Shown here: in pieces, positions 1-41,469 of the stretch
Position numbering within the stretch: position 1 is the first letter of the stretch
How the letters are laid out: each line of letters begins with the position of its first letter
NCBI GenBank assembly: GCA_043802685.1
Contig: JAZDKT010000078.1
Location: forward strand, 1-41,469
Length of the DNA: 41,469 nt
Reading direction: 5' to 3'
Source: Candidatus Falkowbacteria bacterium
GTDB lineage: Bacteria > Patescibacteriota > Patescibacteriia > Patescibacteriales > VMTK01
Translations under genes and position numbers: made by a program
Notes under the pieces: generated by a model
What the model was told of the DNA's origin: nothing
Database searches by the model: none
Seen by the model: the letters and a program-made list of their open reading frames with translations, nothing else

Positions 1-155
1 CCTTTTGCTCGCAATGTTTCTATGTGTTCATGAACAGTGCTTACGGATTTTAATTTAAAATTCTTTTTTATCTCTTCAAGTGACGGAGCATATCCGTTTT
101 CTTTGATAGATTGTTTTATAAATTCGTAAATTTGTTTTTGACGTTGTGTAAGCAT
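1..155 (-). CDS. lexA: LexA-like repressor, N-terminal DNA-binding part only (gene runs off the window edge)
   Basis: Minus-strand translation from the ATG at 155-153 gives MLTQRQKQIYEFIKQSIKENGYAPSLEEIKKNFKLKSVSTVHEHIETLRAKG. This is the classic LexA N-terminal winged-helix pattern (GY.PS..EI ... STVH.H...L..KG). It is absent from the ORF track because it is truncated. Confidence 0.6.
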   Translation of the reverse strand, partial: MLTQRQKQIYEFIKQSIKENGYAPSLEEIKKNFKLKSVSTVHEHIETLRAK

Positions 156-164
156 AAAAAAGTA

Positions 165-193
165 TTGACATTTTATTAGTAATAATTTATATT
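165..193 (+). promoter_or_regulatory. sigma70-like promoter candidate (TTGACA-17 nt-TATATT) upstream of the 268..564 ORF
   Basis: TTGACA at 165-170, an exact 17-nt spacer, then TATATT at 188-193. The region is AT-rich, so a chance match is possible. Confidence 0.35.
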
Positions 194-267
194 AACAGTA
201 TAACCGAAAATTTACCGAAAATCAAGAAAGTTATCCACAATTTTAATAATCAACTAATTTAAAACTT

Positions 268-564
268 ATGACTAAATTTAAAAACACTCAAAAATTTACT
301 AAAACAAACATAAAAAAAATATCAGAAAATAAAGCTATTGTTTATAAAATTAAAAATTTTCAAGGAGATAATCTTTATACTGGAATCGCTGGCAGAAATC
401 GAGGACAAGATCGATTAAATGAACATAAAGACATATCAAAAGATAAAATTCCCGGTGGCACTAAATTTCAATATGCTCAGGTTAAAAATAAAAATATTGC
501 TGAAAAGATTGAGAAACAAATTATAAAAAAAGAACAGCCAAAATTTAATATTAAAGATAAATAA
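268..564 (+). CDS. small GIY-YIG (URI) domain-like protein
   Basis: IVYKIKN...NLYTGIAG....RLNEH....AEKIEKQII fits the GIY / YIG / Arg / Glu spacing of small GIY-YIG proteins (compare the LYTGIT...RL.EH type). Confidence 0.5.
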   Translation: MTKFKNTQKFTKTNIKKISENKAIVYKIKNFQGDNLYTGIAGRNRGQDRLNEHKDISKDKIPGGTKFQYAQVKNKNIAEKIEKQIIKKEQPKFNIKDK

Positions 565-723
565 TTATAAAAATATGATCCAAAAAATAAAAGCTACGGA
601 CACAATCAAGGATTCACGAGAATTAATTAACAAAAATTTTAAGGATTTGGAAGATAGAATAAAAAAGCTGGAAAAATTATTAAAAAATAATAAATAGTTT
701 TTAAAAAGCTGGCGGGGATGCGA

Positions 724-841
724 GAGGGCTTTAATTAGTGTTATTTAGTTTCCCTTAAATCTCTCGGATAGAGCCTTTGAATAGGGCGTTGTCCGCGGGA
801 GATAATTAAGGGTTATAACTTTCGCACTTAATAAAACCCTC
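724..841 (+). ncRNA. candidate structured RNA or long imperfect hairpin element upstream of the DUF1508 ORF
   Basis: The outer stem pairs GAGGGCTTTAATTAGTG (724-740) with CACTTAATAAAACCCTC (825-841). The inner stem pairs CCCTTAAATCTCTCGG (752-767) with CCGCGGGAGATAATTAAGGG (793-812). The element is locally GC-richer than its flanks. Strand and function are unknown. Confidence 0.3.
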
Positions 842-854
842 TAATGCGAAAACT

Positions 855-1031
855 ATGTTTCCTCAATTTCAGGTTTACATGGATCGCGCAGGCCAATATC
901 GTTGGCGATTGAAAGCCAGAAATGGCGAAATCGTTGCGGTTAGCGAAGCTTACACTACAAGGTATAATGCCAAGCGGTCTGCTGAACTAGTAAAAACGCT
1001 TGCTCCTTATGCGAGTATAGTATGTATCTAG
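855..1031 (+). CDS. DUF1508 / YegP-like small protein (58 aa)
   Basis: Hand translation gives MFPQFQVYMDRAGQYRWRLKARNGEIVAVSEAYTTRYNAKRSAELVKTLAPYASIVCI. The F.VY.D..GQYRWRLKA.NGEI.A.SE.Y pattern is the YegP/DUF1508 repeat signature. It is below the ORF-track length cutoff. Confidence 0.7.
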   Translation: MFPQFQVYMDRAGQYRWRLKARNGEIVAVSEAYTTRYNAKRSAELVKTLAPYASIVCI

Positions 1032-1114
1032 TTTAGGGATCACGTTTTCCTCGTCAGCTTTTTACAAATTAATTATAAATACATATCCTTGCTACTTCAC
1101 TCACAATAAATCAT

Positions 1115-1633
1115 ATGAATGAGCAAAAAATATTCGATTTATTATTTTCTAACCCCGATAAACTTTTTGCTTTGATTGAGCAAAGAGGTGGGAATTTAGA
1201 CGGTTTAAAAAAATTAAAAATTGGCAAATTAATGGCCAAAAAAAGATTTCCAGAATTAGTTAAAAAGGATAGTATTGATGCCGCTGAATTTGTTTTGTGG
1301 TTTTGCTATTTTGTAGAAATGGAAATAAGGGATTCAATTTTTTATGTTGAAACCAATCTACGCAAAGACCCCAAAGAAGTTGATAAGATGTTAGATAAAA
1401 TGACTTTTGGACAAAAAATTATATTCATTGAGAAGCACTATATTTCAAATCCAAAAATAGATGCTTATGTTAAAGTATTAAAAGATATAAAAAAATTACG
1501 TAATTGTATGGCACATGGTGAGCTAAATAAGTTATTTTATGGAGGGTATTTTTTATCAGATCCAAGAGGCCAACTTAAACTAGGAGTTGATCTTAGAAAT
1601 GCATCTTTAAGAAAAAACAATAATATAAAATAG
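1115..1633 (+). CDS. hypothetical protein with HEPN-like R-x4-H motif
   Basis: KKLRNCMAHGEL contains R-N-C-M-A-H (Rx4H) in a predicted helical context near the C-terminus, as in HEPN/Abi-type RNase domains. No other recognisable motif. Confidence 0.4.
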   Translation: MNEQKIFDLLFSNPDKLFALIEQRGGNLDGLKKLKIGKLMAKKRFPELVKKDSIDAAEFVLWFCYFVEMEIRDSIFYVETNLRKDPKEVDKMLDKMTFGQKIIFIEKHYISNPKIDAYVKVLKDIKKLRNCMAHGELNKLFYGGYFLSDPRGQLKLGVDLRNASLRKNNNIK

Positions 1634-1950
1634 AAAGAATTTGGCAACGAGTTATAATAGCGTGGAAGAAAAACTTGTCCACGCCTCATTGGGATCCCGC
1701 TCTCAATTAATATAGACATAAGTGGCGGGAAAATCGCCTAAAAGACGCGCCTATTTTTAAAAAAGGATTTGTGAGCGTCCGTCCCCCGAACCCCCTTCCG
1801 CCCGAAAACGCCTTTATTCCTTATATTTCTTTTTAAATTGAGTTCTGATTTCTTTATAAAATCCGAGCCAACCTAATACGCGTTTTGAGAGACCGGTTTC
1901 CGTCAGGAAACGCTCAAGAAACACATATTAGAGTTGTCATATTCAAATAC

Positions 1951-1976
1951 AAAAAGCACCTGAAAGGTGTTTTTTG
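1951..1976 (+). terminator. intrinsic terminator-like hairpin
   Basis: AAAAAG-CACCT-GAA-AGGTG-TTTTTTG: a short GC stem followed by a T-run, with an A-run before it (could work in both directions). Confidence 0.4.
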
Positions 1977-2005
1977 TTTGTCTAAAATAAGGTATACTGA
2001 ATAAT

Positions 2006-2899
2006 ATGAAGAAGAAGATAATAATAATTTTAATAGCAATACTACTGGCTATAGCTTTAGTTGTTGTCTATTGGTTTAAGCGTGGTGATGCCTGCCTGAC
2101 ACAACCGCCATACTTTAACTGCCATACGCAAAATAAATTTGATGATATAGATGCAGAGTTTAATAATTTATCGAACTGGTTAGGAAGTATGGGTGAACCG
2201 TCTGTTTTTAATGTTGATAAAAATGAAGATGTTTTTTCTTTTGAGCATATGGATTTTGACGGAGGAGTTGGTTGGACTAGAATTATGAAAAATGAAGAAA
2301 TTAAAGATTCTCTTGGGTTTTATACAAACTACATAGATCCAATCCTTACGCCTTTATCTGAAAATACTTTAATCGGTTCTGCCTGGCAGTGGCCGCAGGA
2401 TTCAAAATTATACAACGGACCATTTTTCAATTATTATTTAGATTTTAGAACTAGAAAAACAGTAAAATTACCAACCAAAGGAAGATTAATTGCTAAATCA
2501 CAAGACGGGCAAAAAGCAGTTTTTCTTGAAAGTGATTGTGATAAATACCCACTAACCCCTGAAACTGACCGTAATTGTAATAATCGAGATTTAAGTTTAC
2601 GTTTAATTAATTTAAGAGATGATATAGAGGGAATAACTATTAACCATTATTATGCAATGAATCGTCAGAAGGATAAAAGTTTTTTAGATTTTGGAAAGGT
2701 AGTTTTCTCACCTGATAATAAAAGATTAGCGATTGAAATTAAAATTGAAGAGATTGATTATGATACACCAAATGAATACTGGACTTTATTTATTGCCGAT
2801 ACTGAAACTGGAGAAATTATTAAACAAAATAACAAATTATCTAAAAATAGATACGAATATGTTTTCTGGTTAGATAATGAAAATATAATTTATTGGTAG
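2006..2899 (+). CDS. hypothetical secreted/membrane-anchored protein
   Basis: The N-terminal hydrophobic anchor is KKKIIIILIAILLAIALVVVYWF. The ORF is long and clean, with no recognisable catalytic motif. Confidence 0.6.
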   Translation: MKKKIIIILIAILLAIALVVVYWFKRGDACLTQPPYFNCHTQNKFDDIDAEFNNLSNWLGSMGEPSVFNVDKNEDVFSFEHMDFDGGVGWTRIMKNEEIKDSLGFYTNYIDPILTPLSENTLIGSAWQWPQDSKLYNGPFFNYYLDFRTRKTVKLPTKGRLIAKSQDGQKAVFLESDCDKYPLTPETDRNCNNRDLSLRLINLRDDIEGITINHYYAMNRQKDKSFLDFGKVVFSPDNKRLAIEIKIEEIDYDTPNEYWTLFIADTETGEIIKQNNKLSKNRYEYVFWLDNENIIYW

Positions 2900-2932
2900 A
2901 TTTAAAAAAATAATTATTTATACATTTTAATA

Positions 2933-4390
2933 ATGTTTTTAAAAAAAATTATAAAAAAGAATAGTTGGCTTTTAGTTTCTAATTTGATTATAAGTTTGAT
3001 TTTATCTTCAACGCGAAGAGGCGTTGACGCTATATTCTTTGATTTTGTGCCTGCTATATTTGTTTTGTTTTTATTATTACCCCTGGTAAGCGGGATTATA
3101 CTGGTATTAATTCAAAATAAAAACAGGAGTTATCAATTTTTGCCGAATCTATTAATTGGATCTTGCTTGAATAACGCTACTATTATTTTGGTTATAAATT
3201 CAACCGAATATTTCCGTCACGGTTATGCCTACCGCCAGTTTATTGATATTTTTGAAATGAGCCAGTTATTTCTTCCTTTATTTGCTATATCTGTTTTCGG
3301 AGGTTTGATAGGCTTGGTTATTAGAGGTACTTCAGAACAAATCAAAAAAAATCCCAATTCAAAAATAACTTTGGCAGGCAAAAAAATATTTGGAGGAATA
3401 TTTTTAAGTATAGGGACGATTGGGGCATCCATAGCTACCATGATTTTTTTGGTGTTAGTATTTCATCCCTCAAGTTCTTGGCTTAACATGGTGATGGTTG
3501 ATTTTAAACTCATAGAAGTGGTGGGAGTTATTCTTTATTATTTATTACTTTTGTCGGTTTTGTCTATTGTTCTTGTTACCTTAATTTTTATTATAATTCT
3601 GGGCTTAATGCTATTTTTTTCTAAAAAGAAATTTTTTAATAAAAAATTATTTTTTCGTCTGATTATATATTTTTTTATCTCCTTGGTGATATTTTTACTT
3701 CTATCTTCTTATACAGAATCTGAGTTTGAATTAAAGAAAGCAGAAATGAAAGAAAATAAAATTGAAGAACACTTTAATATTAAAGATTTTGATAATATCC
3801 ATGTTTCACGTTTTGTTGAATTTGATGAGATAAAAATTATTCAAGGCGATAAATTTGATATAGCGGTTAGGGGTAGTCAATATGACAAGATAGGATTGGA
3901 TTTTGAAAAAATGGATGACAAAACATTGTCTATAAAAAGATCTGAGCTTGAAACTTATTATAATACTGATACCTGGACAATGGAAAACAGAGACGCTCTG
4001 TTTCCTGCAGGTACAAAACATTTGGTAATAGAAATAACCATGCCCGATATTGAAAAAATTGAAATAGAAGGCGGAAACATTGAATTGACGAACTTTAAAG
4101 TAGACAATATAGAAATTAAGTTAAACAAAAGATTTAATAATATAAAAGGCAGTATTGCAGTTGAGGATACATTGAAGCTTGATGCTAAAGGAGGAATAAT
4201 TAATCTGGTCGGATCTAGTAAAAATTTAATAATCAATTCAGGTGATTGCTGGATAGAAATGGACAAATTTATGGTTGAGAACGCTTTTATCAGTGCGATA
4301 AACACGAGTAGATTGAACGTGAACGTCGACAATAACATGGAAATAAGGACAAGCGAAAATTCTGGTATTACAAATCATAATAATAAATAA
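2933..4390 (+). CDS. multi-pass membrane protein with C-terminal DUF2807/GIN-like beta-solenoid region
   Basis: The first ~260 aa contain about 7-8 hydrophobic segments. The C-terminal half (FDNIHVSRFVEFDEIKIIQGDKFDIAVRGS...LSIKRSE...IEIEGGNIELTN...) resembles the repetitive putative-adhesin head (DUF2807) pattern. Confidence 0.55.
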   Translation: MFLKKIIKKNSWLLVSNLIISLILSSTRRGVDAIFFDFVPAIFVLFLLLPLVSGIILVLIQNKNRSYQFLPNLLIGSCLNNATIILVINSTEYFRHGYAYRQFIDIFEMSQLFLPLFAISVFGGLIGLVIRGTSEQIKKNPNSKITLAGKKIFGGIFLSIGTIGASIATMIFLVLVFHPSSSWLNMVMVDFKLIEVVGVILYYLLLLSVLSIVLVTLIFIIILGLMLFFSKKKFFNKKLFFRLIIYFFISLVIFLLLSSYTESEFELKKAEMKENKIEEHFNIKDFDNIHVSRFVEFDEIKIIQGDKFDIAVRGSQYDKIGLDFEKMDDKTLSIKRSELETYYNTDTWTMENRDALFPAGTKHLVIEITMPDIEKIEIEGGNIELTNFKVDNIEIKLNKRFNNIKGSIAVEDTLKLDAKGGIINLVGSSKNLIINSGDCWIEMDKFMVENAFISAINTSRLNVNVDNNMEIRTSENSGITNHNNK

Positions 4391-4401
4391 TAATAAAAGT
4401 C

Positions 4402-4617
4402 ATGAAAAAATTTAAACCAGTAGTTTTAATTTCAATTTTTTGCGCTATTATTTTTTCTATAGTTACTTTTTGGGTGTCAGAAATAGATTGGCCAATATTC
4501 TTTTATTTAATTTTGGCTGGATTTTTTATGGTATGGATTCAGAAAAAAACAGTTACTTATAAATTTTTAGATAAATTATTAGTCGAATCCTTGTTTGGTT
4601 ATAAATTTGTGATATAA
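4402..4617 (+). CDS. small two-TM membrane protein, hypothetical
   Basis: Two hydrophobic helices (VVLISIFCAIIFSIVTFWV and IFFYLILAGFFMVWI), tightly spaced after the preceding gene. Confidence 0.4.
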   Translation: MKKFKPVVLISIFCAIIFSIVTFWVSEIDWPIFFYLILAGFFMVWIQKKTVTYKFLDKLLVESLFGYKFVI

Positions 4618-4643
4618 TTTAAATATAAAATTAATTTAAAAAT

Positions 4644-5768
4644 ATGAAACCAAAAATTAATAAAACAATAGTCTCGCAAATTATTAGTGGTTGTTTAAAA
4701 TTTCTAGCAGTAGTAGTTCTGATTCTGGTAGTTATTGTTATTATCATTCCTTCATTTTTAAGCATCGTCAAAGGAAAGGACATCTCACCTGTTGATGATT
4801 CTAAACTACAATTACAAACAATCAACATCCCTAAAGAAGAAAATGCTTTTTATGATCTAAACTATAATTTAGACAAAGTACAAAATTTAATTAATACAAA
4901 AAATGTCCCCGCAGGAAAACAATTAGTTTCTGATTATATAGAAAGCGATGAATGGAACCAGGAAGTTGTTAAACAGCTTTTAGCTGACAATGAAGGGGTC
5001 TTGCAGGATTTTAGTTCCGCTGCGGCTAAAGGGAAATTTCAACTGCCCTACACAGATGACCCCTCTAAAATATCAAGAGATATCCCTATTACACCATTAA
5101 ATGTTTATCGAGAAATAAGTCGTTTAAGTGGTGTCAAAGCTATTTGGTTGGCTAAAAATGGTCAAGACAAAGAAGCGCTTGGAGAAGCTTTTAAAGCAAT
5201 CATTGTTGGCAATGCTATTGAAAATTCACAAGGCCTTCTAATTACCCATTTAGTTGGTATTGCTATAAAAGATAACGGTTTAGATGTTTTGCAAAAAGTT
5301 ATCTCAATGATTCCAAAAGACTCCCTGGTTTTATCTGAATATCAATCTAAACTAGAGAATTACAAAGCAAAGGGGAACTCAGCTCCTTTTTCAATAGAAT
5401 ATCTCGTCTCTAAACAATCGTTGGATAATTTTGGACAAGATTATGATACTAAGTTAGGAGCAGGAACAAAAATTTTAATAAAGAATAAATTTTATTTTAA
5501 AAAAAATCTAACCACTAGTTATTATTTTGATTTTTTCAATAAACTAGCCGTAGAATCGAAGAAAGATTGCTCTGAGGTAAAAGAGATTCAAAAATCAACA
5601 AAACCTTTAGAAGAAAGTAATCTGATAAAAATGTATTTTACTGAGAATGTAGTAGGAAAACATTTTATGAAAATTTCTGAGATTGCCATGAATAATGTTT
5701 TGAAAAAAAAGTGTGCTACCGAAAACAAACTCAAAGAAACCATTTTAATTATTGATAATAAAAAATAA
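4644..5768 (+). CDS. hypothetical membrane-anchored protein
   Basis: N-terminal TM anchor (LKFLAVVVLILVVIVIIIPSFL) followed by a ~330-aa soluble region. No known motif recognised. Confidence 0.6.
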   Translation: MKPKINKTIVSQIISGCLKFLAVVVLILVVIVIIIPSFLSIVKGKDISPVDDSKLQLQTINIPKEENAFYDLNYNLDKVQNLINTKNVPAGKQLVSDYIESDEWNQEVVKQLLADNEGVLQDFSSAAAKGKFQLPYTDDPSKISRDIPITPLNVYREISRLSGVKAIWLAKNGQDKEALGEAFKAIIVGNAIENSQGLLITHLVGIAIKDNGLDVLQKVISMIPKDSLVLSEYQSKLENYKAKGNSAPFSIEYLVSKQSLDNFGQDYDTKLGAGTKILIKNKFYFKKNLTTSYYFDFFNKLAVESKKDCSEVKEIQKSTKPLEESNLIKMYFTENVVGKHFMKISEIAMNNVLKKKCATENKLKETILIIDNKK

Positions 5769-5871
5769 AATTTCAGATTGGTTAATAAACAAATGTGACT
5801 TATTCAAAATTAAATTATTTTGGTTCGAACATCGTCCACGACCCCGAGCAATGAAAATAAAAATGCCAGCG

Positions 5872-5895
5872 TCTTGGCATTTTTATTTTTATATT
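5872..5895 (+). terminator. intrinsic terminator
   Basis: AAAA-ATGCCA-gcgtct-TGGCAT-TTTTATTTTT, about 100 nt downstream of the 4644..5768 stop. Confidence 0.5.
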
Positions 5896-6099
5896 CTTAG
5901 GGGCAGGCAGGGTGAGAACCCTGAAGCTCCAAATGTTTTAAAATAATAAAAATCTCAAACGGTATAAAAAAATTATTTAAAATTTACCTAAGCGGTGAGA
6001 TTCCCTGCCTCCGAGCCAATAAAATATAATAAAAAGGGATAGCTCCCCAGTCATTAGACGGGGCAAGAGTTTTGGTCCAGTCAATCACCCCGCTCCCCG

Positions 6100-6354
6100 T
6101 TATGACCGAACAGCGCCGAGGAGCTTCGATTCCCTGCCTCCGAGCAATACAAAAAATGAAGGCGCCCCGATAGACCTCGGGGCGCCTTCATTTTTTCTGC
6201 GCCAAAACAAAACAACAGCAACCCCGCAAACCGCCATCGCCGCGAACCACAATAAATCATTTTGAATAATTTTGACTGGAAAAAATGAAGCAACCGCTAT
6301 GCCGATTATAAACGCAAAACAGCAAATTAAAAATATCTTTGATTTTGTGAACAT
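6100..6354 (-). pseudogene. possible remnant of a ComEC-type N-terminus (two TM helices) running into terminator hairpin sequence
   Basis: From the internal ATG at 6354 the reading is MFTKSKIFLICCFAFIIGIAVASFFPVKIIQNDLLWFAAMAVCGVAVVLFW, then the translation is hairpin/repeat-encoded. This resembles the start of ComEC/Rec2-like proteins as I recall them from CPR genomes. Weak call. Confidence 0.25.
6166..6207. terminator. strong bidirectional terminator hairpin (15-bp GC-rich stem)
   Basis: ATGAAGGCGCCCCGA (6166-6180) pairs perfectly with TCGGGGCGCCTTCAT (6187-6201). An A-run lies before it and a T-run after it. Confidence 0.6.
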
Positions 6355-6391
6355 AAAAACGCGTAACTCATAAAATTCCGTCTTGAAAAAG

Positions 6392-6438
6392 CATTGCCAA
6401 CTTGAGCCATTTGGACCAAATGGCTCAAGTTGGCAATG
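6392..6438. repeat. perfect 22-bp-arm / 3-nt-loop palindrome
   Basis: CATTGCCAACTTGAGCCATTTG gac CAAATGGCTCAAGTTGGCAATG, read directly from the sequence. Confidence 0.9.
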
Positions 6439-6530
6439 TCCGCGTTCGCGCCGCTGCGAGCGTCTCGACCGCTCCGAGCGGACGCAACGCGAAAGCAACA
6501 GCTTGAGCGGTGCGTACGCGGAATGCTAAC

Positions 6531-6601
6531 TTATGAGTTATGAGTTACGCGTTACGCGTTACGCGTTACGCGTTATGCGTTACGCCTTGCGCGTTACGCG
6601 C
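6531..6601. repeat. tandem heptamer array GTTA(C/T)G(C/A), about 10 units
   Basis: ttatgagttatgagttacgcgttacgcgttacgcgttacgcgttatgcgttacgccttgcgcgttacgcgc. The array overlaps the last codons of prfB (tail ...LRVTRKA). Confidence 0.9.
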
Positions 6602-7677
6602 AAATACGCTTCCATAAACGCTTCCAGATCACCGTCCAATACGCCGTCAACATCTTGAGTTTCATGATTGGTTCTATGGTCCTTAACCATTTTATACGGT
6701 TGCATAACATAAGATCTGATTTGCTTGCCCCACTCCGCTTTTTGCGCCTCGCCGCGCAATTTTAATTCTTCTTTTTCTTTTTCTTCTTCCTGTAATTTAT
6801 ATAATTTTGATTTTAAAATCTTCATAGCCGTTTCCTTATTTTGGTGCTGGGATCTTTCGGTTTGGCAAGAAATGGTTATGTTGGTGGGTTTATGGACTAC
6901 CCTGACGGCGCTGTCGGTGGTATTCACGCTCTGACCGCCCGGACCGGACGAGCGAAAAACATCAATCCGCAAATCTTCATCCTTAATTTCCATTTCCTCG
7001 GCCTCGGGCAATTCAGGAATAACTTCAACTAAAGCAAAAGAAGTGTGGCGCATCGCTTCCGCGTCAAAAGGCGAAATCCTGACCAAGCGATGCACGCCGG
7101 ACTCGCTGCGCAAATACCCGTAAGCCCATCTGCCGGAAATGCTTATGGCCGCGCTTTTTATGCCTGCCTCGCTGCCTGTATTTCTGTCTAAAAGCTCAGC
7201 TTTCCAGCCCTTTTTTTCAGCAAAGCGCAAAAACATCCGCTCCAGAATCTCGGCCCAATCCTGGGCGTCCACTCCGCCAGTGCCGGCATGAATTGATATA
7301 ATCGCGTTATTCTTGTCGTATTTACCGGAAAACAACACAAAAAATTCCAGCTTTTCCAATTGTTTTTTTAACTCACTGTATTTCGCGCGCGCGTCTTCGT
7401 CAATTGAACTGTCTTTTTCGTTTTCCGCCACAGCCACTAATTCTTCCAAATCCCTTATTTCCTTTTTTAAATCTTCCCACCTCTTAACTTCTGATTCCAA
7501 TCCTTCCAGCTTCCGGCCTGTTTCCACGGCGTGCTCGCGATTATTCCAAAAATCCGGCTTGCTTGCTTCCAATTTCAAATTTCCAATTTCAGAAATCTGG
7601 CCGTCAATATCTAAAAGCTCCCAGATGCCCAGGAGCCGTTCTCGCAATTCTTCAATTTGCTTAAGTATGTTTTCCAT
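6580..7677 (-). CDS. prfB: peptide chain release factor 2
   Basis: GGQ motif (SGPGGQSVNTTDSAVR), the RF2-specific SPF tripeptide (RISPFDA), and typical length (365 aa). Encoded in one uninterrupted frame. Confidence 0.9.
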   Translation of the reverse strand: MENILKQIEELRERLLGIWELLDIDGQISEIGNLKLEASKPDFWNNREHAVETGRKLEGLESEVKRWEDLKKEIRDLEELVAVAENEKDSSIDEDARAKYSELKKQLEKLEFFVLFSGKYDKNNAIISIHAGTGGVDAQDWAEILERMFLRFAEKKGWKAELLDRNTGSEAGIKSAAISISGRWAYGYLRSESGVHRLVRISPFDAEAMRHTSFALVEVIPELPEAEEMEIKDEDLRIDVFRSSGPGGQSVNTTDSAVRVVHKPTNITISCQTERSQHQNKETAMKILKSKLYKLQEEEKEKEELKLRGEAQKAEWGKQIRSYVMQPYKMVKDHRTNHETQDVDGVLDGDLEAFMEAYLRVTRKA

Positions 7678-7683
7678 AAAAAT

Positions 7684-7809
7684 ATAATGCTAATCCGCAA
7701 ACTATATGCAAATACCGCAAATTCTAATAATGCGAATTAACATTAATTGGTTATTTGCATAATTCGCAATTTGCGGTATTTGCATCAATTTGTAGATTCG
7801 CATTATTAT
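7684..7809. repeat. intergenic inverted word array (GCGAAT / GCAAAT / CCGCAAA family)
   Basis: The left half (7684-7738) and right half (7761-7809) are imperfect reverse complements. They share the exact 18-mer atgcaaataccgcaaatt. Confidence 0.8.
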
Positions 7810-8756
7810 AACCCGTATTTCTCTATATTCTCATCAGCCAGTTTTTGGATATATTCTATTTGCTGTTTGCCTTCTTCTGCCGCGAATAAATGCTTAAACC
7901 TGCCTTGCGGCTTTAAATATTCTTCCACTTTCATTTTCGGCTGTGGAATTTTCATGGCATTAACCAATTTTCCGTCTACATATTCAACTATCGGATAATG
8001 CCCGGTTTGAGCGGCTAATTTGCCTAATTTAATTGTTTTGTCCGAAACCATTTTCCAGCCCGGAATGCAGGGAACTAAAATCTGAATATAAGCAGGACCG
8101 TCCATAGTCAACGCTTTTTTAACCTTGCTCGTGATGTCGGCTAAATATCCGGTTGTTGTCTGAGCCACATACGGCAAATGGTGCGCCAAAGCGATAGCGA
8201 TCATGTCTTTCTTTCTTTGATGAGAACCGATTGCGTCAATGGTGTTCGCCTTGCCCGCCGGCGTGGTGGTGGTGTTGGCGGCCCATGGAGTGGCTCCGCT
8301 CGCCTGTATCCCTGTATTCATGTACGCTTCATTGTCATAGCAAACATACAAAATATTTTCTCCTCTTTCCCACATGCCTGAAATCAAACCAAAGCCGATG
8401 TCAAAAGTGCCGCCGTCTCCGCCTTGGGCAACAACTTTAACCTCACCCCCGGCCCCTCTCCTTCGCAAGGAGATGGGAGCATGTTTTTTATTATAATCTA
8501 ACGCCGCTCTCACTCCGGATGCGACAGCCGCGGCATTTTCAAATAATGAATGAATCCATGGCACTCCCCATGCGCTTTCCGGATAAGGAGTGGTTGTCAC
8601 TTCCAAGCATCCTGTGGCATTGGCAATTATTGTATTTGGTCCAAGCGCTTCAACAACCGTGCGCGCCGCAATCAACTGCCCGCAGCCGGCGCAAGCCCGA
8701 TGGCCGGGAGCTAATAGTGGTTTTGCGTTAGATTTAATGATTGCTTTATTTGGCAT
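7806..8756 (-). CDS. porB: 2-oxoacid:ferredoxin oxidoreductase beta subunit (TPP-binding)
   Basis: N-terminal GHRACAGCG cysteine motif and the GDGG..DIGF TPP-binding motif, typical of PorB/VorA-type beta subunits. Substrate cannot be told from the sequence. Confidence 0.85.
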   Translation of the reverse strand: MPNKAIIKSNAKPLLAPGHRACAGCGQLIAARTVVEALGPNTIIANATGCLEVTTTPYPESAWGVPWIHSLFENAAAVASGVRAALDYNKKHAPISLRRRGAGGEVKVVAQGGDGGTFDIGFGLISGMWERGENILYVCYDNEAYMNTGIQASGATPWAANTTTTPAGKANTIDAIGSHQRKKDMIAIALAHHLPYVAQTTTGYLADITSKVKKALTMDGPAYIQILVPCIPGWKMVSDKTIKLGKLAAQTGHYPIVEYVDGKLVNAMKIPQPKMKVEEYLKPQGRFKHLFAAEEGKQQIEYIQKLADENIEKYGL

Positions 8757-8796
8757 AAAATAATTAATAATTTGCAGTTAATTTAAAAATTATTTA

Positions 8797-8870
8797 ATTA
8801 ACGAGTTAATGAGTTAGCGAGTTGTTGTTTAAAATTTAATTAACTCGTTAACTCTTGAACTCGTTAACTA
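8797..8870. repeat. intergenic inverted word array (CTCGTTAAC family)
   Basis: ttaacgagttaatgagttagcgagtt (8797-8823) faces ttaactcgttaactcttgaactcgttaacta (8840-8870). Confidence 0.85.
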
Positions 8871-8886
8871 AAAAACTAAATAATTT

Positions 8887-9096
8887 TTAGTTGATTGCCA
8901 TCGCTTGCTTAAATTCCCGGCTTGCTTTTAGTTTATCAAACTGCCCGACAAGCTTGGAAGCGTCCAGTATTTCTATTAAAATCGGCTTATTGCTTTTTGA
9001 TAAATGAATAATAAAATTGCCGAATTCATGGGCATGGCTGATCGGCCCCTTGGATAATTCAATGCTTATGATGTTTGATTCCGGATCGTAGATCAT
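8887..9096 (-). CDS. DUF2283-like small protein (putative antitoxin-like partner)
   Basis: MIYDPESNIISIELSKG....IIHLSKSNKPILIEILDASK matches the YD.E.D.L.I ... G.IEIL.AS pattern of DUF2283. Confidence 0.6.
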   Translation of the reverse strand: MIYDPESNIISIELSKGPISHAHEFGNFIIHLSKSNKPILIEILDASKLVGQFDKLKASREFKQAMAIN

Positions 9097-9104
9097 ATTT
9101 GATG

Positions 9105-9208
9105 TGATGCTAATCTGCGAATAAATGCGAATGCCGCTAATTGCTAATACGCGAATACATAATCATTAGCAATTCGCCAGATTAGCATTTATTCGCAGAT
9201 TAGCATCA
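9105..9208. repeat. perfect 24-bp terminal inverted repeats bracketing a whole intergenic spacer
   Basis: TGATGCTAATCTGCGAATAAATGC (9105-9128) is the exact reverse complement of GCATTTATTCGCAGATTAGCATCA (9185-9208). A nested second inverted pair lies inside (gctaattgctaat / attagcaattcgc). Confidence 0.9.
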
Positions 9209-9424
9209 TGCTTTTACTGGATAAAATGTAATAACTCGCATTACCCCATTATCTTTCTGATAAACCGCCTTAATATCGTCTTTGCGCGCCGCCAAATATT
9301 TTCCTTTCTTGCTGATTTTATCAGGCAACTTAACAACATCCTCTATCTGCTCTTTGGTAAAATAGACTTTATGCTTGTTTAATATATCAAATTTTTGTTC
9401 AGCGTATTTTGTGAAATAGATCAT
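9206..9424 (-). CDS. DUF4258-like small protein (putative toxin-like partner of DUF2283)
   Basis: 72 aa. It begins FTKYAEQKFDILNKHKVYFTKEQIEDVV and ends in a beta-rich C-terminus, lying upstream of a DUF2283-like gene. This pairing is a commonly observed two-gene module. Confidence 0.45.
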   Translation of the reverse strand: MIYFTKYAEQKFDILNKHKVYFTKEQIEDVVKLPDKISKKGKYLAARKDDIKAVYQKDNGVMRVITFYPVKA

Positions 9425-9592
9425 GATGGTATTTTAGATTTATGATTTTAGATTTTGGATTTGATTTTTTTGTTTGTTGGATATTTTTTAATAACCGCGC
9501 GAGCAAGCATTTCAAGCTTTTCTCTGACTTCCTTTGATTTTAAAACTTCATCAAGCATTGCCTCTTCTTCATTAATATCAATTTTTGTATTA

Positions 9593-9937
9593 TTATTTAG
9601 CTCCGGCATACTTTTTCATCTCTTCAGTAATTACATCAATATGATAAGTAATTTCCTTTTTAGAAATATTTGCTTGACTTCCTTTGAAGTATAAAGCAAC
9701 AGGTGTTATTAAATTATCTATTTCTACTAATAAAATAATTAACCTAAAACCGCCACTTTTACCTTTGCGTAGATCAGAAGATTTTAATCTTATTTTATAC
9801 ACATGATGGCCAAGATTTATAGCATTATTCTTATCAAACATCTTTAAAGAATTAATGACATCATTTAATAGATTTTTGTGTTTTCTAAAATACGATTTGA
9901 TTTGCTTTTTAAAATGGCTGGATATTAAAATCGTCAT
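9593..9937 (-). CDS. RelE/ParE-superfamily toxin-like protein
   Basis: VYKIRLKSSDLRKGKSGGFRLIILL is the K.R......KGKSGG.R.I motif of RelE/Gp49-type toxins. It sits 3 nt after a small RHH-like ORF. Confidence 0.5.
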   Translation of the reverse strand: MTILISSHFKKQIKSYFRKHKNLLNDVINSLKMFDKNNAINLGHHVYKIRLKSSDLRKGKSGGFRLIILLVEIDNLITPVALYFKGSQANISKKEITYHIDVITEEMKKYAGAK

Positions 9938-9939
9938 GG

Positions 9940-10197
9940 TTATTTTAAGTCAGCAAATTGCTCCTCCACTGAAGGAAGTTTTTTGCCACCATAAATTTGA
10001 TGGATAGTTTTGCTAAGTTTTTGAGCTGACTGCGCGAATTTTTCTTCCTCATTTAACGCAGGATGTTTTATTTTAGTAACAAGATCCATGGCGGCAAACC
10101 TAAAAAACTCCGCTTTGCTGGCAAAGCCGTATTCTTTAATTGCTTGATTAATTTTTTGTTCCAATGGTTTAGAAACCGCAAAATTTACAATAGACAT
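9940..10197 (-). CDS. ribbon-helix-helix-type antitoxin-like protein
   Basis: 85 aa. N-terminal beta strand plus helices (IVNFAVSKPLEQKINQAIKEYGFASKAEFFRFAAMDLV), immediately upstream of the toxin-like ORF. Confidence 0.45.
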   Translation of the reverse strand: MSIVNFAVSKPLEQKINQAIKEYGFASKAEFFRFAAMDLVTKIKHPALNEEEKFAQSAQKLSKTIHQIYGGKKLPSVEEQFADLK

Positions 10198-10395
10198 ATA
10201 GTTTGTATATAAATTTAATATTAAATCTATATATAATAATAGCAGATATGTTTTTTATGTCAAGATGTAATTTTAACTACACGAATTCATTATAAAAAAG
10301 AATGCGAATCATACAATTCTTCTTTAAAAATAATTCTTGTAGTTCTTGTCTAACTGGCAGAATCCCCTAACGAGAGATTCTGCCGCGGCGAAAAA

Positions 10396-11199
10396 TTATT
10401 TGCACTTTATATTATAAATACTCATAATAGGACCCTCTGCTTTACACTCCCCGCTACAACATTGAATACAACATTGCTTTGTTTCACAATCCCAATTACT
10501 ACTAGTGCTATATGACGATACTCCGCATTCATAATTTGATGATTTGCAATTTTTAATTGCTCCTTTTTCAGAACATTTATCTTCTCCTTCGCCAGAAACA
10601 CAAGTACAAGTTTCGAGTTGTATGTTTCCACAGCTAAACATATGTTCTTGTGTTTCATAATCTAAGTGTTGACTATTTGTACATCCTTGAGCTCCGCTCT
10701 CTTGACTATTATCCTTTACATCCTGTATCGTCGTAATCTTAAAATTCACCAAATCCGGATTAACCGTGTATAGGATAGTATAAGAAGCCAGAGTAAGAAC
10801 AAGCCCGGTTAAGGCCGCGCCGATCCATGACTTGGCATTGCCGATTCTTTCCGCATTTCCTCCGGCGGTAATCCATAAAACTCCGCCAAACATTAAAACA
10901 ACCGCGGCCAAAATTCCGACTATGCCGATAGCGTATTTGTAAATGGCGTTTATGTATTCGCCAATCATTGCCGTTGAATCGCCAACAGTTTTTTGCGTAC
11001 CTTTTTGAAAATCATCGCCTATTCCAACTTGTGGGACAAAATAAACCTTTTTTTCTTCAGCTTGGCTCGGCGCTGGAACAGCTAGCAAAAAAATTAATCC
11101 TGCCAACTGAAGAATAAAAGCCAATAGAAACATTATTGTTAAAATTTTAGAAAATAATTTTTGCATATATTTATTATAAAATTTTAATTGTTTAGTCAA
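10396..11199 (-). CDS. TrbC/VirB2-like (T4SS-type) pilin-like membrane protein with Cys-rich C-terminal extension
   Basis: Signal/TM segment followed by YINAIYKYAIGIVGILAAVVLMFGGVLWITAGGNAERIGNAKSWIGAALTGLVLTLASYTILYTVNP, the two-helix pilin-like core common in CPR genomes. The last ~100 aa contain 14 Cys. Confidence 0.55.
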   Translation of the reverse strand: MTKQLKFYNKYMQKLFSKILTIMFLLAFILQLAGLIFLLAVPAPSQAEEKKVYFVPQVGIGDDFQKGTQKTVGDSTAMIGEYINAIYKYAIGIVGILAAVVLMFGGVLWITAGGNAERIGNAKSWIGAALTGLVLTLASYTILYTVNPDLVNFKITTIQDVKDNSQESGAQGCTNSQHLDYETQEHMFSCGNIQLETCTCVSGEGEDKCSEKGAIKNCKSSNYECGVSSYSTSSNWDCETKQCCIQCCSGECKAEGPIMSIYNIKCK

Positions 11200-11236
11200 T
11201 TCGTTAACTCTTTAACTCGTTAACTCGTTAACTAAA
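11197..11236. repeat. CTCGTTAAC-family word array (direct orientation relative to 8840-8870)
   Basis: caattcgttaactctttaactcgttaactcgttaactaaat. Confidence 0.85.
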
Positions 11237-11252
11237 TAATTTTTTAATTAAT

Positions 11253-12473
11253 TTATCCGACAAACCTAACCCCATCATCACCTTTCTTTACTTCTTTAAT
11301 AATCCTCTCAACCATCTCGCCGGTAATATCCCGCCCGCCCAAGCCGACTATAAAACTTTGAATTTTAGCTTTAATTTTGCCTTGAGCCGCTGATTTAATA
11401 TCAGACGCAAGCGGACCCATCTCACCTAAAGTAATTGCTTTATCTAACACGGCAATATATTTCGCTTTTTTGATTATTTTTACAATTTCATCCGCCGGAA
11501 AAGGACGATAAGACTTTATTTTTAAAACTCCAACCTCACCCCCTACCCCTCTCCTTCGTAAGGAGATGGGAGATTTGTATTTATCAACCGCATCTTTAAT
11601 CGTGCCGACTACCGAACCCATGGCAACTAAAATTATTTTTGGTCTGAATGAACCATAATATTCCACCAAGCCATTGTCAATAATTGTTTTCGTGTTTTCG
11701 TGTTTTCGTGTTTTTGTGTTTTTGTGTTTTTGTGTTTTTGTAATTATTTCATGGTATTTTTTATATTCTTCGTTAATTAAATCTATGCTCGCAGTCAAGT
11801 CATCATGCAGCTCCTGCCTTATTTCCATATAATAAGCAGGCGAGGCAAAAGCGCCCATTGTTACCGGATTGGCCGGATCTAAAAATTGTCCTTTTTTCGG
11901 CTTGTAATCCGGCAAATATTTTTTAATCTGCTCTGCTTCCGGGACAACCACTGAATCATAAGTATGCGTTAAAACAAAACCGTCAACATTAACAATAACC
12001 GGCAGATTTGTCTGCTCTGCTATTTTGTAAGCCATAATATGCTGATCAACCGCTTCCTGGTGATTTTCCGCGAACAGCATAATCCAGCCGGCGTCGCGGA
12101 CAGTCATGGCATCCTGATGGTCGTTCCAGATAGTAATCGGCGCCGACACTCCCCTGTTGGCGCAAGTCATCACAATCGGCAAGCGCATTCCGGCTATGTT
12201 AAACACGACTTCAGCCATTAGCAAAAGCCCCTGCGAGCTGGTCGCGGTATAAACGCGAACTCCCGCGGCGCTGGCGCCTTCAATGATTGAAGCGGCCGCG
12301 AACTCGCTTTCCGCCCGCACATATTCATAATCCGCCTCTCCGTCAGCTTTAAATTTAGCCAAATCTTCCACAATATGAGTCTGCGGCGTAATCGGATAAG
12401 CGGAAATAACCGCCGGCTTTATATTTTTTATGGTTAACGCAATAGCGCGAGATCCTTCTAATATTTGTTTCAT
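11253..12473 (-). CDS. porA: 2-oxoacid:ferredoxin oxidoreductase alpha subunit
   Basis: The N-terminus EGSRAIALTIKNIKPAVISAYPITPQTHIVEDLA and the TATSSQGLLLM motif are typical of PorA/VorB alpha subunits. It carries two in-frame repeat-encoded insertions (see findings). Confidence 0.85.
   Translation of the reverse strand: MKQILEGSRAIALTIKNIKPAVISAYPITPQTHIVEDLAKFKADGEADYEYVRAESEFAAASIIEGASAAGVRVYTATSSQGLLLMAEVVFNIAGMRLPIVMTCANRGVSAPITIWNDHQDAMTVRDAGWIMLFAENHQEAVDQHIMAYKIAEQTNLPVIVNVDGFVLTHTYDSVVVPEAEQIKKYLPDYKPKKGQFLDPANPVTMGAFASPAYYMEIRQELHDDLTASIDLINEEYKKYHEIITKTQKHKNTKTRKHENTKTIIDNGLVEYYGSFRPKIILVAMGSVVGTIKDAVDKYKSPISLRRRGVGGEVGVLKIKSYRPFPADEIVKIIKKAKYIAVLDKAITLGEMGPLASDIKSAAQGKIKAKIQSFIVGLGGRDITGEMVERIIKEVKKGDDGVRFVG
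11685..11741. repeat. tandem 8-mer array (coding-sense ACACAAAA / ACACGAAA) inside porA
   Basis: tgttttcgtgttttcgtgttttcgtgtttttgtgtttttgtgtttttgtgtttttgt encodes ...TKTQKHKNTKTRKHENTKT... Confidence 0.9.
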
Positions 12474-12482
12474 AATTTAATA

Positions 12483-12598
12483 TATAATCCGAATCTACGA
12501 ATTATATCCAAATGCTCCGAATAGCTGCGAATCAAATTAAAGCTATTTGGATAATTCGTATTTGGGGCATTCGGATACATTCGTAAATTCGGATTATA
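12483..12598. repeat. intergenic inverted word array (CCGAAT / ATTCGG family)
   Basis: tataatccgaatctacgaatt... faces ...aattcggattata, with imperfect inverted halves of ~45-58 nt. Confidence 0.8.
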
Positions 12599-12599
12599 C

Positions 12600-12857
12600 T
12601 TATTTTTTATCTAATTCCATCTTAATCGCCTTCACCGGGCATTCTTCGGCGCAGATTCCGCATCCTTTGCAGAAATTATAATCCGTTTTCGGCTTTAAAC
12701 CGTTTTTCCCTGATACCATTTTTATGGCGTTTTCCGGGCAAACCCTTGAGCAGGTACCGCAGCCAATGCATTTTTTAAAATCTGTCCAGGGAATATAGGT
12801 GCGCCAGCCGCCAGTTTTATTATTTACGGTTGAGCTTGGTTTTGCGGTTATGTTCAT
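12600..12857 (-). CDS. porD: 2-oxoacid:ferredoxin oxidoreductase delta subunit (2x[4Fe-4S] ferredoxin)
   Basis: Two CxxCxxCxxxCP motifs (CIGCGTCSRVCP and CKGCGICAEECP). The start is placed at the ATG at 12857 (MNITAKPSS...) because the longer track ORF begins inside the GTTACGC repeat array. Confidence 0.8.
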   Translation of the reverse strand: MNITAKPSSTVNNKTGGWRTYIPWTDFKKCIGCGTCSRVCPENAIKMVSGKNGLKPKTDYNFCKGCGICAEECPVKAIKMELDKK

Positions 12858-12864
12858 ATTCTCT

Positions 12865-12974
12865 CGCGTAACGCGTAACGTGGAACGCATAACGCATTTA
12901 TTAAAAATAATAAAATTCAATACTCTATGCTCTATTATACACTCGTTACGCGTTACGCGTTACGCGTTACGCGA
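12865..12974. repeat. GTTACGC-family inverted arrays flanking an AT-rich loop (porG-porD spacer)
   Basis: cgcgtaacgcgtaacgtggaacgcataacgc (12865-12897) faces ctcgttacgcgttacgcgttacgcgttacgcg (12943-12974). Confidence 0.85.
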
Positions 12975-13604
12975 GTATGCTTTCTTAATCGCTTGAATAT
13001 TTTTATCTGTTATTTCAGCGCCTTTTTCGCCAAACTTCTGCTTGATTGCTTTTTCAAGCGAACTCAAGCTGACTAAACCGGCAACTTTCGCGAACGCTCC
13101 AAGAATAACCGTATTAACCAGATTTTTGCCGATTATTTCAAGAGCGATTTTAGTGGCGTCAATCGGATAAACCCCGCACCTTTTAAGCAGTTTTTCGTAA
13201 TTTCTTTCACTAAAATTTTTATTTTTTTTAGAACTCTGCTTAAAAGGTGCGGGGTAAATATTCTTCTCGGGTAAATTAATCCCTTGTTTTTTAATTTCGC
13301 TTTTTGTCTTTGCCGTATTGATTATAACTAAAGTATTTTTATCGCAGCCATGCGCGACATCAATCGTATCAAGCAAGGTTGAATCTTGTATTATTAAAAC
13401 ATTCGGATGATAAACATGCTCGCGCGTTCTAATCGGCTTGTCGTCTATTCTGGCGTACGCTTCAATCGGCGCGCCTGTTCTTTCCACGCCAAAAGAAGGA
13501 AATGCCTGCGCCTGCTTTCCGTCGTTAAAAGCCGCTATCGCGATGAGTTCCGCCGCGGTAACAACGCCTTGACCCCCGCGGCCGTGTATGCGTATTTGGA
13601 ACAT
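12960..13604 (-). CDS. porG: 2-oxoacid:ferredoxin oxidoreductase gamma subunit
   Basis: The N-terminus MFQIRIHGRGGQGVVTAAELIAIAAF is typical of PorG. It contains an in-frame palindromic insertion at 13172-13254. Confidence 0.85.
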   Translation of the reverse strand: MFQIRIHGRGGQGVVTAAELIAIAAFNDGKQAQAFPSFGVERTGAPIEAYARIDDKPIRTREHVYHPNVLIIQDSTLLDTIDVAHGCDKNTLVIINTAKTKSEIKKQGINLPEKNIYPAPFKQSSKKNKNFSERNYEKLLKRCGVYPIDATKIALEIIGKNLVNTVILGAFAKVAGLVSLSSLEKAIKQKFGEKGAEITDKNIQAIKKAYSRNA

Positions 13605-13641
13605 AGTTTTTATGAAAATATGAAATAATGAAAATATGAAA

Positions 13642-14043
13642 TTATTTTATATAAACCTTATTTTGATTTTGCAAAAAATTAATATACCCGTTGATTTTCC
13701 ATTCTGTCTTTTTGCCTAATTCATAAAGTTCTTTAAATTCTTCCGCGCTAATATAACTTTGATCTTTAGCCGTATATAAATGATCAATAGTTTCTAATGT
13801 TGATCCTCTGGAAATTCTACAAAATTGTATATTCTCCTGAAAATTATATCTACCATATCCTTCGGCAATATTTGCAGTAATTGAAATAGCAGACCTTTTT
13901 ATTTGTTGAGTTAAACAAAACTTTTCTTCATTTGGAAATTTTTTACTAATTATGTAAATTTTATTTTTAAACTCTCTTCCTGTTTGCCATGCCCCAATGT
14001 TTTCAAAGGATTTGTATTGATTTAATTTTATGGTTTGTTCCAT
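13642..14043 (-). CDS. four-helix-bundle protein (23S rRNA intervening-sequence protein family)
   Basis: The pattern F..E.....Q.+RSA.SI.ANIAEGYGR.......F..I+.GS..E....L is characteristic of this family. Confidence 0.75.
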   Translation of the reverse strand: MEQTIKLNQYKSFENIGAWQTGREFKNKIYIISKKFPNEEKFCLTQQIKRSAISITANIAEGYGRYNFQENIQFCRISRGSTLETIDHLYTAKDQSYISAEEFKELYELGKKTEWKINGYINFLQNQNKVYIK

Positions 14044-14150
14044 ATAATTATAAAAATACGAGAATATAAAAATATTTAAAATAATTTTTTAGATTTATTT
14101 TCTTAATTTATAGATATTTTCATAATCTTGTATTTTCATAATTTCATATT

Positions 14151-14843
14151 CTAGTATTCTCGTATCAACTCCTCCACCACCCCCGCGAACACCTCATACG
14201 GTATATCCCCTTTAACCATATATCCATTTATAAACCATGTCGGCGTGCCTGCGACTCCCAGCTTCTCTCCTTCGGCGTAATCTTTTTGAATTTGCGCGGC
14301 GTATTTATCGCTATCCAAACATTGGCTGAATTTAACAGTGTCAGCGCCGATTTGCTTGGCTAATCCAACCAGCTGATCCTTGGCCGCGCCTTGATTTTGA
14401 AAAAGTTTATCGTGCATCAGCCAAAATAATCCCTGCTCCCCGGCGCATCTGCCTGCCATGGCCAAGCTCAAAGACTCTTCATGCATTGGATAATCCCTAA
14501 AAATTATTTTTACGTCATCTTTATGCTTAACGCTTATTTCTCTTATTTTGGAAAAAGAATTTTTACAGTAAGAACAAGCAAAATCGGCAAATTCCACGAT
14601 TGTTACTTTCGGCTTGGCGGAACCGATCCAATAATTGCCATCGCCTTCCGCGGAATATTGCTTGCCGTTGATAACTGATTGGCTTAAAATATTCCGGTTA
14701 GCCGGCTCCCCGCTTTTTATTTTTCGCGCAACATCAAATACATAAAACCCGGAAGCGACAATAAGCGATAAGATAAAAATCGCGAAAATAATCAATAAAA
14801 TGCCCCACCATTTTTTATACCAAAATTTATTAGTTTTCAACAT
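14151..14843 (-). CDS. membrane-anchored DsbA-like thiol:disulfide oxidoreductase
   Basis: N-terminal TM anchor and the thioredoxin-fold CxxC site FADFACSYCKNS, with the DsbA-like downstream pattern GTPTWFING. Confidence 0.75.
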   Translation of the reverse strand: MLKTNKFWYKKWWGILLIIFAIFILSLIVASGFYVFDVARKIKSGEPANRNILSQSVINGKQYSAEGDGNYWIGSAKPKVTIVEFADFACSYCKNSFSKIREISVKHKDDVKIIFRDYPMHEESLSLAMAGRCAGEQGLFWLMHDKLFQNQGAAKDQLVGLAKQIGADTVKFSQCLDSDKYAAQIQKDYAEGEKLGVAGTPTWFINGYMVKGDIPYEVFAGVVEELIREY

Positions 14844-14880
14844 TGATAAATTATGATTTTTAGATTATGATATAAATAGA

Positions 14881-15009
14881 TTATAATGCGAATCCGCAAA
14901 TTTATGCAAATACTACAAATTACGAATTACGCAAATAATTAATTAGCTAATTCGCATTATTAGAATTCGCAGCATTCGTATATAATTTGTAGATTCGCAT
15001 TATTATAAT
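14881..15009. repeat. intergenic inverted word array (GCGAAT family)
   Basis: ttataatgcgaatccgcaaattt... faces ...aatttgtagattcgcattattataa. The 25-mer aatttgtagattcgcattattataa is identical to the one at about 7789-7811. Confidence 0.85.
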
Positions 15010-15197
15010 TATTATAGCATTTTTCTATGAATAAACAAAATTCATTGGATGAGCTGCAGCGGGATGTTGAAAAAAAGCATGACAAACGCGTTAAGCGGAA
15101 AGTGCCGGTTATGAAAGTTGATGGAGCGAAGGCAAAGCAGCTGCAAAAAATTATTATTAAAACTAATAAAATTTAATTATTAATAAAGCCCAACCGA

Positions 15198-15635
15198 TTG
15201 GACACATTCGGGCAAGCCGCAGAAGAGATGAAAAAAATATTCCCTTCCGCGCCTGCTATTATTAGCAAGGGCGATTATGCTAGCAAAAAAGCATGGGGGC
15301 TGTTAGCCAGCATAGATCTTTATGAATGCGACCCCAAACTGATTAAAAGCCCAAAGGCGATAAAAAAATTTGTCGTTGAGCTTTGCGAGGTTATTAAAAT
15401 GAAAAGGCATGGCGATCCTTTAATAGAGCGCTTTGCCGAAGGATTATTGGAGGGGTATTCCATGATACAATTCATAGAAACATCTTCAATCACGGCGCAT
15501 TTTGACGAAGAAAAAAACAGGGCGTTCGTAGACATTTTCAGCTGCAAGTATTTTAACGCGAAACAAGCCATGAAATTTTGCCAAAAATTTTTTAAGGCAA
15601 GCGGCTATAAAATACAAACTTTAATTAGAGACTAA
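15198..15635 (+). CDS. S-adenosylmethionine decarboxylase-like (AdoMet_dc fold) protein
   Basis: LLASIDLYECDPKLI...GYSMIQFIETSSITAHFDEEKNRAFVDIFSCK parallels the prokaryotic AdoMetDC pattern (dlygC ... ESH.s.HT.PE ... .D.f.C). Start uncertain: TTG at 15198 or ATG at 15228. Confidence 0.5.
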   Translation: MDTFGQAAEEMKKIFPSAPAIISKGDYASKKAWGLLASIDLYECDPKLIKSPKAIKKFVVELCEVIKMKRHGDPLIERFAEGLLEGYSMIQFIETSSITAHFDEEKNRAFVDIFSCKYFNAKQAMKFCQKFFKASGYKIQTLIRD

Positions 15636-15640
15636 ACTTG

Positions 15641-16087
15641 ATGGCGCTAAAAGAATATCAGGTTAAAAGAAAATTCAATAAAACCACTGAACCAAAAGGA
15701 GAAATTAATAAAAAAAATTTGTCCCGTTTTGCGGTGCAAAAGCATCAGGCGCGAAATCTGCATTATGATTTTCGTTTGGAAATGAACGGCGTTCTTAAGT
15801 CCTGGGCAGTGCCCAAGGGAGTGCCTGAAGCAAGGGGCGTAAAACGGCTGGCTGTGCAGGTTGAAAACCACCCGGTGGATTATATAAATTTTTCCGGCAT
15901 AATACCGGAAGGCGAATACGGAGCCGGCGAAGTCAAGATATGGGACAAAGGAAATTGGAAGCTAATCAGCGGAAGCTTAACAACCGGCAGCATGAAATTT
16001 ATTCTGAATGGTAAAAAATTAAAAGGAGAATACGCGATCTTTCAGCTTAAAGATAATAAAAAAAATTGGCTCATTTTTAAAATTTAA
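15641..16087 (+). CDS. stand-alone LigD-type 3'-phosphoesterase domain protein
   Basis: FAVQKHQARNLHYDFRLEMNGVLKSWAVPKGVP....KRLAVQVENHPVDY..F.G.IPEGEYGAGEVKIWD is the LigD PE-domain signature. Confidence 0.8.
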   Translation: MALKEYQVKRKFNKTTEPKGEINKKNLSRFAVQKHQARNLHYDFRLEMNGVLKSWAVPKGVPEARGVKRLAVQVENHPVDYINFSGIIPEGEYGAGEVKIWDKGNWKLISGSLTTGSMKFILNGKKLKGEYAIFQLKDNKKNWLIFKI

Positions 16088-16162
16088 AGAATATAGGAAT
16101 TAAGCTTTTGAATACTAAATTTTTAAAGCCATTGTTTTGTCTATTTGGAAAATCCCTGCAGA

Positions 16163-16232
16163 CATTGTTAAATTGTTACATTGTTAAATTGCTAACATTA
16201 AAACAATTTAACAATTTAGCAATGTAACAATT
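16163..16232. repeat. intergenic inverted word array (AATTGTTA family)
   Basis: cattgttaaattgttacattgttaaattgctaac faces aatttaacaatttagcaatgtaacaatt. The same words recur at 20855-20882. Confidence 0.8.
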
Positions 16233-16390
16233 CAGATATTAATATAAGCGATAGCTGTATATGTAAAATGTGTATAAATTATATTCAAACGCGTAATTCC
16301 TAAAACTAATAAAATAATTTTAACGCTCGATACATATCTCGGGCGTTTGCTTTTTAAACGGCTTTGGGCTAAAATATAGTATATGAATAA

Positions 16391-16482
16391 CGAATTAGGA
16401 ATTAGGAATTATGGTTTTTAAAATTGTAATTTATTGTTTTATTATCCATAATTCCTAATTCATAATTCATAATTCATAATTC
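16391..16482. repeat. intergenic inverted word array (GAATTAG / CATAATT family)
   Basis: cgaattaggaattaggaattatgg faces ccataattcctaattcataattcataattcataattc. Confidence 0.85.
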
Positions 16483-16490
16483 AAAAACTA

Positions 16491-17501
16491 ATGAACTACA
16501 TTATAGTTATCGCTTTAATTTTGTTTTCAGCGCTTTTTTCCGGGCTTACTCTGGGATTTTTTAGTTTGAACCGCGACGATCTAAAAAGAAAAGCGCATCT
16601 TGGGGACAAACGGGCAAAAAAAATTTATAGCTTGCGCAAAAACGGAAATCTTCTGCTCTGTACTTTGCTTATAGGAAATATCGCGGTAAATTCCGCTATT
16701 TCTATTTTTTTGGGATCAATCGCCAGCGGTGTAACCGCCGGAATCACGGCTACCGGTTTAATAGTAATATTCGGAGAAATAATTCCGCAAGCCAGCTTCT
16801 CGCGCCATGCCTTAACGCTTGGCGCGAAATTCGTCTGGCTGGTGCGGATTCTGGTGATTATCTTATATCCTGTTTGCTGGCCGCTGTCTAAAATACTGGA
16901 CAAGATTCTGGGGGATGAAATGCCGACAATTTATTCCAAGCATGAAATAGCAAAACTGATAGAAGACCACGAAGACTTGAAAGGAAGCGATGTTGACCGC
17001 GATGAAGAAAGGATTATCAAAGGCGCCCTGTCTTATTCGGAAAAAACCGTAGAGGACATAATGACTCCCCGCACGGAAGTTATCCTGCTGCAAGCGGATC
17101 AAATTCTGGACAAAAAAATAATAACCAAAATTAAAAAATCAGGGCATTCAAGAATACCTATATATGAAAAGGATCCGGATGATATTATCAGTGTTTTATA
17201 CGTAAAAGACATGCTGGGAGAAAACCTGAAAAATAAAACAGCCGGCGAGATCGCGAAAAGAAGCGCGATTTTCGTAGATTGCGGCAAGCCGTTAGACGAC
17301 TTGCTCAATGAATTCAAAAAGAAAAAAAATCACTTATTTATTGTCTTAAATCAATTCGGCGGAATTTCAGGCATTGTTACCATTGAAGATGTGCTGGAAG
17401 AAATAATCGGCGTGGAGATAGTGGATGAATTTGACGTATATGAAGACCTGCAAAAGGTAGCAAAGAAAAAAGCAAAGAAAAAAAATCTTAACAAAGTCTA
17501 G
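16491..17501 (+). CDS. CNNM/DUF21 transmembrane domain + CBS-pair protein (HlyC/CorC-type transporter family)
   Basis: Four N-terminal TM helices with LTLGFFSL. and the GEIIPQ motif, then a CBS-pair region (VEDIMTPR ... GIVTIEDVLEEIIG). It lacks the CorC_HlyC C-terminal domain. Confidence 0.8.
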   Translation: MNYIIVIALILFSALFSGLTLGFFSLNRDDLKRKAHLGDKRAKKIYSLRKNGNLLLCTLLIGNIAVNSAISIFLGSIASGVTAGITATGLIVIFGEIIPQASFSRHALTLGAKFVWLVRILVIILYPVCWPLSKILDKILGDEMPTIYSKHEIAKLIEDHEDLKGSDVDRDEERIIKGALSYSEKTVEDIMTPRTEVILLQADQILDKKIITKIKKSGHSRIPIYEKDPDDIISVLYVKDMLGENLKNKTAGEIAKRSAIFVDCGKPLDDLLNEFKKKKNHLFIVLNQFGGISGIVTIEDVLEEIIGVEIVDEFDVYEDLQKVAKKKAKKKNLNKV

Positions 17502-17727
17502 ATGTAATGCGAACCTTTTAATAATATAGAAACTTATAGAAACTTGCTCCTCGCTGTCGCTCGTCGCGAAATTTATAGAAACTTAATCGCAGTTTGCCAA
17601 GTAGCTATTTAATTTCCATAAGTTTCGCTCCGAAGCGAAGCTGAGGAGTAAATTTCTATTAGTTTCTTTTGAATATTCGCAATTAGCTGGTTAACATTTA
17701 TTTGCAGATTAGCATTATATTATTTGT

Positions 17728-20700
17728 ATGGATAACTACAACCACCAAAAAATTGAAAAAAAGTGGGCGGAAAAATGGGTTAAGGATAAAACTTTTACGC
17801 CGGATCTGAAAAAAGCCAAAAATCCTTATTACGCGCTGTTTATGTTCCCCTACCCCAGCGCGGAGGGTTTGCATATCGGCAATTTTTACGCGTTTACTTG
17901 CGTGGATGTGATGGCGAAATATAAAAAATTGCAGGGCAAAGATGTATTTGAGCCGATCGGCTTTGACGCTTTTGGCATGCACAGCGAGAATTACGCCTTG
18001 AAAATTAACGAAACCCCGAGAAAAATGCTTAACCGAACCATAGCTAATTTTAGGAACCAGCTAAGCTCGGCCGGATTGGGATGCGATTGGACGCGTGAAG
18101 TGGATACGACAGATCCTGAATATTATAAATGGACTCAGTGGATATTTGCCAAGCTTTTTGAAAAAGGCCTGGCTTACCAAAAAGAAGCTCTGCTGAACTG
18201 GTGTCCGGGCTGTAAAACAGTCCTGGCTGACGAGCAGATTGAAAACGGGGTCTGCGAAAGATGCAAAACCGCTCCGGAAAAAAAGATCATGAAGCAATGG
18301 TTTTTTAGAATAACCGCTTACGCCCAGCGCCTGCTTGACGGCCTGGAAACAATGGACTGGTCGGATATTACCAAGCACGCGCAGAGGAATTGGATTGGGA
18401 GATCGGAAGGAGCGATGATTAAGTTTGAAGTAAGAAGTAAGAAGTTAGAAGTAAAAAAAATCATTGAAGTCTTTACTACTCGCCCGGATACTTTATTTGG
18501 GGCGACTTATTTTGTCATGTCTCCGGAACATCCTCTTGTTGAAAAGATAACTTCTCCCGAGCAAAAAAAAGAAGTGGAAAAATACATTAAAAAAACAGGG
18601 GCAAAATCCGACCTTGAGCGCGCTGAAGCCAAAGAAAAAACAGGAGTATTTACCGGCGCTTACGCCGTGAATCCGGTAAACAATGAAAAAATTCCTGTCT
18701 GGATCGCTGATTATGTCTTAATGGGCTATGGCACCGGCGCGATTATGGCAGTGCCGGCGCATGACGAGCGGGATTTTGAATTTGCCAAGAAATATGGTTT
18801 GCCGATAAGGCAGGTTGTGGCGGGAAAAACACAAAAACACAAAAACACAAAAACACAAAAACACTGTTTAATTATTCATGGTTCACCGCGGTGTGACAAA
18901 AGTAAAGATACGGATTATACACCCGATAATATAAAGCACTGGCTTGGCTGGTTAAAGAAAAGATTAGAAAATAATAATTATAAGGTATATAATCCGCAAA
19001 TGCCGACTCCGTGGGAGCCGGATTATCAGGAATGGAAAAAACAAATTGATAAATTAGATATTAACGAAAATTCTGTGATTGTTGGCCATAGCGCTGGCGG
19101 CGCGTTTGCTGTTCGCTGGTTGAGTGAAAATAAGAAAAAAATTGACAAATTAATACTTATTGCAGCCGGCAAGACTATTACAGATGATAATAAGAGATTG
19201 CATAATTTTTATGATTTTAAAATTAATCAAAATATAAAAAATAGAGTTAATAAAATAATTATTTTTGTTTCCGAAGATGAAAAAAAATATAGAATAGCAA
19301 GCGCTAAATTATATCAAAAAGAATTGGGCGGTGAATTGCAGATATTAAAAGATAGAGGACATTTCACTGTTGCAGCTAGCCCAATCAATAAAGAGTTTCC
19401 AGAATTATTAGAAGAAATTCTAAAACAAGAATGTTTTGCCGGCGATGGCATAAACATAAACTCTGATTTTTTAAACGGCTTAACAACTAAAGAAGCAAAA
19501 GAAAAAATAATTCAATGGCTGGAGGAAAATGAACTGGGCAAAGGAACTGTGAATTATAAATTGCGCGACTGGTGCATTAGCCGGCAAAGATACTGGGGTC
19601 CGCCTGTGCCGATTGTTTACTGTAATAAATGCGGGGTTCAAGCCGTGCCTGAAAAAGATTTGCCGGTGGAGCTGCCTGAGATGGAAAAGGGCTGGGAGCC
19701 GGCCGGAGACGGACGCGGACCGCTGGCCAAAGTAAATAAATTTATGAAAACCACTTGCCCGAAATGCGGCGGTCCGGCCGAACGCGAGCCGGATGTAATG
19801 GATAATTTTTTAGATTCTGCATGGTATTACTTCCGCTATATTTCTCCGCGCGACAACAAAAACATATTTGATAAAAAATTAAGCAAAAAATGGCTGCCGG
19901 TGGATCTGTATGTCGGCGGCAACGAACACGCAGTACTTCATCTGATGTACACCCGCTTTATCGCCATGGCTTTTCATGATCTTGGTTTAATTGATTTTGA
20001 CAATCCTTTTAAAAAATTCCGAGCCAACGGCATGATCCTGAAAGACGGCAAAAAAATGAGCAAGTCAAAAGGCAATGTCGTCAGCCCGGAAGAATACGGC
20101 GCCAAAGTCGGCTATGACGCGCTAAAAACTTATCTTTTATTTTTGGGGCCGTTGAATGAAGACCGATCATTTAGCGATGCGGGCGTGCAAGGCGCCAAGC
20201 GCTGGATGGAGAGGATAGATCGGCTTAAAGAAAAAATTCACCCCGTTAAATATGTATCGCCCCGTGAAACCGCTTCGTGGCAACGGGGCAAACTTGACGG
20301 CGGTCTTAAACTACCGTCTGTAGCTAATTCATTTAACGGGGTAAAGAATAATTATGAAGATGATAAAAAAATAATAAAAAAACTGCATCAAACCATTAAA
20401 GCGGTAACAGACGATTTTGAAGATCAAAAATACAACACGGCAGTGGCTCGCCTGATGGAGCTTACCAACAGCTTGAGCGCGGAAAAAAATATTTCCGGTA
20501 AAACTTGGGAAAAATTCTTAATTCTTATCGCTCCTTTCGCGCCTGCCTTAGCCGAAGAGCTGTGGTCCTCCTTCGCTAAAGCTACGGCGGATGAAAGCAA
20601 AAAATGCAAACAGTCAATTTTCAATCAAAGGTGGCCGAAACATAATCCTAAATTAATTAAAGACGATATTATTAATCTTGTGATTCAAATCAACGGCAAA

Positions 20701-20856
20701 TTGCGCGATACTATTGAGGCGCCAATTAATATAAGCGAGAAAGAAGCGCAAAAAATCGCTTTGGAGAGTGATAAGATTAAAAAGTGGACGAACGGCAAAA
20801 AAATTATTAAAGTGATATTTGTTAAGGGGAAACTAGTGAATATTGTAATAAAATAA
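17728..20856 (+). CDS. leuS: leucyl-tRNA synthetase with several insertions, including an alpha/beta-hydrolase domain
   Basis: HIGN (HIGH-type) motif, CP1 editing-domain TTRPDTLFGATY, YKLRDWCISRQRYWG, and KMSKS (KMSKSKGN). At 1042 aa it is about 200 aa longer than typical bacterial LeuRS. Confidence 0.92.
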   Translation: MDNYNHQKIEKKWAEKWVKDKTFTPDLKKAKNPYYALFMFPYPSAEGLHIGNFYAFTCVDVMAKYKKLQGKDVFEPIGFDAFGMHSENYALKINETPRKMLNRTIANFRNQLSSAGLGCDWTREVDTTDPEYYKWTQWIFAKLFEKGLAYQKEALLNWCPGCKTVLADEQIENGVCERCKTAPEKKIMKQWFFRITAYAQRLLDGLETMDWSDITKHAQRNWIGRSEGAMIKFEVRSKKLEVKKIIEVFTTRPDTLFGATYFVMSPEHPLVEKITSPEQKKEVEKYIKKTGAKSDLERAEAKEKTGVFTGAYAVNPVNNEKIPVWIADYVLMGYGTGAIMAVPAHDERDFEFAKKYGLPIRQVVAGKTQKHKNTKTQKHCLIIHGSPRCDKSKDTDYTPDNIKHWLGWLKKRLENNNYKVYNPQMPTPWEPDYQEWKKQIDKLDINENSVIVGHSAGGAFAVRWLSENKKKIDKLILIAAGKTITDDNKRLHNFYDFKINQNIKNRVNKIIIFVSEDEKKYRIASAKLYQKELGGELQILKDRGHFTVAASPINKEFPELLEEILKQECFAGDGININSDFLNGLTTKEAKEKIIQWLEENELGKGTVNYKLRDWCISRQRYWGPPVPIVYCNKCGVQAVPEKDLPVELPEMEKGWEPAGDGRGPLAKVNKFMKTTCPKCGGPAEREPDVMDNFLDSAWYYFRYISPRDNKNIFDKKLSKKWLPVDLYVGGNEHAVLHLMYTRFIAMAFHDLGLIDFDNPFKKFRANGMILKDGKKMSKSKGNVVSPEEYGAKVGYDALKTYLLFLGPLNEDRSFSDAGVQGAKRWMERIDRLKEKIHPVKYVSPRETASWQRGKLDGGLKLPSVANSFNGVKNNYEDDKKIIKKLHQTIKAVTDDFEDQKYNTAVARLMELTNSLSAEKNISGKTWEKFLILIAPFAPALAEELWSSFAKATADESKKCKQSIFNQRWPKHNPKLIKDDIINLVIQINGKLRDTIEAPINISEKEAQKIALESDKIKKWTNGKKIIKVIFVKGKLVNIVIK
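18826..18864. repeat. tandem 8-mer array ACACAAAA inside leuS
   Basis: aaaacacaaaaacacaaaaacacaaaaacacaaaaacac encodes ...KTQKHKNTKTQKH... Confidence 0.9.
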
Positions 20857-20903
20857 ATTGTTAAATTGCTCAATTGTTAAGCGGAGAAGATTTTGAAAAA
20901 CAA

Positions 20904-22115
20904 ATGAAGACAATAAAAGAAGAAAAAATCCCCATAAAAATATGGCTGGACGATATTGAGCCGGGCGCGGAAAAGCAGGCAAGAAATATCGCCAATCTGC
21001 CCGGAGCATTCCACCACATCGCCATTATGCCTGACGCCCATGTGGGCTATGGCATGCCTATCGGCGGAGTTTTAGCCACTGAATATATAATCGCGCCCAA
21101 CGCGGTGGGAGTTGATATCGGCTGCGGCATGATTGCCGTAAAAACTTCTATCAGGGAAATTGACGAATATTCTTTAAAACAAATTTTAAATCAGCTGCGC
21201 GGAAACATACCAACCGGCTTTACGCACCATAAACAGGCGCAAAGCTGGGAAGGGTTTGACAGGGCGCCGGATGTTCCTGTAATACAAAAAGAGCTTGATT
21301 CCGCGCGCAACCAGATTGGCACATTAGGCGGAGGCAACCATTTTTTGGAAATTTTACGGGAAATTGATGATTCAAAATGGCAAATAAAAAGCAATGGCAA
21401 TGTTTGGCTGATGCTTCACAGCGGCTCCCGCAATTTCGGCTATAAAACAGCGAATTTTTTCCATAGAAAAGCCAAGCAATGCTGTGAAAGTAATAACATA
21501 AAATTGCCTGACAAGGACTTGGCTTTCTTAAAATTAGATTCCCAAGACGGGCAAGATTATTGGCAAGCCATGAATTATTGCCTGGAATTCGCCCAAGCTA
21601 ACCGCGATTTAATGGCAAAGCGCTTCATGGATATTTTTAGCAATATTACCAACTGTGCATTTATAAACTTTGCCCTGGAGCGCGGCTATAAAAGTGAAAT
21701 TAAAGAAAAATATATCAGCATCCACCACAACTACGCGGCAAAAGAAAGCCATTTCGGGAAAGAAGTTATTGTCCACCGCAAAGGCGCGACGCGCGCCTTT
21801 GCCGGCCAGATTGGAATAGTTCCCGGAAGCATGGGAGCGCCAAGCTTTATTGTAGAAGGACTGGGCAATCCTGAAAGCTTTATGAGCTGCGCGCATGGAG
21901 CCGGCAGAGCAATGGGTCGGCGGGAAGCCAATAAAAAATTAACAAAAGAGCAGGCCGACCAAGCGATTAAAGGAATAGTTTTCGCCGGCTGGCAGGGTAA
22001 ATTTGACGAAGCGCCGCAAGCTTACAAAAATATTGAACAAGTGATAAAAAACCAAAGCGATTTGGCAAAGCCCATAGTCAAATTAAAGCCGATGGCTGTT
22101 ATGATAGGACAATAG
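20904..22115 (+). CDS. rtcB: RNA ligase RtcB
   Basis: PDAHVGYGMPIGGV, GGGNHF, SGSRNFG, HHNY and CAHGAGR motifs. The start is placed at the ATG at 20904 (MKTIKEEKIPIKIW) because the track TTG at 20874 lies inside a repeat word. Confidence 0.9.
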   Translation: MKTIKEEKIPIKIWLDDIEPGAEKQARNIANLPGAFHHIAIMPDAHVGYGMPIGGVLATEYIIAPNAVGVDIGCGMIAVKTSIREIDEYSLKQILNQLRGNIPTGFTHHKQAQSWEGFDRAPDVPVIQKELDSARNQIGTLGGGNHFLEILREIDDSKWQIKSNGNVWLMLHSGSRNFGYKTANFFHRKAKQCCESNNIKLPDKDLAFLKLDSQDGQDYWQAMNYCLEFAQANRDLMAKRFMDIFSNITNCAFINFALERGYKSEIKEKYISIHHNYAAKESHFGKEVIVHRKGATRAFAGQIGIVPGSMGAPSFIVEGLGNPESFMSCAHGAGRAMGRREANKKLTKEQADQAIKGIVFAGWQGKFDEAPQAYKNIEQVIKNQSDLAKPIVKLKPMAVMIGQ

Positions 22116-22116
22116 A

Positions 22117-22292
22117 TCGCATAACGCATAACTCGTAACGCATAACGACCTGTCTTATTAACTCACCTGACACGCAAACTTTACAATACTTTACTTTAAA
22201 AAAATTTATTAGTTTTTAAATACAATAATTAGAAGCTTTAATTCCACAACTCGTTACGCGTTATGCGTTATGCGTTATGCGTTATGCGTTAC
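22117..22292. repeat. GTTACGC/GTTATGC-family inverted arrays flanking an AT-rich spacer
   Basis: cgcataacgcataactcgtaacgcataacg (about 22117-22148) faces ctcgttacgcgttatgcgttatgcgttatgcgttatgcgttac (about 22250-22292). Confidence 0.85.
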
Positions 22293-23429
22293 TTCAACGG
22301 CAATTTATCCCAAGGTTTTGTCGCCTTGTTTTCCGGCAGAATGATCCAATTCGCCGCCGGCGGCTTGATTGGCTTGTTTCTGCCGATTTTTTTATTAACC
22401 AAGCTAAACTATCAAGTTGAATATGTATTTTTGTATTATATCGCCGGCCATGTAATTTATCTCTTAATCCTGCCGATAGGGGCTCAGCTTTTAAATAAAA
22501 TAGGCCTGCGCCGCTCCCTTCGGCTTAGCGTGATTATGGACGGGGCGTTTTATACCTGCCTCTTCTTTTTGGACAAAAATCCTAATCTATTTTTAATATT
22601 ATCCGTGGTTGCCTTAACTTTTTCTCGCATGCTGTTTTGGCTGCCTTTTCATACTGATTTCGCCAAGTTCACGGACAAGCGTAACAGAGGCAAGGAAGTA
22701 AGCTTGATTTGGGCTACTCACTCGTTCTTAAGCGTACTTATGCCGATAGCCGCCGGATTTTTAATAATGCGGTTTGATTTTGACATAGTTTTTGTTATCG
22801 CGATAATTCTTTACTTATCAGCCGGCATCCCGTTTTTAGCGCTTCCCAGAACACACGAGAGTTTTAGCTGGGGAATTTTGGAAACCTGGAAAAAATATTT
22901 TGCGAAAGAGAATAGAAAGCTTATTCTCGCGAACACGGCCAATGGCGCGGAAAGCTCTGTCGGACTGATTATATGGCCTATTTTTATTTGGCAAATATTT
23001 AACGGCAATTACTTGGAAGTTGGCGCGATATCATCATTAATCATCTTTGTTTCTATTATTCTTCAACTAATCGCGGGGAAATATACCGATCTTTTTAATA
23101 AAAGAAAGATGCTGCATTGGGGAACCGCGCTATACGCCATTGGCTGGCTGGGAAAAATATTCGTCTTAACGGCATCTCAAGTTTTTTTTATCGGAACATA
23201 CCATGTTTTCACGAAAATTTTCAAAGACACGCCTTTTGATACATTAAATTATGAAATGATGGCTGACCGCGGACATTATGTTGATGAATATACTGTTTTA
23301 AAAGAAATAGCCGTTCAAATGGGAAAAATACTGATGCTGATTTTTGCCATTTTAGTGGCTTTAAACTTCGGGCTTAACTGGACTTTCGCCTTGGCGGCCG
23401 TTGCCTCGCTTTTTATTAATTTGATGTAA
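22263..23429 (+). CDS. MFS-type multi-pass transporter, substrate unknown
   Basis: About 12 hydrophobic segments. Start uncertain (22263, 22284 or 22341): the first two ATGs are provided by the GTTATGC repeat array itself. Confidence 0.55.
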   Translation: MRYALCVMRYFNGNLSQGFVALFSGRMIQFAAGGLIGLFLPIFLLTKLNYQVEYVFLYYIAGHVIYLLILPIGAQLLNKIGLRRSLRLSVIMDGAFYTCLFFLDKNPNLFLILSVVALTFSRMLFWLPFHTDFAKFTDKRNRGKEVSLIWATHSFLSVLMPIAAGFLIMRFDFDIVFVIAIILYLSAGIPFLALPRTHESFSWGILETWKKYFAKENRKLILANTANGAESSVGLIIWPIFIWQIFNGNYLEVGAISSLIIFVSIILQLIAGKYTDLFNKRKMLHWGTALYAIGWLGKIFVLTASQVFFIGTYHVFTKIFKDTPFDTLNYEMMADRGHYVDEYTVLKEIAVQMGKILMLIFAILVALNFGLNWTFALAAVASLFINLM

Positions 23430-23544
23430 ACACTCAAATCTACAAATAGCACTCAAATCTACGAATGCAATGCAAATCTACAAATAAAAACTCGCGCTTA
23501 AAAATAGCAAACGAGTTTTACAAAGCAAAATGTCGCTTTAAATA

Positions 23545-23847
23545 TTATCTTGAAGCGCTAATCACGACATCTAATTCAGCATCCGGAGCGCAAACGGTAA
23601 TTCGGCCATTGGTACTTTTGGCTATATGATAACCAGCCCCATTTGTGGTAGCACCGCTTGGATCATAAGGCATTGAGACCAGATATGTTTCATCGGTGGT
23701 TAGCGCGGAAAGGTCAACAATACTAGTGCAAACGCCTCCGGTTTTACATATTTCATTCGTTGCAGTGCCGGAGCAGTCGGCTGATGTAGGAATATTGGCG
23801 GGAAGAGTTCCGGTATTATCAACAGCATACTGATGCGCCGCGTTCAA
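23545..23847 (-). pseudogene. pilin-like C-terminal globular fragment lacking the N-terminal hydrophobic helix
   Basis: The pattern NAAHQYAVDNTGTLPANIP.....C.........C....C ... YH looks like the variable head of CPR type IV-pilin-like proteins. The frame is closed by a TAA 4 codons upstream of the TTG start and there is no FTLIE-type leader. Weak call. Confidence 0.3.
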
Positions 23848-23886
23848 ATTTCCATTAACTTATGCGGCTTCGCCTACTTTAAATTT

Positions 23887-24252
23887 TTAAAAGTCCGCTT
23901 TCTCTTTAATAGCTTGGGCTTCCACAGACATAAGGCATTGGCCATTAATCATACCGCCTCGTTCAATACTTAAAATCTTACATTTAATGCCGCCCTTTAT
24001 CCACCCTGTTTTAGTGATGTGTAATTTTTCTTTCGCCTCAACATTACCTTCTGCCTTGCCAGCTACAATAATGCTGTTAGCCTTAATGTCAGCCTTGACC
24101 ATGGCCGACTTACTAATCTTAACATTTTTAGTATTTTCAATCATGCCATCTATCTTGCCGCTCACAACCAAATCTGCCAGGGATGATAATTTTCCCTCAA
24201 GTTTGGCTGAAGAATCAATAATGGTAGTGGAATATTTATTTTTTCCAAACAT
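23887..24252 (-). CDS. bactofilin (DUF583) family cytoskeletal protein
   Basis: Repetitive beta-helix pattern IDSSAKLEGKLSSLADLVVSGKIDGMIENTKNVKISKSAMVKADIKANSIIVAGKAEGNVEAKEKLHITKTGWIKGGIKCKILSIERGGMINGQ. Confidence 0.75.
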   Translation of the reverse strand: MFGKNKYSTTIIDSSAKLEGKLSSLADLVVSGKIDGMIENTKNVKISKSAMVKADIKANSIIVAGKAEGNVEAKEKLHITKTGWIKGGIKCKILSIERGGMINGQCLMSVEAQAIKEKADF

Positions 24253-24306
24253 ATCTTGGTTTCCAGAATCTAACGCAACACTATGTAAAAGCTAATAATT
24301 GATTTA

Positions 24307-24618
24307 TTACTGTTTAGTATTGAATTTAAGCTGTTTTTCCGGCTTTTTCGCCATCTTCCTTGCCCTAACATAATCTTCTTCTATCTCTATCTTTTTGGCT
24401 CGCGAACTTAAATAAGAATCGGTTTCCCACCAATCAATTCCCATTTCCTTAGCTTTATCCACTGAAGCTATCATTAACCTAATTTTAATTGTGAGCAACT
24501 CCACATCAGCAAGTTTAATCTGGATGTCGCCGGCAATAACAATGCCTTTGTCTAAAACGCGCTCTAAAATATCAGCTAAATTCGTAGCTTCTATACCATG
24601 GCTAATTTGTTCTGACAT
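24307..24618 (-). CDS. GvpA-family minor gas vesicle protein (GvpJ/GvpM/GvpS-like)
   Basis: LADILERVLDKGIVIAGDIQIKLADVELLTIKIRLMIASVDKAKEMG is the GvpA/J/M core (alpha-beta-beta-alpha) signature. Confidence 0.75.
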   Translation of the reverse strand: MSEQISHGIEATNLADILERVLDKGIVIAGDIQIKLADVELLTIKIRLMIASVDKAKEMGIDWWETDSYLSSRAKKIEIEEDYVRARKMAKKPEKQLKFNTKQ

Positions 24619-24662
24619 AAATTTTTTTTAATATTTATAATTGTTTAGTCCTAATAATTTTA

Positions 24663-25238
24663 TTACATTAAATTGCCCAGGGGTCCTAAATCTAAATTCA
24701 ATTCTTCATCTTCAATTCCAAAAACCGTTTTTAGCTCCTGCATTTTCTTCTCCATGGCTTTAAAAGTCATTCCTAACTTTTGAATTTCCGTATTAGAAAG
24801 AGATCCTTTTTGCATCCGCCTAATAACCTCTTTTTCCATTAACCTCCTTAATAACTCCACGAGAGTTAAAACTAATTTTGCTATGCCTTGTTCCGCTTTT
24901 TGGGGATTATCAGCATCAATGAGCTTGGGAATACTTGCTTCTGCCCTCTTTATTTCTTGCTCCAGCTTGGCAATATATTCTAAATCTTCCTTGGTTGGTT
25001 CTCGGCTGGGATAATAATCAGTCCCGGCGCTTTTCCAATTTTTACCGGACATTTCCTCTACTTTAGAAATAGAGGTTAGAAGAACTCTTAATCCTAAATA
25101 TATAAGATCTACATCAGCTACTCTTATTGCTACATCCCCGTTTATCACAGCCCCTTTTTCAAGAACTTTATCTAAAGCATCAATAAGAGTTACTCGCTGT
25201 TCTTTTGGTTTGGATAAAATTATTAGTGTATTTGCCAT
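24663..25238 (-). CDS. apparent fusion of a GvpJ/M-like (GvpA-family) domain and a GvpK-like domain
   Basis: aa ~15-62, TLIDALDKVLEKGAVINGDVAIRVADVDLIYLGLRVLLTSISKVEEM, is the GvpA-family core. aa ~113-175, QKAEQGIAKLVLTLVELLRRLMEKEVIRRMQKGSLSNTEIQKLG, is the GvpK signature (GLA.LVLT.VELLR.L.E+QA.RR...G.L). Confidence 0.7.
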   Translation of the reverse strand: MANTLIILSKPKEQRVTLIDALDKVLEKGAVINGDVAIRVADVDLIYLGLRVLLTSISKVEEMSGKNWKSAGTDYYPSREPTKEDLEYIAKLEQEIKRAEASIPKLIDADNPQKAEQGIAKLVLTLVELLRRLMEKEVIRRMQKGSLSNTEIQKLGMTFKAMEKKMQELKTVFGIEDEELNLDLGPLGNLM

Positions 25239-26071
25239 TTAATAAAATTGTAAGGCGGCCATGGGCCGCTATACTCAAAATTAAAACCTTTAGATTTATA
25301 TTCTTTATTTAATTTATTAATTTCTCTTGCAAAGTCTTTTAATTTTTCTTCTGAAATAAGAAAAATCGCATTTAAAATCATGGGCAAAGATTTACCTGTC
25401 AATTCTTTTTCTAAAATTTTACCTTTGGTTCCAGCAACCGCGCATTCTTTTAAATTTCTAAAAAAACTGTCAATATAATTTTCCAAAGCTCTGTCTGCTT
25501 CCCTTAAAACAGCATCATCTATCTGCTTTTGCATAAAATATGCCGTTCCTTCGGGAAGCAGGGCTATTTCTGTTTCTTTTTCCAGAACCACCGGACTAAC
25601 TCTTTTAACTTCATTACTAAAAGTTTGGCGGTTTAAATACGCCTTTACCGACCACTCTTGTTTTCCTGATAAATTTCTTAGATTTTCTTTGAATTTAAGG
25701 TAATATGTTTTAAGCATTTCCTTTATTTTTTCTTCGCTGTTAAAAATAGCGCCGAATTTCATGGGAATTGCCTCTTTTAATCTTTTATTTTTAAAGGGAT
25801 TCTTTTCTGCTGGAAAAGGAGAAAATTGAAATTCCATCGCTTCCTCTATTACCTGCTCATGAATTTGAGCTTTTTCTTTTACCCATTTTAAATTTTCTTG
25901 CGCTTTATTTTGAATTTCTTTTGAGCTGAATTCCTTTAAAGAAACATTGCTAACCACTGCTTCTAAATCCCTGAAAAAGACAGTAAAAACTTGACCCCTA
26001 TCAATTCCTTCTGCGGAAAATTTGGAATTAGTTTTTGCTCTAACGCAATAGAGATATAATCCCTGTTTCAT
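25223..26071 (-). CDS. GvpF/GvpL family protein
   Basis: N-terminal GLYLYCV start, the A.VS pattern (LEAVVSNV), and the C-terminal FEYSGPWPPYNF motif, as in GvpF/L. Confidence 0.8.
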   Translation of the reverse strand: MKQGLYLYCVRAKTNSKFSAEGIDRGQVFTVFFRDLEAVVSNVSLKEFSSKEIQNKAQENLKWVKEKAQIHEQVIEEAMEFQFSPFPAEKNPFKNKRLKEAIPMKFGAIFNSEEKIKEMLKTYYLKFKENLRNLSGKQEWSVKAYLNRQTFSNEVKRVSPVVLEKETEIALLPEGTAYFMQKQIDDAVLREADRALENYIDSFFRNLKECAVAGTKGKILEKELTGKSLPMILNAIFLISEEKLKDFAREINKLNKEYKSKGFNFEYSGPWPPYNFIKWQIH

Positions 26072-26085
26072 AAAGTTTGAATAGC

Positions 26086-26394
26086 TTATTCTTCGCTGCT
26101 GATTCCAGTATCTACTCTTTTTCGCATTTCTTTTCGCTCATAGCCAAGTAAATTGCCTTTTGCATCTAGCCTAATGTTATAAATTCCTAACACATCCATC
26201 CCGTCCGGGATAGATTTCTTTTCAACAATTTCAACTTTAACTACCCATTCTTCGCCTTCTTTTTTAAATCCTATCCCGGCTGGCGAGGAAAAACCGGTTA
26301 AATCAGCCAGCTGTTTTTTTGCTTTCTCAACAAGCTCTTTCGGCTCAAGATTTGATTTTACATCATTAGAAATGTTCTTTATTGTTTTTGTCAT
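26086..26394 (-). CDS. gvpO: gas vesicle protein GvpO
   Basis: AKKQLADLTGFSSPAGIGFKKEGEEWVVKVEIVEKKSIPDGMDVLGIYNIRLDAKGNLLGYERK parallels haloarchaeal GvpO (A+EQL.ELTG ... GW.V.VEVVE+.R.PD..DV...YEV.LD..GE..GY.R). Confidence 0.75.
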   Translation of the reverse strand: MTKTIKNISNDVKSNLEPKELVEKAKKQLADLTGFSSPAGIGFKKEGEEWVVKVEIVEKKSIPDGMDVLGIYNIRLDAKGNLLGYERKEMRKRVDTGISSEE

Positions 26395-26418
26395 AATAAT
26401 ATAAATTTAATAAATTAT

Positions 26419-26652
26419 TTATTCTCCTATTTTTTCTAAAATCTCTAATCTCTCTAAAATTTCCTCTTCTTCTTTTTGATATTCTGCTTCAGTAATTTCT
26501 TCCATTTCCAAACGCATTTGAATATCCAAAAGCTCTCTCTTGAGTTTTTCAGGAGTATCTGTTAATTCTTCTGCCACCATATCATTAATCTTATGAACAA
26601 CCCCCATAAATCCTCTGGCCGGGAGCAGTAATAAATCATCTATAATAAACAT
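26419..26652 (-). CDS. gvpG: gas vesicle protein GvpG
   Basis: MFIIDDLLLLPARGFMGVVHKINDMVAEEL followed by an acidic coiled coil matches GvpG (MF..DDLL..P...L......). Confidence 0.75.
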   Translation of the reverse strand: MFIIDDLLLLPARGFMGVVHKINDMVAEELTDTPEKLKRELLDIQMRLEMEEITEAEYQKEEEEILERLEILEKIGE

Positions 26653-26655
26653 AAA

Positions 26656-28665
26656 TTATATTCCGTATAATATTTTAGAAAAGCTATGCAATGAATCAAT
26701 TCCTCTAATATCATGCGGTAATAAAGGAACTAAAATTAAATTCTTCAAGGGATATTGTTTTTTAATTATACCCAGATATTTTTCTTGACCTTTTCTTTTG
26801 GCTAAACAGAAATTGCATTTGGAAGCAGGATTTATAAAATTGGCAATAATATAATTATAATTAATATTCATGCTTTCTAAAGATCCGTCCAAATCTTCCA
26901 TTTCTCTTATACCCATCTCCTCCGGAATGGTAATCATTAAAAATTCTGTTTTCGCGGAGCCAAATAAAATTTTCTGAATTTTTCTAATATCTCTGGATAA
27001 ATTTACTGTTTTTTGAGCAATTCCTTCTAATTTTAATCCTTGATATTTGCGAAGTATTTTAAAAATACTTTTAAGCCATTCTCTAACCAAGCCGGGAAGT
27101 TCTAAGAATCTAAGCAAATGGCCGGAAGCGGCTGAATCCAAAACATAAATATCATATTTGCTCCCACCCGCCAAATCCATAACTTTTCTTAAAGCCATTA
27201 GCTCTTCAAGCCCTGGCGGAGAAAGTTCCATCAACTCTTCCATAACCTGCTGATCGTAAACCACTTCTGCTCCCGGTCCTGTAAACTTATTAAATAACTC
27301 CTTAATACTCTCTTTATATTCATCTTTAAAATCTCTAAGACTTTTTTGAGTATCTATTTCTATGGCAAAAAGGTTATTAAAACCTCTGATAGAAACTGCT
27401 TCCGCGGCCAAGGGAATGTCTTGATCAAAAATATTGGAAAGAGCATGAGCCGGATCAGTGGTGGTAATAAGAATTTTTTTTTCTTTATGCTTTTTAGCCA
27501 GTGCCATAGCCGTAGCTGCCGCTATTGAAGTTTTGCCCACTCCTCCTTTCCCGCCGCAGATGACAAAGCTTAAATCCTTTTTTAAAAACTTTGCCATTTT
27601 GCCTTGAGGAATTTCTGGAAATTCAGGCAATTTTTTTGGCAAAATAATCTCAAACTCCTTCTCCGCGAATAAAATCCGAGCGTACTCATTTAAAGAATCT
27701 TGACCCCTAATTTCAGCGGGGAAAAGTGGCATCTTCAAAATCTGATAATCTTTTCCGCCCGAGACGGATCCGCCTTTGGCGGAAAATTTTTCTTCAATCA
27801 TTTTCAGATATTTTTCTTTTTCTTTTATTCTGGAAGCGCAAAGCGAGCATTCTCCTTCAACTGTTGCCATGCGATTAGCAATAATACTTTTTACTGAAAT
27901 TTTCATTATATCCAAATCTTTAACTAATTCCTCTGTCTCTAAAATACTCATTGGTTCGGGAATAGTTACTGGCACAAATTCAGTTGTTTCCTGATTTTTT
28001 AAAAGTTTTTCCACTCTTTCTATATCAGCCAGGGTCTTTGTTAAAAATTTATCACACTCATCATCAATATATTTTCTTCTTATCCGCTTCATAATAAACC
28101 GATGTTTTGCCATCATCAGGTCTGCCGCTTTTATCCATCTTTTCATCGCTTGAGGCAGGGATAAAAGAATCTTAGTGTGCCCGGTAGGAGCGGTATCAAG
28201 AATAATCAGATCATATTCTTTTTCTAAAAGCTCAGCAATTTTAATAATAGCCATTACTTCATCCATGCCTGGCATAGCCAGAGAAGTAAATTGTTCTATG
28301 TCCTCACTGTCAAGATAAGTTCCCCGATCAAGTAAAATTTTTATAGTTTCTGAATGTTGCTTGCGAAAATCTTCCATTAATTCTTTAGCCTCCATCTCAT
28401 AAGCCCAGATATTGTCTTGAATTTTAGTAATTTTATTGCCAACCTCTACATTAAAACTATCGCCAATGGAAGGGGCCGGATCAGTAGAAACTATTAAAAT
28501 TCTTTTGGTCTTGTATTTTTGGCCTAAGTATAAAGCGGTTGCGCAAGCGCAAGTAGTTTTGCCGCTGCCGCCCTTGCCGCCAAAGACAATAAACTTCAAT
28601 CTGTTATTAACAAGAAACTGATTTTTTGCCCTATTAGAAATTTTTGCTGAAATTTCCTTTTTCAT
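26656..28665 (-). CDS. tandem-domain ArsA/Get3-family P-loop ATPase
   Basis: Two deviant Walker A loops (FGGKGGSGKTT and CGGKGGVGKTS). The ArsA signature DTAPTGHT is present in half 1 and is degenerate (DSAASGHL) in half 2. Confidence 0.8.
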   Translation of the reverse strand: MKKEISAKISNRAKNQFLVNNRLKFIVFGGKGGSGKTTCACATALYLGQKYKTKRILIVSTDPAPSIGDSFNVEVGNKITKIQDNIWAYEMEAKELMEDFRKQHSETIKILLDRGTYLDSEDIEQFTSLAMPGMDEVMAIIKIAELLEKEYDLIILDTAPTGHTKILLSLPQAMKRWIKAADLMMAKHRFIMKRIRRKYIDDECDKFLTKTLADIERVEKLLKNQETTEFVPVTIPEPMSILETEELVKDLDIMKISVKSIIANRMATVEGECSLCASRIKEKEKYLKMIEEKFSAKGGSVSGGKDYQILKMPLFPAEIRGQDSLNEYARILFAEKEFEIILPKKLPEFPEIPQGKMAKFLKKDLSFVICGGKGGVGKTSIAAATAMALAKKHKEKKILITTTDPAHALSNIFDQDIPLAAEAVSIRGFNNLFAIEIDTQKSLRDFKDEYKESIKELFNKFTGPGAEVVYDQQVMEELMELSPPGLEELMALRKVMDLAGGSKYDIYVLDSAASGHLLRFLELPGLVREWLKSIFKILRKYQGLKLEGIAQKTVNLSRDIRKIQKILFGSAKTEFLMITIPEEMGIREMEDLDGSLESMNINYNYIIANFINPASKCNFCLAKRKGQEKYLGIIKKQYPLKNLILVPLLPHDIRGIDSLHSFSKILYGI

Positions 28666-29553
28666 ATCTTTAAATGCAATTCTACAAAATTAAAAGCAGG
28701 AATAGGGCCAATATATATAAACTTAATTCTCTTATTGTACTTTTTGATTAAAACATGCACTCTTTTATCAAACTCTCTTTCATTTTTTTTTTGAAACCAA
28801 GAAAGCATAACTGAAAATCATTGAATCTCTCATCGGTTCTAAAAATCTTATCAACTCTCTTTCTTTAAACTTTACCGCTAATTCTTTTAAAGATTTCAAG
28901 AGCTCTCCGGCTTCCCTTTCCCTTTTAGAGTCAACTGCCTTTTGGATTAATTCACCTACGCCGGCAATTCTAAATTGATGGGGATTTTTCTGGGCGTTTC
29001 TTTTTGCAATTTGAATTTCTTGATTCTCCTCAACTATTTCTTGAAAAATACTTGGCATATCTTTCCAAAATGCCCTAATGCCCAATTCTACTCTCCCTTC
29101 CACTATTGGAAATGTTTCTAAAAATTCTTTTCTTTTTGGCTTTAATATTTTTTCTTTAACATCTTCCGCGCTCTTGGCCACTGTGCCAAAACGAACCGGT
29201 AAAACATCATATCCTTGTTTCATCACTTCTTCAATAACCTTTTGATGGCGGGTTAGGTGTTCTTTAATAAAAGAATACTGATCTTTTGCCGTGTCAGTGA
29301 CTGCCATTGCCAATCCTCCTTTATTAATAGTATATACTTCTTTTCCTTCCTGCCCCGTTAGATATTTGTTCTCTTGATTCTTTTTATTCGCTCTTGTAAT
29401 ATCTAACGGGGCTTGCCGCAAAATTTTAAACTTTTGGGGCTTGCTTTCTTTAATAACACAATAAAGATATTTACCCTGATCTGAGTCTGATTGCCCCGCA
29501 GGCCTGTCATTTGGGACTCTGATTTGGGATTTTCCTTTTGCTTCAGCGGCCAT
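28662..29553 (-). pseudogene. GvpF/GvpL family gene interrupted by a +1 frameshift in an A10 run (possibly rescued by slippage)
   Basis: Frame 0 (29553..28780) ends ...IFSYAFLVSKKK-TGA. The +1 frame continues ...NEREFDKRVHVLIKKYNKRIKFIYIGPIPAFNFVELHLKI-TGA. This supplies the conserved GvpF/L C-terminus and ends in an ATGA overlap with the ArsA-like start at 28665. The start is placed at MAAEAKGK (29553), downstream of the preceding gene's stop. Confidence 0.7.
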
Positions 29554-29584
29554 AATTTTAATAATAATTGCTTTATAAAAATCT

Positions 29585-29929
29585 CTATTCTTGCGAAGTT
29601 GGTTTAGCCACAACAATGACCTGTTTTATAGCCACCACCAATCCGGCAGCTGCTATAAAAGCGATAAAATTTTCCAAAATTGAAGCGACTGCCAATGTTA
29701 ATTTTCCAAGCTGTAAACCGCCGACTCCAATTAAAAGCAAGGTGATCACGGCCACAAGAAACGGAATGCTTTCTTTTTCTTTTACATTTAAAAATCCAAC
29801 AATTAAACCTAAAACAAACAGAATAACTAATAGATACGGAATAGCGGCAAAGCCAGCCAGCACTGCAAACGCTATGCCTCCGATTAAAGCCCAGCGGCCA
29901 ATAGTTGTAAGATTATATTTTAATGCCAT
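29585..29929 (-). CDS. small 4-TM membrane protein, hypothetical
   Basis: Four hydrophobic helices (WALIGGIAFAVLAGFAAIPYLLVILFVLGLIVGF...FLVAVITLLLIGV...FIAFIAAAGLVVAI). Confidence 0.5.
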   Translation of the reverse strand: MALKYNLTTIGRWALIGGIAFAVLAGFAAIPYLLVILFVLGLIVGFLNVKEKESIPFLVAVITLLLIGVGGLQLGKLTLAVASILENFIAFIAAAGLVVAIKQVIVVAKPTSQE

Positions 29930-30092
29930 ATTTTTGAGATATTATTTGCCCTGCATTTTTTAAGCATTAAAATGAATAGACTTGCCGCGCAATTAGTCTC
30001 GCAACGCAATTTTATAATGCGAACTCTATAAAGAGTAATGCTTAAAAGATAAGTAGGGGTTATGAATTATAATAAAATTCGACCTTTAAAAA

Positions 30093-31160
30093 TTATTTAA
30101 TAATTAAAGAATTTCTTACATCTTCTTCCTTAAAAGAATATCTTTGATTCCTGTTTTCTCCAAAAAAACTGCCACAGCTTTTGCAATAACTTTTTAGAAT
30201 ACTATAAGCGCGAACTATTTTTTTCATTTGTTCTGCTGTTTCCTGATTATCTTGATGCTTATCCGGATGATATTGATGGGAAAGGGCATAATAAGCCTTT
30301 TTAATTTCTTCGGGACTAGCTTCCTCGCCCAGGCTCAATAATTTTCTTGCTTTATTTATTATTTCAAAATTACCTAAACTAAGATTAATATTAACAAAAC
30401 TATAGGGGGGCATTGGGCCAATATACTTAAACCTTAATTTCCCTTCGTATTTTTTACCCAATTCTTGCATTTTACTATCCAATTCAAACTCTCTGGACTT
30501 CTCTATTAAGAAAGAAAAGTTGGCTATCATGTCCTCGCTGATTAATTTATTTAAGGTGAAGTCATGAGCCATGATTCTTAAGAATGCTTCAATGTTCTTG
30601 ATATTAGTTTGCTTATAAGCTTCTGCCTGCCGCTGGATTAGTCTGCCTAACTTCAATTTAAGCGGCAGACCCAGAATACTTGTTTTGACGGACAACTGCT
30701 GTCTTAGCCCCTGAATTTCTGAATTAGTGTTAACTAATTCTTCAAGCAGCTTTTTTTGATCCCACCAGACTTGAACCGCAAACTCAACCTTGCCTGCTGT
30801 TGTTTTTAAAGCTGTTTTAAATTGAATATAAGCTTTCGCTAAAATACATTTTATTTCTTCATTATTAGGAGCAATAATCCCAAAAGCCATTGGCGCAACA
30901 TTATAATCTTTCATTATTTCTTCATTCACTTGCTGGTGGATGGCAATATGCCTTGTTAGTTCTTTTTTATCTAAACGATCAAAATTAATAACCGGGGTAT
31001 CTGAAACTGCCGCTGCTATATCTTGATAATTGAGAATGTTGATAACTTGATGATTAATTCCAATATAGCTAAGGCCGCTGGCATTGGCTTGGCCGAAAGC
31101 ATCGCGGGCGGCTCTTTTATCTTTATTCTGCTCAATTACGCAATAAATATATTTCCCCAT
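30093..31160 (-). CDS. GvpL/GvpF family protein fused to a C-terminal J-domain
   Basis: GKYIYCV start and the FKYIGPMPPYSF motif (GvpF/L). aa ~265-325, EEIKKAYYALSHQYHPDKHQDNQETAEQMKKIVRAYSILKS, has an intact HPD tripeptide (J-domain, nt about 30186-30368). Confidence 0.75.
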   Translation of the reverse strand: MGKYIYCVIEQNKDKRAARDAFGQANASGLSYIGINHQVINILNYQDIAAAVSDTPVINFDRLDKKELTRHIAIHQQVNEEIMKDYNVAPMAFGIIAPNNEEIKCILAKAYIQFKTALKTTAGKVEFAVQVWWDQKKLLEELVNTNSEIQGLRQQLSVKTSILGLPLKLKLGRLIQRQAEAYKQTNIKNIEAFLRIMAHDFTLNKLISEDMIANFSFLIEKSREFELDSKMQELGKKYEGKLRFKYIGPMPPYSFVNINLSLGNFEIINKARKLLSLGEEASPEEIKKAYYALSHQYHPDKHQDNQETAEQMKKIVRAYSILKSYCKSCGSFFGENRNQRYSFKEEDVRNSLIIK

Positions 31161-31264
31161 TTTTATCTAGTTAGAAAATTTTATTAGACTATGCCAAATT
31201 ATCCATAGCAAGTATTTGCAGATATCGCGAGCAATAGCGAGCCAATATCCGCAAGAGCATCCCA

Positions 31265-32341
31265 TTAATTTGTTCTTTTTCTATCAGCAATAGCGGCGAT
31301 TAACGCTCCTTTGGCAACAGTATAAAGCGGATGCGGAGCCATCCTTACTTCCTTTACTTTTAAAGGAAAACTCGTTTTCCCAAGTATCTCTTTAAACCTT
31401 TCAATAAATCCCTGCGGATTTGCCGTACCTCCTGAAACAATTATCGGAATGGGAGTTTCAAATTCAGGAATTTTGCCCTTTTCTTCAACCTCTTTTTTTA
31501 TTTGATCCAAAACATATTCAATCAGGTGATCATAATAAATAGAAAGGGCATGCTCAGTTTTAGTCATACTGCTTTCGCTCTTTTTAAGATTTAAAAAGTT
31601 TTCCTTAAAGGTAGTAATTTTGCTGATTGGCTCATTGGTAACAATGGCAACTTGTTCATCAATCCAGTCCCCGGCTTTAGCCACGCTGAAAGAAAACACC
31701 GGCGCAGACATTAAGGATAGGCAGACATTAGCCATTCCGCCGCCAAATGATATGCCCATGCCCGTAAAATTATCTTCTGCTAATTCAGAAAAAATTACCG
31801 CTAAACCCTCGTTCAAGGGCTTTGCTTGGTACCCCCATTTTTCAAGAAATCCTTTTATTATATTTTGATGGTAAATATTATCAAAATCCGCGTCAATTGG
31901 AGGGCCGGGAACAGAAAAATAACAAATTTCATTTTTTTCAGCAGGCGGCTCTAAAACGCTTTTTATTATCAATTCAATAATTGGCAATGCTTCGGTTTCT
32001 TTAGCGCTAATTACTCCGCTCTTTAGCGGTCTTCTGGTGTTGCCGCCAAAAACATTAGCAAACTTCATAGCATCGCTTCCCACCACATAAATTTTATCTT
32101 GACCCAGGACATATTTGACATTACTTTTTTCTAATATCCCTTGGGTAAATTCAGAATATTCAACATCGAAAAAAGCATCTCTTTGAGCCCTAAAACTTAC
32201 CTGTGAATTTATTTTTTGAGCGCAGTAAATAAAAGCGGTGCCGACATCTAATCCTTTGCCCATTTGCGGTAAAACCAATTTATTTGTTTTTGTACGATTC
32301 TCTTTAGCCATAGAACCGCGGGCATGTTGTTGTTTTGTCAT
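31265..32341 (-). CDS. actin-fold (MreB/ParM/Hsp70 superfamily) ATPase
   Basis: Phosphate-1 GLDVGTAFI, the MreB-like RPLKSGVIS, phosphate-2 GISFGGGMANVC, and the adenosine motif IIVSGGTANPQGF. Confidence 0.7.
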   Translation of the reverse strand: MTKQQHARGSMAKENRTKTNKLVLPQMGKGLDVGTAFIYCAQKINSQVSFRAQRDAFFDVEYSEFTQGILEKSNVKYVLGQDKIYVVGSDAMKFANVFGGNTRRPLKSGVISAKETEALPIIELIIKSVLEPPAEKNEICYFSVPGPPIDADFDNIYHQNIIKGFLEKWGYQAKPLNEGLAVIFSELAEDNFTGMGISFGGGMANVCLSLMSAPVFSFSVAKAGDWIDEQVAIVTNEPISKITTFKENFLNLKKSESSMTKTEHALSIYYDHLIEYVLDQIKKEVEEKGKIPEFETPIPIIVSGGTANPQGFIERFKEILGKTSFPLKVKEVRMAPHPLYTVAKGALIAAIADRKRTN

Positions 32342-32411
32342 ACTTTTTATTTAATACTTATTTTTTCCTCTTCTTTTTCGACCTTTTCGCCCGGTTAAAA
32401 ATTTACTATTC

Positions 32412-32873
32412 CTATTTATTTCTCATCTTCTCAAAATAATTTCTAACCGGGTTTAAAAAACAAGCCGCCCTCTCAATACTTTGGCCTAAATTTAATTTTT
32501 TCTCTTCCGGCTCAAATTTATTCTCTGGATTTTTACTGCTAACCTTTTTTGCTAAATACTTAAAGTTATCCTCTAACGGCTTTACCTTTAATTTTTTAGG
32601 GAAATAATAAATTACTTTTTCTATATTTTTTTCTTTTTTAAAAACTTTCGGCTTTATTAAACATCTACATTCCAGTTCTTTTATTCCTTTAAAAGCGATC
32701 TTATACCAATCCCGTTTTCCTTTAATCGGCTTAATCCATCCTTTTTTAAATAAACAATCGCAAATATAACGAATGTAATCAATGCCGAATTTTGTCTGGC
32801 TGGAAATTAATTTAATATTGGATTCTTCTTTATTTTCCCAAATTTTTTTTAAAACTTTTAATTCACTATTCAT
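32412..32873 (-). CDS. small putative winged-helix protein, paralog of 36124..36462
   Basis: The N-terminus LKVLKKIWENKEESNIKLISSQTKFGIDYIRYICDCLFKKGWI aligns with RVLEIIWDWGGEASVNIITREANISIDYARLICESLARESCI. Function unknown. Confidence 0.4.
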   Translation of the reverse strand: MNSELKVLKKIWENKEESNIKLISSQTKFGIDYIRYICDCLFKKGWIKPIKGKRDWYKIAFKGIKELECRCLIKPKVFKKEKNIEKVIYYFPKKLKVKPLEDNFKYLAKKVSSKNPENKFEPEEKKLNLGQSIERAACFLNPVRNYFEKMRNK

Positions 32874-33273
32874 ATAACCTAGAAGACTTTAATTTATCTT
32901 TTGCTTGATCCAATATATCAAAATTCTCTTTTTCTGCCATTCTTAATTCATCTATAAACTCCTTGCTTTTGCTTTGCAGCTTTTTTAATAACATTATCCT
33001 CATCTCTAAATTTTTTTCTAATTCCTTAACTTCCTGATAGGTCTTTTCTAAAGCTATTTGTTCCCGCGCTATTTCCTTTTGATGCTCATTTATTTTTTTA
33101 ATTAAATCAATGTTCTCTTCTTTTACTTTTGAATTAATTTGTTGCGCTTCTTCCTTTAAGGGAGAAAGCGGTTTTCTGCTCATAGCAAACTCTATCTGGG
33201 GCGCTTTGTTTAATTCTTCCCCTGCCTCCTTTAATCCTTCTATGATGCTTTTGGGGCTTGCATTTGATTCCAT
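32866..33273 (-). CDS. coiled-coil protein, hypothetical
   Basis: 135 aa with heptad-rich K/E sequence. It overlaps the 3' end of the AAA+ gene by 34 nt and the next gene by 8 nt. Confidence 0.4.
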
Positions 33274-35450
33274 ATTATTTTAAAATGATTATTAGTAATT
33301 TTAAATTTTTGGCAGTTTTTTAAACTTTTTAACCCGACCGCTTCACTGCCTGCCCGCAAAGCCTTAGTAAGCGGGCGCGAATCATCGCGGATAAATTTAA
33401 CAAATTCTCTAATAGCTAAAATTGAAGCTTGCTTGCAAATGGCTTCAATATCAGATCCTACTAATCCTTTGCTTTCTTTAGCTAAATTTTCTAAATTCAC
33501 ATCTTTAGCCAATGGCTTGCCTCTTGTATGAATTTTAAATATCTCCAACCTTGTTTTCCCATCCGGCTTTGGCACCTCTAAAATAAAATAAAAGCGGCCG
33601 GTTCGGCGCAATGCAGGGTCAATCAAATCCAAGCGGTTGGTAGCTCCAAGGATTACAACCCCTTTAAGCTCTTCAATGCCATCAAGTTCAGTTAAAAATT
33701 GGCTTACTACTCTCTGAGTTACAGAGGAGTCAACGTTTTGGCTGCGAGCAGGAACCAAACTGTCCAGCTCATCAAAAAAAACAATGCAAGGACTGGCTTG
33801 CTTAGCTTTTTTAAAAACTTCCCTTACTGCTTTTTCAGATTCTCCTATGTATTTTGATAAAAGCTCAGGACCCTTGACAGAAATAAAATTTACGCCGCAT
33901 TCAGACGCTACTGCTTTGGCTATTAAAGTCTTGCCTGTTCCGGGAGGGCCGTAAAGCAAAATTCCTTTAGACGGACTGGTTTTGGTATAATCAAAAAGTT
34001 TGCTATATTTCAATGGCCACTCAATGGTTTCTTTTAAGGTCTGCTTTATTTGTTCCAAACCTCCCACATCCTTCCACCTAACATCAGGAATTTCAGTAAA
34101 AATTTCTCTTAAAGCTGACGGCTCAACTTCTTTTAATGCTTCTATAAAATAATCCGCGGTTACTTCCATCTCTAAAAGTTTTTTATAAGGAATATATTCT
34201 TTAGCAAATTCAATCTCCGGCATGATTTTTCGCAGAGCCGACATGGCTGCCTCTCTAACCAAAGCTTCTAAGTCTGCCCCCACAAAGCCATGGGTTATTT
34301 CAGATAGCTTGTCTAAATTAACATCTTCTCCCAGGGGCATGCCTCTAGTATAAATTTCCAATATTTCTTTTCTGCCATTTTTATCAGGAATACTAATGGC
34401 AATCTCTCTATCAAATCGGCCCGGTCTTCGCAATGCCGGATCCAGGGTATTGGGAATATTAGTGATTCCAATAACTACCAAATTGCCCCTTGATTCCAAG
34501 CCATCCATTAAAGCCAGCAATTGGGCAACCACTCTTCTTTCCACTTGTTTTTCTCCGCCCATATCCTCTCTTTTAGGGGCAATGCCGTCAATTTCATCTA
34601 TAACTAAAATGGCAGGGGCATTAGCTTGGGCATCCTCAAATACTTCTCTTAATCTTGCTTCTGACTCCCCATAAAATTTGCCCATGATTTCAGGCCCGGA
34701 AATAGAAGTAAAATAAGCATCAGTTTCGTTAGCTACCGCTCTGGCAATCAAAGTTTTGCCGCAACCAGGGGGTCCGTATAATAAAACTCCCTTGGGAGGA
34801 TCTATGCCTAATCTCTCAAAAACCTCGGGATATTTTAAGGGAAGTTCAATCATCTCTCTAATCCTGCCGATTTCTTTTTTAAGTCCTCCGATGTCTTCAT
34901 AAGTGACTCCTACTCCCTGCTTGTCTTTTGCTTCTCCCTTGATCTTGATTAAAGTAGCGGGAGTAATCAAAACAGCTCCTTGAGGGTCAGTAGCTTCCAC
35001 TAAAAAATCCTGGGATTTACTGCCAAAAAAGGTTACTCTTATTTTATTTCCTTTTAAAACCGGGGTGCCGTCTAATATTTTGGCCAAATATTCACTACTT
35101 TCTTGTTTTTTAAAAGATCCGTCTAAACTTAAAGGAGATAAAACTAAAGTATTAGCTTTCTCATAAGAAGTCTTTTGAATTTCAACCTTTTCATCTAAAC
35201 CTGTCTTAAGGTTGTCTCGCGCTATGCCATCTATTTGAACAATCTCTTTGCCGCGATCTTCTGAATAAGCGGGCATTAATTTGGCTACTACTTCTTTACC
35301 CTCCACTTTTAACCTAATTATATCTCCTGCATCTGCCTGAATTTTTGCAAAATATTCAGGGTCTACTCTGGCTATTGCCCTGCCCGCGTCCTTGCTCCGG
35401 GCTTCTGCTATCTTAAGAACTATTGATTTTGTTTGCGCTTTTTTAATCAT
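33240..35450 (-). CDS. Cdc48/VAT/p97-like double-ring AAA+ ATPase
   Basis: Cdc48-type N-domain ([22 protein letters not shown]...[11 protein letters not shown]). Two AAA modules carry Walker A GPPGCGKT and GPPGTGKT and Walker B ILVIDEID and IVFFDELD, with second-region-of-homology motifs. Confidence 0.88.
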
Positions 35451-35547
35451 AAATCATGAAACAATCCTTCGGCGTATTTATATTCGCATGCAGACATAAT
35501 TTGCGGCATTGGGATTATATCTGTGTGAATTAACCCGCTAACTTTTT

Positions 35548-36114
35548 CTAAAATATTTTTTTTAACTTCACTTTTAATATCCCGTTTTTAAAATCTATTT
35601 TACGGGACTGGAAATCTACGCTGTCCGGCAGTAAAATCTCTTTGGCATATTTCCTGTCTTGATTACCGGCTTCAATTATAAGAATGTCTTTCTTGAGATC
35701 AAGTTTAATGGCTTTTTCATCAATGCCGGGAAGTTCAGCGATAATTAAAATGTGATCCTTCTCGTTAAAAACATCAACTATCGGCTCTCTATTTTCCACA
35801 ACCTCAACTTCCTTTTTACCGGCTTTTTTTTCAACAGGCCGAATATTGCCAAAAGTTTGCACTCGCGGCCGGCCGCCAATACCGCTTCTTATTGAAAATC
35901 CATAAACCCCTTTAGCATCCTTTCCTTTTCCCAAACCCCTGATTTTTCCTTCTTTTCTAATCTCTCCCCCGGCTTCTTCAACTTTTTCCGCTAAATCAAT
36001 AAATTTCCCCAATCCCTTAATTAATCCTCCAACCAAAGGCAAATCTTCAAGCATCTCTAATTCTTCCCTTGCCTGATCAGTGTTCTTTTTTTCACTTTTT
36101 TTATATTTAACCAT
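35548..36114 (-). CDS. Hsp20/alpha-crystallin domain protein (GvpH-like position)
   Basis: The C-terminal alpha-crystallin pattern is VDVFNEKDHILIIAELPGIDEKAIKLDLKKDILIIEA......YAKEILLP..VD.....IDFKNGILKVKLKK. Confidence 0.7.
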   Translation of the reverse strand: MVKYKKSEKKNTDQAREELEMLEDLPLVGGLIKGLGKFIDLAEKVEEAGGEIRKEGKIRGLGKGKDAKGVYGFSIRSGIGGRPRVQTFGNIRPVEKKAGKKEVEVVENREPIVDVFNEKDHILIIAELPGIDEKAIKLDLKKDILIIEAGNQDRKYAKEILLPDSVDFQSRKIDFKNGILKVKLKKIF

Positions 36115-36123
36115 ACCCTAAAA

Positions 36124-36462
36124 TCAATAGTTTAGAATTAATTTTCCTTTTTTATCTTTACCTAAACCAAACCTACTCAGCCTTTCAGGAAGAACAATTT
36201 TTCTTGCCCCGTTAAAAAATTTTTGACTTCTAACGAGGTGAAGATTCCGGTCTTTTTTTCTTGCGGCTATTAACTTTCCTTTATCTTTTATATTGCACAA
36301 TTTGGAGCGCGAAAAATCAATACAACTTTCCCTTGCCAAGCTCTCGCAAATAAGCCGGGCATAATCAATACTAATGTTCGCTTCTCTGGTAATAATATTA
36401 ACTGAAGCCTCTCCTCCCCAATCCCAAATTATCTCTAAAACTCTTTGTTCATTTGTAGTCAT
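36124..36462 (-). CDS. small putative winged-helix protein, paralog of 32412..32873
   Basis: See the N-terminal alignment to 32412..32873. The C-terminal tail is KKGKLILNY. Confidence 0.4.
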   Translation of the reverse strand: MTTNEQRVLEIIWDWGGEASVNIITREANISIDYARLICESLARESCIDFSRSKLCNIKDKGKLIAARKKDRNLHLVRSQKFFNGARKIVLPERLSRFGLGKDKKGKLILNY

Positions 36463-36472
36463 AAATCTAATG

Positions 36473-36820
36473 CTAATATCCTAATACTATCTTTCCTTTT
36501 TTCTTCCCGCCGACATTTGAGCTGCGGCCGCTTCCTCCTTCTGCCGCCCCTCGTATCTTAACTGCTGTTTGAGTAGCTTTGGCAAGAAGTTTGTTCATTT
36601 CTTTTTCCACATCTTCCAATCTTGTTTGCAGTTGCACTTTTCTTCTTCTTGTCCTTTTTAACTCCCCTGTTAATCTATCTTTTTCATTCCTTCGCATATA
36701 CAAATCTAAAATAGCCGTAGTGGGAAGATCTGGTTTGCCGCTTTTTTTCACTGCTCCGGTGTATGTCCTTAAATCATGAAGACTATTAACATCTTGAAAC
36801 GTTTTTATTGATGTTTTCAT
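36473..36820 (-). CDS. small basic coiled-coil protein (possibly GvpV-like)
   Basis: ILDLYMRRNEKDRLTGELKRTRRRKVQLQTRLEDVEKEMNKLL is reminiscent of the short coiled-coil GvpV-type proteins found next to gvpN in cyanobacteria and Serratia. This is from memory only. The C-terminal tail is KKGKIVLGY. Confidence 0.35.
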   Translation of the reverse strand: MKTSIKTFQDVNSLHDLRTYTGAVKKSGKPDLPTTAILDLYMRRNEKDRLTGELKRTRRRKVQLQTRLEDVEKEMNKLLAKATQTAVKIRGAAEGGSGRSSNVGGKKKGKIVLGY

Positions 36821-36829
36821 AATTTTTAG

Positions 36830-37771
36830 TTAACAGTATTTTTTAATTAAATCTTTAACCAAATTTTCTATTTCTTTGCGGCGCGGCGACCATGGGCTGC
36901 GAGTAGTCTGTGAAACTAATACATCTTTAGCTAATTGTTTAAATTGCGAGTCAGAAGCCGAAACCTTTCCTTTGATAGCTCCTAAAACCTTGCCAAGAAT
37001 AATACAACTGCGGACAGTCGGAGGAAATTCACAAGGATTGCTTGTTCTCATTCCTCTTACTATATCAACGATTTTTTCCGCGTCTTCCTTGGGAATCCCT
37101 GATTTAGCCTGGGTTATTGCAACCTCGGTTTTTCTGTCAAAATACTCTAAATCCATTGTTACCATTCTATCCCTTAAAGCATCCTGCGCTTTATGAGTGC
37201 CGGCATATTCTTCAGGATTAGAAGTAAAGATTGCGCAAAAATCAGGATGAACTTTTAAGTAGTGGCGCTCATCTCCGTCTCTTTTCATCGGCAGGTCCAT
37301 TACTTTCTCTTGTAAAATTGAAAGTAAAATATTATTAGCTTCCGGTTTTGATCTGGTAAACTCATCATATATTAAAGTAAAGCCATGCTTGCAGGCGATA
37401 GTCAAGCGATTATCCATCCAGCGCTTAGACATATCTTGTTCTACTTTTAGGACGCTGGAAATAAAATTATCCTTTAAATATCTGTAGTGATATCCCTGCT
37501 CGCCTCCTACTAAATCAGAAGTTTTATGTTCTTCGTCGCCATGAAACAAAACCACCGGCCTGCCAATCTTGCTTGCCACATGCAGAGCCATGGTTGTTTT
37601 ACCGGTTCCCGTAGGACCTCTAAAATGAACCGGGATGCCAACTTTAAAATAATTTAAAGCTCGACTGGTAATCCGCTTTACATACGGAGTTTCAATAAAG
37701 TCAGCCATTGGCCGCGCCTCAATAACCGCTTGCTCTTCTTCTGTTGATAAATAAGGCATATAATAATCCAA
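36830..37771 (-). CDS. gvpN: gas vesicle AAA+ ATPase GvpN
   Basis: FRGPTGTGKTTMALHVA (Walker A), LIYDEFTRS (Walker B) and the size (~310 aa) are typical of GvpN (MoxR/CbbQ-like). Confidence 0.85.
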   Translation of the reverse strand: MDYYMPYLSTEEEQAVIEARPMADFIETPYVKRITSRALNYFKVGIPVHFRGPTGTGKTTMALHVASKIGRPVVLFHGDEEHKTSDLVGGEQGYHYRYLKDNFISSVLKVEQDMSKRWMDNRLTIACKHGFTLIYDEFTRSKPEANNILLSILQEKVMDLPMKRDGDERHYLKVHPDFCAIFTSNPEEYAGTHKAQDALRDRMVTMDLEYFDRKTEVAITQAKSGIPKEDAEKIVDIVRGMRTSNPCEFPPTVRSCIILGKVLGAIKGKVSASDSQFKQLAKDVLVSQTTRSPWSPRRKEIENLVKDLIKKYC

Positions 37772-37831
37772 TAAAATTTAGATGATTTTAGATAGAATAA
37801 ATTTGACCTTGAATGTCAAAATTTTTTATTT

Positions 37832-38350
37832 TTATTTCTTTTTTTTACTTTTTTCTTTTGTTGTTGCGTGCGTTTCCTCTAATGCATCTTCTTTTTCTGC
37901 CGCTATCTCTTTGCCTTTTGAGCCAGCCCAATAATGAGCGGCTTCTTTTCGTTCTATTCTATAACCGCCAAGAAGAGATTTAGTGGATCTTCTGATTTCC
38001 TCCACTACCGCATTAACATCTTTCATTGTTGCTTTAAAATCAGCTATCCTTTTGTCTTTACTATCGGCTATAAAACTTTTTACACCGCCTTTTATGTCTT
38101 TAACATCGGACTTTATTCCTTGAATCATATTATGAAAATTTTTCTTTCTTGCCTCTTCGCTTTTGCTTAAAAAATCTTTAAGCTCTATGGACATTTCTCT
38201 TAATTCACTGCCCATGTTTTTCATGTAATCATCAGCTGATCCCAAAATATTTCTACTTTCCTTTTTTATCTCGTTAATACTATCCCTTCTGTCTTTATGG
38301 TTAATTTTAATTTCAACTGCTAAATTTTTCATTTCTTGCGCCCAAGCCAT
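37832..38350 (-). CDS. coiled-coil protein, paralog of 39096..39632
   Basis: Shared blocks are RKKNFHNMIQGI vs RKKDFNKMMEDI, and IERKEAAHYWAG vs MEREKVAVEWEG. Lys/Glu-rich with a predicted helical repeat character. Confidence 0.5.
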   Translation of the reverse strand: MAWAQEMKNLAVEIKINHKDRRDSINEIKKESRNILGSADDYMKNMGSELREMSIELKDFLSKSEEARKKNFHNMIQGIKSDVKDIKGGVKSFIADSKDKRIADFKATMKDVNAVVEEIRRSTKSLLGGYRIERKEAAHYWAGSKGKEIAAEKEDALEETHATTKEKSKKKK

Positions 38351-38532
38351 AATTTTATATAAATTTAAAATTTAGGATTCTCGCCCTGTTAAATATAGAA
38401 TTATCTAAACAGAGCGAACTTTAAATTTCAAATTTTTAAATTAAAAATTATTTTATATTTCGACCTTTTGATTATTAGACCTGTTGCGTAATAAGTTGCG
38501 TGACAATCCTATTAAAATTCTTTGACAAAAAA

Positions 38533-38838
38533 TTAATAATTGCCAATCTCCGGCAACCCGGTATCAGCGCCCAGCCCCTTCCTGCCTTTTCTACCGTCTT
38601 TCGGAACCACTCCTCTGCCTTTGCAAACAGAACAAGCCAATCTATGATGAGCAAAAACCCCTGTTCCATTGCAAGCCGTGCATGTCTGGTGTGGAATATC
38701 CGCAATCATAACTATTCCCTTTCCTAAACAAACTTGGCAATTAGAAAGAATTGAGGGAACTCCAAAAGGATCTTTGCCTTTGCCTTTGCAAAAGGCGCAA
38801 ACAGCTTTTTTATAATTAATCGCTATTTTCTTAGGCAT
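38533..38838 (-). CDS. DnaJ-type cysteine-rich zinc-finger protein (4 x CxxCxGxG)
   Basis: CAFCKGKG, CQVCLGKG, CTACNGTG and CSVCKGRG are the four-repeat zinc-centre pattern of the DnaJ central domain. No J-domain is present. Confidence 0.65.
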   Translation of the reverse strand: MPKKIAINYKKAVCAFCKGKGKDPFGVPSILSNCQVCLGKGIVMIADIPHQTCTACNGTGVFAHHRLACSVCKGRGVVPKDGRKGRKGLGADTGLPEIGNY

Positions 38839-38870
38839 AAAGCTTTTATTATAAATATTTTAATATTTTT

Positions 38871-38981
38871 AGGAATTACGCGTTTGGCAATATTTTATTA
38901 TCAGCACCGAGTGCTGTCGCAGCACTCGGTGCTGATAATAAAATAACAGTTTTGCTTTTTACATTCAAGCGCGTAATTCCT
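38871..38981. repeat. nested palindrome: perfect 22-bp arms with a 3-nt loop, inside 12-bp outer arms
   Basis: The inner pair is TTATTATCAGCACCGAGTGCTG tcg CAGCACTCGGTGCTGATAATAA (38895-38941). The outer pair is AGGAATTACGCG (38871-38882) and CGCGTAATTCCT (38970-38981). Confidence 0.9.
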
Positions 38982-39095
38982 AATTTTACTAAACTTTGGC
39001 GCTTTTGGCGATAATTGGCGATAATTTAGCGAGAGAGATGTTTTCTAATCTGCGATTCTGCTCCAAAGCGCTCCAAAGGCGCCAAAGTCCTGATT

Positions 39096-39632
39096 TTATT
39101 TCTGTCTTTTTTGGGCCATTAAAGCCACCATGCCTTCCCATTCTACGGCCACTTTTTCCCGCTCCATTTTAAAATTCTCAAGCATTTTATGAATTTCTGA
39201 TTGCATTTGATCAAACTCTATTTTTATATTTCCTGAACTCTTTTTTCCTCTGATTTCTTGTTCTTTTTTAATTTTTACTAAAGTTTTCTTAAAATCTTTA
39301 AGTCTTAACTCTTCCCCCTTGCTAAGCATTTCTCTAAGATATTTAACTACTGCGGTTTCTTGATCCTGAAAATCAGTTAACATCTGTTTTACATTTTCTT
39401 CACGATTTTTTTGAGCAAATAAAATATCCTCCATCATCTTATTGAAATCTTTTTTTCTTAAAGATTGAAATTTAGCCAAAGCTTCCCTAAGTTCCTCTCC
39501 CATCCTTTTCCTTTTTTGCTTAAATTCTTCCAGCAATCTTCTGGTGTCTTCAACTATCTCTCCAACTACTTTTATGCGAACTTCATAAGCGGCCACGATA
39601 TCTTTGGCGATTTTAAAATTACTACTACCCAT
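39096..39632 (-). CDS. coiled-coil protein, paralog of 37832..38350, second gene after gvpA
   Basis: See the paralog blocks listed for 37832..38350. 178 aa, K/E-rich. Confidence 0.5.
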   Translation of the reverse strand: MGSSNFKIAKDIVAAYEVRIKVVGEIVEDTRRLLEEFKQKRKRMGEELREALAKFQSLRKKDFNKMMEDILFAQKNREENVKQMLTDFQDQETAVVKYLREMLSKGEELRLKDFKKTLVKIKKEQEIRGKKSSGNIKIEFDQMQSEIHKMLENFKMEREKVAVEWEGMVALMAQKRQK

Positions 39633-39882
39633 ATTTTAATAAAGCTTTAATAAATATACAAAAGCTTGTATTTACTATTTTGGCTTATCATTAATCATTC
39701 ATCTTATTAGTCCATAAAAAATTCTGTCTAAACAAATAAAATAATCAGCAGTTTGGGACATGCTTAAAGCTTGGGAAAAATTCCCCGCAAAGGGTAAAAA
39801 AATTTGCGCTTTGCCATGTTGCATTAAGGATGTCTCAAACAAAAAAATTTTTAGATTACTCCTAAAGAGTCATCTTAAAACG

Positions 39883-40086
39883 CTAAGCAGTGGCGGTAAG
39901 GCCAATAGCCTCTGCGTATTTCAGCCAAGTCTCAACAGAAGCAACTACTGCTCGAACTTCTACCGCTAAAAGTTCAATGCCGACTAATGATACTCTTACC
40001 CAAGCGTCAATTACAACGCCTTTGTCAAGAATTCTATCAACTACTTCCACTAAGCTTGAACTGGCCATTGATTTTTCTACAGCCAT
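39883..40086 (-). CDS. gvpA: major gas vesicle structural protein GvpA
   Basis: [63 protein letters not shown] is near-identical in pattern to canonical GvpA. The start is placed at MAVEK (40086); an upstream in-frame ATG at 40101 would add MKIKD. Confidence 0.93.
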
Positions 40087-40634
40087 ATCTTTTATTTTCA
40101 TTCAGTCAAGCCAAAGCTAAATAATATGAAATGACTGGATGAAATTTATTAATAGTTTATTAAAATTCGACCTTTGTTATTTTATTAAAAATAATATCAC
40201 CGCATGATTTCATTTTGAAGAAAAAGTTTTTCTGTAACGATCTTGATGCTCCGGCGAGGAAGAAGAAATAAAATATCGTTTTTTTCTCCCTTGTATTAAT
40301 CGTTGAAATAATTTAATTAATTTTTGTTTTATCTTGTCCCGCATAATAATTTTTATATTTTAATAATTTTAACCAACAAAAAAACCTAAAAAAATTTAGG
40401 TTTTCCATTTTTTGGGTGCCGACCCTTTTTATTAAATTGTCATTTCTTGCCTGATTAAATAAATCATCTTGCGCAACGCCTGAAACAATATAATTATTCT
40501 TAATCATTATTATAGCAAACTGTTTTAAACTATGCAATGCCTTTTATTACCTGTCTCTTATTGTTAACACTTTGAAGCCAACAAGAAACACAAATTAATT
40601 TATAAATGATATTCTTTGTATTTTTTATCCATTT

Positions 40635-40654
40635 TTGTTTCTTATAAGAAACAA
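40635..40654. promoter_or_regulatory. perfect 20-bp palindrome, operator candidate between gvpA and the XRE gene
   Basis: TTGTTTCTTATAAGAAACAA. A related half-site, AAGAAACA, lies at about 40584-40591. Confidence 0.3.
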
Positions 40655-40703
40655 ATTATTCACTATTGCCCTAATTTATTTTTTATGATATCTTAATTAA
40701 TGC

Positions 40704-40713
40704 GGGGGGGGGG
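40704..40713. repeat. G10 homopolymer
   Basis: tgc-GGGGGGGGGG-atttcgcg, in an otherwise AT-rich spacer 118 nt upstream of the XRE start. Confidence 0.9.
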
Positions 40714-40830
40714 ATTTCGCGCAACTTTTAATTTATTTTTATAAAGTTATCCACAGCCTTTCCATAATACAAAATTTAATGATTAGAAATAAAATATTAA
40801 TTTTTTTCCAAATACTTAAATTAAAACATT

Positions 40831-41199
40831 ATGGCTAAAAAAATTATCTCATTTGAAACCAAAAAACTTGGGGAGTATCTTCGGCGCCTTCGCCAAGAAC
40901 AGGACTTAAGCATTAGACAAGTTGCCAAGGAATGCAAGATGTCTCCCAGTAATCTTGCTAAAATAGAAACTGGCAATACCTTTAGAACCGTTGGCATTGA
41001 AACGATTGTTAAACTTTCAAAATTCTACGGCATTCCGGTATCAGGAATATTGGAGCAAGCAAACTTTATTGAGAATCATAAAGATGATCTGCCGGAACTC
41101 GCCCAATATCTGCGCGCCAAATACCAGCTTTCTCCTCAAGCCATTCGCGATATGGAAATGGCCAAAGAAATTGTTGACAAAAAATATCCCAAGAGATAA
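40831..41199 (+). CDS. XRE-family helix-turn-helix transcriptional regulator
   Basis: LGEYLRRLRQEQDLSIRQVAKECKMSPSNLAKIETGN is the HTH_3 (Cro/C1) signature. The gene is divergent from the gvp locus. Confidence 0.75.
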   Translation: MAKKIISFETKKLGEYLRRLRQEQDLSIRQVAKECKMSPSNLAKIETGNTFRTVGIETIVKLSKFYGIPVSGILEQANFIENHKDDLPELAQYLRAKYQLSPQAIRDMEMAKEIVDKKYPKR

Positions 41200-41217
41200 A
41201 ATGAAAAAGTTATAATG

Positions 41218-41309
41218 CCCTATATGATACCCTACCCTTTCTGTTGGGGAAACGGTGTGGAAATTTTGGCACCCAGCCGTTACCTCAATAAGTAGGGTAT
41301 CATATAGGG
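41218..41309. repeat. element with perfect 18-bp terminal inverted repeats around a 56-nt core (structured 3'-UTR RNA or MITE-like element)
   Basis: CCCTATATGATACCCTAC (41218-41235) faces GTAGGGTATCATATAGGG (41292-41309). There is inner AACGG...CCGTT pairing. Confidence 0.85.
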
Positions 41310-41330
41310 TGTTATATTATAAATAAAAAA

Positions 41331-41357
41331 AATCCCACTATAAAAGTGGGGATTTTA
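41331..41357 (+). terminator. intrinsic terminator-like hairpin after the XRE gene
   Basis: AAAAAAAATCCCAC-tataaaa-GTGGGGATTTT. Confidence 0.5.
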
Positions 41358-41402
41358 AATTCCTCCTTTAAAATTTGAATTGTTAGTTTATTCGGCGGCG
41401 GC

Positions 41403-41418
41403 GGGGGGGGGGGGGGGG
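41403..41418. repeat. G16 homopolymer preceded by (GGC)3
   Basis: ttcggcggcggc-GGGGGGGGGGGGGGGG-tggattt, about 50 nt from the window end. Confidence 0.9.
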
Positions 41419-41469
41419 TGGATTTATTTATTGCCAGTTAACAATTTTAAAAAATAAATTGAGATTTAA

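Follow-up and report, generated by a model that had tools for sequence, protein, structure and literature searches.

Word arrays and hairpins at the locus

The window, the whole 41,469-nucleotide stretch of contig JAZDKT010000078.1 that was analysed, comes from the ultra-small genome of a Candidatus Falkowbacteria bacterium, a member of the candidate phyla radiation, and carries prfB, the por genes, a dsbA-like gene and genes for LeuRS, RtcB and an MFS protein. The spacers between these genes and several gene ends hold arrays of short words (Table 1), which TRF recovers at the positions given in the initial annotation. That annotation confined the feature to 6531-23500, a restriction that has to be dropped, since 869 arrays of period 6-10 are spread over all 117 contigs of the assembly. 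For GCGAAT, GCAAAT and CCGAAT, which had been listed as words, the hairpins are present, but the repeats are degenerate and too irregular for TRF.

Table 1. Word arrays, hairpins and cassettes identified in the window.
Position	Strand	Feature	Basis
6531..6601	.	Unpaired (GTTACGC)x8 array, GCRTAAC-family arm	TRF x8.1 at 6544-6600
7682..7806	.	Family F1 palindromic element, GCRAAT words, ends ATAATGC...GCATTAT	48 Watson-Crick pairs; z = -7.7; 22-locus alignment
8777..8889	.	TTAACGAGTT-family hairpin	TRF TTAACGAG / TTAACTCG at 8798-8869; about 12 loci; conserved in L001
9105..9208	.	GCTAAT/GCGAAT-word hairpin, F1-related	39 Watson-Crick pairs; cluster of 4
11197..11236	.	Direct (TCGTTAAC)x4.1 array	TRF, 11201-11233
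11685..11741	-	(CAAAAACA)x7 array within porA coding sequence	TRF
12482..12598	.	CCGAAT subfamily of F1, porD/porA gap inside operon	z = -9.9; 88.5% identical in L001
12865..12973	.	Gene-less GCRTAAC...GTTAYGC hairpin, porG/porD gap	TRF CGCGTAA / CGTTACG; dG -54
13611..14150	-	Full cassette, PF05635 gene in loop	Pfam, TIGR02436, PDB 2GSC, inverted arms
14882..15003	.	Second F1 copy	F1 alignment
16087..16310	+	Composite dispersed element, 224 nt	7 loci
16392..16483	.	GAATTAG/CATAATT heptamer hairpin	TRF; 36 pairs
17503..17727	.	Nested palindrome, outer arms of GCGAAT/GCTAAT type	dG -74.8; 52 pairs
18825..18864	+	(AAAAACAC)x5 array in LeuRS, beginning of serine-hydrolase insert	TRF; encodes KTQKHKNTKTQKH
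20854..20880	.	Direct (TAAATTGT)x3.4 array, LeuRS/RtcB gap	TRF
22118..22291	.	GCRTAAC (22118-22147) and GTTAYGC (22252-22291) arms	TRF CGCATAA / CGTTATG
23431..23486	.	Direct 19-nt x2.9 array, CAAATCTAC words	TRF

Strongly periodic arms have a repeat period of 7 or 8 nt. Between 6.5 and 23.5 kb, a stem with a score of at least 30 is found in 11 of 17 spacers, and two more (12921-12959 and 13605-13641) each hold one arm of a larger hairpin. The claim that most spacers consist of inverted halves stands to this extent; the remaining four (9425-9592, 11200-11252, 20857-20873 and 23430-23544) contain only a direct array or nothing. Folding of the spacers 7678-7805, 8757-8886, 9097-9205 and 12474-12599 gives z = -7.6 to -9.9 relative to dinucleotide shuffles. 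The 25-mer AATTTGTAGATTCGCATTATTATAA, correctly described as shared by two loci, occurs exactly twice, at 7787 and 14984, and never in shuffles.

Some elements are incomplete or composite. The array at 11197..11236 represents one half of a TTAACGAGTT-family element and lacks the partner arm, the AATTGTTA hairpin (16164-16232; TRF ATTGTTAA / AACAATTT) sits within the composite element, and the inner part of the nested palindrome consists of TATAGAAACTT words flanking a GC-rich core. The CAAATCTAC word, present here as a direct array, builds hairpins at other loci, for example at C28:13174-13279.

Translation confirms that the arrays contribute to gene ends. The first array overlaps the prfB stop codon and encodes the tail LRVTRKA*, porG ends in SRNA* with a stop codon that comes from the hairpin at 12865..12973, and the dsbA tail reads ELIREY*. 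The arms at 22118..22291 enclose a 106-nt AT-rich inner segment, and the right arm forms the start of the MFS ORF (MRYALCVMRY). The F1 element at 7682..7806 occupies the whole gap from the prfB start to the porB stop, and the array within porA encodes TKTQKHKNTKTRKHENTKT in a variable linker of the product.

Abundance across the genome

With spacers defined by a crude greedy ORF call on a fragmented assembly (117 contigs, 86% complete, 0.9 Mb), a strand-blind inverted-repeat finder detects a long inverted repeat (score >= 30) in 295 of 602 spacers genome-wide, compared with 33 of 602 after shuffling. Stronger stems (score >= 40) are present in 184 of the same spacers versus 1 shuffled, so the inverted symmetry far exceeds chance. 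A folding z below -3 is obtained for 45% of 498 spacers and for 4% of length-matched coding controls. Repeated bases make up approximately 40% of intergenic and 7% of coding DNA; the intergenic share is dispersed repeat, and of 581 spacers, 415 have a match elsewhere among the spacers. The clustering used leaves about 100 of the 235 strong stems as singletons.

Family F1 is represented by at least 22 copies, each sharply bordered and set in unrelated flanking sequence, and is also found in genomes from other families of the order. More generally, identity is 80-98% when full-length elements (110-220 nt) from many loci are aligned, again with sharp borders. The order of the arms is fixed: all 21 pairs run GCRTAAC-then-GTTAYGC. 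Assemblies produced independently in other projects (L001/L093, L092, G002, G005 and G009) show the architecture as well. Many related genomes are without any such hairpins, and the corresponding junctions hold short spacers.

Turnover between strains and drift of the words

Relative to a strain that is 98-99% identical in genes, hairpin elements are gained, lost or swapped: a 215-nt presence/absence difference, a 136-nt insertion, the swap of an element and a change in array length all fall within 5 kb. About 215 nt of the composite element (16081-16295) are missing in strain L092. In the close relative L001, the prfB-tail site has a short seed only, the site of the first F1 element holds a CCGAAT-type element and other sequence, and the porG/porD gap holds a GCTAAT/ATGAAAATA-type element. 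At the second F1 site, L092 has a AACTAATT-type hairpin and L001/L093 an AAATTTC-type hairpin; at one site, three close relatives have three different elements. Neither an insertion intermediate nor a target-site duplication nor a clean empty site came to light, and the strain differences look more like replacements than simple insertions.

The number of words also varies. GTTAYGC arms of 9 and of 19 units occur at two different loci, a ATGAAAATA-type array differs between strains, and within a pair the word number of one arm varies independently of that of the other (r = -0.06). A given base change in an F1 copy recurs in every word on both sides of the hairpin, which is concerted evolution within the element. 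Paired positions in the hairpins covary, with compensatory changes.

Gene-carrying cassettes

The arms of the cassette at 13611..14150 consist of TATGAAAA words (13611-13645) and their complement (14114-14150; TRF TATGAAAA 13611-13645, ATAATTTC 14114-14148), and its loop contains a four-helix-bundle gene (13642-14043) and an inner hairpin (14044-14150). The gene matches PF05635 (Pfam E = 1e-32), TIGR02436 and PDB 2GSC (E = 9e-13). PF05635/TIGR02436 is the "23S rRNA intervening-sequence protein", a four-helix bundle and Avd homologue. Inverted word arrays bracket all seven complete PF05635 genes and 33 of 736 other genes (Fisher p = 8e-10). For four of these seven, neither flank has a self-contained hairpin, and therefore the gene itself is the loop. 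The seven cassettes use a different word each, and their proteins are only 15-39% identical; two GCRTAAC cassettes at separate loci encode proteins that are 97% identical. At the DsbA|porG junction, most relatives are empty and four lineages have divergent four-helix-bundle cassettes; in still other lineages, it is the porD side of porG that carries the cassette.

The elements are linked to a second gene as well. A GxxExxY gene (TIGR04256) at C109 is flanked exactly by one half of an F1 element on each side, and the same arrangement is found in a genome of another family (G009:C6). Across 25 relatives, co-occurrence of F1 and GxxExxY amounts to 11/14 versus 1/11 (p = 8e-4) in a test that ignores phylogeny and assembly fragmentation.

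Gene-carrying copies number 8 per 0.9 Mb, compared with hundreds of gene-less miniatures. Deletion derivatives are among the latter: at least eight gene-less GCRTAAC elements retain the array and the first 42-72 nt of the PF05635 ORF. For the abundant word families AACGAGTT, AAGAAGT, AAAACACG, AATATTC and AAATTTC, no gene-carrying copy was found in the 86%-complete assembly.

Relation to transcription

The elements are not CRISPRs, as initially stated, and not classical intrinsic terminators either, since the region contains 25 stem-plus-T-tract sites against 20.9 expected, with no excess of such sites. A terminator or insulator role had nevertheless been suggested. No G·U strand bias was found in the stems (518 sense, 510 antisense) and no bias in orientation relative to genes (28 same, 21 opposite). 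Stems occur about equally in divergent (33%), co-directional (38-41%) and convergent (26%) gene pairs; a preference for convergent pairs is absent. Stems are also found inside the por operon, and hairpins flank ribosomal-protein genes. These results argue against the suggested role, and no indication of a role at the transcript level emerged. Because neither G·U content nor orientation is biased and all spacer types are affected, the palindromes behave as DNA-level features.

Interpretation

The elements are probably foldback cassettes of the rRNA intervening-sequence type, together with their miniature derivatives. Since the full-length forms bear the gene of rRNA intervening sequences, the hairpins resemble selfish DNA of a little-known type and not terminators made locally. 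A full-length cassette comprises about 4-5 copies of a 7-10-nt word, a loop gene and the reverse-complement array, and one-sided expansions bring an array to up to 25 copies. The loop gene is the PF05635/TIGR02436 four-helix bundle or, for the GCRAAT-word family, GxxExxY (TIGR04256). Most copies have lost the gene, leaving 50-220-nt hairpins in spacers. Elements nest in one another and are gained, lost or exchanged at the same junctions between close strains, and word number drifts via slippage. Harmless sites are occupied, namely gaps between genes, tolerant protein linkers and gene ends, to which an element can contribute a stop or start codon. What is shown is how the elements are built, that they are dispersed, that they turn over between strains, that they are linked to the two genes and that deletion derivatives exist; beyond this, the elements may be actively mobile rather than spread by recombination alone, and the loop protein may recognise its own word array, so that the arrays may be binding sites for the element-encoded protein. 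To our knowledge, neither the four-helix-bundle nor the GxxExxY protein is a known transposase. By analogy with rRNA intervening sequences, the 25-45-bp stems would be cut from transcripts by RNase III, the gene for which is present in this genome; such excision, if it occurs, would explain why operons tolerate the elements.

The initial annotation could name no described equivalent, but a relative exists in the 23S rRNA intervening sequences with an ORF (Coxiella burnetii, Leptospira, Xanthomonas-type S23p; PMC4990558). That of Coxiella combines an S23p ORF, a 28-bp terminal stem, strain-variable tandem heptamers and RNase III excision (PMC4990558). The loop-gene family, the long terminal inverted repeats forming a stem and the strain-variable number of tandem heptamers in the arms are shared with the present elements, and both are regarded as selfish elements whose means of movement is not known. 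In contrast, the elements described here are all placed in gaps next to protein genes or at gene ends, with none in rRNA, use many unrelated word families and include hundreds of gene-less miniatures beside the eight gene-carrying copies. RNase III excision belongs to the intervening sequences and is carried over here by analogy alone.

Alternative explanations

An origin of the hairpins as REP doublets, multiplied by the one Y1 (HUH) tyrosine transposase of this genome, which acts on single-stranded DNA hairpins, is unlikely. REPIN/RAYT systems (Bertels and Rainey 2011, PMC3116915) resemble the present elements in their dispersed palindromic doublets and long extragenic hairpins, in the compensatory changes at paired positions, in families that span genera and families of the order, and in the lack of a visible target-site duplication, as expected for this transposase family. 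One RAYT-like gene is present (G000, C8:2665-3240; PF01797 29.8 bits, NF047646 79 bits), with a match to E. coli TnpA-REP (4ER8) that takes in both the HUH and the Tyr motif. A Y1 homologue occurs in 13/14 F1-positive versus 4/11 F1-negative relatives (p = 0.004, phylogeny and assembly fragmentation again ignored), and TnpB and IS630-type DDE transposases are nearly absent in the group. However, the NF047646 score is just below the cut-off (79 vs 80), and the gene is flanked not by word hairpins but by a GC-rich local direct repeat unique to that locus; word hairpins were likewise not found at the flanks of RAYT-like genes in five relatives. G005 has heptamer-armed four-helix-bundle cassettes, yet lacks any Y1 hit. 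The word families are unrelated and number dozens, against a single RAYT; the arms are tandem word arrays instead of one 25-nt REP, cargo genes are present in part of the elements, and strain turnover is fast. Host selection of RNA elements, in which any long intergenic hairpin would be kept for terminating, stabilising or segmenting transcripts (RNase III or insulator role), is quite unlikely. It would account for replacements at fixed sites, because the sequence would be free to vary, and it agrees with the site that differs in three close relatives and is never empty, with the hairpins in por-operon junctions and beside ribosomal-protein genes, with the presence of RNase III and, by analogy, with the stem size (PMC4990558). 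The balanced G·U and A·C counts on the sense strand, the equal frequency of hairpins in divergent gene pairs and elsewhere and the missing T-tracts argue against it, as do the related genomes with short, hairpin-free spacers and the absence of the AATTGTTA element from L092, where no hairpin takes its place.

Origin at each site, through slippage of a chance word and palindrome formation by template switching, with no transfer between loci, is highly improbable. Word number does vary between alleles and between arms, the prfB tail array has apparently grown from the seed present in L001, and base changes are shared by all words of an F1 copy; the earlier proposal of local slippage therefore holds for word number. 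It does not hold for the hairpins, since dispersed families and the arms of gene cassettes contradict a local origin as a general explanation: long elements align over many loci with sharp borders and recur in other families of the order, arm order is never reversed, and four-helix-bundle ORF fragments travel with the arms. Single unpaired arrays could still be of local origin if they match other loci only by the word. An assembly or binning artefact of low-complexity AT-rich DNA, to which the fragmentation into 117 contigs might point, is scarcely credible, because independent assemblies from other studies show the same architecture and partly the same elements; moreover, the elements are embedded between intact conserved genes.

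Comparison with other repeat families

No published description of such elements was found in the literature for this phylum. MITE-type elements that invade operons and genes include Correia/NEMIS of Neisseria and the Rickettsia palindromic elements. Like the foldback cassettes and miniatures described here, these are non-autonomous hairpins derived from longer forms and insert at gene junctions and in frame in coding sequence. In the present case, however, neither a parent that encodes a transposase nor a TA duplication was found, and an internal 7-8-nt periodicity is not known from those families. The cyanobacterial STRR are bacterial tandem heptamer repeats. TAACTGA repeats are intergenic in Beggiatoaceae, Cyanobacteria and Bacteroidetes (PMC4679880). 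Both consist of short runs of 7-nt words, mostly intergenic and near start codons, scattered genome-wide and without known function. In the descriptions, they are direct repeats built from a single word or a small number of words, whereas the present elements use dozens of words, mostly as inverted pairs, and are tied to a cargo gene.

Inverted Word Arrays and Foldback Stems

The assembly containing the window comprises 892 kb in 117 contigs, with 38% G+C, and the window's relatives are Candidatus Falkowbacteria and other Patescibacteria. The arrays of short words reported in the initial annotation were recovered by TRF, the 25-mer described as shared between two loci has exactly two occurrences, and the coding tails and start codons ascribed to arrays are correct by translation. 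The proposed inverted symmetry of the spacers also goes beyond chance. A stem score of at least 30 was obtained for 295 of 602 spacers, compared with 33 after shuffling, and a score of at least 40 for 184 compared with 1; the inverted-repeat finder gives G·T and A·C mismatches the same score and is consequently strand-blind. Folded stems are 25-45 bp long, with small loops and without a T-tract, and the median is 33 Watson-Crick pairs for the stem and 13 nt for the loop. Relative to dinucleotide shuffles, spacers of the window reach z-scores down to -9.9, and z lies below -3 in 45% of 498 spacers genome-wide versus 4% of coding controls.

The arms of these stems are frequently repetitive. Strong periodicity marks 69 of the 227 arms that are 24 nt or longer, with a period of 7 nt in 40 and of 8 nt in 23; shuffled arms include 6 strongly periodic cases, none of them at period 7 or 8. 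Periods of 7 (n = 508) and 8 (n = 372) are found in arrays across the genome. The units of neighboring arrays are inverted 89 times and direct 18 times, and 490 of 869 arrays are intergenic, the intergenic share of the genome being 14.6% (genes were called with our own greedy ORF model). The most stable fold in the window belongs to spacer 38839-39095 (dG -105.7, z = -12.6), where positions 38854-38983 are matched by as many as 18 repeats at other genomic sites; this spacer borders the gas-vesicle island, which is otherwise poor in hairpins.

Several roles acting on transcripts or through a DNA-binding protein can be weighed against these data. Terminators had been suggested initially, but terminator-like sites number 25 against 20.9 expected, divergent genes carry stems equally often, and the GC-rich stem followed by a T-tract that characterizes intrinsic (Rho-independent) termination is not in excess. 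A stem is present in 38-41% of co-directional spacers, 33% of divergent spacers, and 26% of convergent spacers. Selection at the RNA level would be expected to leave a strand signal, and none is seen: G·U and A·C pairs show no strand bias in co-directional spacers (sense 518 versus antisense 510), and five families with definable orientation lie 28 times with and 21 times against the genes. Rfam gives 0 matches in the window. The arrays are not CRISPRs, as had been stated at the outset, since unique spacers of constant length are absent and the period is 7-10 nt. Uptake signals or operator arrays for a single protein are unlikely, given 227 distinct canonical units in the genome and words that differ in each related genome.

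Dispersed Families

Local generation of the arrays, considered in the initial annotation, is not borne out, as 415 of 581 spacers match another spacer. A copy elsewhere exists for 40% of intergenic bases versus 7% of coding bases. The families described here depend on clustering thresholds that are arbitrary.

Family F1, a dispersed palindrome built on GCRAAT words, is about 120 nt long and has the ends ATAATGC...GCATTAT. Full-length copies can be aligned from 22 loci, where the borders are sharp and the flanks unrelated; the window contributes two of them (7682-7806 and 14882-15003), and the family recurs in 14 of the 25 same-order genomes. Its paired positions covary (G-C, U-A, C-G), and individual copies carry an identical base change in every word of both arms. 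These uniform changes define the GCRAAT, TCAAAT, and CCGAAT subfamilies, and they look like concerted evolution of the words inside the element. A chimeric copy (C80:4544-4660) has GCGAAT words in its left arm and the complement of CCGAAT words in its right arm, an arrangement that yields G-G mismatches and suggests recombination between subfamilies.

The GCRTAAC family comprises 119 arrays of fixed order, GCRTAAC preceding GTTAYGC in 21 neighboring pairs and following it in 0. Copy number in one arm is not correlated with that in the other (r = -0.06), a single arm can reach 25 units, and the inner segments are variable, often with another palindromic family nested within. A GC-richer dispersed element with several hairpins and a length of about 100 nt (…CTACCGACTTTCAAGTCGGG…GAGCTAAAGCTCGGTAGAAG…) is found at C38:30032-30141, at about 13 other loci, and in the prfB|porB spacer of the close-relative contig L001; it does not resemble the AT-rich word hairpins, and its orientation is random.

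Loop Genes

Eight genes of the PF05635/S23p four-helix-bundle family are present in the genome, of which seven are complete. The copy in the window matches PF05635 (E = 1e-32), TIGR02436, and PDB entry 2GSC (E = 9e-13). All seven complete genes lie between inverted word arrays, with flank scores of 35-55; inverted flanks as strong are found for 33 of 736 other testable genes (p = 8e-10), most of which have a complete hairpin on each side, both belonging to the same family. For four of the PF05635 genes, neither flank contains a self-contained hairpin, so that the gene itself is the loop. The cassettes, i.e., inverted arms around a small loop gene, each have a word of their own, namely TAAATAG, TATGAAAA, GCRTAAC, ATTAGTTA, ATTGCTAA, GAAACTAATG, and ATTTTAG, with a period of 7-10 and a median of 4.3 words per arm (interquartile range 3.8-4.9). 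The loop proteins share 15-39% identity. In two GCRTAAC cassettes, the flanks differ and the arms have 9 and 19 units, while the proteins are 97% identical. At least eight gene-less GCRTAAC elements retain an array and, behind it, the initial 42-72 nt of the PF05635 ORF of these cassettes. PF05635 genes sampled in two relatives also have inverted heptamer arms, and one of these relatives has zero Y1 transposase matches.

A second type of loop gene is associated with F1. On contig C109, a GxxExxY gene (TIGR04256) lies exactly between two F1 halves, and the same arrangement occurs in a genome from another family. GxxExxY is found in 11 of 14 genomes with F1 and in 1 of 11 without it, in co-occurrence tests over 25 genomes that ignore phylogeny and assembly quality. 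A 262-aa ORF at C100:6426-7205 consists of two tandem GxxExxY domains and has complete copies of one hairpin family (AACTACAGGAATTATTTTTA…) on both sides.

Turnover Between Strains

Element turnover is fast, and changes outpace a sequence divergence of 1-2%. The genes of a metagenome contig, L092, are 98-99% identical to those of the window, and over 5 kb this contig lacks a 215-nt block bearing the AATTGTTA hairpin, has 136 nt extra at the AdoMetDC|LigD_N junction, carries a AACTAATT-type hairpin in place of the window's F1 at the same site, and differs in the number of ATGAAAATA-type words. At that F1 site, the contigs L001/L093 (89-97% identical) have an AAATTTC-type element, the third kind seen there; they have different elements at porG|porD and prfB|porB, and their prfB tail holds the seed only, compared with (GTTACGC)x8 in the window. 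Other elements are conserved. The architecture recurs at loci of Falkowbacteria-like genomes, where the words vary from genome to genome, and it is absent from the loci compared in distant Patescibacteria and in non-CPR genomes.

At the DsbA|porG junction, most relatives have no insert and four lineages have divergent PF05635 cassettes. In other lineages, the PF05635 gene is on the porD side of porG; these porG-adjacent genes are flanked by word arrays of their own in loci L020, L023, and L008. In most of the fetched Patescibacteria loci (L002-L106), dsbA lies directly upstream of porG, with gaps of 9 to about 130 nt, and the two form a conserved gene pair lacking an obvious functional reason.

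Relation to Known Systems and Possible Mobilization

The closest parallels are found in the intervening sequence of the Coxiella 23S rRNA, a 428-nt selfish element with a 28-bp terminal stem and an S23p (PF05635) ORF inside, which contains tandem GACAGAT heptamers in strain-variable number and is cut from the transcript by RNase III (PMC4990558). An S23p ORF in the loop, stem-forming terminal inverted repeats, and variable heptamers all recur here. The location differs, however: instead of a 23S rRNA helix, all eight loci adjoin protein-coding ORFs. Unlike the rRNA intervening sequences, the present elements fall into many word families, are mostly miniatures, and lie between protein genes. 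As in MITEs, there are terminal inverted repeats and derivation by internal deletion from a longer element, because gene-less GCRTAAC copies keep the start of the cargo ORF and F1 halves flank a GxxExxY gene. In contrast to MITEs, the parent encodes a four-helix-bundle or GxxExxY protein as cargo rather than a transposase, and a consistent target-site duplication was not found at the 22 F1 borders. The mainly intergenic runs of 7-nt words also agree with short tandemly repeated (STRR) or tandem heptamer repeats, a descriptive class that implies no mechanism. A literature search of incomplete coverage found no description of such elements in Patescibacteria.

Among possible mobilizers, a RAYT would be suggested by the dispersed extragenic inverted doublets forming hairpins, as in REPIN/RAYT systems, and the genome has one RAYT-like Y1 gene (NF047646 at 79 bits, cut-off 80; PF01797 above cut-off; 4ER8 E = 4e-4), which co-occurs with F1 across relatives in a comparison that likewise ignores phylogeny and assembly quality. 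A RAYT is, however, flanked by its own REP/REPIN sequences, and here the flanks of the RAYT-like gene carry a unique GC-rich repeat instead of word hairpins; the hairpins are absent from the flanks of RAYT-like genes in five relatives as well, and one relative has cassettes without a Y1 transposase. DDE_3 and TnpB were not found, and TnpB and IS630-type transposases are nearly absent among the 25 relatives searched. PF05635 is homologous to Avd of diversity-generating retroelements (PMC10053308). An accessory role of the PF05635 genes in such retroelements is rejected: the ORFs adjoining the examined loci are unrelated, the neighbors of the window copy are porG and dsbA, and the sole reverse transcriptase match is on contig C3. 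At the RAYT-like locus (C8:2665-3360), a 44-nt GC-rich unit (GCTGGACAAGGGTGTCTCACCCTTGGCGTTTGCAGTGCGG) is present twice on the 5' side of the gene and is otherwise missing from the genome.

A tentative and rather doubtful proposal is that the word arrays are recognition sites of the loop protein, the protein and its arms forming a self-contained class of mobile element without a transposase. The S23p/Avd-like family includes the pentameric Xanthomonas S23p structure 2GSC (5 chains), which the window protein matches, and 4-5 words per arm is close to five subunits, a correspondence that is suggestive and nothing more. With a typical arm of 4-5 words, each subunit of a homopentamer could bind one word, and each divergent loop protein would read its own word. 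Movement could proceed through a hairpin intermediate of DNA or RNA, assisted by the host; candidate helpers would be RNase III and a single reverse transcriptase, both encoded in the genome, and the GxxExxY nuclease. The same class would cover rRNA intervening sequences and the intergenic hairpins of candidate-phyla-radiation bacteria, and it may extend to the so far unexplained tandem heptamer repeats seen in cyanobacteria and further phyla. If loop proteins do read their own arrays, this would represent a novel mode of DNA mobility and would provide a natural matched set of proteins and 7-mer recognition pairs.

The elements make up about 12% of a 'streamlined' 0.9-Mb genome and 40% of its intergenic DNA, and they break assemblies and rewrite the ends of genes and the linkers of proteins. 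Three puzzles previously treated apart are thereby brought together: rRNA intervening sequences and the orphan S23p gene that these contain, the 'four helix bundle' and 'GxxExxY' genes present in multiple copies in many bacteria, and tandem heptamer repeats. For the annotation of Patescibacteria, the elements account for unusual C-terminal tails, spurious start codons, and split operons.

Gene Neighborhood and Insertions in Coding Sequence

Genes and elements of the housekeeping region of the window
Feature	Position	Strand	Remark
prfB	6580-7677	-	
porB	7806-8756	-	
RelE-like gene, then T4SS-pilin-like gene			listed between porB and porA
F1-related subfamily	9105-9208		
porA	11253-12473	-	
F1-related subfamily	12482-12598		
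porD	12600-12920	-	
porG	12960-13604	-	
PF05635 cassette arms	13611-13645, 14114-14150		word TATGAAAA
PF05635 gene	13642-14043	-	
dsbA	14151-14843	-	
AdoMetDC, LigD_N, CNNM/CBS protein, LeuRS, RtcB, MFS transporter			listed in this order past dsbA

The por operon is split by a block of about 2.4 kb between porA and porB (8757-11252), which contains the T4SS-pilin-like gene, a RelE-like pair, and small ORFs and is bounded by TTAACGAGTT-family sequences. The block is also present in L001, without most of the segment holding the RelE-like gene.

Repeats are found inside coding sequence as well. A GC-rich element, about 39 nt long and containing a small hairpin, lies in frame in porB (8441-8480) and porA (11534-11572), where it encodes PISLRRRGVGGEV; with 18 BLAST HSPs genome-wide, it is a second, unrelated dispersed repeat residing within genes. 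In LeuRS (17728-20856), the editing domain is followed by an inserted domain of the serine-hydrolase type (PF06821), at residues ~403-550, and a (AAAAACAC)x5 array at 18825-18864 marks the upstream edge of this insert. Two unrelated genes contain in-frame arrays of the sense-strand 8-mer word CAAAAACA/AAAAACAC (11685-11741 and 18825-18864), which encode KNTKTQKH-type repeats in variable linkers; the family of this word comprises 27 + 11 arrays genome-wide.

Follow-up and report, generated by a model that had tools for sequence, protein, structure and literature searches.

Few known proteins are as conserved as the aminoacyl-tRNA synthetases, which serve as phylogenetic markers and drug targets. 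The bacterial leucyl-tRNA synthetases (LeuRS; family TIGR00396, structures 1H3N/2BYT and, for E. coli, 4AQ7) contain a catalytic core with the KMSKS motif, a CP1 domain with Thr-rich and Asp motifs, an anticodon-binding domain and a C-terminal domain, all of which are also found in the LeuRS described here, encoded in a window of 41,469 nt from a Candidatus Falkowbacteria bacterium (contig JAZDKT010000078.1). The latter differs from known bacterial LeuRS in carrying a 204-aa enzyme instead of a CP1 loop (residues 364–374 of the T. thermophilus enzyme, Tt), an added disordered segment of 35 aa (aa 838–872) and the variant motif HIGN, and in having no leucine-specific domain. To judge by its model name, NCBIfam NF040702 (isoleucine--tRNA ligase, N-acetyltransferase domain-containing) is likewise a class Ia synthetase with a whole unrelated enzyme; compared by name only, host and guest both differ from ours, and the two guests are non-homologous. 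Inteins and in-frame selfish DNA also occupy permissive sites of essential genes, are patchily distributed, show signs of lateral exchange, and alternate with other occupants at a given site; the Rickettsia palindromic elements are in-frame selfish DNA in essential genes. Essential genes of CPR bacteria can be occupied as well, as shown by the insertion sequences in their rRNA genes (PMC11270868). Unlike inteins, the cassette studied here lacks Hint and splicing motifs, does not end in His-Asn and encodes no homing endonuclease, and unlike selfish DNA it brings in a conserved metabolic-type enzyme, presumably retained in the mature protein.

This guest resembles the YdeN/RBBP9 hydrolases of known structure (1UXO, 2QS9, 7OEX), with which it has in common the fold, the HG motif, the GHSxG elbow, the position of the acid, the GHF histidine and a length of ~190 aa. 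It is only 20–24% identical to them, is nested instead of free-standing, and has a Glu at the equivalent of RBBP9 Asp138. Valacyclovir is a nucleoside analogue esterified with an amino acid. RBBP9 is reported as a valacyclovir-activating enzyme (title cited in PMC7730578). The aminoacyl groups on which RBBP9 acts have their alpha-amine free, and a Dap trap caught Leu/Ile, Phe, Tyr and Trp (PMC8866121).

The leuS gene spans positions 17728..20856 of the forward strand, stop codon included, and encodes 1042 aa, nested hydrolase included. ORF analysis finds a single reading frame, unbroken across both insert junctions, as the sequence-only reading that we followed up had stated. The protein scores 930.4 bits against the equivalog model TIGR00396 leuS_bact (cut-off 548.4), in a match split into three stretches, and also aligns with Tt LeuRS (1H3N) in three stretches. 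The N-terminal host part (aa 1–367, positions 17728..18828, forward strand) contains the first half of the catalytic domain and most of CP1 and corresponds to Tt residues 1–363, and the C-terminal part (aa 572–1042, 19441..20853, forward strand) contains the end of CP1, the second half of the catalytic domain, the anticodon-binding domain and the C-terminal domain, corresponding to Tt 375–579 and 637–877. The class I motifs are HIGN at aa 49 and KMSKS at aa 776. The presence of HIGN instead of HxGH is a clade-wide variant (consensus GLHIGNF), and H49 and G51 are invariant in the LeuRS alignment. Both editing motifs are intact, TTRPDT at aa 250 and AHDERD at aa 344. With complete class I and editing motifs and an omega of 0.11–0.13 against its ortholog (0.19 for the insert, from few substitutions), the host LeuRS is, as far as its sequence tells, functional and under purifying selection. 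In a full-length AF2 model, host and insert are both confidently predicted (pLDDT 87.9, pTM 0.77). A look-up of the exact protein in databases returned no identical record, and a genome scan for a second leuS yielded close LeuRS relatives only, no genome giving two matches.

Protein alignment to plain LeuRS and 1H3N places the insert at aa 368–571 (nt 18829–19440, ~204 residues); the host sequence ends at aa 365–367 and picks up again at aa 568–572 (..CFAGDGININS). The sequence-only reading had proposed an insert of ~200 aa at 18826–19430, beyond the end of CP1. Its limits were right to within 10 nt but its position was not, as the insert lies inside CP1, where it stands in for an 11-residue loop of the editing domain: the Pfam editing domain spans aa 220–377 (model positions 1–153 of 185) and is broken at ~150, ~40 further CP1 residues follow C-terminal to the insert, and the insert starts ~20 residues past the conserved editing Asp of AHDERD. 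The tandem array noticed at the 5′ junction is an 8-bp unit, AAAAACAC, in 5.0 perfect copies (TRF, 100% matches; 18825..18864, forward strand). It encodes the N-terminal linker TQKHKNTKTQKH and is identical in the ortholog. A change of the array by one or two units would lead to a stop at aa 376–395, while a change by three units keeps the frame. This 12-residue linker is disordered (pLDDT <50 at aa 370–375 in the full-length model), and that between the hydrolase and the C-terminal host part measures ~5 residues. An exact search of JGI metagenome contigs with a 23-mer from the 5′ end of the insert gave 0 matches.

Profile, fold and catalytic residues all bear out the YdeN/RBBP9 identity that had been read from the motifs. 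The hydrolase domain (aa 377–566, 18856..19425, forward strand) matches Pfam PF06821 (Ser_hydrolase; curated cut-off 22) with 53.7 bits and E = 3e-14 when the insert is used alone and with 49.3 bits within the full LeuRS protein. It covers positions 2–189 of the 189 of a family HMM, and the family profile matches 1UXO at 7e-22 and RBBP9 at 1.5e-17. The domain thus amounts to an entire free-standing protein of ~190 aa minus its Met, the consensus of the free homologs being MKNxIIIHG...EFPELLEEILx (n=107). Its AF2 model (pLDDT 95.0, pTM 0.91) recovers the alpha/beta-hydrolase fold, and Foldseek matches it in the PDB to 7OEX, 2QS9 and 1UXO with E-values of 4e-12 to 1e-10 and TM scores of 0.74–0.86. 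The top seven matches are all RBBP9/YdeN (TMq 0.74–0.79, TMt 0.78–0.86), and the next-best E-values are ~10^4 times higher. All motifs quoted in the sequence-only reading are present, with CLIIHG starting at aa 380, GHSAGG at aa 453 and DRGHF at aa 542. The oxyanion-hole HG motif, His384-Gly385 (18877..18882, forward strand), is kept in 36/36 nested copies. The nucleophile in GHSAGG, Ser455 (19090..19092, forward strand), corresponds to RBBP9 Ser75 and is found in 35/36 nested and 186/187 free copies. The catalytic histidine in DRGHF, His545 (19360..19362, forward strand), corresponds to that of the RBBP9 ‘CGHF’ motif; it is present in all 36 nested copies and invariant in the family alignment. 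The acid lies in Glu516-Asp517-Glu518 (19273..19281, forward strand), where profile alignment to ‘GSTDDP’ puts Glu518 at the position of RBBP9 Asp138. At this column, D or E is found in 33/36 nested and 180/187 free copies. The triad acid of this copy is a Glu with Asp517 adjoining it, the family having Asp more often. On these sequence comparisons the insert is a full-length YdeN/RBBP9-type serine hydrolase with a predicted triad of Ser455, His545 and an acid, Glu518 or Asp517. Because the substrate-pocket loops of RBBP9, Glu108 included, align unreliably to the insert, we assign no specificity to the enzyme.

The same architecture recurs both in the ortholog assemblies and in LeuRS that are only 46–57% identical to this one. 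The ortholog (P0121), in which the leuS DNA is ~92% identical and syntenic, is represented by seven contigs in ENA and NCBI; in related MAGs, contigs break within leuS. At least five sites of patescibacterial LeuRS (A, B, D, E and F) are insertion hot-spots that accept whole enzymes: Ser_hydrolase, NUDIX, Ham1, nucleotidyltransferase-like domains and PD-(D/E)XK nuclease. The hydrolase is found not only at site B but also at site D, in the zinc-finger region (~aa 635), and at site F, before the anticodon-binding domain. Conversely, site B of closely related LeuRS holds a NUDIX or a nucleotidyltransferase-like domain, or is empty, and hosts 78–91% identical to this LeuRS have no hydrolase there, whereas inserts 59–74% identical to this one sit in hosts just ~50% identical. 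This discordance between host and insert was judged from neighbour-joining trees without support values. Among the long matches, LeuRS is by far the commonest host, with about 17/30 of the long proteins in the best 150, and the Ser_hydrolase family is also nested in ValRS, UvrB, the Der GTPase, a GT2 glycosyltransferase and YdjC, and terminally fused to NUDIX, Ham1 and peptidase S51. Among the nested NUDIX domains, the canonical Nudix box is present in 15/22. Most members of the hydrolase family are free-standing, and these free copies are genuine separate genes; their neighbourhoods are variable, made of small miscellaneous genes, not beside leuS and with no clear vehicle. Full-text literature searches retrieved no account of a CPR synthetase with a nested hydrolase or NUDIX. 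The sequence-only reading was not aware of any description of the architecture, which holds for the literature searched but not for the databases, as NCBI and UniRef already list proteins of this kind under generic names. The carriage of small enzymes within essential proteins of Patescibacteria is an apparently undescribed pattern, of which the present case appears to be one example. A complete and, by prediction, active foreign enzyme in the editing domain of LeuRS is unusual, and so is the presence of interchangeable guests at one loop in sister lineages.

At the DNA level, the site-B cassette (18807..19470, forward strand) is the block without blastn homology to the NUDIX-bearing sister allele L021 (leuS of P0122), homology running over 17675–18806 and restarting at 19471. 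The insert is AT-rich, as first noticed by eye: in 200-nt windows its GC content is 0.25–0.38 versus 0.42–0.56 in the flanks, and its GC3 is 0.255, the two parts of the host having 0.488 and 0.448. The nested domains of a sister allele show a similar offset. Against the ortholog, dS is 0.06–0.07 in the insert and 0.28–0.34 in the host, and a mismatch map reveals a tract of 532 bp that is 100% identical (18808..19339, forward strand) on a background of ~92% identity. This tract, the sole identical run >230 bp within 7805–23466, begins at the left edge of the cassette and covers ~80% of the insert. Divergence between window and ortholog is mosaic elsewhere too, the gas-vesicle block being 99.3% identical. 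Because of this mosaic divergence and of the ~80% coverage of the insert, ordinary homologous recombination could account for the tract. An 18-nt direct repeat (78%) is present at the cassette boundaries, at 18787–18804 and 19424–19441, and may be due to chance. The cassette was also considered as a transposable element or MITE, a reading that we rejected: apart from this weak repeat, its ends show no terminal inverted repeats and no clear target-site duplication, and a Pfam scan found no transposase domain.

We consider it somewhat probable that the insert is a passenger enzyme, competent for catalysis and acquired laterally, and not a second proofreading site specific to LeuRS. The gene would produce a single polypeptide of 1042 aa, in which a normal LeuRS bears an independently folding hydrolase in a surface loop of CP1. 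The hydrolase would act autonomously, probably as an RBBP9-type esterase or aminopeptidase on substrates with a free alpha-amine, and do the same job as the free patescibacterial homologs of ~190 aa. LeuRS would then be mainly a permissive, constitutively expressed carrier, to which the hydrolase is probably not a partner in tRNA proofreading. The benefit of such a ‘piggy-back’ arrangement is a rationale, not an observation. The cassette of ~660 bp may have entered this leuS lineage by lateral transfer, sister alleles being empty or occupied by NUDIX at this site, and we infer a lateral origin from the host/insert discordance, the GC3 offset and the 532-bp identical tract. More generally, these data suggest that genome-reduced Patescibacteria use essential proteins as platforms to acquire and express small accessory enzymes.

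Several of these observations would also fit a selfish or neutral passenger, that is, an in-frame cassette spreading among permissive loops of essential genes, whose activity is irrelevant to the host. Only tolerated in-frame insertions would be seen because out-of-frame or disruptive ones would be lethal. The patchy distribution and host/insert discordance, the foreign-looking GC3 and the identical tract starting at the cassette edge agree with this reading, as do the hydrolase of P0237, flanked by a duplicated host motif that resembles a recombination scar, a ~105-bp in-frame element with terminal inverted repeats in the same leuS, and the colonization of essential CPR rRNA genes by insertion sequences (PMC11270868). 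On the other hand, the Pfam scan revealed no intein/Hint, endonuclease or transposase in or beside the cassette, no target-site duplication is clear beyond the 78% direct repeat, and a search of viral contigs with the family alignment yielded no relatives. Nearly every nested copy retains its catalytic residues despite 35–74% sequence divergence, which argues for selection on activity. We regard a selfish or neutral passenger as rather unlikely. The neutral domain capture offered as one option in the sequence-only reading is nearer to the evidence than its other option, but it is incomplete, as it leaves aside the conservation of catalytic residues in 33–36 of the 36 nested copies. An intein, as might be thought of for an insert that begins near a Cys, was rejected: there is no Hint profile and no C-terminal His-Asn (the end reads ...EEILKQECFA), and the hydrolase fold accounts for the whole insert.

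The other option was a second proofreading or deacylase activity. In its wider form, the hydrolase would be coupled to LeuRS, either as a cis-acting deacylase for mischarged tRNA-Leu or aminoacyl-adenylate, or as an aminopeptidase that frees hydrophobic amino acids for charging. The location of the insert inside CP1, ~20 residues after the editing Asp of AHDERD, speaks for such a coupling, as do the action of RBBP9 on aminoacyl groups whose alpha-amine is free (PMC8866121) and its reported activation of valacyclovir (title cited in PMC7730578). Moreover, the most frequent hosts among the long matches are LeuRS and ValRS, class Ia synthetases of the editing type, and the dominance of LeuRS could mean a functional link, beyond permissive structure alone. 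However, the family is also nested in UvrB, Der, GT2 and YdjC, the hydrolase also occupies LeuRS sites D and F, distant from CP1, site B holds a NUDIX or nucleotidyltransferase-like domain or nothing in the closest LeuRS relatives, and the majority of the family is free-standing. In addition, the host retains its canonical editing motifs, so that no compensation is required. A LeuRS-coupled role thus appears improbable and is not our leading explanation. The free-standing trans-editing deacylases YbaK/ProX, AlaX and DTD would be functional analogues, through the hydrolysis of aminoacyl esters, only if it were true. Their folds are unrelated to that of the insert, for which Pfam and NCBIfam gave no match to YbaK, AlaX or DTD; nor do these appear in the 50 best PDB matches that Foldseek listed.

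An artefact, be it a chimera of metagenome assembly or a leuS pseudogene in decay with an intact copy elsewhere, might be feared because the source is probably a metagenome assembly, only 41 kb of sequence are at hand, leaving room for another leuS, and contigs of related MAGs break inside the gene, but it is hardly credible given the intact frame over both junctions, the same architecture in P0121 (seven contigs in ENA and NCBI, synteny kept) and in LeuRS of 46–57% identity, the host omega of 0.11–0.13 with every catalytic motif present, and the confident full-length AF2 model (pLDDT 87.9, pTM 0.77).

One may tentatively imagine that non-splicing, in-frame enzyme cassettes move laterally between permissive loops of patescibacterial essential genes, swapping at hot-spots and staying as working domains of the mature protein. 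Candidate guests are the YdeN-type hydrolase, NUDIX, Ham1, nucleotidyltransferases and PD-(D/E)XK nucleases, and candidate hosts LeuRS, ValRS, UvrB and Der. If true, this would be a form of gene mobility and expression hitch-hiking apart from inteins, introns and transposons. The nested domains show where LeuRS, ValRS, UvrB and Der naturally tolerate insertions, a map of use in protein engineering, and they offer a tractable system for the origin and spread of domain insertions; they can also distort marker-gene alignments and completeness estimates in Patescibacteria.

A separately expressed gene within the insert was rejected because the insert lacks both an N-terminal start codon and a stop; a promoter and terminator scan of the insert gave AT-driven consensus matches only. 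The second in-frame insertion in leuS, mentioned above, is ~105 bp long (20238..20341, forward strand; aa 838–872) and absent from the ortholog. It has 12-nt terminal inverted repeats at 20240–20251 and 20331–20342 and a DNA fold z of −3.0, and its product is predicted with pLDDT <50 at aa 841–873. The element is also present in another leuS (L011), whose contig begins within it.

The window's leuS is a single uninterrupted frame (17728..20856, + strand; 1042 aa), in keeping with the continuity read from the sequence alone, and its product is, judged by sequence, a member of the bacterial LeuRS: it matches TIGR00396 in three stretches (930 bits, cut-off 548) and keeps the HIGN, KMSKS, TTRPDT and AHDERD motifs. 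Alignment to the T. thermophilus enzyme (Tt; PDB 1H3N) runs through Tt 363 (window aa 365) and picks up again at Tt 375 (window aa 568), so that an insert of ~204 residues (aa 368-571, nt 18829-19440, + strand) substitutes for an 11-residue loop. The sequence-only reading had placed this insert after the end of the editing domain, CP1; it lies inside it, as the Pfam editing-domain model is broken at ~position 150 of 185, with ~40 CP1 residues downstream. Other features of that reading were recovered, namely the motifs CLIIHG, GHSAGG and DRGHF, the AT-richness of the insert (GC3 0.255 vs 0.488 and 0.448 in the host portions of the ORF before and after it) and the tandem array at its 5' junction, a perfect AAAAACAC x5.0 at 18825-18864. 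In the clade of this LeuRS, the class I signature, usually HxGH, reads HIGN (consensus GLHIGNF, window 17872-17883), and the leucine-specific domain is missing, the counterpart of Tt 580-636 being gone and ILKDGKKMSKS left (window 20041-20067).

By profile, fold and catalytic triad the guest belongs to PF06821 (Ser_hydrolase, YdeN/RBBP9 family), which upholds the initial assignment. Taken alone, it scores 53.7 bits against the Pfam model (cut-off 22) and covers positions 2-189 of 189 of the family HMM, and therefore corresponds to a complete gene product lacking only its Met. Its closest free-standing relatives are Patescibacterial proteins of ~190 aa (at most 51% identity), encoded as separate genes in both genomic contexts checked; alignment with 107 of them gives the consensus MKNxIIIHG...GHSxGG...GHF...EFPELLEEILx. 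AlphaFold2, run on the family alignment, modelled the insert with a pLDDT of 95.0 and a pTM of 0.91, and the top seven PDB fold matches were human RBBP9 (7OEX, 2QS9, 9FCR) and B. subtilis YdeN (1UXO), with TM scores of 0.74-0.86. By profile alignment to RBBP9, Ser455 corresponds to Ser75, His545 to the GHF histidine, Glu518 (with Asp517 adjoining) to Asp138, and His384-Gly385 to the oxyanion HG motif. We infer that the guest is catalytically active as an RBBP9-type serine hydrolase; RBBP9 itself is an aminopeptidase acting on aromatic and hydrophobic residues. In the full-length model (pLDDT 87.9, pTM 0.77) host and guest are both folded confidently, and pLDDT falls below 50 only at aa 370-375, where the 8-bp array encodes the linker, and at aa 841-873. 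The insert has neither start nor stop codon, and LeuRS and hydrolase would be translated as one chain, in which LeuRS would fold normally with the hydrolase attached at a CP1 surface loop by two short linkers. The linker sequences flanking the nested hydrolase are not conserved. An intein was ruled out, there being no Hint profile and no His-Asn, and the hydrolase fold explaining the whole insert.

Comparison of 120 related LeuRS, stripped of their inserts, revealed at least five insertion hot-spots: A (window aa 236-245, start of CP1), B (aa 368-571, the site of the window's hydrolase), D (~aa 635, zinc-finger region), E (~aa 718) and F (~aa 838-872). Pfam mapping placed YdeN-type hydrolases at A, B and F and a more distantly related alpha/beta hydrolase at D, as well as NUDIX domains at B and E, Ham1/ITPase and PD-(D/E)XK nuclease domains at A, and nucleotidyltransferase-like domains at B. 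Some of these LeuRS carry three guests at once, the largest reaching 1442 aa; proteins with two or three nested enzymes include P0216 (1442 aa), P0237 (1398 aa), P0207 (1353 aa) and P0122 (1254 aa; DNA in contig L021), and one layout combines Ham1 at A with hydrolases at B and D. The catalytic positions of nested hydrolases are conserved (n=36: HG 36/36, Ser 35/36, His 36/36, acid 33/36), and 15 of 22 nested NUDIX domains keep the canonical Nudix box. The insert was searched exhaustively against 1.84 billion representative proteins, which yielded 1685 relatives; of the 30 long ones within the best 150, ~17 are LeuRS, and other long proteins nest the hydrolase in UvrB, Der/EngA GTPase, GT2 glycosyltransferase, YdjC or ValRS, or carry it as a terminal fusion to NUDIX, Ham1 or peptidase S51. 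MAG contigs of close relatives break off at hot-spots, L009 ending at leuS aa 241 (site A) and L011 starting at window 20253, within a 105-bp element; such exact breaks suggest that hot-spots interrupt assembly through repeats or strain variation.

We lean towards the guest being an autonomous passenger enzyme, for which LeuRS is a permissive, always-expressed carrier, because unrelated hosts also nest the hydrolase, because LeuRS also carry it at sites remote from CP1, and because sister alleles hold other guests at site B. That it is a purely selfish or neutral cassette seems doubtful: its mobility signatures would fit, but the catalytic residues are conserved, no mobility gene was found, and no transposon hallmarks were found for the hydrolase cassette. 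The same distribution over unrelated hosts, distant LeuRS sites and alternative site-B guests makes improbable a LeuRS-specific role in deacylation, which the sequence-only reading had entertained as a second proofreading activity, or in amino-acid supply, even though the location in CP1, the chemistry of RBBP9 and the fact that LeuRS and ValRS predominate among hosts speak for it.

The nested architecture itself is real, and an assembly artefact is scarcely conceivable. LeuRS homologues with the same insertion, proposed as a check from the sequence alone, were found: the direct ortholog P0121 (1025 aa, 89% identity by BLASTP) has the same architecture with an identical linker, on seven contigs in ENA and NCBI that share with the window the order CNNM, leuS, RtcB, MFS and gas-vesicle cluster, and PF06821 also lies at the same host position in LeuRS of only 46-57% identity. 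Omega between window and P0121 comes to 0.11-0.13 for the host parts and to 0.19, from few substitutions, for the insert. The architecture had been thought undescribed. This stands for the full-text literature searched and the AARS Online overview, which yielded no account of LeuRS with a nested hydrolase or NUDIX domain, nor of the pattern of hot-spots and alternative guests; public databases do, however, already list proteins with the nested hydrolase under generic names. Precedents are synthetases to which domains have been added or in which they are embedded, such as the IleRS with a GNAT domain of an NCBIfam model listed in the profile scan, and insertion sequences are known in CPR rRNA genes (PMC11270868).

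Host and insert have discordant relationships, as the table of sequence identities alone already makes visible. Beyond the direct ortholog, the closest LeuRS relatives (hosts 78-91% identical) have at site B a NUDIX domain (P0122, P0124, P0128) or nothing (P0125, P0129), whereas the nearest relatives of the insert (P0241, P0222, P0231, P0230; 59-74% identity) sit at site B of LeuRS only ~50% identical. The host and insert trees are neighbour-joining trees without support values, which leaves the number of events uncertain. DNA homology with the NUDIX-bearing allele on L021 ends at 18806 and restarts at 19471, delimiting a cassette of ~664 bp. Against P0121, dS is 0.28-0.34 in the host and 0.06-0.07 in the insert, and the two share a run of 532 bp (18808-19339) without a mismatch, the sole such run above 230 bp across window 7805-23466; by our calculation its chance probability is far below 1e-15 at ~7-8% divergence. 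This tract begins at the left edge of the cassette and ends within it. As host and guest lie on a single mRNA, expression level cannot account for the GC3 gap, and a sister allele has a similar offset (site-D hydrolase 0.187, site-B NUDIX 0.296, host 0.35-0.42). Together, the discordance, the DNA boundaries with dS, and the composition indicate that the cassette was acquired laterally and recently exchanged by recombination, although caution is due, as the genomes of window and ortholog are mosaic elsewhere too, the gas-vesicle block being 99.3% identical; the recombination is deduced from one pairwise comparison (the ortholog) and one allele comparison (L021). In P0237, a host motif is doubled, flanking the hydrolase downstream of a NUDIX domain (AFTGEGVNINSDF ... 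CFDSEGINTSSDF), which has the look of a scar left by recombination between leuS alleles with different occupants. No further copies were found in JGI metagenome contigs (exact 23-mer from the insert 5' end) or viral contigs (family alignment).

The window, on a Patescibacterial contig, also holds a gas-vesicle cluster (23474-30855, continuing to ~37771) with, by homology to the annotated related contig L001, GvpA-type, GvpK, GvpL/F, GvpO, GvpG and ArsA/ParA-like ATPase genes. The block is 99.3% identical to L001, the remainder 92-94%, and its GC3 is low (0.26-0.35), which suggests a recently exchanged island. Another compositional outlier is a small gene (13642-14043, - strand; GC3 0.19 amid neighbours at 0.41-0.46), whose L001 ortholog carries Pfam 23S_rRNA_IVP.

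A second in-frame leuS insertion, of ~105 bp (20238-20341, aa 838-872; GC 0.51), carries inverted repeats of 12 nt at its ends (20240-20251 and 20331-20342) and is predicted to form a strong hairpin (z = -3.0). It encodes a 35-aa segment predicted to be disordered, and resembles in-frame palindromic elements or MITEs. It is not in P0121 and is present in L011, whose start falls within the element, a hint of a multi-copy repeat; P0382, a related protein, has a whole hydrolase domain at this site. The reverse complement of the leuS array unit, TGTTTTTG x7.1 (11685-11741), lies in frame in a PorA-like pyruvate:ferredoxin oxidoreductase subunit gene (11253..12473, - strand) and encodes ITKTQKHKNTKTRKHENTKTII, whose KTQKHKNT peptide is identical to that of the leuS linker. 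Near-perfect 7- to 8-bp arrays occur throughout the window (GTTACGC x8, CGTTACG, CGCATAA, CGTTATG, TTAACGAG/TTAACTCG, ATTGTTAA/AACAATTT and others), for example at 6544-6600, 8798-8877, 11201-11233, 12865-12973, 16164-16232, 16447-16483, 22118-22147, 22252-22291 and 23431-23486; those compared with the ORF list are mostly intergenic, and some form inverted pairs of arrays. An intergenic sequence of ~105 bp (8783-8889) matches, in reverse orientation, the L001 RtcB-MFS intergenic region (window ~22124-22281), and 9101-9209 aligns in either orientation to the sequence preceding leuS on L021, and is thus palindromic; from these matches, both look like dispersed intergenic repeat elements. Near the window end, a run of 16 G (41403-41418) may be an artefact of sequencing or assembly at a contig end.

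Follow-up and report, generated by a model that had tools for sequence, protein, structure and literature searches.

The window, the whole stretch of 41,469 nucleotides that was analysed, is a contig from the metagenome-assembled genome (MAG) of an uncultured groundwater bacterium that NCBI places in the Patescibacteria ('Ca. Falkowbacteria'). It encodes a complete, unusually elaborate patescibacterial gas-vesicle operon. On the same strand as the gvpF/L gene described here lie two more gvpF/L paralogues as well as gvpA, gvpN, gvpG, gvpO, gvpK and gvpJ-like genes. The operon lies in a 14-kb cassette that is near-identical between strains, and its flanks have diverged to 72-95% identity. This setting is more interesting than the frameshift itself. 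The features of the locus are as follows.

25223..26071, minus strand: third GvpF/L paralogue, 282 aa
26656..28665, minus strand: two-domain ArsA/Get3-family ATPase, 669 aa, immediately downstream of gvpF/L
28662..28665, minus strand: ATGA overlap in which the stop of the intact gvpF/L frame meets the start of the ArsA/Get3-type gene downstream
28662..28784, minus strand: +1-frame continuation by translation, 40 codons and a stop, NEREFDKRV...YIGPIPAFNFVELHLKI
28780..29553, minus strand: truncated GvpF/L open reading frame, 257 aa, ending ...AFLVSKKK (ATG at 29553, premature TGA at 28780-28782)
28783..28792, minus strand: A10 homopolymer (T10 on the plus strand), one base more than the A9 of all other assemblies read
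30093..31160, minus strand: GvpF/L paralogue fused to a DnaJ J-domain, used in the C-terminal comparison of the initial annotation

On the minus strand the coding sequence reads TTG GTT TCA AAA AAA AAA TGA, and the A10 run within it exceeds every other A/T homopolymer of the 41.5-kb window in length. An in-frame TGA directly follows the run, and the last 39-40 residues are lost. The 257-aa product is identical to the NCBI protein MFH0923739.1. After the run, the +1 frame translates as NEREFDKRVHVLIKKYNKRIKFIYIGPIPAFNFVELHLKI and terminates at 28662. The initial annotation had described a gvpF/L frameshift at A10 with a conserved C-terminus in the +1 frame, a stop in that frame that overlaps the ArsA-like gene as ATGA, and an uncorrupted downstream frame. 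Reading and translation bear out all three: the overlap is present at 28662-28665, and the codons 3' of the tract are undamaged, all 40 matching those of intact alleles.

The tract lengths proposed to restore the frame, A11 or A8, were wrong. Explicit translation of lengths 6 to 14 gives a full-length protein from A6, A9 and A12 only; A8 and A11 yield 267/268-aa products that end in ...MKESLIKECMF. The A9 allele is read as TCA AAA AAA AAT (Ser-Lys-Lys-Asn). It is uniform read support for A9, and not for A11 as had been suggested, that would reduce the frameshift to a consensus error.

When repaired to A9, the protein matches the Pfam family PF06386 (GvpL_GvpF) over positions 1-245 of 245, with E = 1.1e-54 and a score of 186 bits (cut-off 23.6). 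It scores below the NCBIfam equivalog cut-offs for both GvpF and GvpL, so it is assignable to the family but not to F or L specifically. By our own reckoning, the truncated product is without about the last 40 positions of the PF06386 profile. Six residues 3' of the shift (F278, Y280, G282, P283, P285 and F289) are invariant among 13 orthologues and both paralogues in the window. They form the block F-x-Y-x-G-P-x-P-x-x-x-F, which the A10 allele loses and which is present here in the +1 frame only. The alignment with the solved GvpF structure 4QSG_A runs to query residue 292 and to residue 252 of the 253 in that chain. Because the repaired protein matches PF06386 end to end and six invariant columns lie downstream of the shift, the similarity in the shifted frame is not coincidental, in agreement with the initial annotation. 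By homology, the continuation encodes the authentic C-terminal end of the GvpF/L fold. The likeness noted to the C-termini of both paralogues is also real, but in the J-domain fusion (30093-31160) the block ends the GvpF/L domain and not the protein.

Comparison with orthologous loci, which had been proposed as a check, was run. At 99-99.9% DNA identity, all 17 other distinct loci read across the tract have A9; they come from 17 assemblies that represent about 15 samples. Tract length thus differs in one of 18 assemblies, the window, and the other 17 are uniform. The truncated 257-aa product is on record from one contig, the window itself. Intact 296-aa alleles are found on 20-odd contigs, with 12-22 for P0122 (the range reflecting the table used), four for P0123 and one for P0001. 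In orthologues of 50-70% identity (14 GTDB loci), the run at the homologous site ranges from A4 to A9, in frame in every case. Most of them have the run broken by AAG or other codons, and just one other lineage has A9. Judged from these alleles, the ancestral and population-wide state is shown to be an intact 296-aa GvpF/L gene with A9. In practice, the species is best taken to have an intact GvpF/L gene (296 aa, A9), and the copy in this MAG should carry a flag as frameshifted or suspect.

The window's own lineage was sought by exact look-ups in a positional index of three of its proteins: CDC48 with I623/Y621, the T167 form of a GvpF/L paralogue, and the truncated GvpF/L itself. No other assembly of exactly this lineage that spans the tract was found by these means, and neither A9 nor A10 is independently confirmed in it; the A9-repaired protein of the window haplotype has no match in a collection of 15 billion proteins. 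The sibling contig L041 is 100% identical to the window over 37676-40206. It was set aside as a second witness because it ends at 37676, far from the tract.

The window has eight private SNPs over 24.0-37.8 kb, three synonymous and five non-synonymous. These counts are too small for a reading of relaxed selection, which was set aside. In the gvpF/L gene, the window has Thr75 (codon at 29330) and all 16 other assemblies that cover the codon have Ile75; threonine is the state of 10 of 12 distant orthologues. Because of the eight private SNPs and the threonine shared with these orthologues, the window is judged to be a real, separate lineage and not a noisy copy. Among 22 A/T runs of at least 7 in the common 14-kb gvp cassette (171 tract-by-assembly comparisons), the A10 tract is the sole difference in length. 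The six A/T8 runs inside the cassette have the same length as in other assemblies. A second A9 tract, at 27474-27482 in arsA, served as an internal control and is of equal length in the window and all 13 assemblies that cover it. No other split gene was seen among the genes examined in the window. With one difference in 171 comparisons and no other gene split, the contig is, on this evidence, not generally error-prone at homopolymers.

The frameshift is best explained as an incidental, non-programmed one-base expansion from A9 to A10, and we put the chance that it is a real replication slip at about even. Slipped-strand mispairing during DNA replication would have expanded the A9 run in TCA AAA AAA AAT, and the slip would have arisen in the lineage that dominates the one sample behind the MAG. 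The event is probably very young. That it is non-programmed follows from the site being always in frame in orthologues, at A4 to A9, and from a downstream sequence that folds no better than shuffles of it.

A sequencing or assembly artefact is a serious alternative, somewhat short of even likelihood. The organism would then have A9 and an intact gene, and the extra A would come from library stutter, a homopolymer miscall or a low-depth assembler path. The extra base sits where such an error would fall, in the window's longest run of A or T, and it is a singleton set against 17 of 17 other loci with A9, its truncated product appearing in no other assembly. The preserved downstream frame and coupling signal are predicted by an artefact as well. 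Assemblies from other samples often break up in this region, with contig ends at 29119-29230 and 37676, which points to mixed strains that share the cassette, a setting for local assembler errors. An error-prone platform is argued against by the absence of any other length discrepancy in the contig, including the arsA A9 tract and the six A/T8 runs. The MEGAHIT-style k141 name of L041 suggests short-read data, and at normal depth the true length should outnumber a minority stutter product and win the consensus. The private SNPs also mark an independent lineage, and a real slip could have taken place there. We lean slightly toward a real, very young mutation over a consensus error. Among the four options offered in the initial annotation, the comparison backs a recent event and a sequencing error, and the phase switch gained no positive support.

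If the slip is real, the truncated GvpF/L is probably non-functional or strongly impaired. Characterised gvp clusters cannot do without GvpF and GvpL, so gas-vesicle assembly should depend on this paralogue. With translation ending 115 nt upstream, arsA, whose start normally lies in the ATGA overlap, may be translated less well too. Full-length protein could still be produced in a small proportion, as leakiness and not by design. RNA polymerase slippage to A9 or A12 transcripts would provide it, or alternatively ribosome sliding on the AAA codons. The slippage rescue raised in the initial annotation survives solely as such low-level leakiness; the correction needed is -1 or +2. Two other ways around the stop were rejected. 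Reassignment of UGA (codes 4 or 25) conflicts with the intact alleles, which end in TGA at the ATGA, at the same position as the orthologues. A separate C-terminal piece started from the ATG at 28808 is unsupported: it lacks a Shine-Dalgarno-like sequence and, at 48 aa, is unlikely to complement.

A phase-variable contingency locus, in which slipped-strand mispairing at the A9 tract turns gas-vesicle formation ON and OFF and the window is the OFF state, is improbable. Were it true, an ultra-small Patescibacteria cell would be turning buoyancy off and on. A9 and A10 fall within the range of lengths in which homopolymer slippage is raised, and the TGA directly after the run in the A10 frame makes for a clean OFF state. 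Other disruptive alleles in the operon, each from a single assembly, are an A5 to A4 change at 29133 in the same gene (L007), Q637* in arsA (L021) and, at 28988, a junction with unrelated sequence (L042). Tract length is, however, invariant over the 17 other assemblies, and the tract is not conserved in orthologues, most of which interrupt it with AAG or other codons; only one other lineage has A9. Base frequencies, by our own estimate, predict about two A/T runs of at least 9 in 41 kb, and the A9 state gives two. The other disruptive alleles do not lie at repeats suited to reversible switching. They are also biased by ascertainment: the gene is over-sampled, the loci having been fetched by a search with gvpF/L, and recurrent disruption was set aside as evidence of selection. 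The fuller version, with a reversible A9 switch of buoyancy, the window as a dominant OFF population and the A5 to A4 and arsA Q637* alleles as recurrent selection against gas vesicles in some groundwater niches, is slightly less probable still. A phase switch is not supported.

Programmed recoding, in which A10 is the true state and full-length GvpF/L is made by designed transcriptional slippage or ribosomal +1/-2 frameshifting to give two products, is very improbable and is not supported. An A10 run directly before a stop resembles tssM1 of Citrobacter rodentium, which has an A11 run before its stop and mRNAs with 10-15 A's (PMC4256274). Ribosomes slide on AAA-lysine runs (PMC4363877). The run also has the length of a slippage site, at least 9 A or T in the coding strand. 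Against this, the out-of-frame arrangement is not conserved, as all other strains read (17 of 17 loci with A9) and all orthologues examined (14 GTDB loci) are in frame. The correction runs against the prevailing direction of slippage: in transcription, A/T runs most often slip by +1, with insertions prevailing (80% of them of a single nucleotide) and deletions rare at homopolymers (PMC5574713). There is no Shine-Dalgarno-like element 5' of the run, as no GGAGG-like element can be read in the upstream sequence AGTTATGCTTTCTTGGTTTC. There is likewise no stimulatory RNA structure 3' of it; the 93 nt downstream have a minimum free energy of -7.2 kcal/mol (z = +1.38 against shuffles) and fold no better than shuffled sequence.

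The preferred reading, a young slip from A9 to A10, makes the frameshift a routine singleton, and as such it matters little. If the A10 population is real and dominant, it would offer a modest natural experiment in how a CPR bacterium loses buoyancy.

Poly(A)-tract frameshifts partly rescued by polymerase infidelity have been reported from aphid and ant endosymbionts. Homopolymer frameshift pseudogenes and leaky alleles of such AT-rich, small-genome bacteria are like the window in their one-base change within at least 9 A's in a lysine-rich coding stretch, in their intact downstream frame and in the possible low-level correction by RNA polymerase slippage. The window differs in that its frameshift is seen in one assembly only, and in that the correction (-1 or +2) is in the less favoured direction; the slippage data are for Buchnera and E. 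coli (PMC5574713). Consensus errors at homopolymers in MAGs are likewise singleton indels that fall in the longest homopolymer and break an otherwise conserved gene, but the window's contig has no other discrepancy in 22 runs against up to 17 assemblies. In tssM1, a poly-A run also stands just before a premature stop, with an essential C-terminal domain in another frame. There, the interrupted state is fixed in the genome, neither product is dispensable and Yersinia has a comparable case, whereas the window is a singleton whose examined relatives are in frame. Natural and cultured gas-vesicle-negative mutants include IS-element insertions in the gvp genes of Halobacterium and in the gvp clusters of Microcystis and Planktothrix. 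These are, like the window, loss-of-function gvp alleles that segregate in near-identical clusters; they are mostly IS insertions or deletions, while the window's allele is a homopolymer slip known from its sequence alone.

The minus-strand open reading frame that begins with the ATG at 29553 reads ...TTG GTT TCA AAA AAA AAA TGA and stops at 28780-28782. Its A10 run is the plus-strand T10 at 28783-28792, and no A/T homopolymer in the window, which has a G+C content of 36%, is longer. Past the run, the +1 frame continues as NEREFDKRVHVLIKKYNKRIKFIYIGPIPAFNFVELHLKI* to its stop at 28662, where an ATGA overlap joins it to the following gene, which encodes an ArsA/Get3-type ATPase. Direct reading and translation of the minus strand thus bear out the frameshift and coordinates of the initial annotation, which had also proposed that A11 or A8 would restore the frame. 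This second proposal is wrong. When the gene was translated at tract lengths 6 to 14, the full-length protein came from A6, A9, and A12, and with A8 or A11 the product was 267/268 aa long and had an unrelated tail. The length at which uniform reads would mark the frameshift as a consensus error is therefore A9, not A11. UGA acts as a genuine stop codon in this Candidatus Falkowbacteria bacterium, and its reading as a sense codon was rejected: the TGA within the ATGA overlap terminates the intact alleles, at the position where the orthologues also end.

The shifted frame, proposed to encode the conserved C-terminus, is authentic GvpF/L sequence. The A9-repaired protein of 296 aa matches the Pfam profile GvpL_GvpF over positions 1-245 of 245 (E = 1e-54). 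In an alignment of 13 orthologues and the two paralogues in the window, the invariant columns 3' of the shift include F278, Y280, G282, P283, P285, and F289. In the solved GvpF structure 4QSG, the last aligned position, query residue 292, corresponds to chain residue 252 of 253. Together, these matches mean that the 257-aa product lacks the end of the fold.

The gene lies in a gvp operon on the minus strand (23545-40101) of a Patescibacteria/CPR MAG, and this operon is complete and unusually elaborate. Full-text literature searches did not turn up a paper in which gas vesicles are clearly tied to CPR bacteria.

Features of the gvp operon
39883-40101, minus strand: gvpA, first gene of the operon
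30093-31160: GvpF/L paralogue running on into a J-domain, aligned with the orthologues
26656-28665, minus strand: two-domain ArsA/Get3-type ATPase gene (arsA), adjoining gvpF/L through the ATGA overlap
25223-26071: GvpF/L paralogue, aligned with the orthologues
Gvp content: GvpN, GvpG, GvpO, a GvpJ/M-GvpK fusion, a GvpJ/A-like protein
GvpF/L content: three paralogues, one fused to a J-domain
Other content: DnaJ zinc-finger-like protein, Hsp20, CDC48-type double AAA ATPase, two-domain ArsA/Get3, Volactin-family actin, bactofilin

Immediately upstream of the operon, an XRE-type HTH gene (40831-41199) is flanked by two intergenic runs, G10 (40704-40713) and G16 (41403-41418). Such runs are very unexpected at 36% G+C, and the other G or C runs in the window are of 6 or fewer; they may be genuine contingency-type tracts within a regulatory region, or else artefacts of sequencing. 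On the plus strand, a leucyl-tRNA synthetase of 1042 aa (17728-20856) carries an alpha/beta-hydrolase domain (Ser_hydrolase, PF06821) inserted at residues 403-550, directly after the editing domain.

The 14.3-kb gvp cassette (23474-37816) has 99.5-99.9% identity among assemblies that come from about 15 samples. In the same contigs, identity falls to 93-97% in the low-coordinate flank (18808-23466) and to 72-76% in the high-coordinate flank (37924-39537). The boundaries are sharp and several contigs break at or near them, such as an ENA contig (L041) at 37676. The cassette looks like a recent horizontal spread or gene-specific sweep among diverged strains. At the end of the cluster, a 100-aa ORF (23545-23847, minus strand) with no convincing family match is hypervariable. 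Relative to five other assemblies, over 30 differences, compensating indels among them, are private to the window in a stretch of about 350 nt here, and the adjoining cassette is about 99.9% identical.

A search with the GvpF/L protein returned 183 homologues (E <= 1e-10). Those with names are mostly Patescibacteria MAGs, as are nearly all homologues at 50-70% identity. The truncated product is deposited as NCBI MFH0923739.1, a 'Candidatus Falkowbacteria bacterium' protein with the annotation GvpL/GvpF, and is found on a single contig, the window itself. Intact 296-aa alleles that differ by 1 to 3 residues occur on many contigs in NCBI, JGI, ENA, and Logan assemblies (P0122 on 12 to 22, depending on the table, P0123 on 4, and P0001 on 1). 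A9 is present in each of the 17 distinct loci fetched across the tract, whose identity to the window is 99-99.9%. Outside hypervariable 23479-23830, A10 is the sole private indel of the window in the shared cassette, and it is the sole length difference among 22 A/T runs of 7 or more in 171 tract-by-assembly comparisons. All 13 assemblies that cover the neighbouring A9 run of arsA (27474-27482) agree with the window in its length. A10 is a non-programmed, singleton A9-to-A10 slip, for which two trivial origins remain.

The first, to which we give roughly an even chance, is a real and very young mutation. It is favored because homopolymers elsewhere in the contig are clean, because the data are probably short-read, where the consensus should not fall to a stutter product, and because the contig represents a distinct lineage. 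Between 24.0 and 37.8 kb, the window has 8 private SNPs (3 synonymous, 5 non-synonymous). One of them gives its gvpF/L Thr75, the residue present in 10 of 12 distant orthologues; codon 75 is Ile in 16/16 other assemblies covering it. Random error would not be expected to bring back the ancestral Thr75. The window is a real, separate lineage. L041 is 100% identical to its upstream flank and ends well short of the tract. Exact protein look-ups found no other assembly of this haplotype across the tract, and look-ups in protein collections and indexes placed the truncated product nowhere else and did not find the A9-repaired form of the window haplotype. If the mutation is real, the function of this paralogue would be lost or strongly reduced, and arsA translation may be weakened through loss of the ATGA coupling.

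The second origin, a consensus error, is less probable and still quite plausible: the extra A falls in the longest homopolymer, the change is a singleton, and the frame 3' of the run is perfectly preserved.

Other disruptive alleles were found, each in a single assembly. In a JGI 3300014574 contig (L007), an independent gvpF/L frameshift, A5 to A4 at window position 29133, changes CCAAAAAG to CCAAAAG and gives a 144-aa product. Two contigs of JGI 3300013392, possibly the same project given the adjacent identifiers, break at this exact spot (one ends at 29135, the other starts at 29119). This allele is either a real variant or an error. One assembly (Logan SRR7079964) has arsA Q637* (CAA to TAA, near window position 26755), with loss of the last 33 residues. 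A 534-bp ENA contig (ERZ27247104) joins 127 nt of unrelated DNA, matching neither the window nor the fetched loci, to the 3' part of gvpF/L at 28988, with A9; either the contig is chimeric or the junction marks a structural variant or an insertion breakpoint. Because the loci were ascertained through gvpF/L, these alleles are no proof that the gene is specially targeted.

That the run is a phase switch is improbable, and the A10 arrangement has no sign of design. Orthologues have CCA AAA AAG AAT, TCA AAA GAT AAT, CCA AAA AAA ACT, and similar sequences at the homologous site, with A-runs of 4 to 9, in frame every time; TCA AAA AAA AAT GAA also occurs in L034, the sole other lineage with an identical site. 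By an estimate from base composition, 41 kb should contain about two A/T runs of at least 9, and the A9 state has exactly two. Across the window there are 57 runs of 7, 22 of 8, 1 of 9, and 1 of 10: counts drop about 0.4-fold per extra base up to 8 and collapse beyond, consistent with selection against slip-prone runs rather than recruitment. Programmed recoding is very improbable, with no Shine-Dalgarno-like element in the sequence 5' of the run and folding of the 93 nt 3' of it worse than shuffled sequence (z = +1.38).

Low-level rescue of expression by slippage could occur in principle. Genome-wide, insertions predominate at A/T runs, 80% of them of a single nucleotide, and deletions are seldom seen at homopolymers (PMC5574713); restoration from A10 needs -1 or +2, the less favored outcomes. 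Ribosomes are also documented to slide on runs of AAA-lysine codons (PMC4363877). In Citrobacter rodentium, tssM1 has an A11 run that yields mRNAs carrying 10 to 15 A's (PMC4256274). These data come from organisms outside Patescibacteria.

Follow-up and report, generated by a model that had tools for sequence, protein, structure and literature searches.

A gas-vesicle protein of the GvpF/GvpL family that ends in a J-domain raises two questions, namely what such a fusion does for the vesicle and which Hsp70 it could serve. The gene that poses them, gvpF-J, lies on the minus strand at 30093..31160 of the window (the whole stretch of 41,469 nucleotides analysed here). It starts with ATG, shows no internal stop and encodes 355 amino acids followed by a stop codon, which the ORF list, Pfam, the AF2 model and Foldseek resolve into a GvpF/L domain, a linker, a J-domain and a conserved tail. 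Scans for promoters and terminators near the gene returned no signal above the shuffled expectation.

Domain architecture of GvpF-J

The N-terminal GvpL/GvpF domain (residues 2–257; 30390..31157, minus strand) matches PF06386 with an E-value of 7e-57 and a score of 193.7 bits (curated cut-off, 23.6), covering profile positions 1–245 of 245, in agreement with the sequence-only reading, which had assigned the first ~255 residues to GvpF/L. In the AF2 model (pLDDT 87.8, pTM 0.81) this part adopts the two-lobed α/β fold of GvpF, the Foldseek matches being 6L5D_B (E 8e-17, TMt 0.87) and 4QSG (TMt 0.80). By analogy with the proteins studied before (PMC7688916; PMC11445434), it is presumed to be the GvpA-binding, that is, client-binding module.

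The domain is connected to the J-domain by a linker (residues 258–272; 30345..30389, minus strand) that reads INLSLGNFE... and enters the start of J helix I. This segment is conserved in 120 homologues, in which I258, N259, L260, L262, G263, N264, F265, E266, A271 and R272 are near-invariant. Helices I–III of the J-domain follow (residues 273–324; 30189..30344, minus strand), as assigned from PF00226 (E 6e-15, 55.5 bits against a curated cut-off of 27.8), the translation and matches to J-domains in the PDB; a genome-wide profile search returned identical coordinates. The HPD motif (H298-P299-D300; 30261..30269, minus strand) is read from the translation in the loop between helices II and III. 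All 35 PDB sequence matches for the last 92 residues are J-domains, and Foldseek likewise places the C-terminal part on J-domains such as 5NRO_B, from the DnaK-DnaJ complex, with an rmsd of 1.1 Å over 52 columns (helices I–III). The identity to the E. coli J-domain is 36% in the structural alignment. Thus, both domains stand above their curated cut-offs in the profile check that had been proposed, and the ~90 C-terminal residues carry the J-domain with intact HPD that had been described.

The place of the canonical J helix IV is taken by a family-specific tail (residues 325–355; 30096..30188, minus strand) with the sequence YC326..., then YSFKEEDVxNSLIIK. The J-domain aligns to profile positions 4–55 of 63, leaving positions 56–63 (helix IV) unmatched, and the AF2 confidence is good across the tail except for the loop 331–339. 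Among the 120 homologues C326 is invariant and Y341, S342, D347, V348 and S351 are conserved in at least 90%. The second Cys is kept in 84 of the 120, and the 'CKSC' stretch is therefore no conserved CxxC. No further Pfam domain is found on the chain, the G/F region, the zinc finger and the DnaJ C-terminal domain being absent, and the class-A DnaJ equivalog TIGR02349 aligns with the J region alone, scoring 47.6 bits where the cut-off is 377.2. By the domain make-up predicted from its sequence, GvpF-J is a class-C J-domain protein.

The gas-vesicle cluster and the fused family

The gene is a member of a gas-vesicle cluster, with gvpA, N, O, J/M, J-K and F/L on one strand between 23.9 and 40.1 kb of the window. 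The shell protein and presumed client is encoded by gvpA (39886..40101, minus strand; GvpA motif ORF and tblastn map). Two unfused GvpF/L paralogues were identified by Pfam, both on the minus strand: one at 28780..29616, frameshifted in this assembly, recovered as two tblastn pieces and no part of the fused clade by the tree, and a GvpL-like one at 25223..26071, whose best NCBIfam match is GvpL. The same strand carries a Cdc48/VAT-type double AAA+ ATPase (33240..35450; Pfam), an Hsp20/alpha-crystallin protein (35548..36114; Pfam) and a stand-alone DnaJ-type zinc-finger protein of 101 amino acids with four CxxCxGxG repeats (38533..38838; PF00684 and sequence). In the 83 related loci, retrieved with a search based on the GPLPPYSF subset (alignment A3), these three genes have homologues in 64, 55 and 48 cases, respectively. 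The Cdc48-type gene of the relatives is usually found directly upstream of gvpF-J, and Hsp20-Cdc48-GvpF-J is the commonest neighbourhood order. The zinc-finger protein, present also in Patescibacteria relatives, is a probable co-worker of GvpF-J.

Since PF06386 and PF00226 occur together in all of the 120 best homologues, the fusion is not the artefact of a missed stop. The database search for this architecture revealed a large and apparently undescribed family spanning about 20 phyla. A tree of the GvpF domain alone separates 84 fused from 153 unfused sequences by one change, with a support of 96 for the fused clade, and each locus holds exactly one fused copy; the fusion appears to have been a single, old event. 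A cultured, gas-vacuolate carrier is Octadecabacter arcticus 238, whose fused protein, WP_015497776.1, is encoded on plasmid pOA238_160. In the published literature searched on gas-vesicle GvpF/DnaJ/DnaK, Patescibacteria and CPR, both the fusion and the gas-vesicle-linked DnaK described below are undescribed, and the Octadecabacter genome paper makes no mention of DnaJ. A second GvpF-J was seen on a 2.4-kb contig (C24), for which G+C content and tetranucleotide use do not settle an origin from the same organism.

DnaK in this genome and in related clusters

The window contains no dnaK, as had been stated from the sequence alone; the PF00012 profile gave no match on contig C78. The genome check for DnaK located a single canonical grpE-dnaK-dnaJ set in this 0.89-Mb genome. 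Its dnaK is split across the ends of contigs C71 and C85 (141-bp overlap) and has grpE and a full-length dnaJ as neighbours, the genuine DnaJ lying on contig C85. The catalytic residues, R167/N170/T173 and the VLLLD linker of this DnaK are all canonical. The other HSP70-profile matches in the genome, all outside the cluster, correspond to MreB (C58, C74) and to a YegD-like protein (C21) that has just the nucleotide-binding domain. No in-cluster DnaK was found in the Patescibacteria clusters examined (the window, L019–L021, L130, L131, G036 and G250), and the weak 'DnaK' tblastn matches that flank the gas-vesicle cluster of G036 are two MreB genes (22–23% identity). A dedicated Hsp70 of the HscB-HscA type is thus absent from the window and from the other Patescibacteria clusters, and present in 26 of the 83 relatives, from other phyla. 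Because its own cluster has no DnaK, the housekeeping DnaK would have to serve GvpF-J here, a partner that we infer solely from the fact that the genome encodes it at another place.

In those 26 fusion-bearing loci, from at least seven phyla, a true DnaK was observed inside the gas-vesicle cluster and co-directional with it, against a rough chance expectation of about 1–3% per 21-kb stretch (from 2–5 Hsp70 genes per 1.7–8.2 Mb), the count covering fusion-bearing loci only. These DnaKs are 45–62% identical to the DnaK of the window genome and keep the interdomain linker, R167 in all cases and N170 in most. All eight genomes tested for it carry a housekeeping DnaK elsewhere, so the gas-vesicle copy is an extra paralogue in these eight. 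In the tree the linked DnaKs form at least two to three separate clades grouped with ordinary DnaKs, which indicates repeated recruitment. In Anaerolineales the gene is placed directly upstream of gvpF-J, in the slot that Cdc48 holds elsewhere. Among the relatives reached by a reverse search from one linked DnaK, four were picked by the length of their contig only, and each of the four belongs to a cluster that also encodes a PF06386+PF00226 protein. The other 57 loci show no DnaK in the stretch examined; many of these are incomplete, but DnaK is also missing from complete loci, the Octadecabacter plasmid cluster among them. An apparent single DnaK/GvpF-J ORF of 1002 amino acids (L073) was rejected, its 'junction' being a run of N.

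Proposed role, alternatives and implications

In model systems GvpF binds the hydrophobic N-terminal part of GvpA, in a contact that is primary and transient. It has been described as the sole or main protein to bind GvpA, and proposed as a chaperone (PMC7688916; PMC11445434), GvpA binding by GvpF/L being known for the haloarchaeal and B. megaterium proteins only (PMC7688916; PMC11445434). On the comparative evidence we consider it probable that GvpF-J is a class-C (type III) J-protein for gas-vesicle biogenesis, whose GvpF domain would bind GvpA and whose J-domain would load DnaK, in this genome the housekeeping one. The N-terminal GvpF fold would act as the client-binding module, and the HPD loop of the C-terminal J-domain would make physical contact with ATP-bound DnaK and trigger ATP hydrolysis. 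DnaK would then clamp the neighbouring GvpA, or its relatives GvpJ/M, and be reset by GrpE, and the client would stay soluble and be passed to the growing vesicle, assembly being the step that we infer to be served. The client could also be another Gvp protein. In many larger genomes the fused GvpF would partner the in-cluster DnaK paralogue, and the zinc-finger protein, Hsp20 and the Cdc48-type unfoldase are probably part of the same proteostasis module. Given the conservation of the fusion and the extra DnaK of many clusters, Hsp70 probably helps to handle the sticky shell protein.

In auxilin and GAK, which work with Hsc70, a lattice-binding domain precedes the J-domain at the C-terminus, through which Hsp70 reaches a protein shell. 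An auxilin-like role of GvpF-J in remodelling or recycling, rather than in assembly, seems to us unlikely. In such a scenario GvpF-J, placed on vesicles, assembly complexes or collapsed or aggregated shell, would bring in DnaK, Hsp20 and Cdc48, so that accessory proteins are removed or GvpA is pulled out and then reused or degraded. As in auxilin, the J-domain follows the presumed lattice-binding domain, the frequency of Cdc48 and the commonest gene order point in the same direction, and so does the Anaerolineales DnaK in the Cdc48 slot. The gene set also parallels the established sHsp / Hsp70-J-protein / AAA+ disaggregase network IbpAB-DnaKJE-ClpB. However, compact fusion clusters without Cdc48 exist (Octadecabacter, L131), and GvpF/L are essential early assembly factors in model systems (PMC7688916). 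Auxilin is eukaryotic, its binding domains are unrelated to that of GvpF-J, and it acts in disassembly, in contrast to the assembly role favoured here.

It is very improbable that Hsp70 plays no part and that the J-domain is a structural or vestigial appendage or binds some other partner, for instance the Cdc48 ATPase. The replacement of helix IV by the tail and the Patescibacteria clusters without a DnaK of their own would fit this idea, as would the less basic helix II of the Patescibacteria subgroup, in which some DnaK-contacting basic residues of E. coli DnaJ are lost (by a hand alignment, the equivalents of K26 and R27 in E. coli numbering are presumably Y291 and A292). On the other hand, HPD is kept in all 120 close, Patescibacteria-type homologues and in 141 of the 149 best 50%-identity representatives, which were not selected for HPD and reach down to about 26% identity; P0226 is the only loss among full-length representatives. 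Alignment A2 shows it in 138 of 138 rows, which were picked for carrying HPD. To our knowledge Hsp70 activation is the only function of this motif, and its invariance over hundreds of sequences would be difficult to account for without it; the repeated recruitment of DnaK paralogues to these clusters argues in the same sense.

It is hardly credible that the target of the J-domain is not an Hsp70 but the Volactin-type actin-fold ATPase (31265..32341, minus strand; PF25216, 2e-95), which adjoins gvpF-J co-directionally here and in L019, L020 and L057 and has the fold that actin shares with the Hsp70 nucleotide-binding domain, but which occurs in only 9 of the 83 fusion-bearing loci, is missing from the Patescibacteria relatives L021 and L130, falls below the HSP70 profile and has neither substrate-binding domain nor interdomain linker, true DnaKs being what co-occur with the fusion. 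In 5NRO, much of the surface on which the J-domain docks is made up of the interdomain linker and the substrate-binding domain. Of the partner proposal in the sequence-only reading, the part in which a J-domain would recruit and activate an Hsp70 at the site of GvpF/L is thus strongly backed by the comparative evidence (invariant HPD, the grpE-dnaK-dnaJ set, the 26 linked DnaKs and the reverse look-up), and the actin/Hsp70-superfamily neighbour, offered there as a conceivable partner, finds no support.

Compared with the studied GvpF/L proteins (4QSG from Microcystis, 6L5D from Anabaena, Halobacterium GvpF and GvpL, B. megaterium GvpF), residues 2–257 of GvpF-J match the profile end to end and the fold (TMt 0.80–0.87), and the gene likewise sits in a gas-vesicle cluster, beside two unfused paralogues; the about 95 additional C-terminal residues (J-domain and tail) are absent from those members, and GvpF-J belongs to a separate clade. 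With the HscB (Hsc20)/HscA/IscU system, in which a J-protein and an Hsp70 devoted to a single client are encoded alongside their pathway, it shares the class-C make-up with a client-specific domain, a weak NCBIfam J-domain match to HscB and, in many relatives, an Hsp70 paralogue in the same cluster. The J-domain is, however, C-terminal in GvpF-J and N-terminal in HscB, the client-binding folds are unrelated, and the linked DnaKs, in a tree without an HscA sequence, group with ordinary DnaKs and form no long-diverged family. TopJ, for terminal-organelle assembly in Mycoplasma pneumoniae, and DjlA are bacterial J-proteins for one cellular structure, with weak NCBIfam J matches and nothing in common with GvpF-J beyond the J-domain. 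The J-domain itself is of the DnaJ type and the cluster also encodes a complete CxxCxGxG domain with four repeats, but these modules of class-A DnaJ reside here on different proteins, without G/F region or DnaJ C-terminal domain.

The function of GvpF/L is a long-standing question. Neither of two crystal structures revealed a mechanism, and a chaperoning of GvpA by GvpF is no more than a suggestion from interaction screens (PMC11445434). The fusion of GvpF with a J-domain, which is natural, ancient and strongly conserved, lends independent support to the chaperone role, as does the repeated capture of DnaK, and the two together name a concrete partner for it. Heterologous expression of gas vesicles (acoustic reporter genes) puts E. 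coli under proteotoxic stress (PMC12848028). In that host assembly fails for many clusters, so matching J-protein/Hsp70 pairs could help.

More tentatively, and with slightly less than even confidence, most gas-vesicle clusters of uncultured bacteria may carry a mobile, pathway-dedicated proteostasis machine, formed by the GvpF-anchored J-domain, the zinc-finger holdase, Hsp20, the Cdc48-type unfoldase and, in genomes large enough for it, a private DnaK. Hsp70 would then count among the integral assembly factors of a prokaryotic organelle, in a third kind of pathway-dedicated Hsp70 system in bacteria, besides HscA/HscB and HscC/DjlC. Patescibacteria would have its minimal form, using the only DnaK of the cell. 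Here a Patescibacteria genome of less than 1 Mb retains a costly flotation organelle and its chaperone adaptor.

Architecture and fold of GvpF-J

The ORF at 30093..31160 (minus strand), here called gvpF-J, starts with ATG, contains no internal stop and encodes 355 residues in which two Pfam domains were identified. GvpL_GvpF (PF06386) occupies residues 2–257 with its whole profile covered (E 7e-57), and DnaJ (PF00226) residues 273–324 (E 6e-15), where the score of 55.5 bits exceeds the curated cut-off of 27.8. The J-domain reads KLLSLGEEASPEEIKKAYYALSHQYHPDKHQDNQETAEQMKKIVRAYSILKS, and translation places its HPD motif at nt 30261–30269 (minus strand). The last 92 residues match 35 PDB sequences, every one of them a J-domain. 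An AlphaFold2 model, built with 120 homologues as input for a sequence (P0001) differing from the window protein solely by A292V, reached a pLDDT of 87.8 and a pTM of 0.81. In Foldseek comparisons its N-terminal part resembles GvpF as crystallised in 6L5D and 4QSG (TM 0.80–0.87) and its C-terminal part J-domains such as 5NRO_B, the E. coli DnaJ J-domain in complex with DnaK (rmsd 1.1 Å, 52 columns, 36% identity). The Pfam, PDB-sequence and AlphaFold2/Foldseek results, a match far beyond chance, therefore show the GvpL/GvpF and J-domain assignment to be correct, as the sequence-only reading had it: a normal GvpF/L N-terminus followed by a J-domain with an intact HPD.

The J-domain aligns to profile positions 4–55 of 63, leaving the canonical fourth J helix without a match. 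In its place lies a tail that is peculiar to the family and well conserved, made up of YC..., a variable loop and YSFKEEDVxNSLIIK. From the Cys-containing 'CKSC' tail pointed out earlier, C326 proved invariant, but a conserved CxxC was not borne out, the second Cys being present in 84 of the 120 best homologues. GvpF-J thus belongs by profile and fold to both the GvpL/GvpF family and the J-domain proteins, with the fourth helix unmatched and both activities predicted; it is not a DnaJ orthologue, its TIGR02349 score of 47.6 bits falling short of the 377.2 cut-off. Both Pfam domains are already visible to automatic annotation, and the NCBI name is only 'GvpL/GvpF family gas vesicle protein'.

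Distribution of the fusion and its gas-vesicle cluster

In a collection of 5.8 billion proteins, both domains are present in all 120 best homologues (45–67% identity; named sources Patescibacteria), with the HPD invariant, which together with the uninterrupted frame disposes of a missed stop as the origin of the fusion. By these named sources the window's genome is itself assigned to Patescibacteria. Exhaustive searching of 1.84 billion representatives with HMMER yielded 185 matches at E<=1e-30. Of the 149 best, 141 have an HPD within the last 130 residues, with identities as low as about 26%. The full-length P0226 (349 aa) from this library has lost the HPD (...ARMQQSP... in the motif region) and represents a natural degenerate J-domain, of possible use for comparison. 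When each GTDB species was scanned through a single genome, at least 583 stretches matched, the best 80 of which fall in 19 named phyla, including Chloroflexota, Thermodesulfobacteriota, Planctomycetota, Actinomycetota, Nitrospirota, Omnitrophota, Zixibacteria and Bacteroidota. With many fused relatives across phyla in the databases, the fusion represents a family rather than an accident. Within Patescibacteria a gas-vesicle cluster with the fusion is rare (2 of 400 evenly sampled genomes, besides the window's own), and where present has the same layout, zinc-finger gene included.

Cultured carriers are Ktedonobacter robiniae (fusion confirmed by Pfam) and Octadecabacter arcticus 238, whose WP_015497776.1, encoded on plasmid pOA238_160 (record 68343–69425), has GvpL_GvpF plus DnaJ and the HPD. 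The plasmid cluster is compact, without Cdc48, ArsA or DnaK, and is flanked by IS elements. Gas vesicles are a main characteristic of the polar Octadecabacter strains, and the genome paper covers the gvp cluster without mention of a J-domain (PMC3646047).

A tree of the GvpF domain alone, from 84 fused proteins and 153 unfused paralogues of the same loci, groups the fused proteins in a single clade (support 96), for which one change of state is enough, with exactly one fused copy per locus. The Patescibacteria sequences form a subclade (support 99) nested beside Bacteroidota and KSB1 sequences. The fused copies are thus one orthologous group; because the loci were picked with fused queries, the tree does not give the frequency of the fusion among all gas-vesicle clusters.

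The window's cluster is co-directional on the minus strand (about 23.9–40.1 kb). It opens with gvpA (39886–40101), followed by a gene without assigned function, a 101-aa DnaJ-type zinc-finger protein whose four CxxCxGxG repeats make a complete domain (38533–38838), a further gene without assigned function, gvpN, two more such genes, Hsp20, a Cdc48/VAT-type double AAA+ ATPase, another two genes without assigned function and a Volactin-type actin-fold gene (31265–32341) just before gvpF-J. Downstream lie a small membrane protein, an unfused gvpF/L, a tandem ArsA/Get3-like ATPase, gvpO, a second unfused gvpF/L, a GvpJ-GvpK fusion, a GvpJ/M-like gene and a terminal bactofilin (23887–24252), the last absent from all 83 other loci. 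In three Patescibacteria relatives ftsZ directly follows the cluster (L019 13254–14444, L020 16382–17863, L131 11068–12468). Elsewhere in the window, a leucyl-tRNA synthetase (17728–20856, plus strand) carries a serine-hydrolase domain (PF06821) inserted after its editing domain.

The bin contains another GvpF-J gene, at 832–2016 (minus strand) of the 2.4-kb contig C24, with an ArsA-like gene directly after it. Its 394-aa product is about 46% identical, keeps the HPD and is confirmed by Pfam. The gene may mark a second cluster, or the contig may come from another organism; composition against the bin does not discriminate between the two.

DnaK in the genome and in gas-vesicle clusters

A search of the genome's contigs (892 kb, 117 contigs, 86% complete) with the HSP70 profile found no Hsp70 in the window, as first read, and one canonical DnaK elsewhere. 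An assembly break divides its gene between two contigs (C71 and C85, ends overlapping by 141 bp); grpE lies upstream and a full-length class-A dnaJ downstream, so that DnaK and GrpE are both available. This DnaK retains the catalytic residues, the VLLLD linker and R167/N170/T173, numbered as in E. coli DnaK. The remaining profile matches were rejected: two MreBs and a YegD-like Hsp70-family protein with the nucleotide-binding domain alone, unlinked to the cluster (contig C21, about 135–1394, plus strand).

When the window's proteins and this DnaK were mapped onto 83 fusion-bearing loci (up to 10 kb each side), a genuine DnaK was found inside the gas-vesicle cluster, on the same strand, in 26 loci from at least seven phyla, a lower bound since many loci are incomplete. 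These proteins are 45–62% identical to the window genome's DnaK and full-length Hsp70s by Pfam; in five Anaerolineae loci their genes come immediately before gvpF-J, and elsewhere they lie at the cluster's 3' end. Such genomes hold 2–5 Hsp70 genes per 1.7–8.2 Mb, so the chance of one in a 21-kb stretch is 1–3% by rough estimate. All eight genomes tested encode a higher-scoring housekeeping DnaK elsewhere, making the linked copy an extra paralogue. In the reverse direction, four relatives (68–83% identity) of the 570-aa linked DnaK of locus L064, picked only for long contigs, all lie in clusters ordered Cdc48 – (PF06386+PF00226) – ... – HSP70.

In the DnaK tree the linked copies fall in at least two or three separate groups, namely a clade of 13 members spanning phyla (support 100), a Chloroflexia pair and an Anaerolineales group beside Chloroflexota housekeeping DnaKs, and DnaK was thus recruited into gas-vesicle clusters more than once. 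They keep K70, E171, R167 and the interdomain linker, and most keep N170; judged by these residues, they look like ordinary J-regulated Hsp70s. In four of four Desulfobacterota-type loci (L132–L135) a histidine kinase and response regulator pair lies immediately upstream of a 569-aa linked DnaK, which suggests regulated expression of the cluster's chaperone end. An apparent 1002-aa DnaK-GvpF-J fusion in locus L073 is an artefact of an N run (1818–1927) that holds the frame open between the two genes, a hazard for automated domain-architecture counts.

Proposed role of GvpF-J

The HPD loop and helix II of a J-domain dock on ATP-bound Hsp70 and trigger ATP hydrolysis, whereupon the Hsp70 traps the substrate offered by the other part of the J-protein. 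According to published interaction work, GvpF is the sole partner of GvpA in Halobacterium and its primary one in B. megaterium, and contacts the hydrophobic N-terminal part of GvpA (PMC7688916); it has been proposed as a GvpA chaperone in B. megaterium (PMC11445434). These findings support a client-binding role for GvpF. Because of this mechanism and this binding literature, GvpF-J is most simply read as a putative class-C J-protein, whose GvpF domain would hold GvpA (or GvpJ/M) and whose J-domain would load DnaK onto the bound client. Since no DnaK is encoded in any of the Patescibacteria clusters examined, the DnaK used here would be the cell's only one; the separately encoded four-repeat zinc finger would supply a second DnaJ module in trans. 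Stand-alone CxxCxGxG zinc-finger genes were also noted in L045, L052, L057 and L098; in Anaerolineales clusters three to four of them form a tandem array that starts right after the GvpF-J/GvpF pair.

GvpF-J and DnaK probably serve gas-vesicle assembly; we infer the physical interaction, the client and assembly, as against remodelling, as the step. The main rival, an auxilin-like or disaggregase-like role with Hsp20 and Cdc48, appears unlikely. Cdc48 is the commonest immediate upstream neighbour of the fusion (64 of the 83 loci), and Hsp20 occurs in 55, the zinc-finger protein in 48 and ArsA in 39. The Volactin-type neighbour, once floated as the J-domain's partner, is not credible: it occurs in only 9 of the 83 loci, is absent from the Patescibacteria relatives L021 and L130 and does not match the HSP70 profile.

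The closest functional analogue is HscB-HscA-IscU, whose dedicated Hsp70 has no counterpart in this genome but has one in many relatives. Our coverage of the literature, which is incomplete, turned up no published description of the fusion or of a DnaK linked to gas-vesicle clusters. GvpF-J is a real feature that makes the function of GvpF directly testable, and Octadecabacter arcticus 238, cultured and gas-vacuolate, offers a possible experimental model.

Follow-up and report, generated by a model that had tools for sequence, protein, structure and literature searches.

A gene for an actin homologue of the Volactin family lies within a gas-vesicle (gvp) operon in the window, by which we mean the whole 41,469-nucleotide stretch of DNA analysed here, and the bacterial subclade to which its product belongs, consisting of proteins at about 47% identity or more to it, is almost always encoded within this distinctive, chaperone-rich type of gvp operon. 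The best explanation, which we put forward tentatively and by analogy with other systems, is that the protein would form the filaments of an optional system for positioning or partitioning gas vesicles. The tight tie between one bacterial Volactin subclade and gvp operons is a result independent of the positioning idea, and so is the breadth of the family: Volactin, so far known as a haloarchaeal shape protein alone, belongs to a large family with 1182 representative clusters spanning archaea, bacteria, and phage-like contigs, which stands even if the positioning idea fails.

As the original prediction held, the actin gene sits inside a gas-vesicle locus, a co-directional minus-strand gvp operon delimited by Pfam scans at about 23.5–40.5 kb. 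The operon is chromosomal, about 17 kb long, and carried by a metagenome-assembled genome of the Parcubacteria (Candidate Phyla Radiation, CPR), and the bactofilin that had been placed at the 3′ end of the locus is indeed found there. The features are listed below from the operon head to its 3′ end and were identified by Pfam unless stated otherwise.

23545–40537, minus strand: the co-directional gvp operon as a whole (Pfam scans)
40831–41199, plus strand: Xre-type HTH regulator, divergent, at the operon head (HTH_3, E = 8e-13)
39883–40101, minus strand: GvpA
38533–38838, minus strand: DnaJ-type Zn-finger protein
36830–37771, minus strand: GvpN
36124–36462, minus strand: o112, paralogous to o153 and sharing its winged-helix N-domain (partner N-domain HMM and direct comparison)
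35548–36114, minus strand: Hsp20
33240–35450, minus strand: CDC48-type double AAA+ ATPase (CDC48_N, CDC48_2, and two AAA domains)
32866–33273, minus strand: o135, probably a coiled-coil protein, directly upstream of o153 (no Pfam match; iterated profile)
32412–32873, minus strand: o153, a small protein with a winged helix, immediately upstream of the actin gene (alignment, AF2, and Foldseek)
31265–32341, minus strand: Volactin-family actin homologue, 358 aa, ATG start (open reading frame and PF25216)
30093–31160, minus strand: GvpF/L with a fused J-domain, immediately downstream of the actin gene (GvpL_GvpF, E = 7e-57; DnaJ, E = 6e-15)
28780–29616, minus strand: GvpF/L
26656–28665, minus strand: tandem ArsA
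26419–26652, minus strand: GvpG
26086–26394, minus strand: GvpO
25223–26071, minus strand: GvpL/F
24663–25238, minus strand: GvpJ-GvpK fusion
24307–24618, minus strand: GvpJ
23887–24252, minus strand: bactofilin, at the 3′ end of the operon (PF04519, E = 2e-25)

The operon holds three GvpF/L genes, one of them with the J-domain fused, the HPD motif of which is intact. No Pfam families were found for o153, o135, o114, o172, or o178. The setting of the actin gene is chromosomal and apparently operonic: the intergenic gaps on its two sides measure 70 and 104 nt, a terminator scan found no strong terminator around it, its chromosomal neighbours in the window include RF-1, LeuRS, PFOR, and RtcB, and the window contains no plasmid, integrase, or flanking mobile-element genes. 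A bactofilin follows the last gvpJ in five of the approximately 15 loci that reach that far (the window, L007, L053, L089, and L094) and is a recurrent minority accessory of these clusters.

By its sequence, the product of 31265–32341 is an actin-superfamily ATPase of the Volactin family, matching PF25216 far beyond chance (E = 2e-95, 320.4 bits against a cut-off of 35) with residues 27–350 aligned to the full length of the profile (positions 1–321 of 321); the family is thus already named rather than new. All four actin-fold motifs that had been read from the letters are present in the open reading frame (DVGT at 32–35, RPLKSGVI at 104–111, GGGMANV at 200–206, and SGGTA at 303–307), giving a phosphate-1 motif at D32-G34-T35, the stretch RRPLxxGVIS at 103–112, a catalytic-type E178 within NEGLAV, a phosphate-2 motif at S198-FGGGM-N205, GDWID at 224–228, and an adenosine motif at G304-G305-T306. 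The usual phosphate-2 Asp is missing, its place being taken in S198-F-G-G-G-M-x-N by the Ser that also occupies this position in 104 of 108 Volactin family members. The signature motifs of the family, including S-F-G-[GA]-G-M-x-N, GDWID, and NEG[LM]AV, occur in 104–108 of these 108 sequences and likewise in the window protein and three haloarchaeal homologues. We found 1282 homologues, the closest at 57–81% identity, and 58 positions are invariant over 47 sequences at 54–78% identity, all nucleotide-binding motifs among them. The true start of the protein is uncertain, with M1, M11, and M27 as candidates; residues 1–22 are predicted to be disordered, and no clear ribosome-binding site was seen.

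The fold points the same way. An AF2 model of the window protein (pLDDT 89, pTM 0.86) retrieved MreB, MamK, and BeeR as its best Foldseek matches, followed by crenactin, FtsA, and actin, with MreB structure 4czl at the top (E = 2.9e-14), the filament form of MamK (5ljv) at TM 0.66/0.72 with approximately 18% identity in the structural alignment, and BeeR at TM 0.70. The top 50 matches consisted of filament actins, EutJ, and one activase, and contained no Hsp70 or sugar kinase. The original prediction had left it to be decided whether the nearest relatives were filament-forming actins or Hsp70-type chaperones and sugar kinases; the former are closest, Volactin by sequence and MreB, MamK, and BeeR by structure, and both the sequence and the model support a predicted actin-fold ATPase of the filament-forming kind.

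Several narrower identities were examined and rejected. By sequence, the best match among PDB chains was a weak one to MreB (E = 0.1), and the profiles for MreB stayed below threshold (18.6 bits against 27 for MreB_Mbl of Pfam; 18.5 against 293 for PRK13927 and 16.4 against 365.75 for TIGR00904, both of NCBIfam), as did the MamK profile NF040964 of NCBIfam (24.9 bits against 400); Pfam scans of the window showed no magnetosome genes. For Hsp70/DnaK, there was no HSP70 Pfam match at E up to 1, and 358 aa is too short to include a substrate-binding domain. FtsA, the label that homologues carry in some sources, had no match in Pfam or NCBIfam, and its best structure ranked only 27th in Foldseek (TM 0.55); FtsA would be recognised by a 1C/SHS2 insert and a C-terminal membrane helix, and the modelled C-terminus of the window protein stops right after the last core helix. 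A type II partition protein of the ParM/Alp kind would fit the adaptor-like partner but not the chromosomal housekeeping context or the absence of a repeat array, and an orthologue of Volactin with the Haloferax-type shape role is disfavoured by a context unlike that of haloarchaeal loci L008–L010 and by its separate clade.

The association with gas-vesicle genes is no one-off of the window, being kept over dozens of independent loci in several gene orders. Among relatives at 53% identity or more, drawn from 72 distinct bacterial actin sequences, core gvp genes were found in 39 of the 41 actin loci that have 3 kb or more of flank and in 28 of the 29 that have 5 kb or more, figures that are valid for the gvp-linked clade alone because the 80 metagenome loci were selected by similarity to the window protein. 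The metagenome pattern scan used a narrower alignment (A1), because the 108 sequences of the family-wide one (A2) were too diverse for it, and the 80 loci are consequently biased to close relatives. The gvp-linked hosts include CPR/Patescibacteria, Omnitrophica, and other uncultured bacteria with GC contents of 0.33–0.61. Four independently found loci were all gvp-embedded, with differing gene orders; L094, L097, and L100 are three further gvp-linked loci, and L007 was among the matches listed in a genome-collection scan with the single window protein. This conserved location inside gvp operons across independent lineages is the pattern of an accessory Gvp protein. Farther out in the family, none of seven more distant Volactin contexts (three haloarchaeal, two phage-like, one sugar locus, and one Planctomycetota tandem pair) showed a gvp link. 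The clade together with sequence P0123 was recovered in 75% of neighbour-joining bootstraps, and without P0123 its monophyly had a bootstrap of only 45%.

The actin gene travels as part of a small module, with o153 nearly always upstream of it and, in CPR genomes, o135 upstream of o153. The N-domain profile of o153 matches an open reading frame in 76 loci, and inspection places this partner immediately before the actin gene in almost every one. The partner begins with a winged-helix domain (wHTH, residues 1–70), followed by a linker that is basic and disordered and by a conserved helix at the C-terminus, of the type EEKKLNLGxxIEKAVSFLK; in the AF2 model, residues 1–70 have pLDDT above 94 and the helix spans residues 129–152, and Foldseek matched MarR and AspA wHTH folds at an RMSD of 1.5–1.9 Å (E ~6e-3). 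Its predicted layout is adaptor-like, which makes o153 a candidate adaptor. The winged-helix fold and basic linker would be equally suited to DNA binding. A protein of the o153 type, C-terminal helix included, is kept in two clusters devoid of actin, L098 and L099, so the argument that loss of the helix in the absence of actin would indicate direct interaction fails. Because o153 is kept in such clusters and has paralogues in the operon, such as o112, it is not a strictly actin-specific adaptor; the partner N-domain HMM matched o112 orthologues at E = 1e-11 to 1e-13, and a third paralogue with a helix-hairpin-helix motif is found in L098 and L099. The small, sequence-variable o135, probably a coiled-coil protein, was found by iterated profile in 30 loci, every one of the CPR type and gvp-less loci of the type of L040 among them; it always immediately precedes the partner, and it was not detected in L098 or L099. 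The partner profiles did not match the 150–580 aa N-terminal extensions of multi-domain Volactin proteins, which had been searched for fusions.

L098 and L099 are two of the three related gvp clusters chosen through GvpN, and since near-identical clusters thus occur without actin, the protein is an accessory and not part of the core assembly machinery. These natural actin-less clusters suggest that vesicles assemble normally in its absence. The module is also found apart from gas-vesicle genes: in a subclade of 12 sequences typified by L040 (bootstrap 100), nested in the gvp-linked CPR lineages (95–96), o135, o153, and the actin gene lie in this order directly upstream of ftsZ, with two ftsZ paralogues adjoining and no gvp genes within up to 10 kb. 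The module can therefore persist where no gvp genes adjoin it and may have a more general role.

From the gene neighbourhood and from analogy we infer, as had been suggested at the outset, that gas vesicles may be actively positioned or clustered. The window protein would polymerise with ATP into dynamic filaments, as do haloarchaeal volactin, MamK, and ParM; the filaments would provide an optional track or scaffold on which gas vesicles are positioned, aligned, or partitioned between daughter cells; and o153, by way of its C-terminal helix, would probably connect filament and cargo, following the logic of ParR/ParM and MamJ/MamK. We propose that, with few rigid vesicles per ultra-small cell, random inheritance would be unreliable, and an active system would therefore be favoured. 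A fuller version, possible but somewhat doubtful, is that ultra-small CPR, Omnitrophica, and related bacteria have a gas-vesicle cytoskeletal apparatus of their own, in which a Volactin filament would act with a winged-helix adaptor and a coiled-coil factor, at times joined by bactofilin or FtsZ, to position vesicles actively and partition them at division.

In the open-access and bioRxiv literature searched, nothing linked an actin homologue to gvp clusters, in agreement with the original prediction, in which no component of this kind was known, and the only mechanism of gas-vesicle arrangement or inheritance encountered was phase separation by GvpU. If the proposal is true, the module would be the first described case of a cytoskeleton serving gas vesicles as organelles and would give the CPR its first cytoskeletal filament of assigned function. 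Bacterial actins would then have gas vesicles as a cargo in addition to magnetosomes and low-copy plasmids, and a testable cytoskeletal function would be in hand for a group in which cell biology has barely been explored. The module is also compact, with three small genes in a portable operon, and would suit the heterologous gas-vesicle systems of acoustic reporter genes, in which control of vesicle placement would have practical value.

Known systems offer partial parallels. Volactin of Haloferax volcanii (VolA, HVO_2015) forms dynamic, ParM-like filaments in vivo, and this archaeal, apparently essential protein acts in the rod-to-disk shape transition (PMC10869688). Its haloarchaeal homologues are 43–46% identical to the window protein and have in common with it the signatures GLDVGT, RRP[LM]xxG, NEG[LM]AV, SFG[GA]GMxN, GDWID, and GGT[AS]; the window protein, however, falls in a separate bacterial subclade and is optional and gvp-embedded, whereas haloarchaeal loci L008–L010 have a conserved upstream membrane protein of approximately 300 aa and no gvp neighbours. 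The closest functional analogy is with MamK and MamJ, in which an actin homologue is likewise encoded in an organelle gene cluster beside a small partner, although the putative cargo here is a gas-filled protein shell without a lipid membrane and the winged-helix partner is unrelated to MamJ. ParM/ParR/parC and Alp systems also pair an actin with an adjacent small adaptor-like protein that has a DNA-binding-type N-terminal fold, a flexible linker, and a C-terminal helix, but the window locus is chromosomal, lies among gvp genes, and has no centromere-like repeats, and ParR has a ribbon-helix-helix where o153 has a winged helix. MreB, the best structural match, has the motif RP[LM]xxGVI in common with the window protein, and the binding of RodZ to MreB through an HTH domain (complex 2wus) is a loose parallel to the winged-helix partner, whereas the window has no mreCD or rodZ neighbours and its actin has Ser in place of the phosphate-2 Asp. 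GvpU, the clustering factor of Bacillus megaterium gas vesicles, which acts by phase separation (bioRxiv 10.1101/2023.06.01.543273), is similarly a non-essential accessory encoded in a gvp cluster, but it is not a nucleotide-driven filament and has no relation in sequence or fold to the window protein.

Other readings of the locus have to be weighed against a gas-vesicle filament system. The actin, o153, and o135 could form a general cytoskeletal module for the shape or division of a tiny cell, perhaps acting with FtsZ and merely co-located or co-regulated with the gvp genes, as cells filling up with rigid vesicles would have to adapt their shape or division in parallel; we consider this somewhat unlikely. 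It would agree with the role of haloarchaeal volactin as a morphogenesis factor (PMC10869688), with the retention of the module beside two ftsZ paralogues in the robust nested subclade, with the FtsZ genes that also adjoin the gvp-linked clusters L016, L024, and L071 (in L071, FtsZ, partner, and actin follow one another in an apparently operonic order), with the recurrence of bactofilin, and with the canonical mreB that lies beside the actin-less cluster L098. A housekeeping gene, however, would not be expected to stay between gvp genes through rearrangements and across phyla, as it does in 39 of 41 loci, or to be dispensable in sister clusters, and FtsZ adjacency is limited to a minority of the actin loci. 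Hsp70 nucleotide-binding domains have the actin fold too, and the window protein might instead be a non-cytoskeletal ATPase of vesicle biogenesis, a chaperone or assembly factor such as an Hsp70-NBD-like partner of the J-domain fused to GvpF/L. The gene does adjoin that fusion, the operon is rich in chaperones (Hsp20, CDC48, ArsA, and the DnaJ zinc finger), a J-domain was found in 41 loci, and the replacement of the phosphate-2 Asp by Ser is family-wide. Yet the J-domain is absent from the actin-bearing loci L007, L020, L071, and L078 and present in the actin-less L098 and L099; the two therefore do not co-vary, and we have downgraded the Hsp70-partner idea for this reason. With no Hsp70 match in Pfam or among the leading Foldseek hits, no substrate-binding domain, and a characterised Volactin member that is filament-forming, a chaperone role is unlikely.

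The similarity of the partner wHTH to MarR and to the plasmid centromere-binding protein AspA, together with its basic linker and ParR-like C-terminal helix, raises the alternative of a ParMRC-like DNA segregation system with the winged-helix protein binding a centromere-like site and the actin separating the chromosome or a gvp-carrying mobile element. The helix-hairpin-helix paralogue of L098 and L099, weak sub-threshold Pfam matches to ParB-type HTH domains in two distant multi-domain Volactin proteins, and the help that Salactin, another haloarchaeal actin, gives to DNA partitioning, as mentioned in PMC10869688, lean in this direction. Near the module in the window, L040, L024, and L071, however, no centromere-like repeat array was found, only two-copy AT-rich matches; the context is chromosomal, without plasmid or integrase genes, and the module lies mid-operon between gvp genes with a partner that survives without the actin, all of which leaves such a system quite improbable. 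That the gene has no gas-vesicle role and is a neutral hitch-hiker, inserted as a selfish element or in decay, is very unlikely: some related clusters do without it and phage-like contigs carry distant family members, but the reading frame is intact, the 58 invariant positions take in the nucleotide-binding motifs, the linkage is kept across several gene orders and hosts of widely differing GC content, and no mobile-element genes flank it.

Other components of the operon recur as well. The CDC48-type AAA+ ATPase is a conserved accessory of this type of gvp cluster, with 70–75% identity in related loci, and tblastn searches and inspection of the gene contexts showed that the position of the Xre-type regulator is kept in L003, L007, L024, L098, and L100.

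The actin gene is an intact open reading frame with an ATG start on the minus strand (31265..32341), and the four motifs of the original prediction were all found in its 358-aa product (DVGT at residues 32-35, RPLKSGVI at 104-111, GGGMANV at 200-206, and SGGTA at 303-307), in which the conserved nucleotide-binding residues are present. The protein is a member of the Volactin family, matching the whole of Pfam profile PF25216 (E=2e-95; bit score 320, cut-off 35). Membership of the MreB or MamK families was rejected, the scores being weak and far under the respective cut-offs (18.6 bits for Pfam MreB_Mbl, cut-off 27; 24.9 bits for NCBIfam MamK, cut-off 400). An AlphaFold2 model produced with 47 homologues as input (pLDDT 89, pTM 0.86) has an actin fold, with disorder confined to the first 22 residues. 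Its best Foldseek match in the PDB was C. crescentus MreB (E=2.9e-14), the other leading matches including MamK, also in its filament form (TM 0.66/0.72), and the BeeR filament (TM 0.70); crenactin, FtsA, and eukaryotic actin ranked after these, and EutJ was at rank 33. As filament-forming actins came first and neither Hsp70s nor sugar kinases appeared in the top 50, the filament-type fold that had been proposed was upheld.

The family was founded on the Haloferax volcanii protein volactin (HVO_2015), which assembles into dynamic filaments in living cells and drives the change from rods to disks (PMC10869688). Homologues on haloarchaeal megaplasmids are 43-46% identical to the window actin and have every signature of it in common, and the canonical phosphate-2 Asp is replaced family-wide by Ser (S198 in the window protein; 104 of 108 sequences). 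Based on homology with volactin and structural similarity to MreB and MamK, the window protein is predicted to polymerise in an ATP-dependent manner.

The gas-vesicle surroundings that had been read from the sequence were confirmed as a co-directional minus-strand gvp operon at ~23.5-40.5 kb, of a cluster type unusually rich in chaperones and ATPases. The actin gene is preceded by genes for GvpA, a DnaJ-type zinc-finger protein, GvpN, Hsp20, a CDC48-type AAA+ protein, and two small unknowns, and followed by those for a GvpF/L-J-domain fusion, GvpF/L, tandem ArsA, GvpG, GvpO, GvpL/F, a GvpJ-GvpK fusion, GvpJ, and, as had also been noted for the 3' end of the operon, a bactofilin. Identical sequences of two neighbouring proteins carry the NCBI labels 'Patescibacteria group bacterium' and 'Candidatus Parcubacteria bacterium', which makes the host a member of the CPR.

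Features of the window operon
23545-40537, minus strand, whole gvp operon of co-directional genes
38533-38838, minus strand, DnaJ-type zinc-finger protein
35548-36114, minus strand, Hsp20
33240-35450, minus strand, CDC48-type AAA+ protein
32866-33273, o135, preceding o153, probably coiled-coil
32412-32873, o153, partner directly upstream of actin, with a winged-helix N-domain
30093-31160, minus strand, GvpF/L-J-domain fusion
26656-28665, minus strand, tandem ArsA
24663-25238, minus strand, GvpJ-GvpK fusion
23887-24252, minus strand, bactofilin

A bactofilin follows the last gvpJ in five of the ~15 independent loci with sequence to that point, and these five span both main branches of the clade.

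Bactofilins in compared loci
L007, 12914-13393
L094, 11167-11589
L089, 7629-8081
L053, 11870-12316

A 19-nt tandem repeat (2.9 copies, 23431-23486) lies just past the 3' end of the operon, and a G16 homopolymer (41403-41418) near the window end.

Within a defined subclade of the family, the gas-vesicle context of the actin is strongly conserved. The first four homologues, from MAGs of Patescibacteria (70% identity), Minisyncoccales (62%), and Omnitrophica (57%) and one labelled Gammaproteobacteria (57%), all lie within gvp clusters (4/4), the gene orders of which differ. The metagenome scan used the best 80 of 526 relatives, all at least 53% identical, representing 72 distinct bacterial actin sequences, and the loci were scored with the window's own Gvp proteins; core gvp genes were found in 39 of 41 loci with at least 3 kb of flank and in 28 of 29 with at least 5 kb, figures that are valid for the clade sampled by similarity to the window actin. 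Three clade members found by other routes (L094, L097, and L100) were also gvp-linked; in L097, the actin (P0123) is 47.5% identical and gvpA begins 93 nt downstream. The GC content of gvp-linked loci (0.33-0.61) points to diverse hosts. Outside the clade, none of the seven contexts examined was gvp-linked: three haloarchaeal copies, each with a conserved membrane protein upstream and one near rdfA and an SMC-like shape gene, two phage-like contigs, one sugar-metabolism locus, and one Planctomycetota tandem pair. All trees were neighbour-joining; the one covering 208 actin domains placed all gvp-linked sequences in a single clade, from which the haloarchaeal volactins were excluded, as were 132 of the 133 other representatives (bootstrap 45% as drawn, 75% with P0123 added).

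The actin belongs to a conserved three-gene module. An o153-type protein is encoded directly upstream in nearly every bacterial locus, and the profile of its N-domain detected it in 76 loci, in a CPR type (~150 aa) and an Omnitrophica type (~172 aa). Its winged helix (residues 1-70, pLDDT above 94) is followed by a variable, basic, disordered linker and a conserved C-terminal helix (CPR motif EEKKLNLGxxIEKAVSFLK; the Omnitrophica motif differs and is similarly positioned), a three-part layout like that of ParR, which serves ParM as its adaptor. In structural comparison the winged helix matched MarR regulators and the centromere-binding protein AspA of pNOB8 with an RMSD of 1.5-1.9 A across ~68 residues, at an E of only ~6e-3. 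The probable coiled-coil protein o135 was found in 30 loci, preceding the partner in those of CPR type. The window also encodes o112 (36124-36462, minus strand), a paralogue that has the winged-helix N-domain in common with o153; the C-terminal tails of o112 and the adjacent o115 (36473-36820, minus strand) are similar (GKLILNY and GKIVLGY) and may represent a common docking motif. L098 (12537-13154) and L099 (10091-10813) encode a third winged-helix paralogue, which ends in a helix-hairpin-helix.

Three related clusters were picked through GvpN alone. L100 has both partner and actin, whereas L098 (Ca. Doudnabacteria; GvpN 81% identical) and L099 (76%), with the cluster type and gene order of the window operon, have neither the actin gene nor o135 in their clusters, so that vesicles can be built without the actin, an optional accessory of gvp clusters. 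Both retain an o153-type protein with the C-terminal helix, which therefore is not strictly actin-dependent. In L098, a canonical mreB (4663-5673) lies directly beside the divergent HTH regulator of the cluster.

A subclade of 12 sequences has left the gvp context: here o135, o153, and actin are immediately followed by ftsZ, present as one or two paralogues; no gvp gene was found in 10 kb of downstream flank in L040. This subclade (bootstrap 100%) is joined by the gvp-linked L003 in 96% of replicates, and the two together fall inside the CPR branch in 95%, so the ftsZ arrangement is derived from a gvp-linked ancestor. Synteny agrees: in L024 the gvp cluster is followed by a 3D-domain protein and FtsZ, and in L040 the module is placed between the same 3D-domain protein and FtsZ. 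L016 and L071 likewise have FtsZ adjoining their gvp clusters; the genes for FtsZ, partner, and actin follow one another in L071 in what looks like an operon. Some of these FtsZ homologues carry long basic N-terminal extensions.

FtsZ homologues near the module or gvp clusters
L040, 2830-4365 and 4707-6071, two tandem paralogues beside the actin module
L024, 17413-18894
L016, 13725-15386
L071, 6281-7423

We tentatively place first an optional system in which actin filaments would position, align, or partition gas vesicles, with o153 as a candidate link, because such an organising role best explains both why the gene has kept its place among gvp genes while the clusters were repeatedly rearranged in different phyla and why it can be lost without loss of the gvp cluster. 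The ftsZ-linked subclade and the known role of volactin speak for a general cytoskeleton for cell shape or division, co-regulated with vesicle formation, which we rank second and consider rather unlikely. A chaperone-like ATPase partnering the adjacent J-domain is improbable, as the presence of the J-domain and that of the actin do not co-vary and nothing Hsp70-like was found. Less probable still is a ParMRC-like DNA partition system, given that no centromere-like repeats were found beside the module in the loci scanned (the window, L040, L024, and L071), that the module is mid-operon, and that the locus is chromosomal, since release factor 1, PFOR subunits, LeuRS, and RtcB are encoded elsewhere in the window.

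Consistent with the original prediction, no actin-like component of gvp clusters was described in the open-access and bioRxiv literature searched, which likewise contained no discussion of gas-vesicle clusters in CPR bacteria and only GvpU phase separation as a mechanism for the spatial organisation of gas vesicles. The Volactin family itself is already known and named (Pfam PF25216; PMC10869688), and NCBI pipelines already label CPR GvpN proteins and call the actin 'hypothetical' or 'FtsA'. The logic is that of MamK, a bacterial actin encoded in an organelle cluster; by this analogy, the window protein would be a counterpart from the Volactin family tied to a new cargo, putatively gas vesicles.

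An exhaustive search of a 50%-identity representative library placed 1182 representatives in the Volactin family (E no higher than 1e-3), and a large number of these are multi-domain proteins. One distant member (P0177) carries a fused tyrosine-kinase module of Wzz/GNVR/ParA type, the N-termini of two others (P0125 and P0141) weakly match ParB-type HTH domains, and the Planctomycetota locus L096 carries two Volactin genes in tandem (6975-9926). Family genes of ~44-45% identity occur among baseplate, tail, and terminase genes in L091 (10001-11005) and amid many small ORFs in L095 (6928-7941), and as both contigs are phage-like, phages may encode Volactin-family actins. Elsewhere in the window, a 23S rRNA intervening-sequence protein family gene (13642-14043, minus strand; PF05635, E=1e-32) is flanked by genes for PFOR subunits and a DsbA-like thioredoxin, and the leucyl-tRNA synthetase (17728-20856, plus strand) is unusually long at 1042 aa, with an alpha/beta-hydrolase domain (PF06821 Ser_hydrolase, E=6.8e-13; residues ~403-550) inserted between its editing and anticodon-binding domains.

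Follow-up and report, generated by a model that had tools for sequence, protein, structure and literature searches.

Few functions have been assigned to bacterial homologues of the AAA+ ATPase Cdc48. The archaeal unfoldase VAT of Thermoplasma acidophilum (5G4F, 5G4G, 5VC7) consists of an N domain and two ATPase modules, D1 and D2, with aromatic pore loops in both rings. On two haloarchaeal plasmids a Cdc48 gene directly follows a gene for an Hsp20-type small heat-shock protein on the same strand: hsp5-cdc48d on pNRC200 of Halobacterium NRC-1, and a corresponding pair in Natrinema thermotolerans. These pairs stand outside the gas-vesicle (gvp) clusters of their replicons, without adjacent gvp genes, at a distance of approximately 27 kb from gvpN on pNRC200 and of approximately 30 kb in Natrinema. 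In NRC-1, heat shock raises hsp5 3.0-fold and cdc48d 3.4-fold (PMC1971269); the induction of both genes points to a holdase-unfoldase stress module.

Gas vesicles are formed in the model systems, Halobacterium p-vac, Anabaena, B. megaterium and Serratia, without a Cdc48 gene in the cluster (PMC9501494), and Cdc48 is therefore not universally required. Reviews describe GvpN as conserved across gvp clusters, whereas Cdc48 is missing from the model clusters (PMC9501494, PMC10903477). When assembly factors are missing, the major shell protein, GvpA, forms aggregates and is toxic to proteostasis (PMC12848028), and both its solubilisation and the degradation of vesicles are stated open questions (PMC10903477). 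An association of ArsA with gvp genes was previously noted by Castillo & Saier 2010 (PMC2963123). Our literature search found no description of an association between Cdc48 and gas vesicles, nor any report of a genetic requirement for, or a physical interaction with Gvp proteins of, a gvp-linked Cdc48.

Here we describe such a gene in a 41,469-nt stretch of DNA from a Candidatus Falkowbacteria bacterium (hereafter the window), within a co-oriented cluster whose relevant features are as follows.

23887 to 40101, minus strand: the whole co-oriented gvp cluster, from gvpA to the bactofilin gene
39883 to 40101, minus strand: GvpA, major shell protein and proposed client (Pfam Gas_vesicle, 61.1 bits)
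38533 to 38838, minus strand: DnaJ-type CXXCXGXG zinc-finger protein of 101 aa (Pfam PF00684, 34.6 bits)
36830 to 37771, minus strand: GvpN, the canonical MoxR-type gvp AAA+ ATPase (TIGR02640, 332.3 bits, cutoff 266.8)
35548 to 36114, minus strand: Hsp20/alpha-crystallin small heat-shock protein, GvpH-like, the proposed holdase partner (Pfam HSP20 and ArsA_HSP20)
33240 to 35450, minus strand: CDC48-family double-ring AAA+ ATPase (Cdc48/VAT-type), 736 aa from an ATG start
34932 to 35417, minus strand: its N domain, a CDC48_N double-psi barrel and CDC48_2 (aa 12-173, Pfam)
34086 to 34910, minus strand: its D1 AAA ring module (approximately aa 181-455)
33396 to 34073, minus strand: its D2 AAA ring module (approximately aa 460-685)
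33243 to 33395, minus strand: its C-terminal tail (aa 686-736), with a clade-conserved, helix-like 'FKIxxxHF' motif
32866 to 33273, minus strand: cc135, a 135-aa ORF without a family match, overlapping the Cdc48 stop
30093 to 31160, minus strand: fusion of GvpF/L with a C-terminal DnaJ J-domain, the proposed Hsp70 recruiter (GvpL_GvpF 193.7 bits, DnaJ 55.5 bits)
26656 to 28665, minus strand: ArsA/Get3-like two-domain ATPase (Pfam ArsA_ATPase, 447.7 bits in two stretches)
23887 to 24252, minus strand: bactofilin gene, at the far end of the gvp cluster

The cluster reads GvpA, cc178, ZnF, cc172, GvpN, p115, p112, Hsp20, Cdc48, cc135, p153 and a volactin-like actin, followed by GvpF/L-J, a TM protein, GvpF/L, ArsA, GvpG, GvpO, GvpF/L, a GvpJ-K fusion, a GvpA-like protein and bactofilin, so that gvp genes, all on the minus strand, flank Cdc48 on both sides. 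The original prediction had placed a Cdc48 gene in the gvp operon between the Hsp20 gene and a following, overlapping ORF, with GvpN also encoded in the cluster; the ORF map agrees, and the GvpN assignment lies above the model cutoff. GvpN and Cdc48 thus share an operon and a dependence on ATP, yet GvpN is a single-module protein of the MoxR/AAA_5 type (313 aa) with neither the Cdc48 N domain nor tandem rings. The Hsp20 gene ends 97 nt upstream of Cdc48; no terminator-like site lies between the two, although a scan for promoters and terminators discriminates poorly in this AT-rich DNA, where 45 promoter-like sites stand against 26.6 expected. When the first ATG is taken, the downstream 135-aa ORF shares 34 nt with the end of the Cdc48 gene. 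Homologues of this ORF were found in only three related loci, all of Patescibacteria and at differing positions; the overlap is therefore not a conserved feature, and we rejected it as a sign of translational coupling. The gvp clusters also encode putative regulators, among them HTH proteins and, at certain loci, two-component genes.

The assignment to the CDC48 family is unambiguous. The NCBIfam model TIGR01243 ('CDC48 family AAA ATPase') matches the ORF with 913 bits (cutoff 802.65; E = 1.4e-274), aligning aa 10-724 with model positions 2-704 of 733, and the top PDB match is VAT (5G4F; 724.7 bits, aa 8-683); an E-value near 1e-274 together with the full-length alignment to VAT rules out a chance ORF. 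Pfam detects CDC48_N (PF02359; aa 12-94, 72.7 bits, cutoff 35.1), CDC48_2 (PF02933; aa 116-173, 38.1 bits, cutoff 22.4), and two copies each of AAA and AAA_lid_3. An N domain followed by two complete AAA modules, as originally proposed, is thus borne out by TIGR01243, by Pfam and by the motifs that had been cited, each of which was found in the protein (GPPGCGKT at aa 226-233, DEID within VIDEIDG at 283-289, GPPGTGKT at 501-508, DELD within FFDELDS at 558-564). Grouping with housekeeping ATPases of the FtsH or ClpX type, an outcome that had been named as contrary to the prediction, was not observed: FtsH (TIGR01241) scores 479 bits against a cutoff of 600 and in the AAA region only, and ClpX 42-45 bits against approximately 360-370. 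The proteasomal ATPase PAN, which carries a single AAA module after a coiled-coil/OB N domain, was also discarded; its model (NF003069) exceeds the cutoff (574 against 500 bits) because both AAA modules match it, at model positions 127-362, these matches being restricted to the AAA part and leaving the PAN N domain uncovered. A ClpB/Hsp104-type identity is contradicted by the score for ClpA (TIGR02639; 37 bits, cutoff 993) and by an alignment to VAT that contains no inserted M domain.

By homology, the product is predicted to be a VAT-like unfoldase forming a hexameric double ring, and its catalytic apparatus is complete. D1 contains Walker A (GPPGCGKT), the pore loop K-F-Y-G, the Walker B acidic pair DE, the sensor-1 N and the Arg fingers in RRPGRFD; D2 contains Walker A (GPPGTGKT), the pore loop K-Y-I-G, Walker B DE, sensor-1 N and Arg fingers. 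The KFYG and KYIG loops correspond to KYYG and KWVG in VAT, which likewise has all catalytic motifs. Among 81 orthologues the catalytic residues of both modules are invariant (81/81), as is the pore-loop Tyr of D1 (81/81), and the D2 loop conforms in every sequence to K-[Y/W/F]-[V/I/L]-G, its aromatic residue always being Y, W or F. Mean column conservation is 0.86 in D1 and 0.63 in the N domain. One substitution, D621Y in the GRFD motif of D2 beside the Arg fingers, is peculiar to the window protein (Tyr 621 in 1/81). The HbYX C-terminus that docks to the 20S proteasome occurs in none of the 79 clade members whose C-termini were compared. Since only 11 of 100 outgroup representatives end in HbYX, this motif does not mark out the Cdc48 family at large, and its absence, shared with most outgroups, was set aside as a discriminator from archaeal relatives. 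The window protein differs from VAT and archaeal Cdc48 in its bacterial host, its gvp operon, its membership of a clade of its own, and a tail that bears 'FKIxxxHF' and no HbYX.

The context of the gene was surveyed at 61 loci, those of the closest homologues at species level whose flanks extend over 8 kb or more; approximately 14 phylum-level groups are represented. Rather than persisting in related genomes at positions free of gvp genes, which would have spoken against the prediction, the gene is accompanied by gvp genes at 60 of these 61 loci, and by at least three gvp families at 57; independent metagenomic and single-cell contexts show the same linkage. A stray housekeeping Cdc48, present here by chance, is thereby ruled out. 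In most related loci that have a GvpA gene, GvpA is 71-98% identical. The module can also exist outside gvp clusters, since one long locus (L022) carries Hsp70-ArsA-Hsp20-Cdc48 with no gvp gene within 10 kb and gvp genes are likewise missing near Cdc48 P0151. Nor is such linkage universal among bacterial Cdc48s: of five more distant bacterial lineages examined, four (the Dadabacteria cluster, P0193, P0149 and P0162) lack gvp genes in their surroundings, and the association is therefore specific to the gvp-associated clade.

Genes of chaperone type recur in this neighbourhood, usually in the order Hsp20, (ArsA), Cdc48, GvpF/L-J-domain fusion. In 62 of 75 loci the gene directly upstream of Cdc48, in the same orientation, is Hsp20; the window Hsp20 scores 137.9 bits with the 'archaeal Hsp20' model NF041800 (cutoff 140). 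Hsp20 and Cdc48 appear to co-diverge (Mantel r of 0.86, against 0.57 for GvpN and Cdc48), although these correlations in part reflect shared history. The GvpF/L-J fusion, with its HPD motif at aa 298 in the window protein, is found at 49 of the 61 loci, and in 39 of those 49 it follows Cdc48 immediately. An ArsA-like gene is present at 36/61 loci (between Hsp20 and Cdc48 at 21/61), the DnaJ-type zinc-finger protein at 35/61, and Hsp70 genes occur within 10 kb at 15/61; locus L088 has three Hsp70 genes. The haloarchaeal pairs, 50-52% identical and of the same order and strand, differ from these bacterial loci in having no adjacent GvpF/L-J fusion or ArsA.

The gvp-linked sequences, at least 59% identical to the window protein, form one clade (NJ bootstrap 78-81), and the closest clusters outside it are mostly archaeal (50-55% identity). 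Gvp-linked CDC48 genes also occur in two cultured methanotrophs, as SIN04_RS01640 on plasmid p1 of Methylocella tundrae T4 and as GYH34_RS19560 on plasmid pMSC49b of Methylosinus sp. C49, in the RefSeq order gvpA...gvpN...GvpG-GvpJ-gas vesicle protein-Hsp20-hypothetical-CDC48 family AAA ATPase; the Hsp20 homologue of the Methylosinus cluster is annotated gvpH/GvpH. There Cdc48 closes the operon, the annotation shows no GvpF/L-J fusion after it, and the proteins, at 51-54% identity, fall outside the core clade, which they join with a support of 24/100; the NJ sister of the core clade is a single representative. An archaeal affinity of the protein had been suggested, and it stands in so far as VAT is the best structural match, the nearest outgroups are mostly archaeal and haloarchaea possess the same Hsp20-Cdc48 pair; the NJ tree supports neither a direction of transfer nor a particular sister group. 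An archaeal host, to which the near-cutoff 'archaeal Hsp20' match and the volactin-family gene had seemed to point, was rejected: the Cdc48 homologues and the LeuRS indicate Patescibacteria (CPR), the best match of the LeuRS being a Patescibacteria protein with 89% identity, followed by Falkowbacteria.

Taken with the catalytic completeness of the protein, the conserved linkage points to a Cdc48 that belongs to the gas-vesicle system, as part of a chaperone module, hitherto overlooked, that would serve to build or recycle vesicles. We consider it somewhat more probable than the alternatives combined that Cdc48 is the ATP-driven arm of a cluster-encoded module handling GvpA-family proteins, the other parts of which would be the Hsp20/GvpH-like holdase, GvpF/L-J, the DnaJ-type zinc-finger protein and the ArsA/Get3-like ATPase. 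Hsp20, Cdc48 and J-protein/Hsp70 may accordingly make up a dedicated holdase-unfoldase system for aggregation-prone shell proteins. Hsp20 would hold the extremely hydrophobic GvpA/J/M-type proteins that are off-pathway, aggregated or derived from collapsed shells, and GvpF/L-J would pass GvpA-family clients to Hsp70. Cdc48 would then engage held clients by its N domain and thread them past the aromatic pore loops of both rings; the unfolded chains so released would either return to chaperones for reuse or be cleared. Extraction, recycling or remodelling of GvpA by Cdc48, which we infer from the conserved linkage to Hsp20, GvpF/L-J, ArsA and Hsp70, would form a functional analogue of the sHsp-Hsp70-ClpB disaggregase triad, made from an archaeal-type Hsp20-Cdc48 pair. 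As in sHsp-Hsp70/DnaJ-ClpB (Hsp104) systems, a small Hsp, a J-domain recruiter of Hsp70 and a double-ring AAA+ threading motor would act together, and here they are encoded together; unlike ClpB, the motor has a Cdc48-type N domain, no M-domain insertion and no membership of the ClpB family, and the resemblance is functional only.

The position of the gene in the operon core, between GvpN/Hsp20 and GvpF/L and not at the periphery, might instead indicate a constructive motor, obligatory in normal vesicle growth and complementing GvpN, that strips GvpA off GvpF/L or ArsA carriers, or remodels a nucleation complex, for insertion into the shell. Very strong purifying selection (D1 column conservation 0.86) and retention of Cdc48 even in reduced CPR genomes agree with this reading, but we think it unlikely: GvpN alone suffices for assembly in model systems, the tight pairing of an sHsp with a J-domain is a classic signature of aggregate handling, and the homologous archaeal pair is induced by heat shock and is not gvp-adjacent. 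It is less probable still that the unfoldase serves regulated turnover, dismantling intact vesicles or removing GvpC-like or regulatory proteins so as to reduce buoyancy and perhaps delivering its substrates to a protease encoded elsewhere, by analogy with GvpD-dependent control in haloarchaea and engineered removal of GvpC by ClpXP. Although Cdc48/VAT enzymes commonly work upstream of proteases, the gvp clusters examined contain no conserved protease gene, the 20S-docking C-terminus is missing from all 79 clade members and most of the phyla that host gvp-linked Cdc48 are not known to possess 20S proteasomes. The putative regulators in the clusters would suit such a process, and active vesicle degradation is itself a stated open question (PMC10903477).

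That Hsp20-Cdc48 is a generic stress pair, a general proteostasis module carried on a mobile gvp island with no gas-vesicle client, we judge very improbable. The heat-responsive haloarchaeal pair without adjacent gvp genes and the gvp-free L022 and P0151 favour it; against it stands linkage at 60/61 loci over approximately 14 phyla, where the surrounding gene order varies but the Hsp20-Cdc48-GvpF/L-J core is conserved, a pattern that would be hard to maintain without selection. Physical fusion of the J-domain to a Gvp protein and the lack of gvp linkage in other bacterial Cdc48 lineages weigh in the same direction.

Returning to the module that handles GvpA-family proteins, we advance only tentatively its strongest form, in which Hsp20-Cdc48, with a Gvp-tethered J-domain and Hsp70, would be an unrecognised archaeal-type bacterial disaggregase dedicated to unfolding amyloid-like GvpA. 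If so, it would supply the missing machinery to solubilise, recycle or dismantle gas vesicles in most non-model phyla, and may partly account for the failure of many native gvp clusters in E. coli once 'non-gvp' genes are omitted. Vesicles were obtained in that host from only five of the 15 clusters mined, under a selection that minimised non-gvp genes (PMC10344784); the cluster of D. vacuolatum DSM 3385 cloned by Hurt et al. (FWXY01000008:1268-24724) gives vesicles in E. coli at 30 C. Given these failures and the proteotoxicity of GvpA, co-expression of the Hsp20-Cdc48 module is an obvious option for biotechnology. The solubility of GvpA and active vesicle degradation, open according to PMC10903477, become directly testable. 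For AAA+ biology, the finding provides a Cdc48 clade for which a candidate client and co-chaperones can be named, tied to the heat-inducible Hsp20-Cdc48 pair of archaea. The canonical gvp parts list derives from four model systems without a Cdc48 gene; the presence of a second, far more powerful AAA+ machine in clusters of approximately 14 phyla suggests that shell-protein proteostasis is built into many native systems.

The original prediction placed a Cdc48/VAT-type protein with two complete AAA modules inside the window's gvp operon, and this observation is confirmed in full and its interpretation supported. Above-threshold Pfam matches in the protein comprise CDC48_N, CDC48_2, two AAA and two AAA_lid_3 domains, and the 913 bits obtained with the NCBIfam model TIGR01243, "CDC48 family AAA ATPase", exceed its curated cutoff of 802.65. 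A grouping with FtsH/ClpX-type ATPases was also checked: the NCBIfam models for FtsH (479 vs 600 bits) and ClpX (about 42-45 vs about 360-370 bits) both fall below cutoff. Among solved structures, VAT, an archaeal unfoldase (5G4F), matches best (724.7 bits, query residues 8-683 aligned), followed by human p97 (about 625 bits), and the motifs originally quoted lie at aa 226-233, 283-289, 501-508 and 558-564. The label "CDC48 family AAA ATPase" is already in use for these genes in public annotation, so the protein is an ordinary representative of its family. Features of the window discussed here are as follows.

36124-36462, minus strand: small protein, 112 aa
33240-35450, minus strand: Cdc48, 736 aa
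32412-32873, minus strand: small protein, 153 aa
31265-32341, minus strand: volactin-family actin-like protein
30093-31160, minus strand: GvpF/L with C-terminal DnaJ J-domain (GvpF/L-J)
24663-25238, minus strand: GvpJ-K fusion, 191 aa
23887-24252: bactofilin
17728-20856, plus strand: leucyl-tRNA synthetase (LeuRS)

Coordinates bear out the predicted placement of the Cdc48 gene, which follows an Hsp20 gene after 97 nt, overlaps the next ORF by 34 nt, and lies inside a 16-kb co-oriented gas-vesicle cluster (23887-40101) encoding GvpA, GvpN, GvpO, GvpG, three GvpF/L proteins, the GvpJ-K fusion and a GvpA-like protein, together with a two-domain ArsA, a DnaJ-type zinc-finger protein, the volactin-family actin and the bactofilin.

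Cdc48 has a complete set of catalytic residues. In both ring modules, D1 and D2, none of 81 aligned orthologues departs from the Walker A Lys, the Walker B Asp-Glu, the sensor-1 Asn or the arginine fingers. All 81 also have an aromatic pore-loop residue in each ring, always Tyr in D1 and one of Tyr, Trp and Phe in D2. On this evidence both rings look active, and the VAT-like pore looks, from sequence, like the signature of a processive unfoldase. Across these orthologues column conservation is highest in D1 (0.86), followed by D2 (0.79) and the N domain (0.63). An HbYX proteasome-docking C-terminus occurs in no clade member, and most outgroups likewise lack it. At residue 621 (codon 33588-33590), beside the arginine fingers in the D2 GRFD motif, the window protein alone among the 81 carries Tyr at a near-invariant Asp/Glu position.

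To describe linkage, each GTDB species was represented by a single genome, and the best 80 loci (60-75% identical to the window Cdc48) were queried with the 22 proteins of the window cluster; 61 of these loci, with at least 8 kb of flank, formed a long-flank set. Record titles span Patescibacteria, Actinomycetota, Chloroflexota, Bacillota, Nitrospirota, Desulfobacterota, Planctomycetota, Cloacimonadota, Ignavibacteriales, Omnitrophota, Bacteroidota, Lentisphaerota, Chlamydiota, Saganbacteria and Elusimicrobia. Gvp genes are present in 60/61 long-flank loci, with three or more gvp families in 57, and the linkage recurs in independent contexts: a 202-kb metagenomic CPR contig, an 8.16-Mb long-read contig and a Ca. 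Hakubella single-cell genome, for which gvp genes and hsp20 were reported with no Cdc48-type ATPase in the main text. The sole exception, a Thermodesulfovibrionales MAG (L022, 595-12103), lacks gvp genes within 10 kb; its clade-type Cdc48 is preceded by an HTH-Hsp20 fusion, with Hsp70, a long ArsA, a radical-SAM protein and a TPR protein upstream. Since linkage is conserved and this is the only real long-flank exception, the gene is not one generally kept at gvp-free positions.

Chaperones recur at these loci. Where upstream sequence is long enough to tell (75 loci), a co-oriented Hsp20 gene directly precedes Cdc48 in 62, and Hsp20 divergence correlates with that of Cdc48 at Mantel r 0.86 (GvpN, 0.57; GvpF/L, 0.47). 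An ArsA-like gene intervenes between the two in 21/61 long-flank loci. GvpF/L with a C-terminal J-domain occurs in 49/61, in 39 of which no more than 900 bp separate Cdc48 from the start of a downstream GvpF/L gene; the HPD motif is intact in the window copy. These counts define a recurring core, Hsp20 -> (ArsA) -> Cdc48 -> GvpF/L-J. Other members are a DnaJ-type zinc-finger protein (35/61) and Hsp70 genes within 10 kb (15/61). We found no description of the GvpF/L-J-domain fusion in the literature searched; its domain architecture implies probable recruitment of Hsp70 to a GvpA-binding protein.

Outside the gvp-linked set, an exhaustive search (50%-identity clusters) showed identity dropping to 41-55%, excepting a few fragments and the homologue P0151, at 59-66%. 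Nearest among the clusters with a name are Bathyarchaeota, Halobacteria, Thermoplasmatota, an Asgard lineage, Woesearchaeota and Methanopyrus, and, among bacteria, Dadabacteria. Neighbour-joining analysis of 79 gvp-linked sequences with 100 outgroup representatives puts the former in one clade (bootstrap 78-81); P0151, from a transposase-flanked 3x-coverage contig without gvp genes nearby, falls inside it. The negative controls came out as anticipated: no gvp gene lies within 9-10 kb of Cdc48 in Dadabacteria or in three further divergent bacterial lineages. Beyond the clade the linkage recurs here and there. The gene for another homologue, P0159 (47% identity), comes after one for a gas-vesicle protein. 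By RefSeq annotation, plasmid-borne gvp operons of two cultured methanotrophs, Methylocella tundrae (p1, L089) and Methylosinus sp. C49 (pMSC49b, L090), end GvpG-GvpJ-gas vesicle protein-Hsp20-hypothetical-CDC48, the Methylosinus Hsp20 being annotated GvpH; a sigma-54-dependent regulator and a sensor kinase/response regulator pair lie ahead of these operons.

On two haloarchaeal plasmids, the closest Cdc48 homologue (50-52% identity) immediately follows a same-strand Hsp20 gene:

L091, 6759-9268: Hsp20-Cdc48 pair, Natrinema plasmid
L092, 5576-8226: Hsp20-Cdc48 pair, Halobacterium NRC-1 pNRC200

Each pair is 27-30 kb from gvpN, with no adjacent gvp genes. Adjacent pNRC200 genes hsp5 (VNG6201) and cdc48d (VNG6199), which we equate with the located pair by replicon, product names and neighbouring gene numbers, were heat-shock induced 3.0- and 3.4-fold in a microarray study (PMC1971269). 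The pairing and its reported induction support the reading of Hsp20-Cdc48 as an archaeal-type stress holdase-unfoldase module incorporated by bacterial gvp clusters.

The host is a candidate-phyla-radiation (CPR) bacterium. An archaeal host, prompted by the archaeal flavour of some neighbours, was ruled out by the nearest Cdc48 homologues (66-77% identity; named Patescibacteria, Parcubacteria or Minisyncoccales) and by LeuRS, whose closest match, at 89% identity, is a Patescibacteria protein, ahead of Falkowbacteria. This LeuRS has an inserted serine-hydrolase/alpha-beta-hydrolase domain (aa 403-550), and other Patescibacteria LeuRS proteins have similar insertions (PF06821, sometimes with NUDIX). 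GC content is 42-46% at 6001-9000 and 12001-13000, versus about 28-36% over much of the window's left side; these segments encode a peptide-chain release factor and subunits of pyruvate:ferredoxin oxidoreductase, and the higher values probably stem from conserved housekeeping genes and not from foreign DNA. A whole gas-vesicle cluster is seen in a group known for ultra-small cells, and the same cluster occurs in many other Patescibacteria MAGs and SAGs (L002-L011, L015, L086); our literature search turned up no account of gas vesicles in CPR bacteria.

Further cluster genes merit description. The GvpJ-K protein, a GvpJ/A-like domain fused to GvpK, resembles Anabaena flos-aquae GvpK, noted to have a GvpA-like domain (PMC10903477). 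Homologues of the volactin-family protein (PF25216, 320 bits) occur in 9/61 related loci, from Patescibacteria, Nitrospirota, Saganbacteria and Elusimicrobia; the bactofilin gene closes the cluster, and in L086 an FtsZ gene comes next. The actin-like protein with bactofilin/FtsZ suggests cytoskeletal positioning of vesicles. The 112-aa and 153-aa proteins, without significant family match, cross-match each other's homologues by tblastn and are retained in Patescibacteria-type clusters; one homologue (L086) has a faint MarR match, and they may be winged-helix regulators or adaptors.

As to client and physiological role, we infer, with some confidence, that Cdc48 acts as the threading motor of a dedicated quality-control/disaggregation system for GvpA-family shell proteins, in which its partners would be Hsp20, J-domain GvpF/L, Hsp70 and perhaps ArsA. 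The proposed working is similar to that of the sHsp-Hsp70-ClpB triad, although Cdc48 is not a ClpB-family member. This reading fits reports that GvpA, an extremely hydrophobic protein, forms aggregates and becomes proteotoxic once it outruns its assembly factors (PMC12848028), that GvpF binds GvpA (PMC9501494), and that GvpA solubilisation and vesicle degradation are regarded as unexplained in reviews (PMC10903477). It is rather unlikely that Cdc48 instead performs an obligatory step of vesicle assembly, and improbable that it serves regulated turnover of vesicles or regulators. That Hsp20-Cdc48 is a generic stress pair merely hitch-hiking in these clusters would accord with the clade-type copies of L022 and P0151 and with heat induction of a haloarchaeal pair not adjacent to gvp genes; we judge it very improbable.

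A full-text search, thin on subscription journals so that an earlier mention is possible, found no paper on a Cdc48-type ATPase in gvp clusters. Reviews give GvpN as the AAA+ protein of the gas-vesicle system (PMC9501494, PMC10903477); in their account of gvp clusters, Castillo and Saier (2010) mention ArsA and Hsp20 and not Cdc48 (PMC2963123); and the cluster mining of Hurt et al. kept non-gvp genes to a minimum by design, with vesicles obtained in E. coli from only 5/15 clusters (PMC10344784). The conserved, clade-specific recruitment of Cdc48 with a chaperone set into gas-vesicle clusters appears to be new. The methanotroph plasmids could serve as experimental systems, and the conserved archaeal Hsp20-Cdc48 operon may represent a general holdase-unfoldase module.
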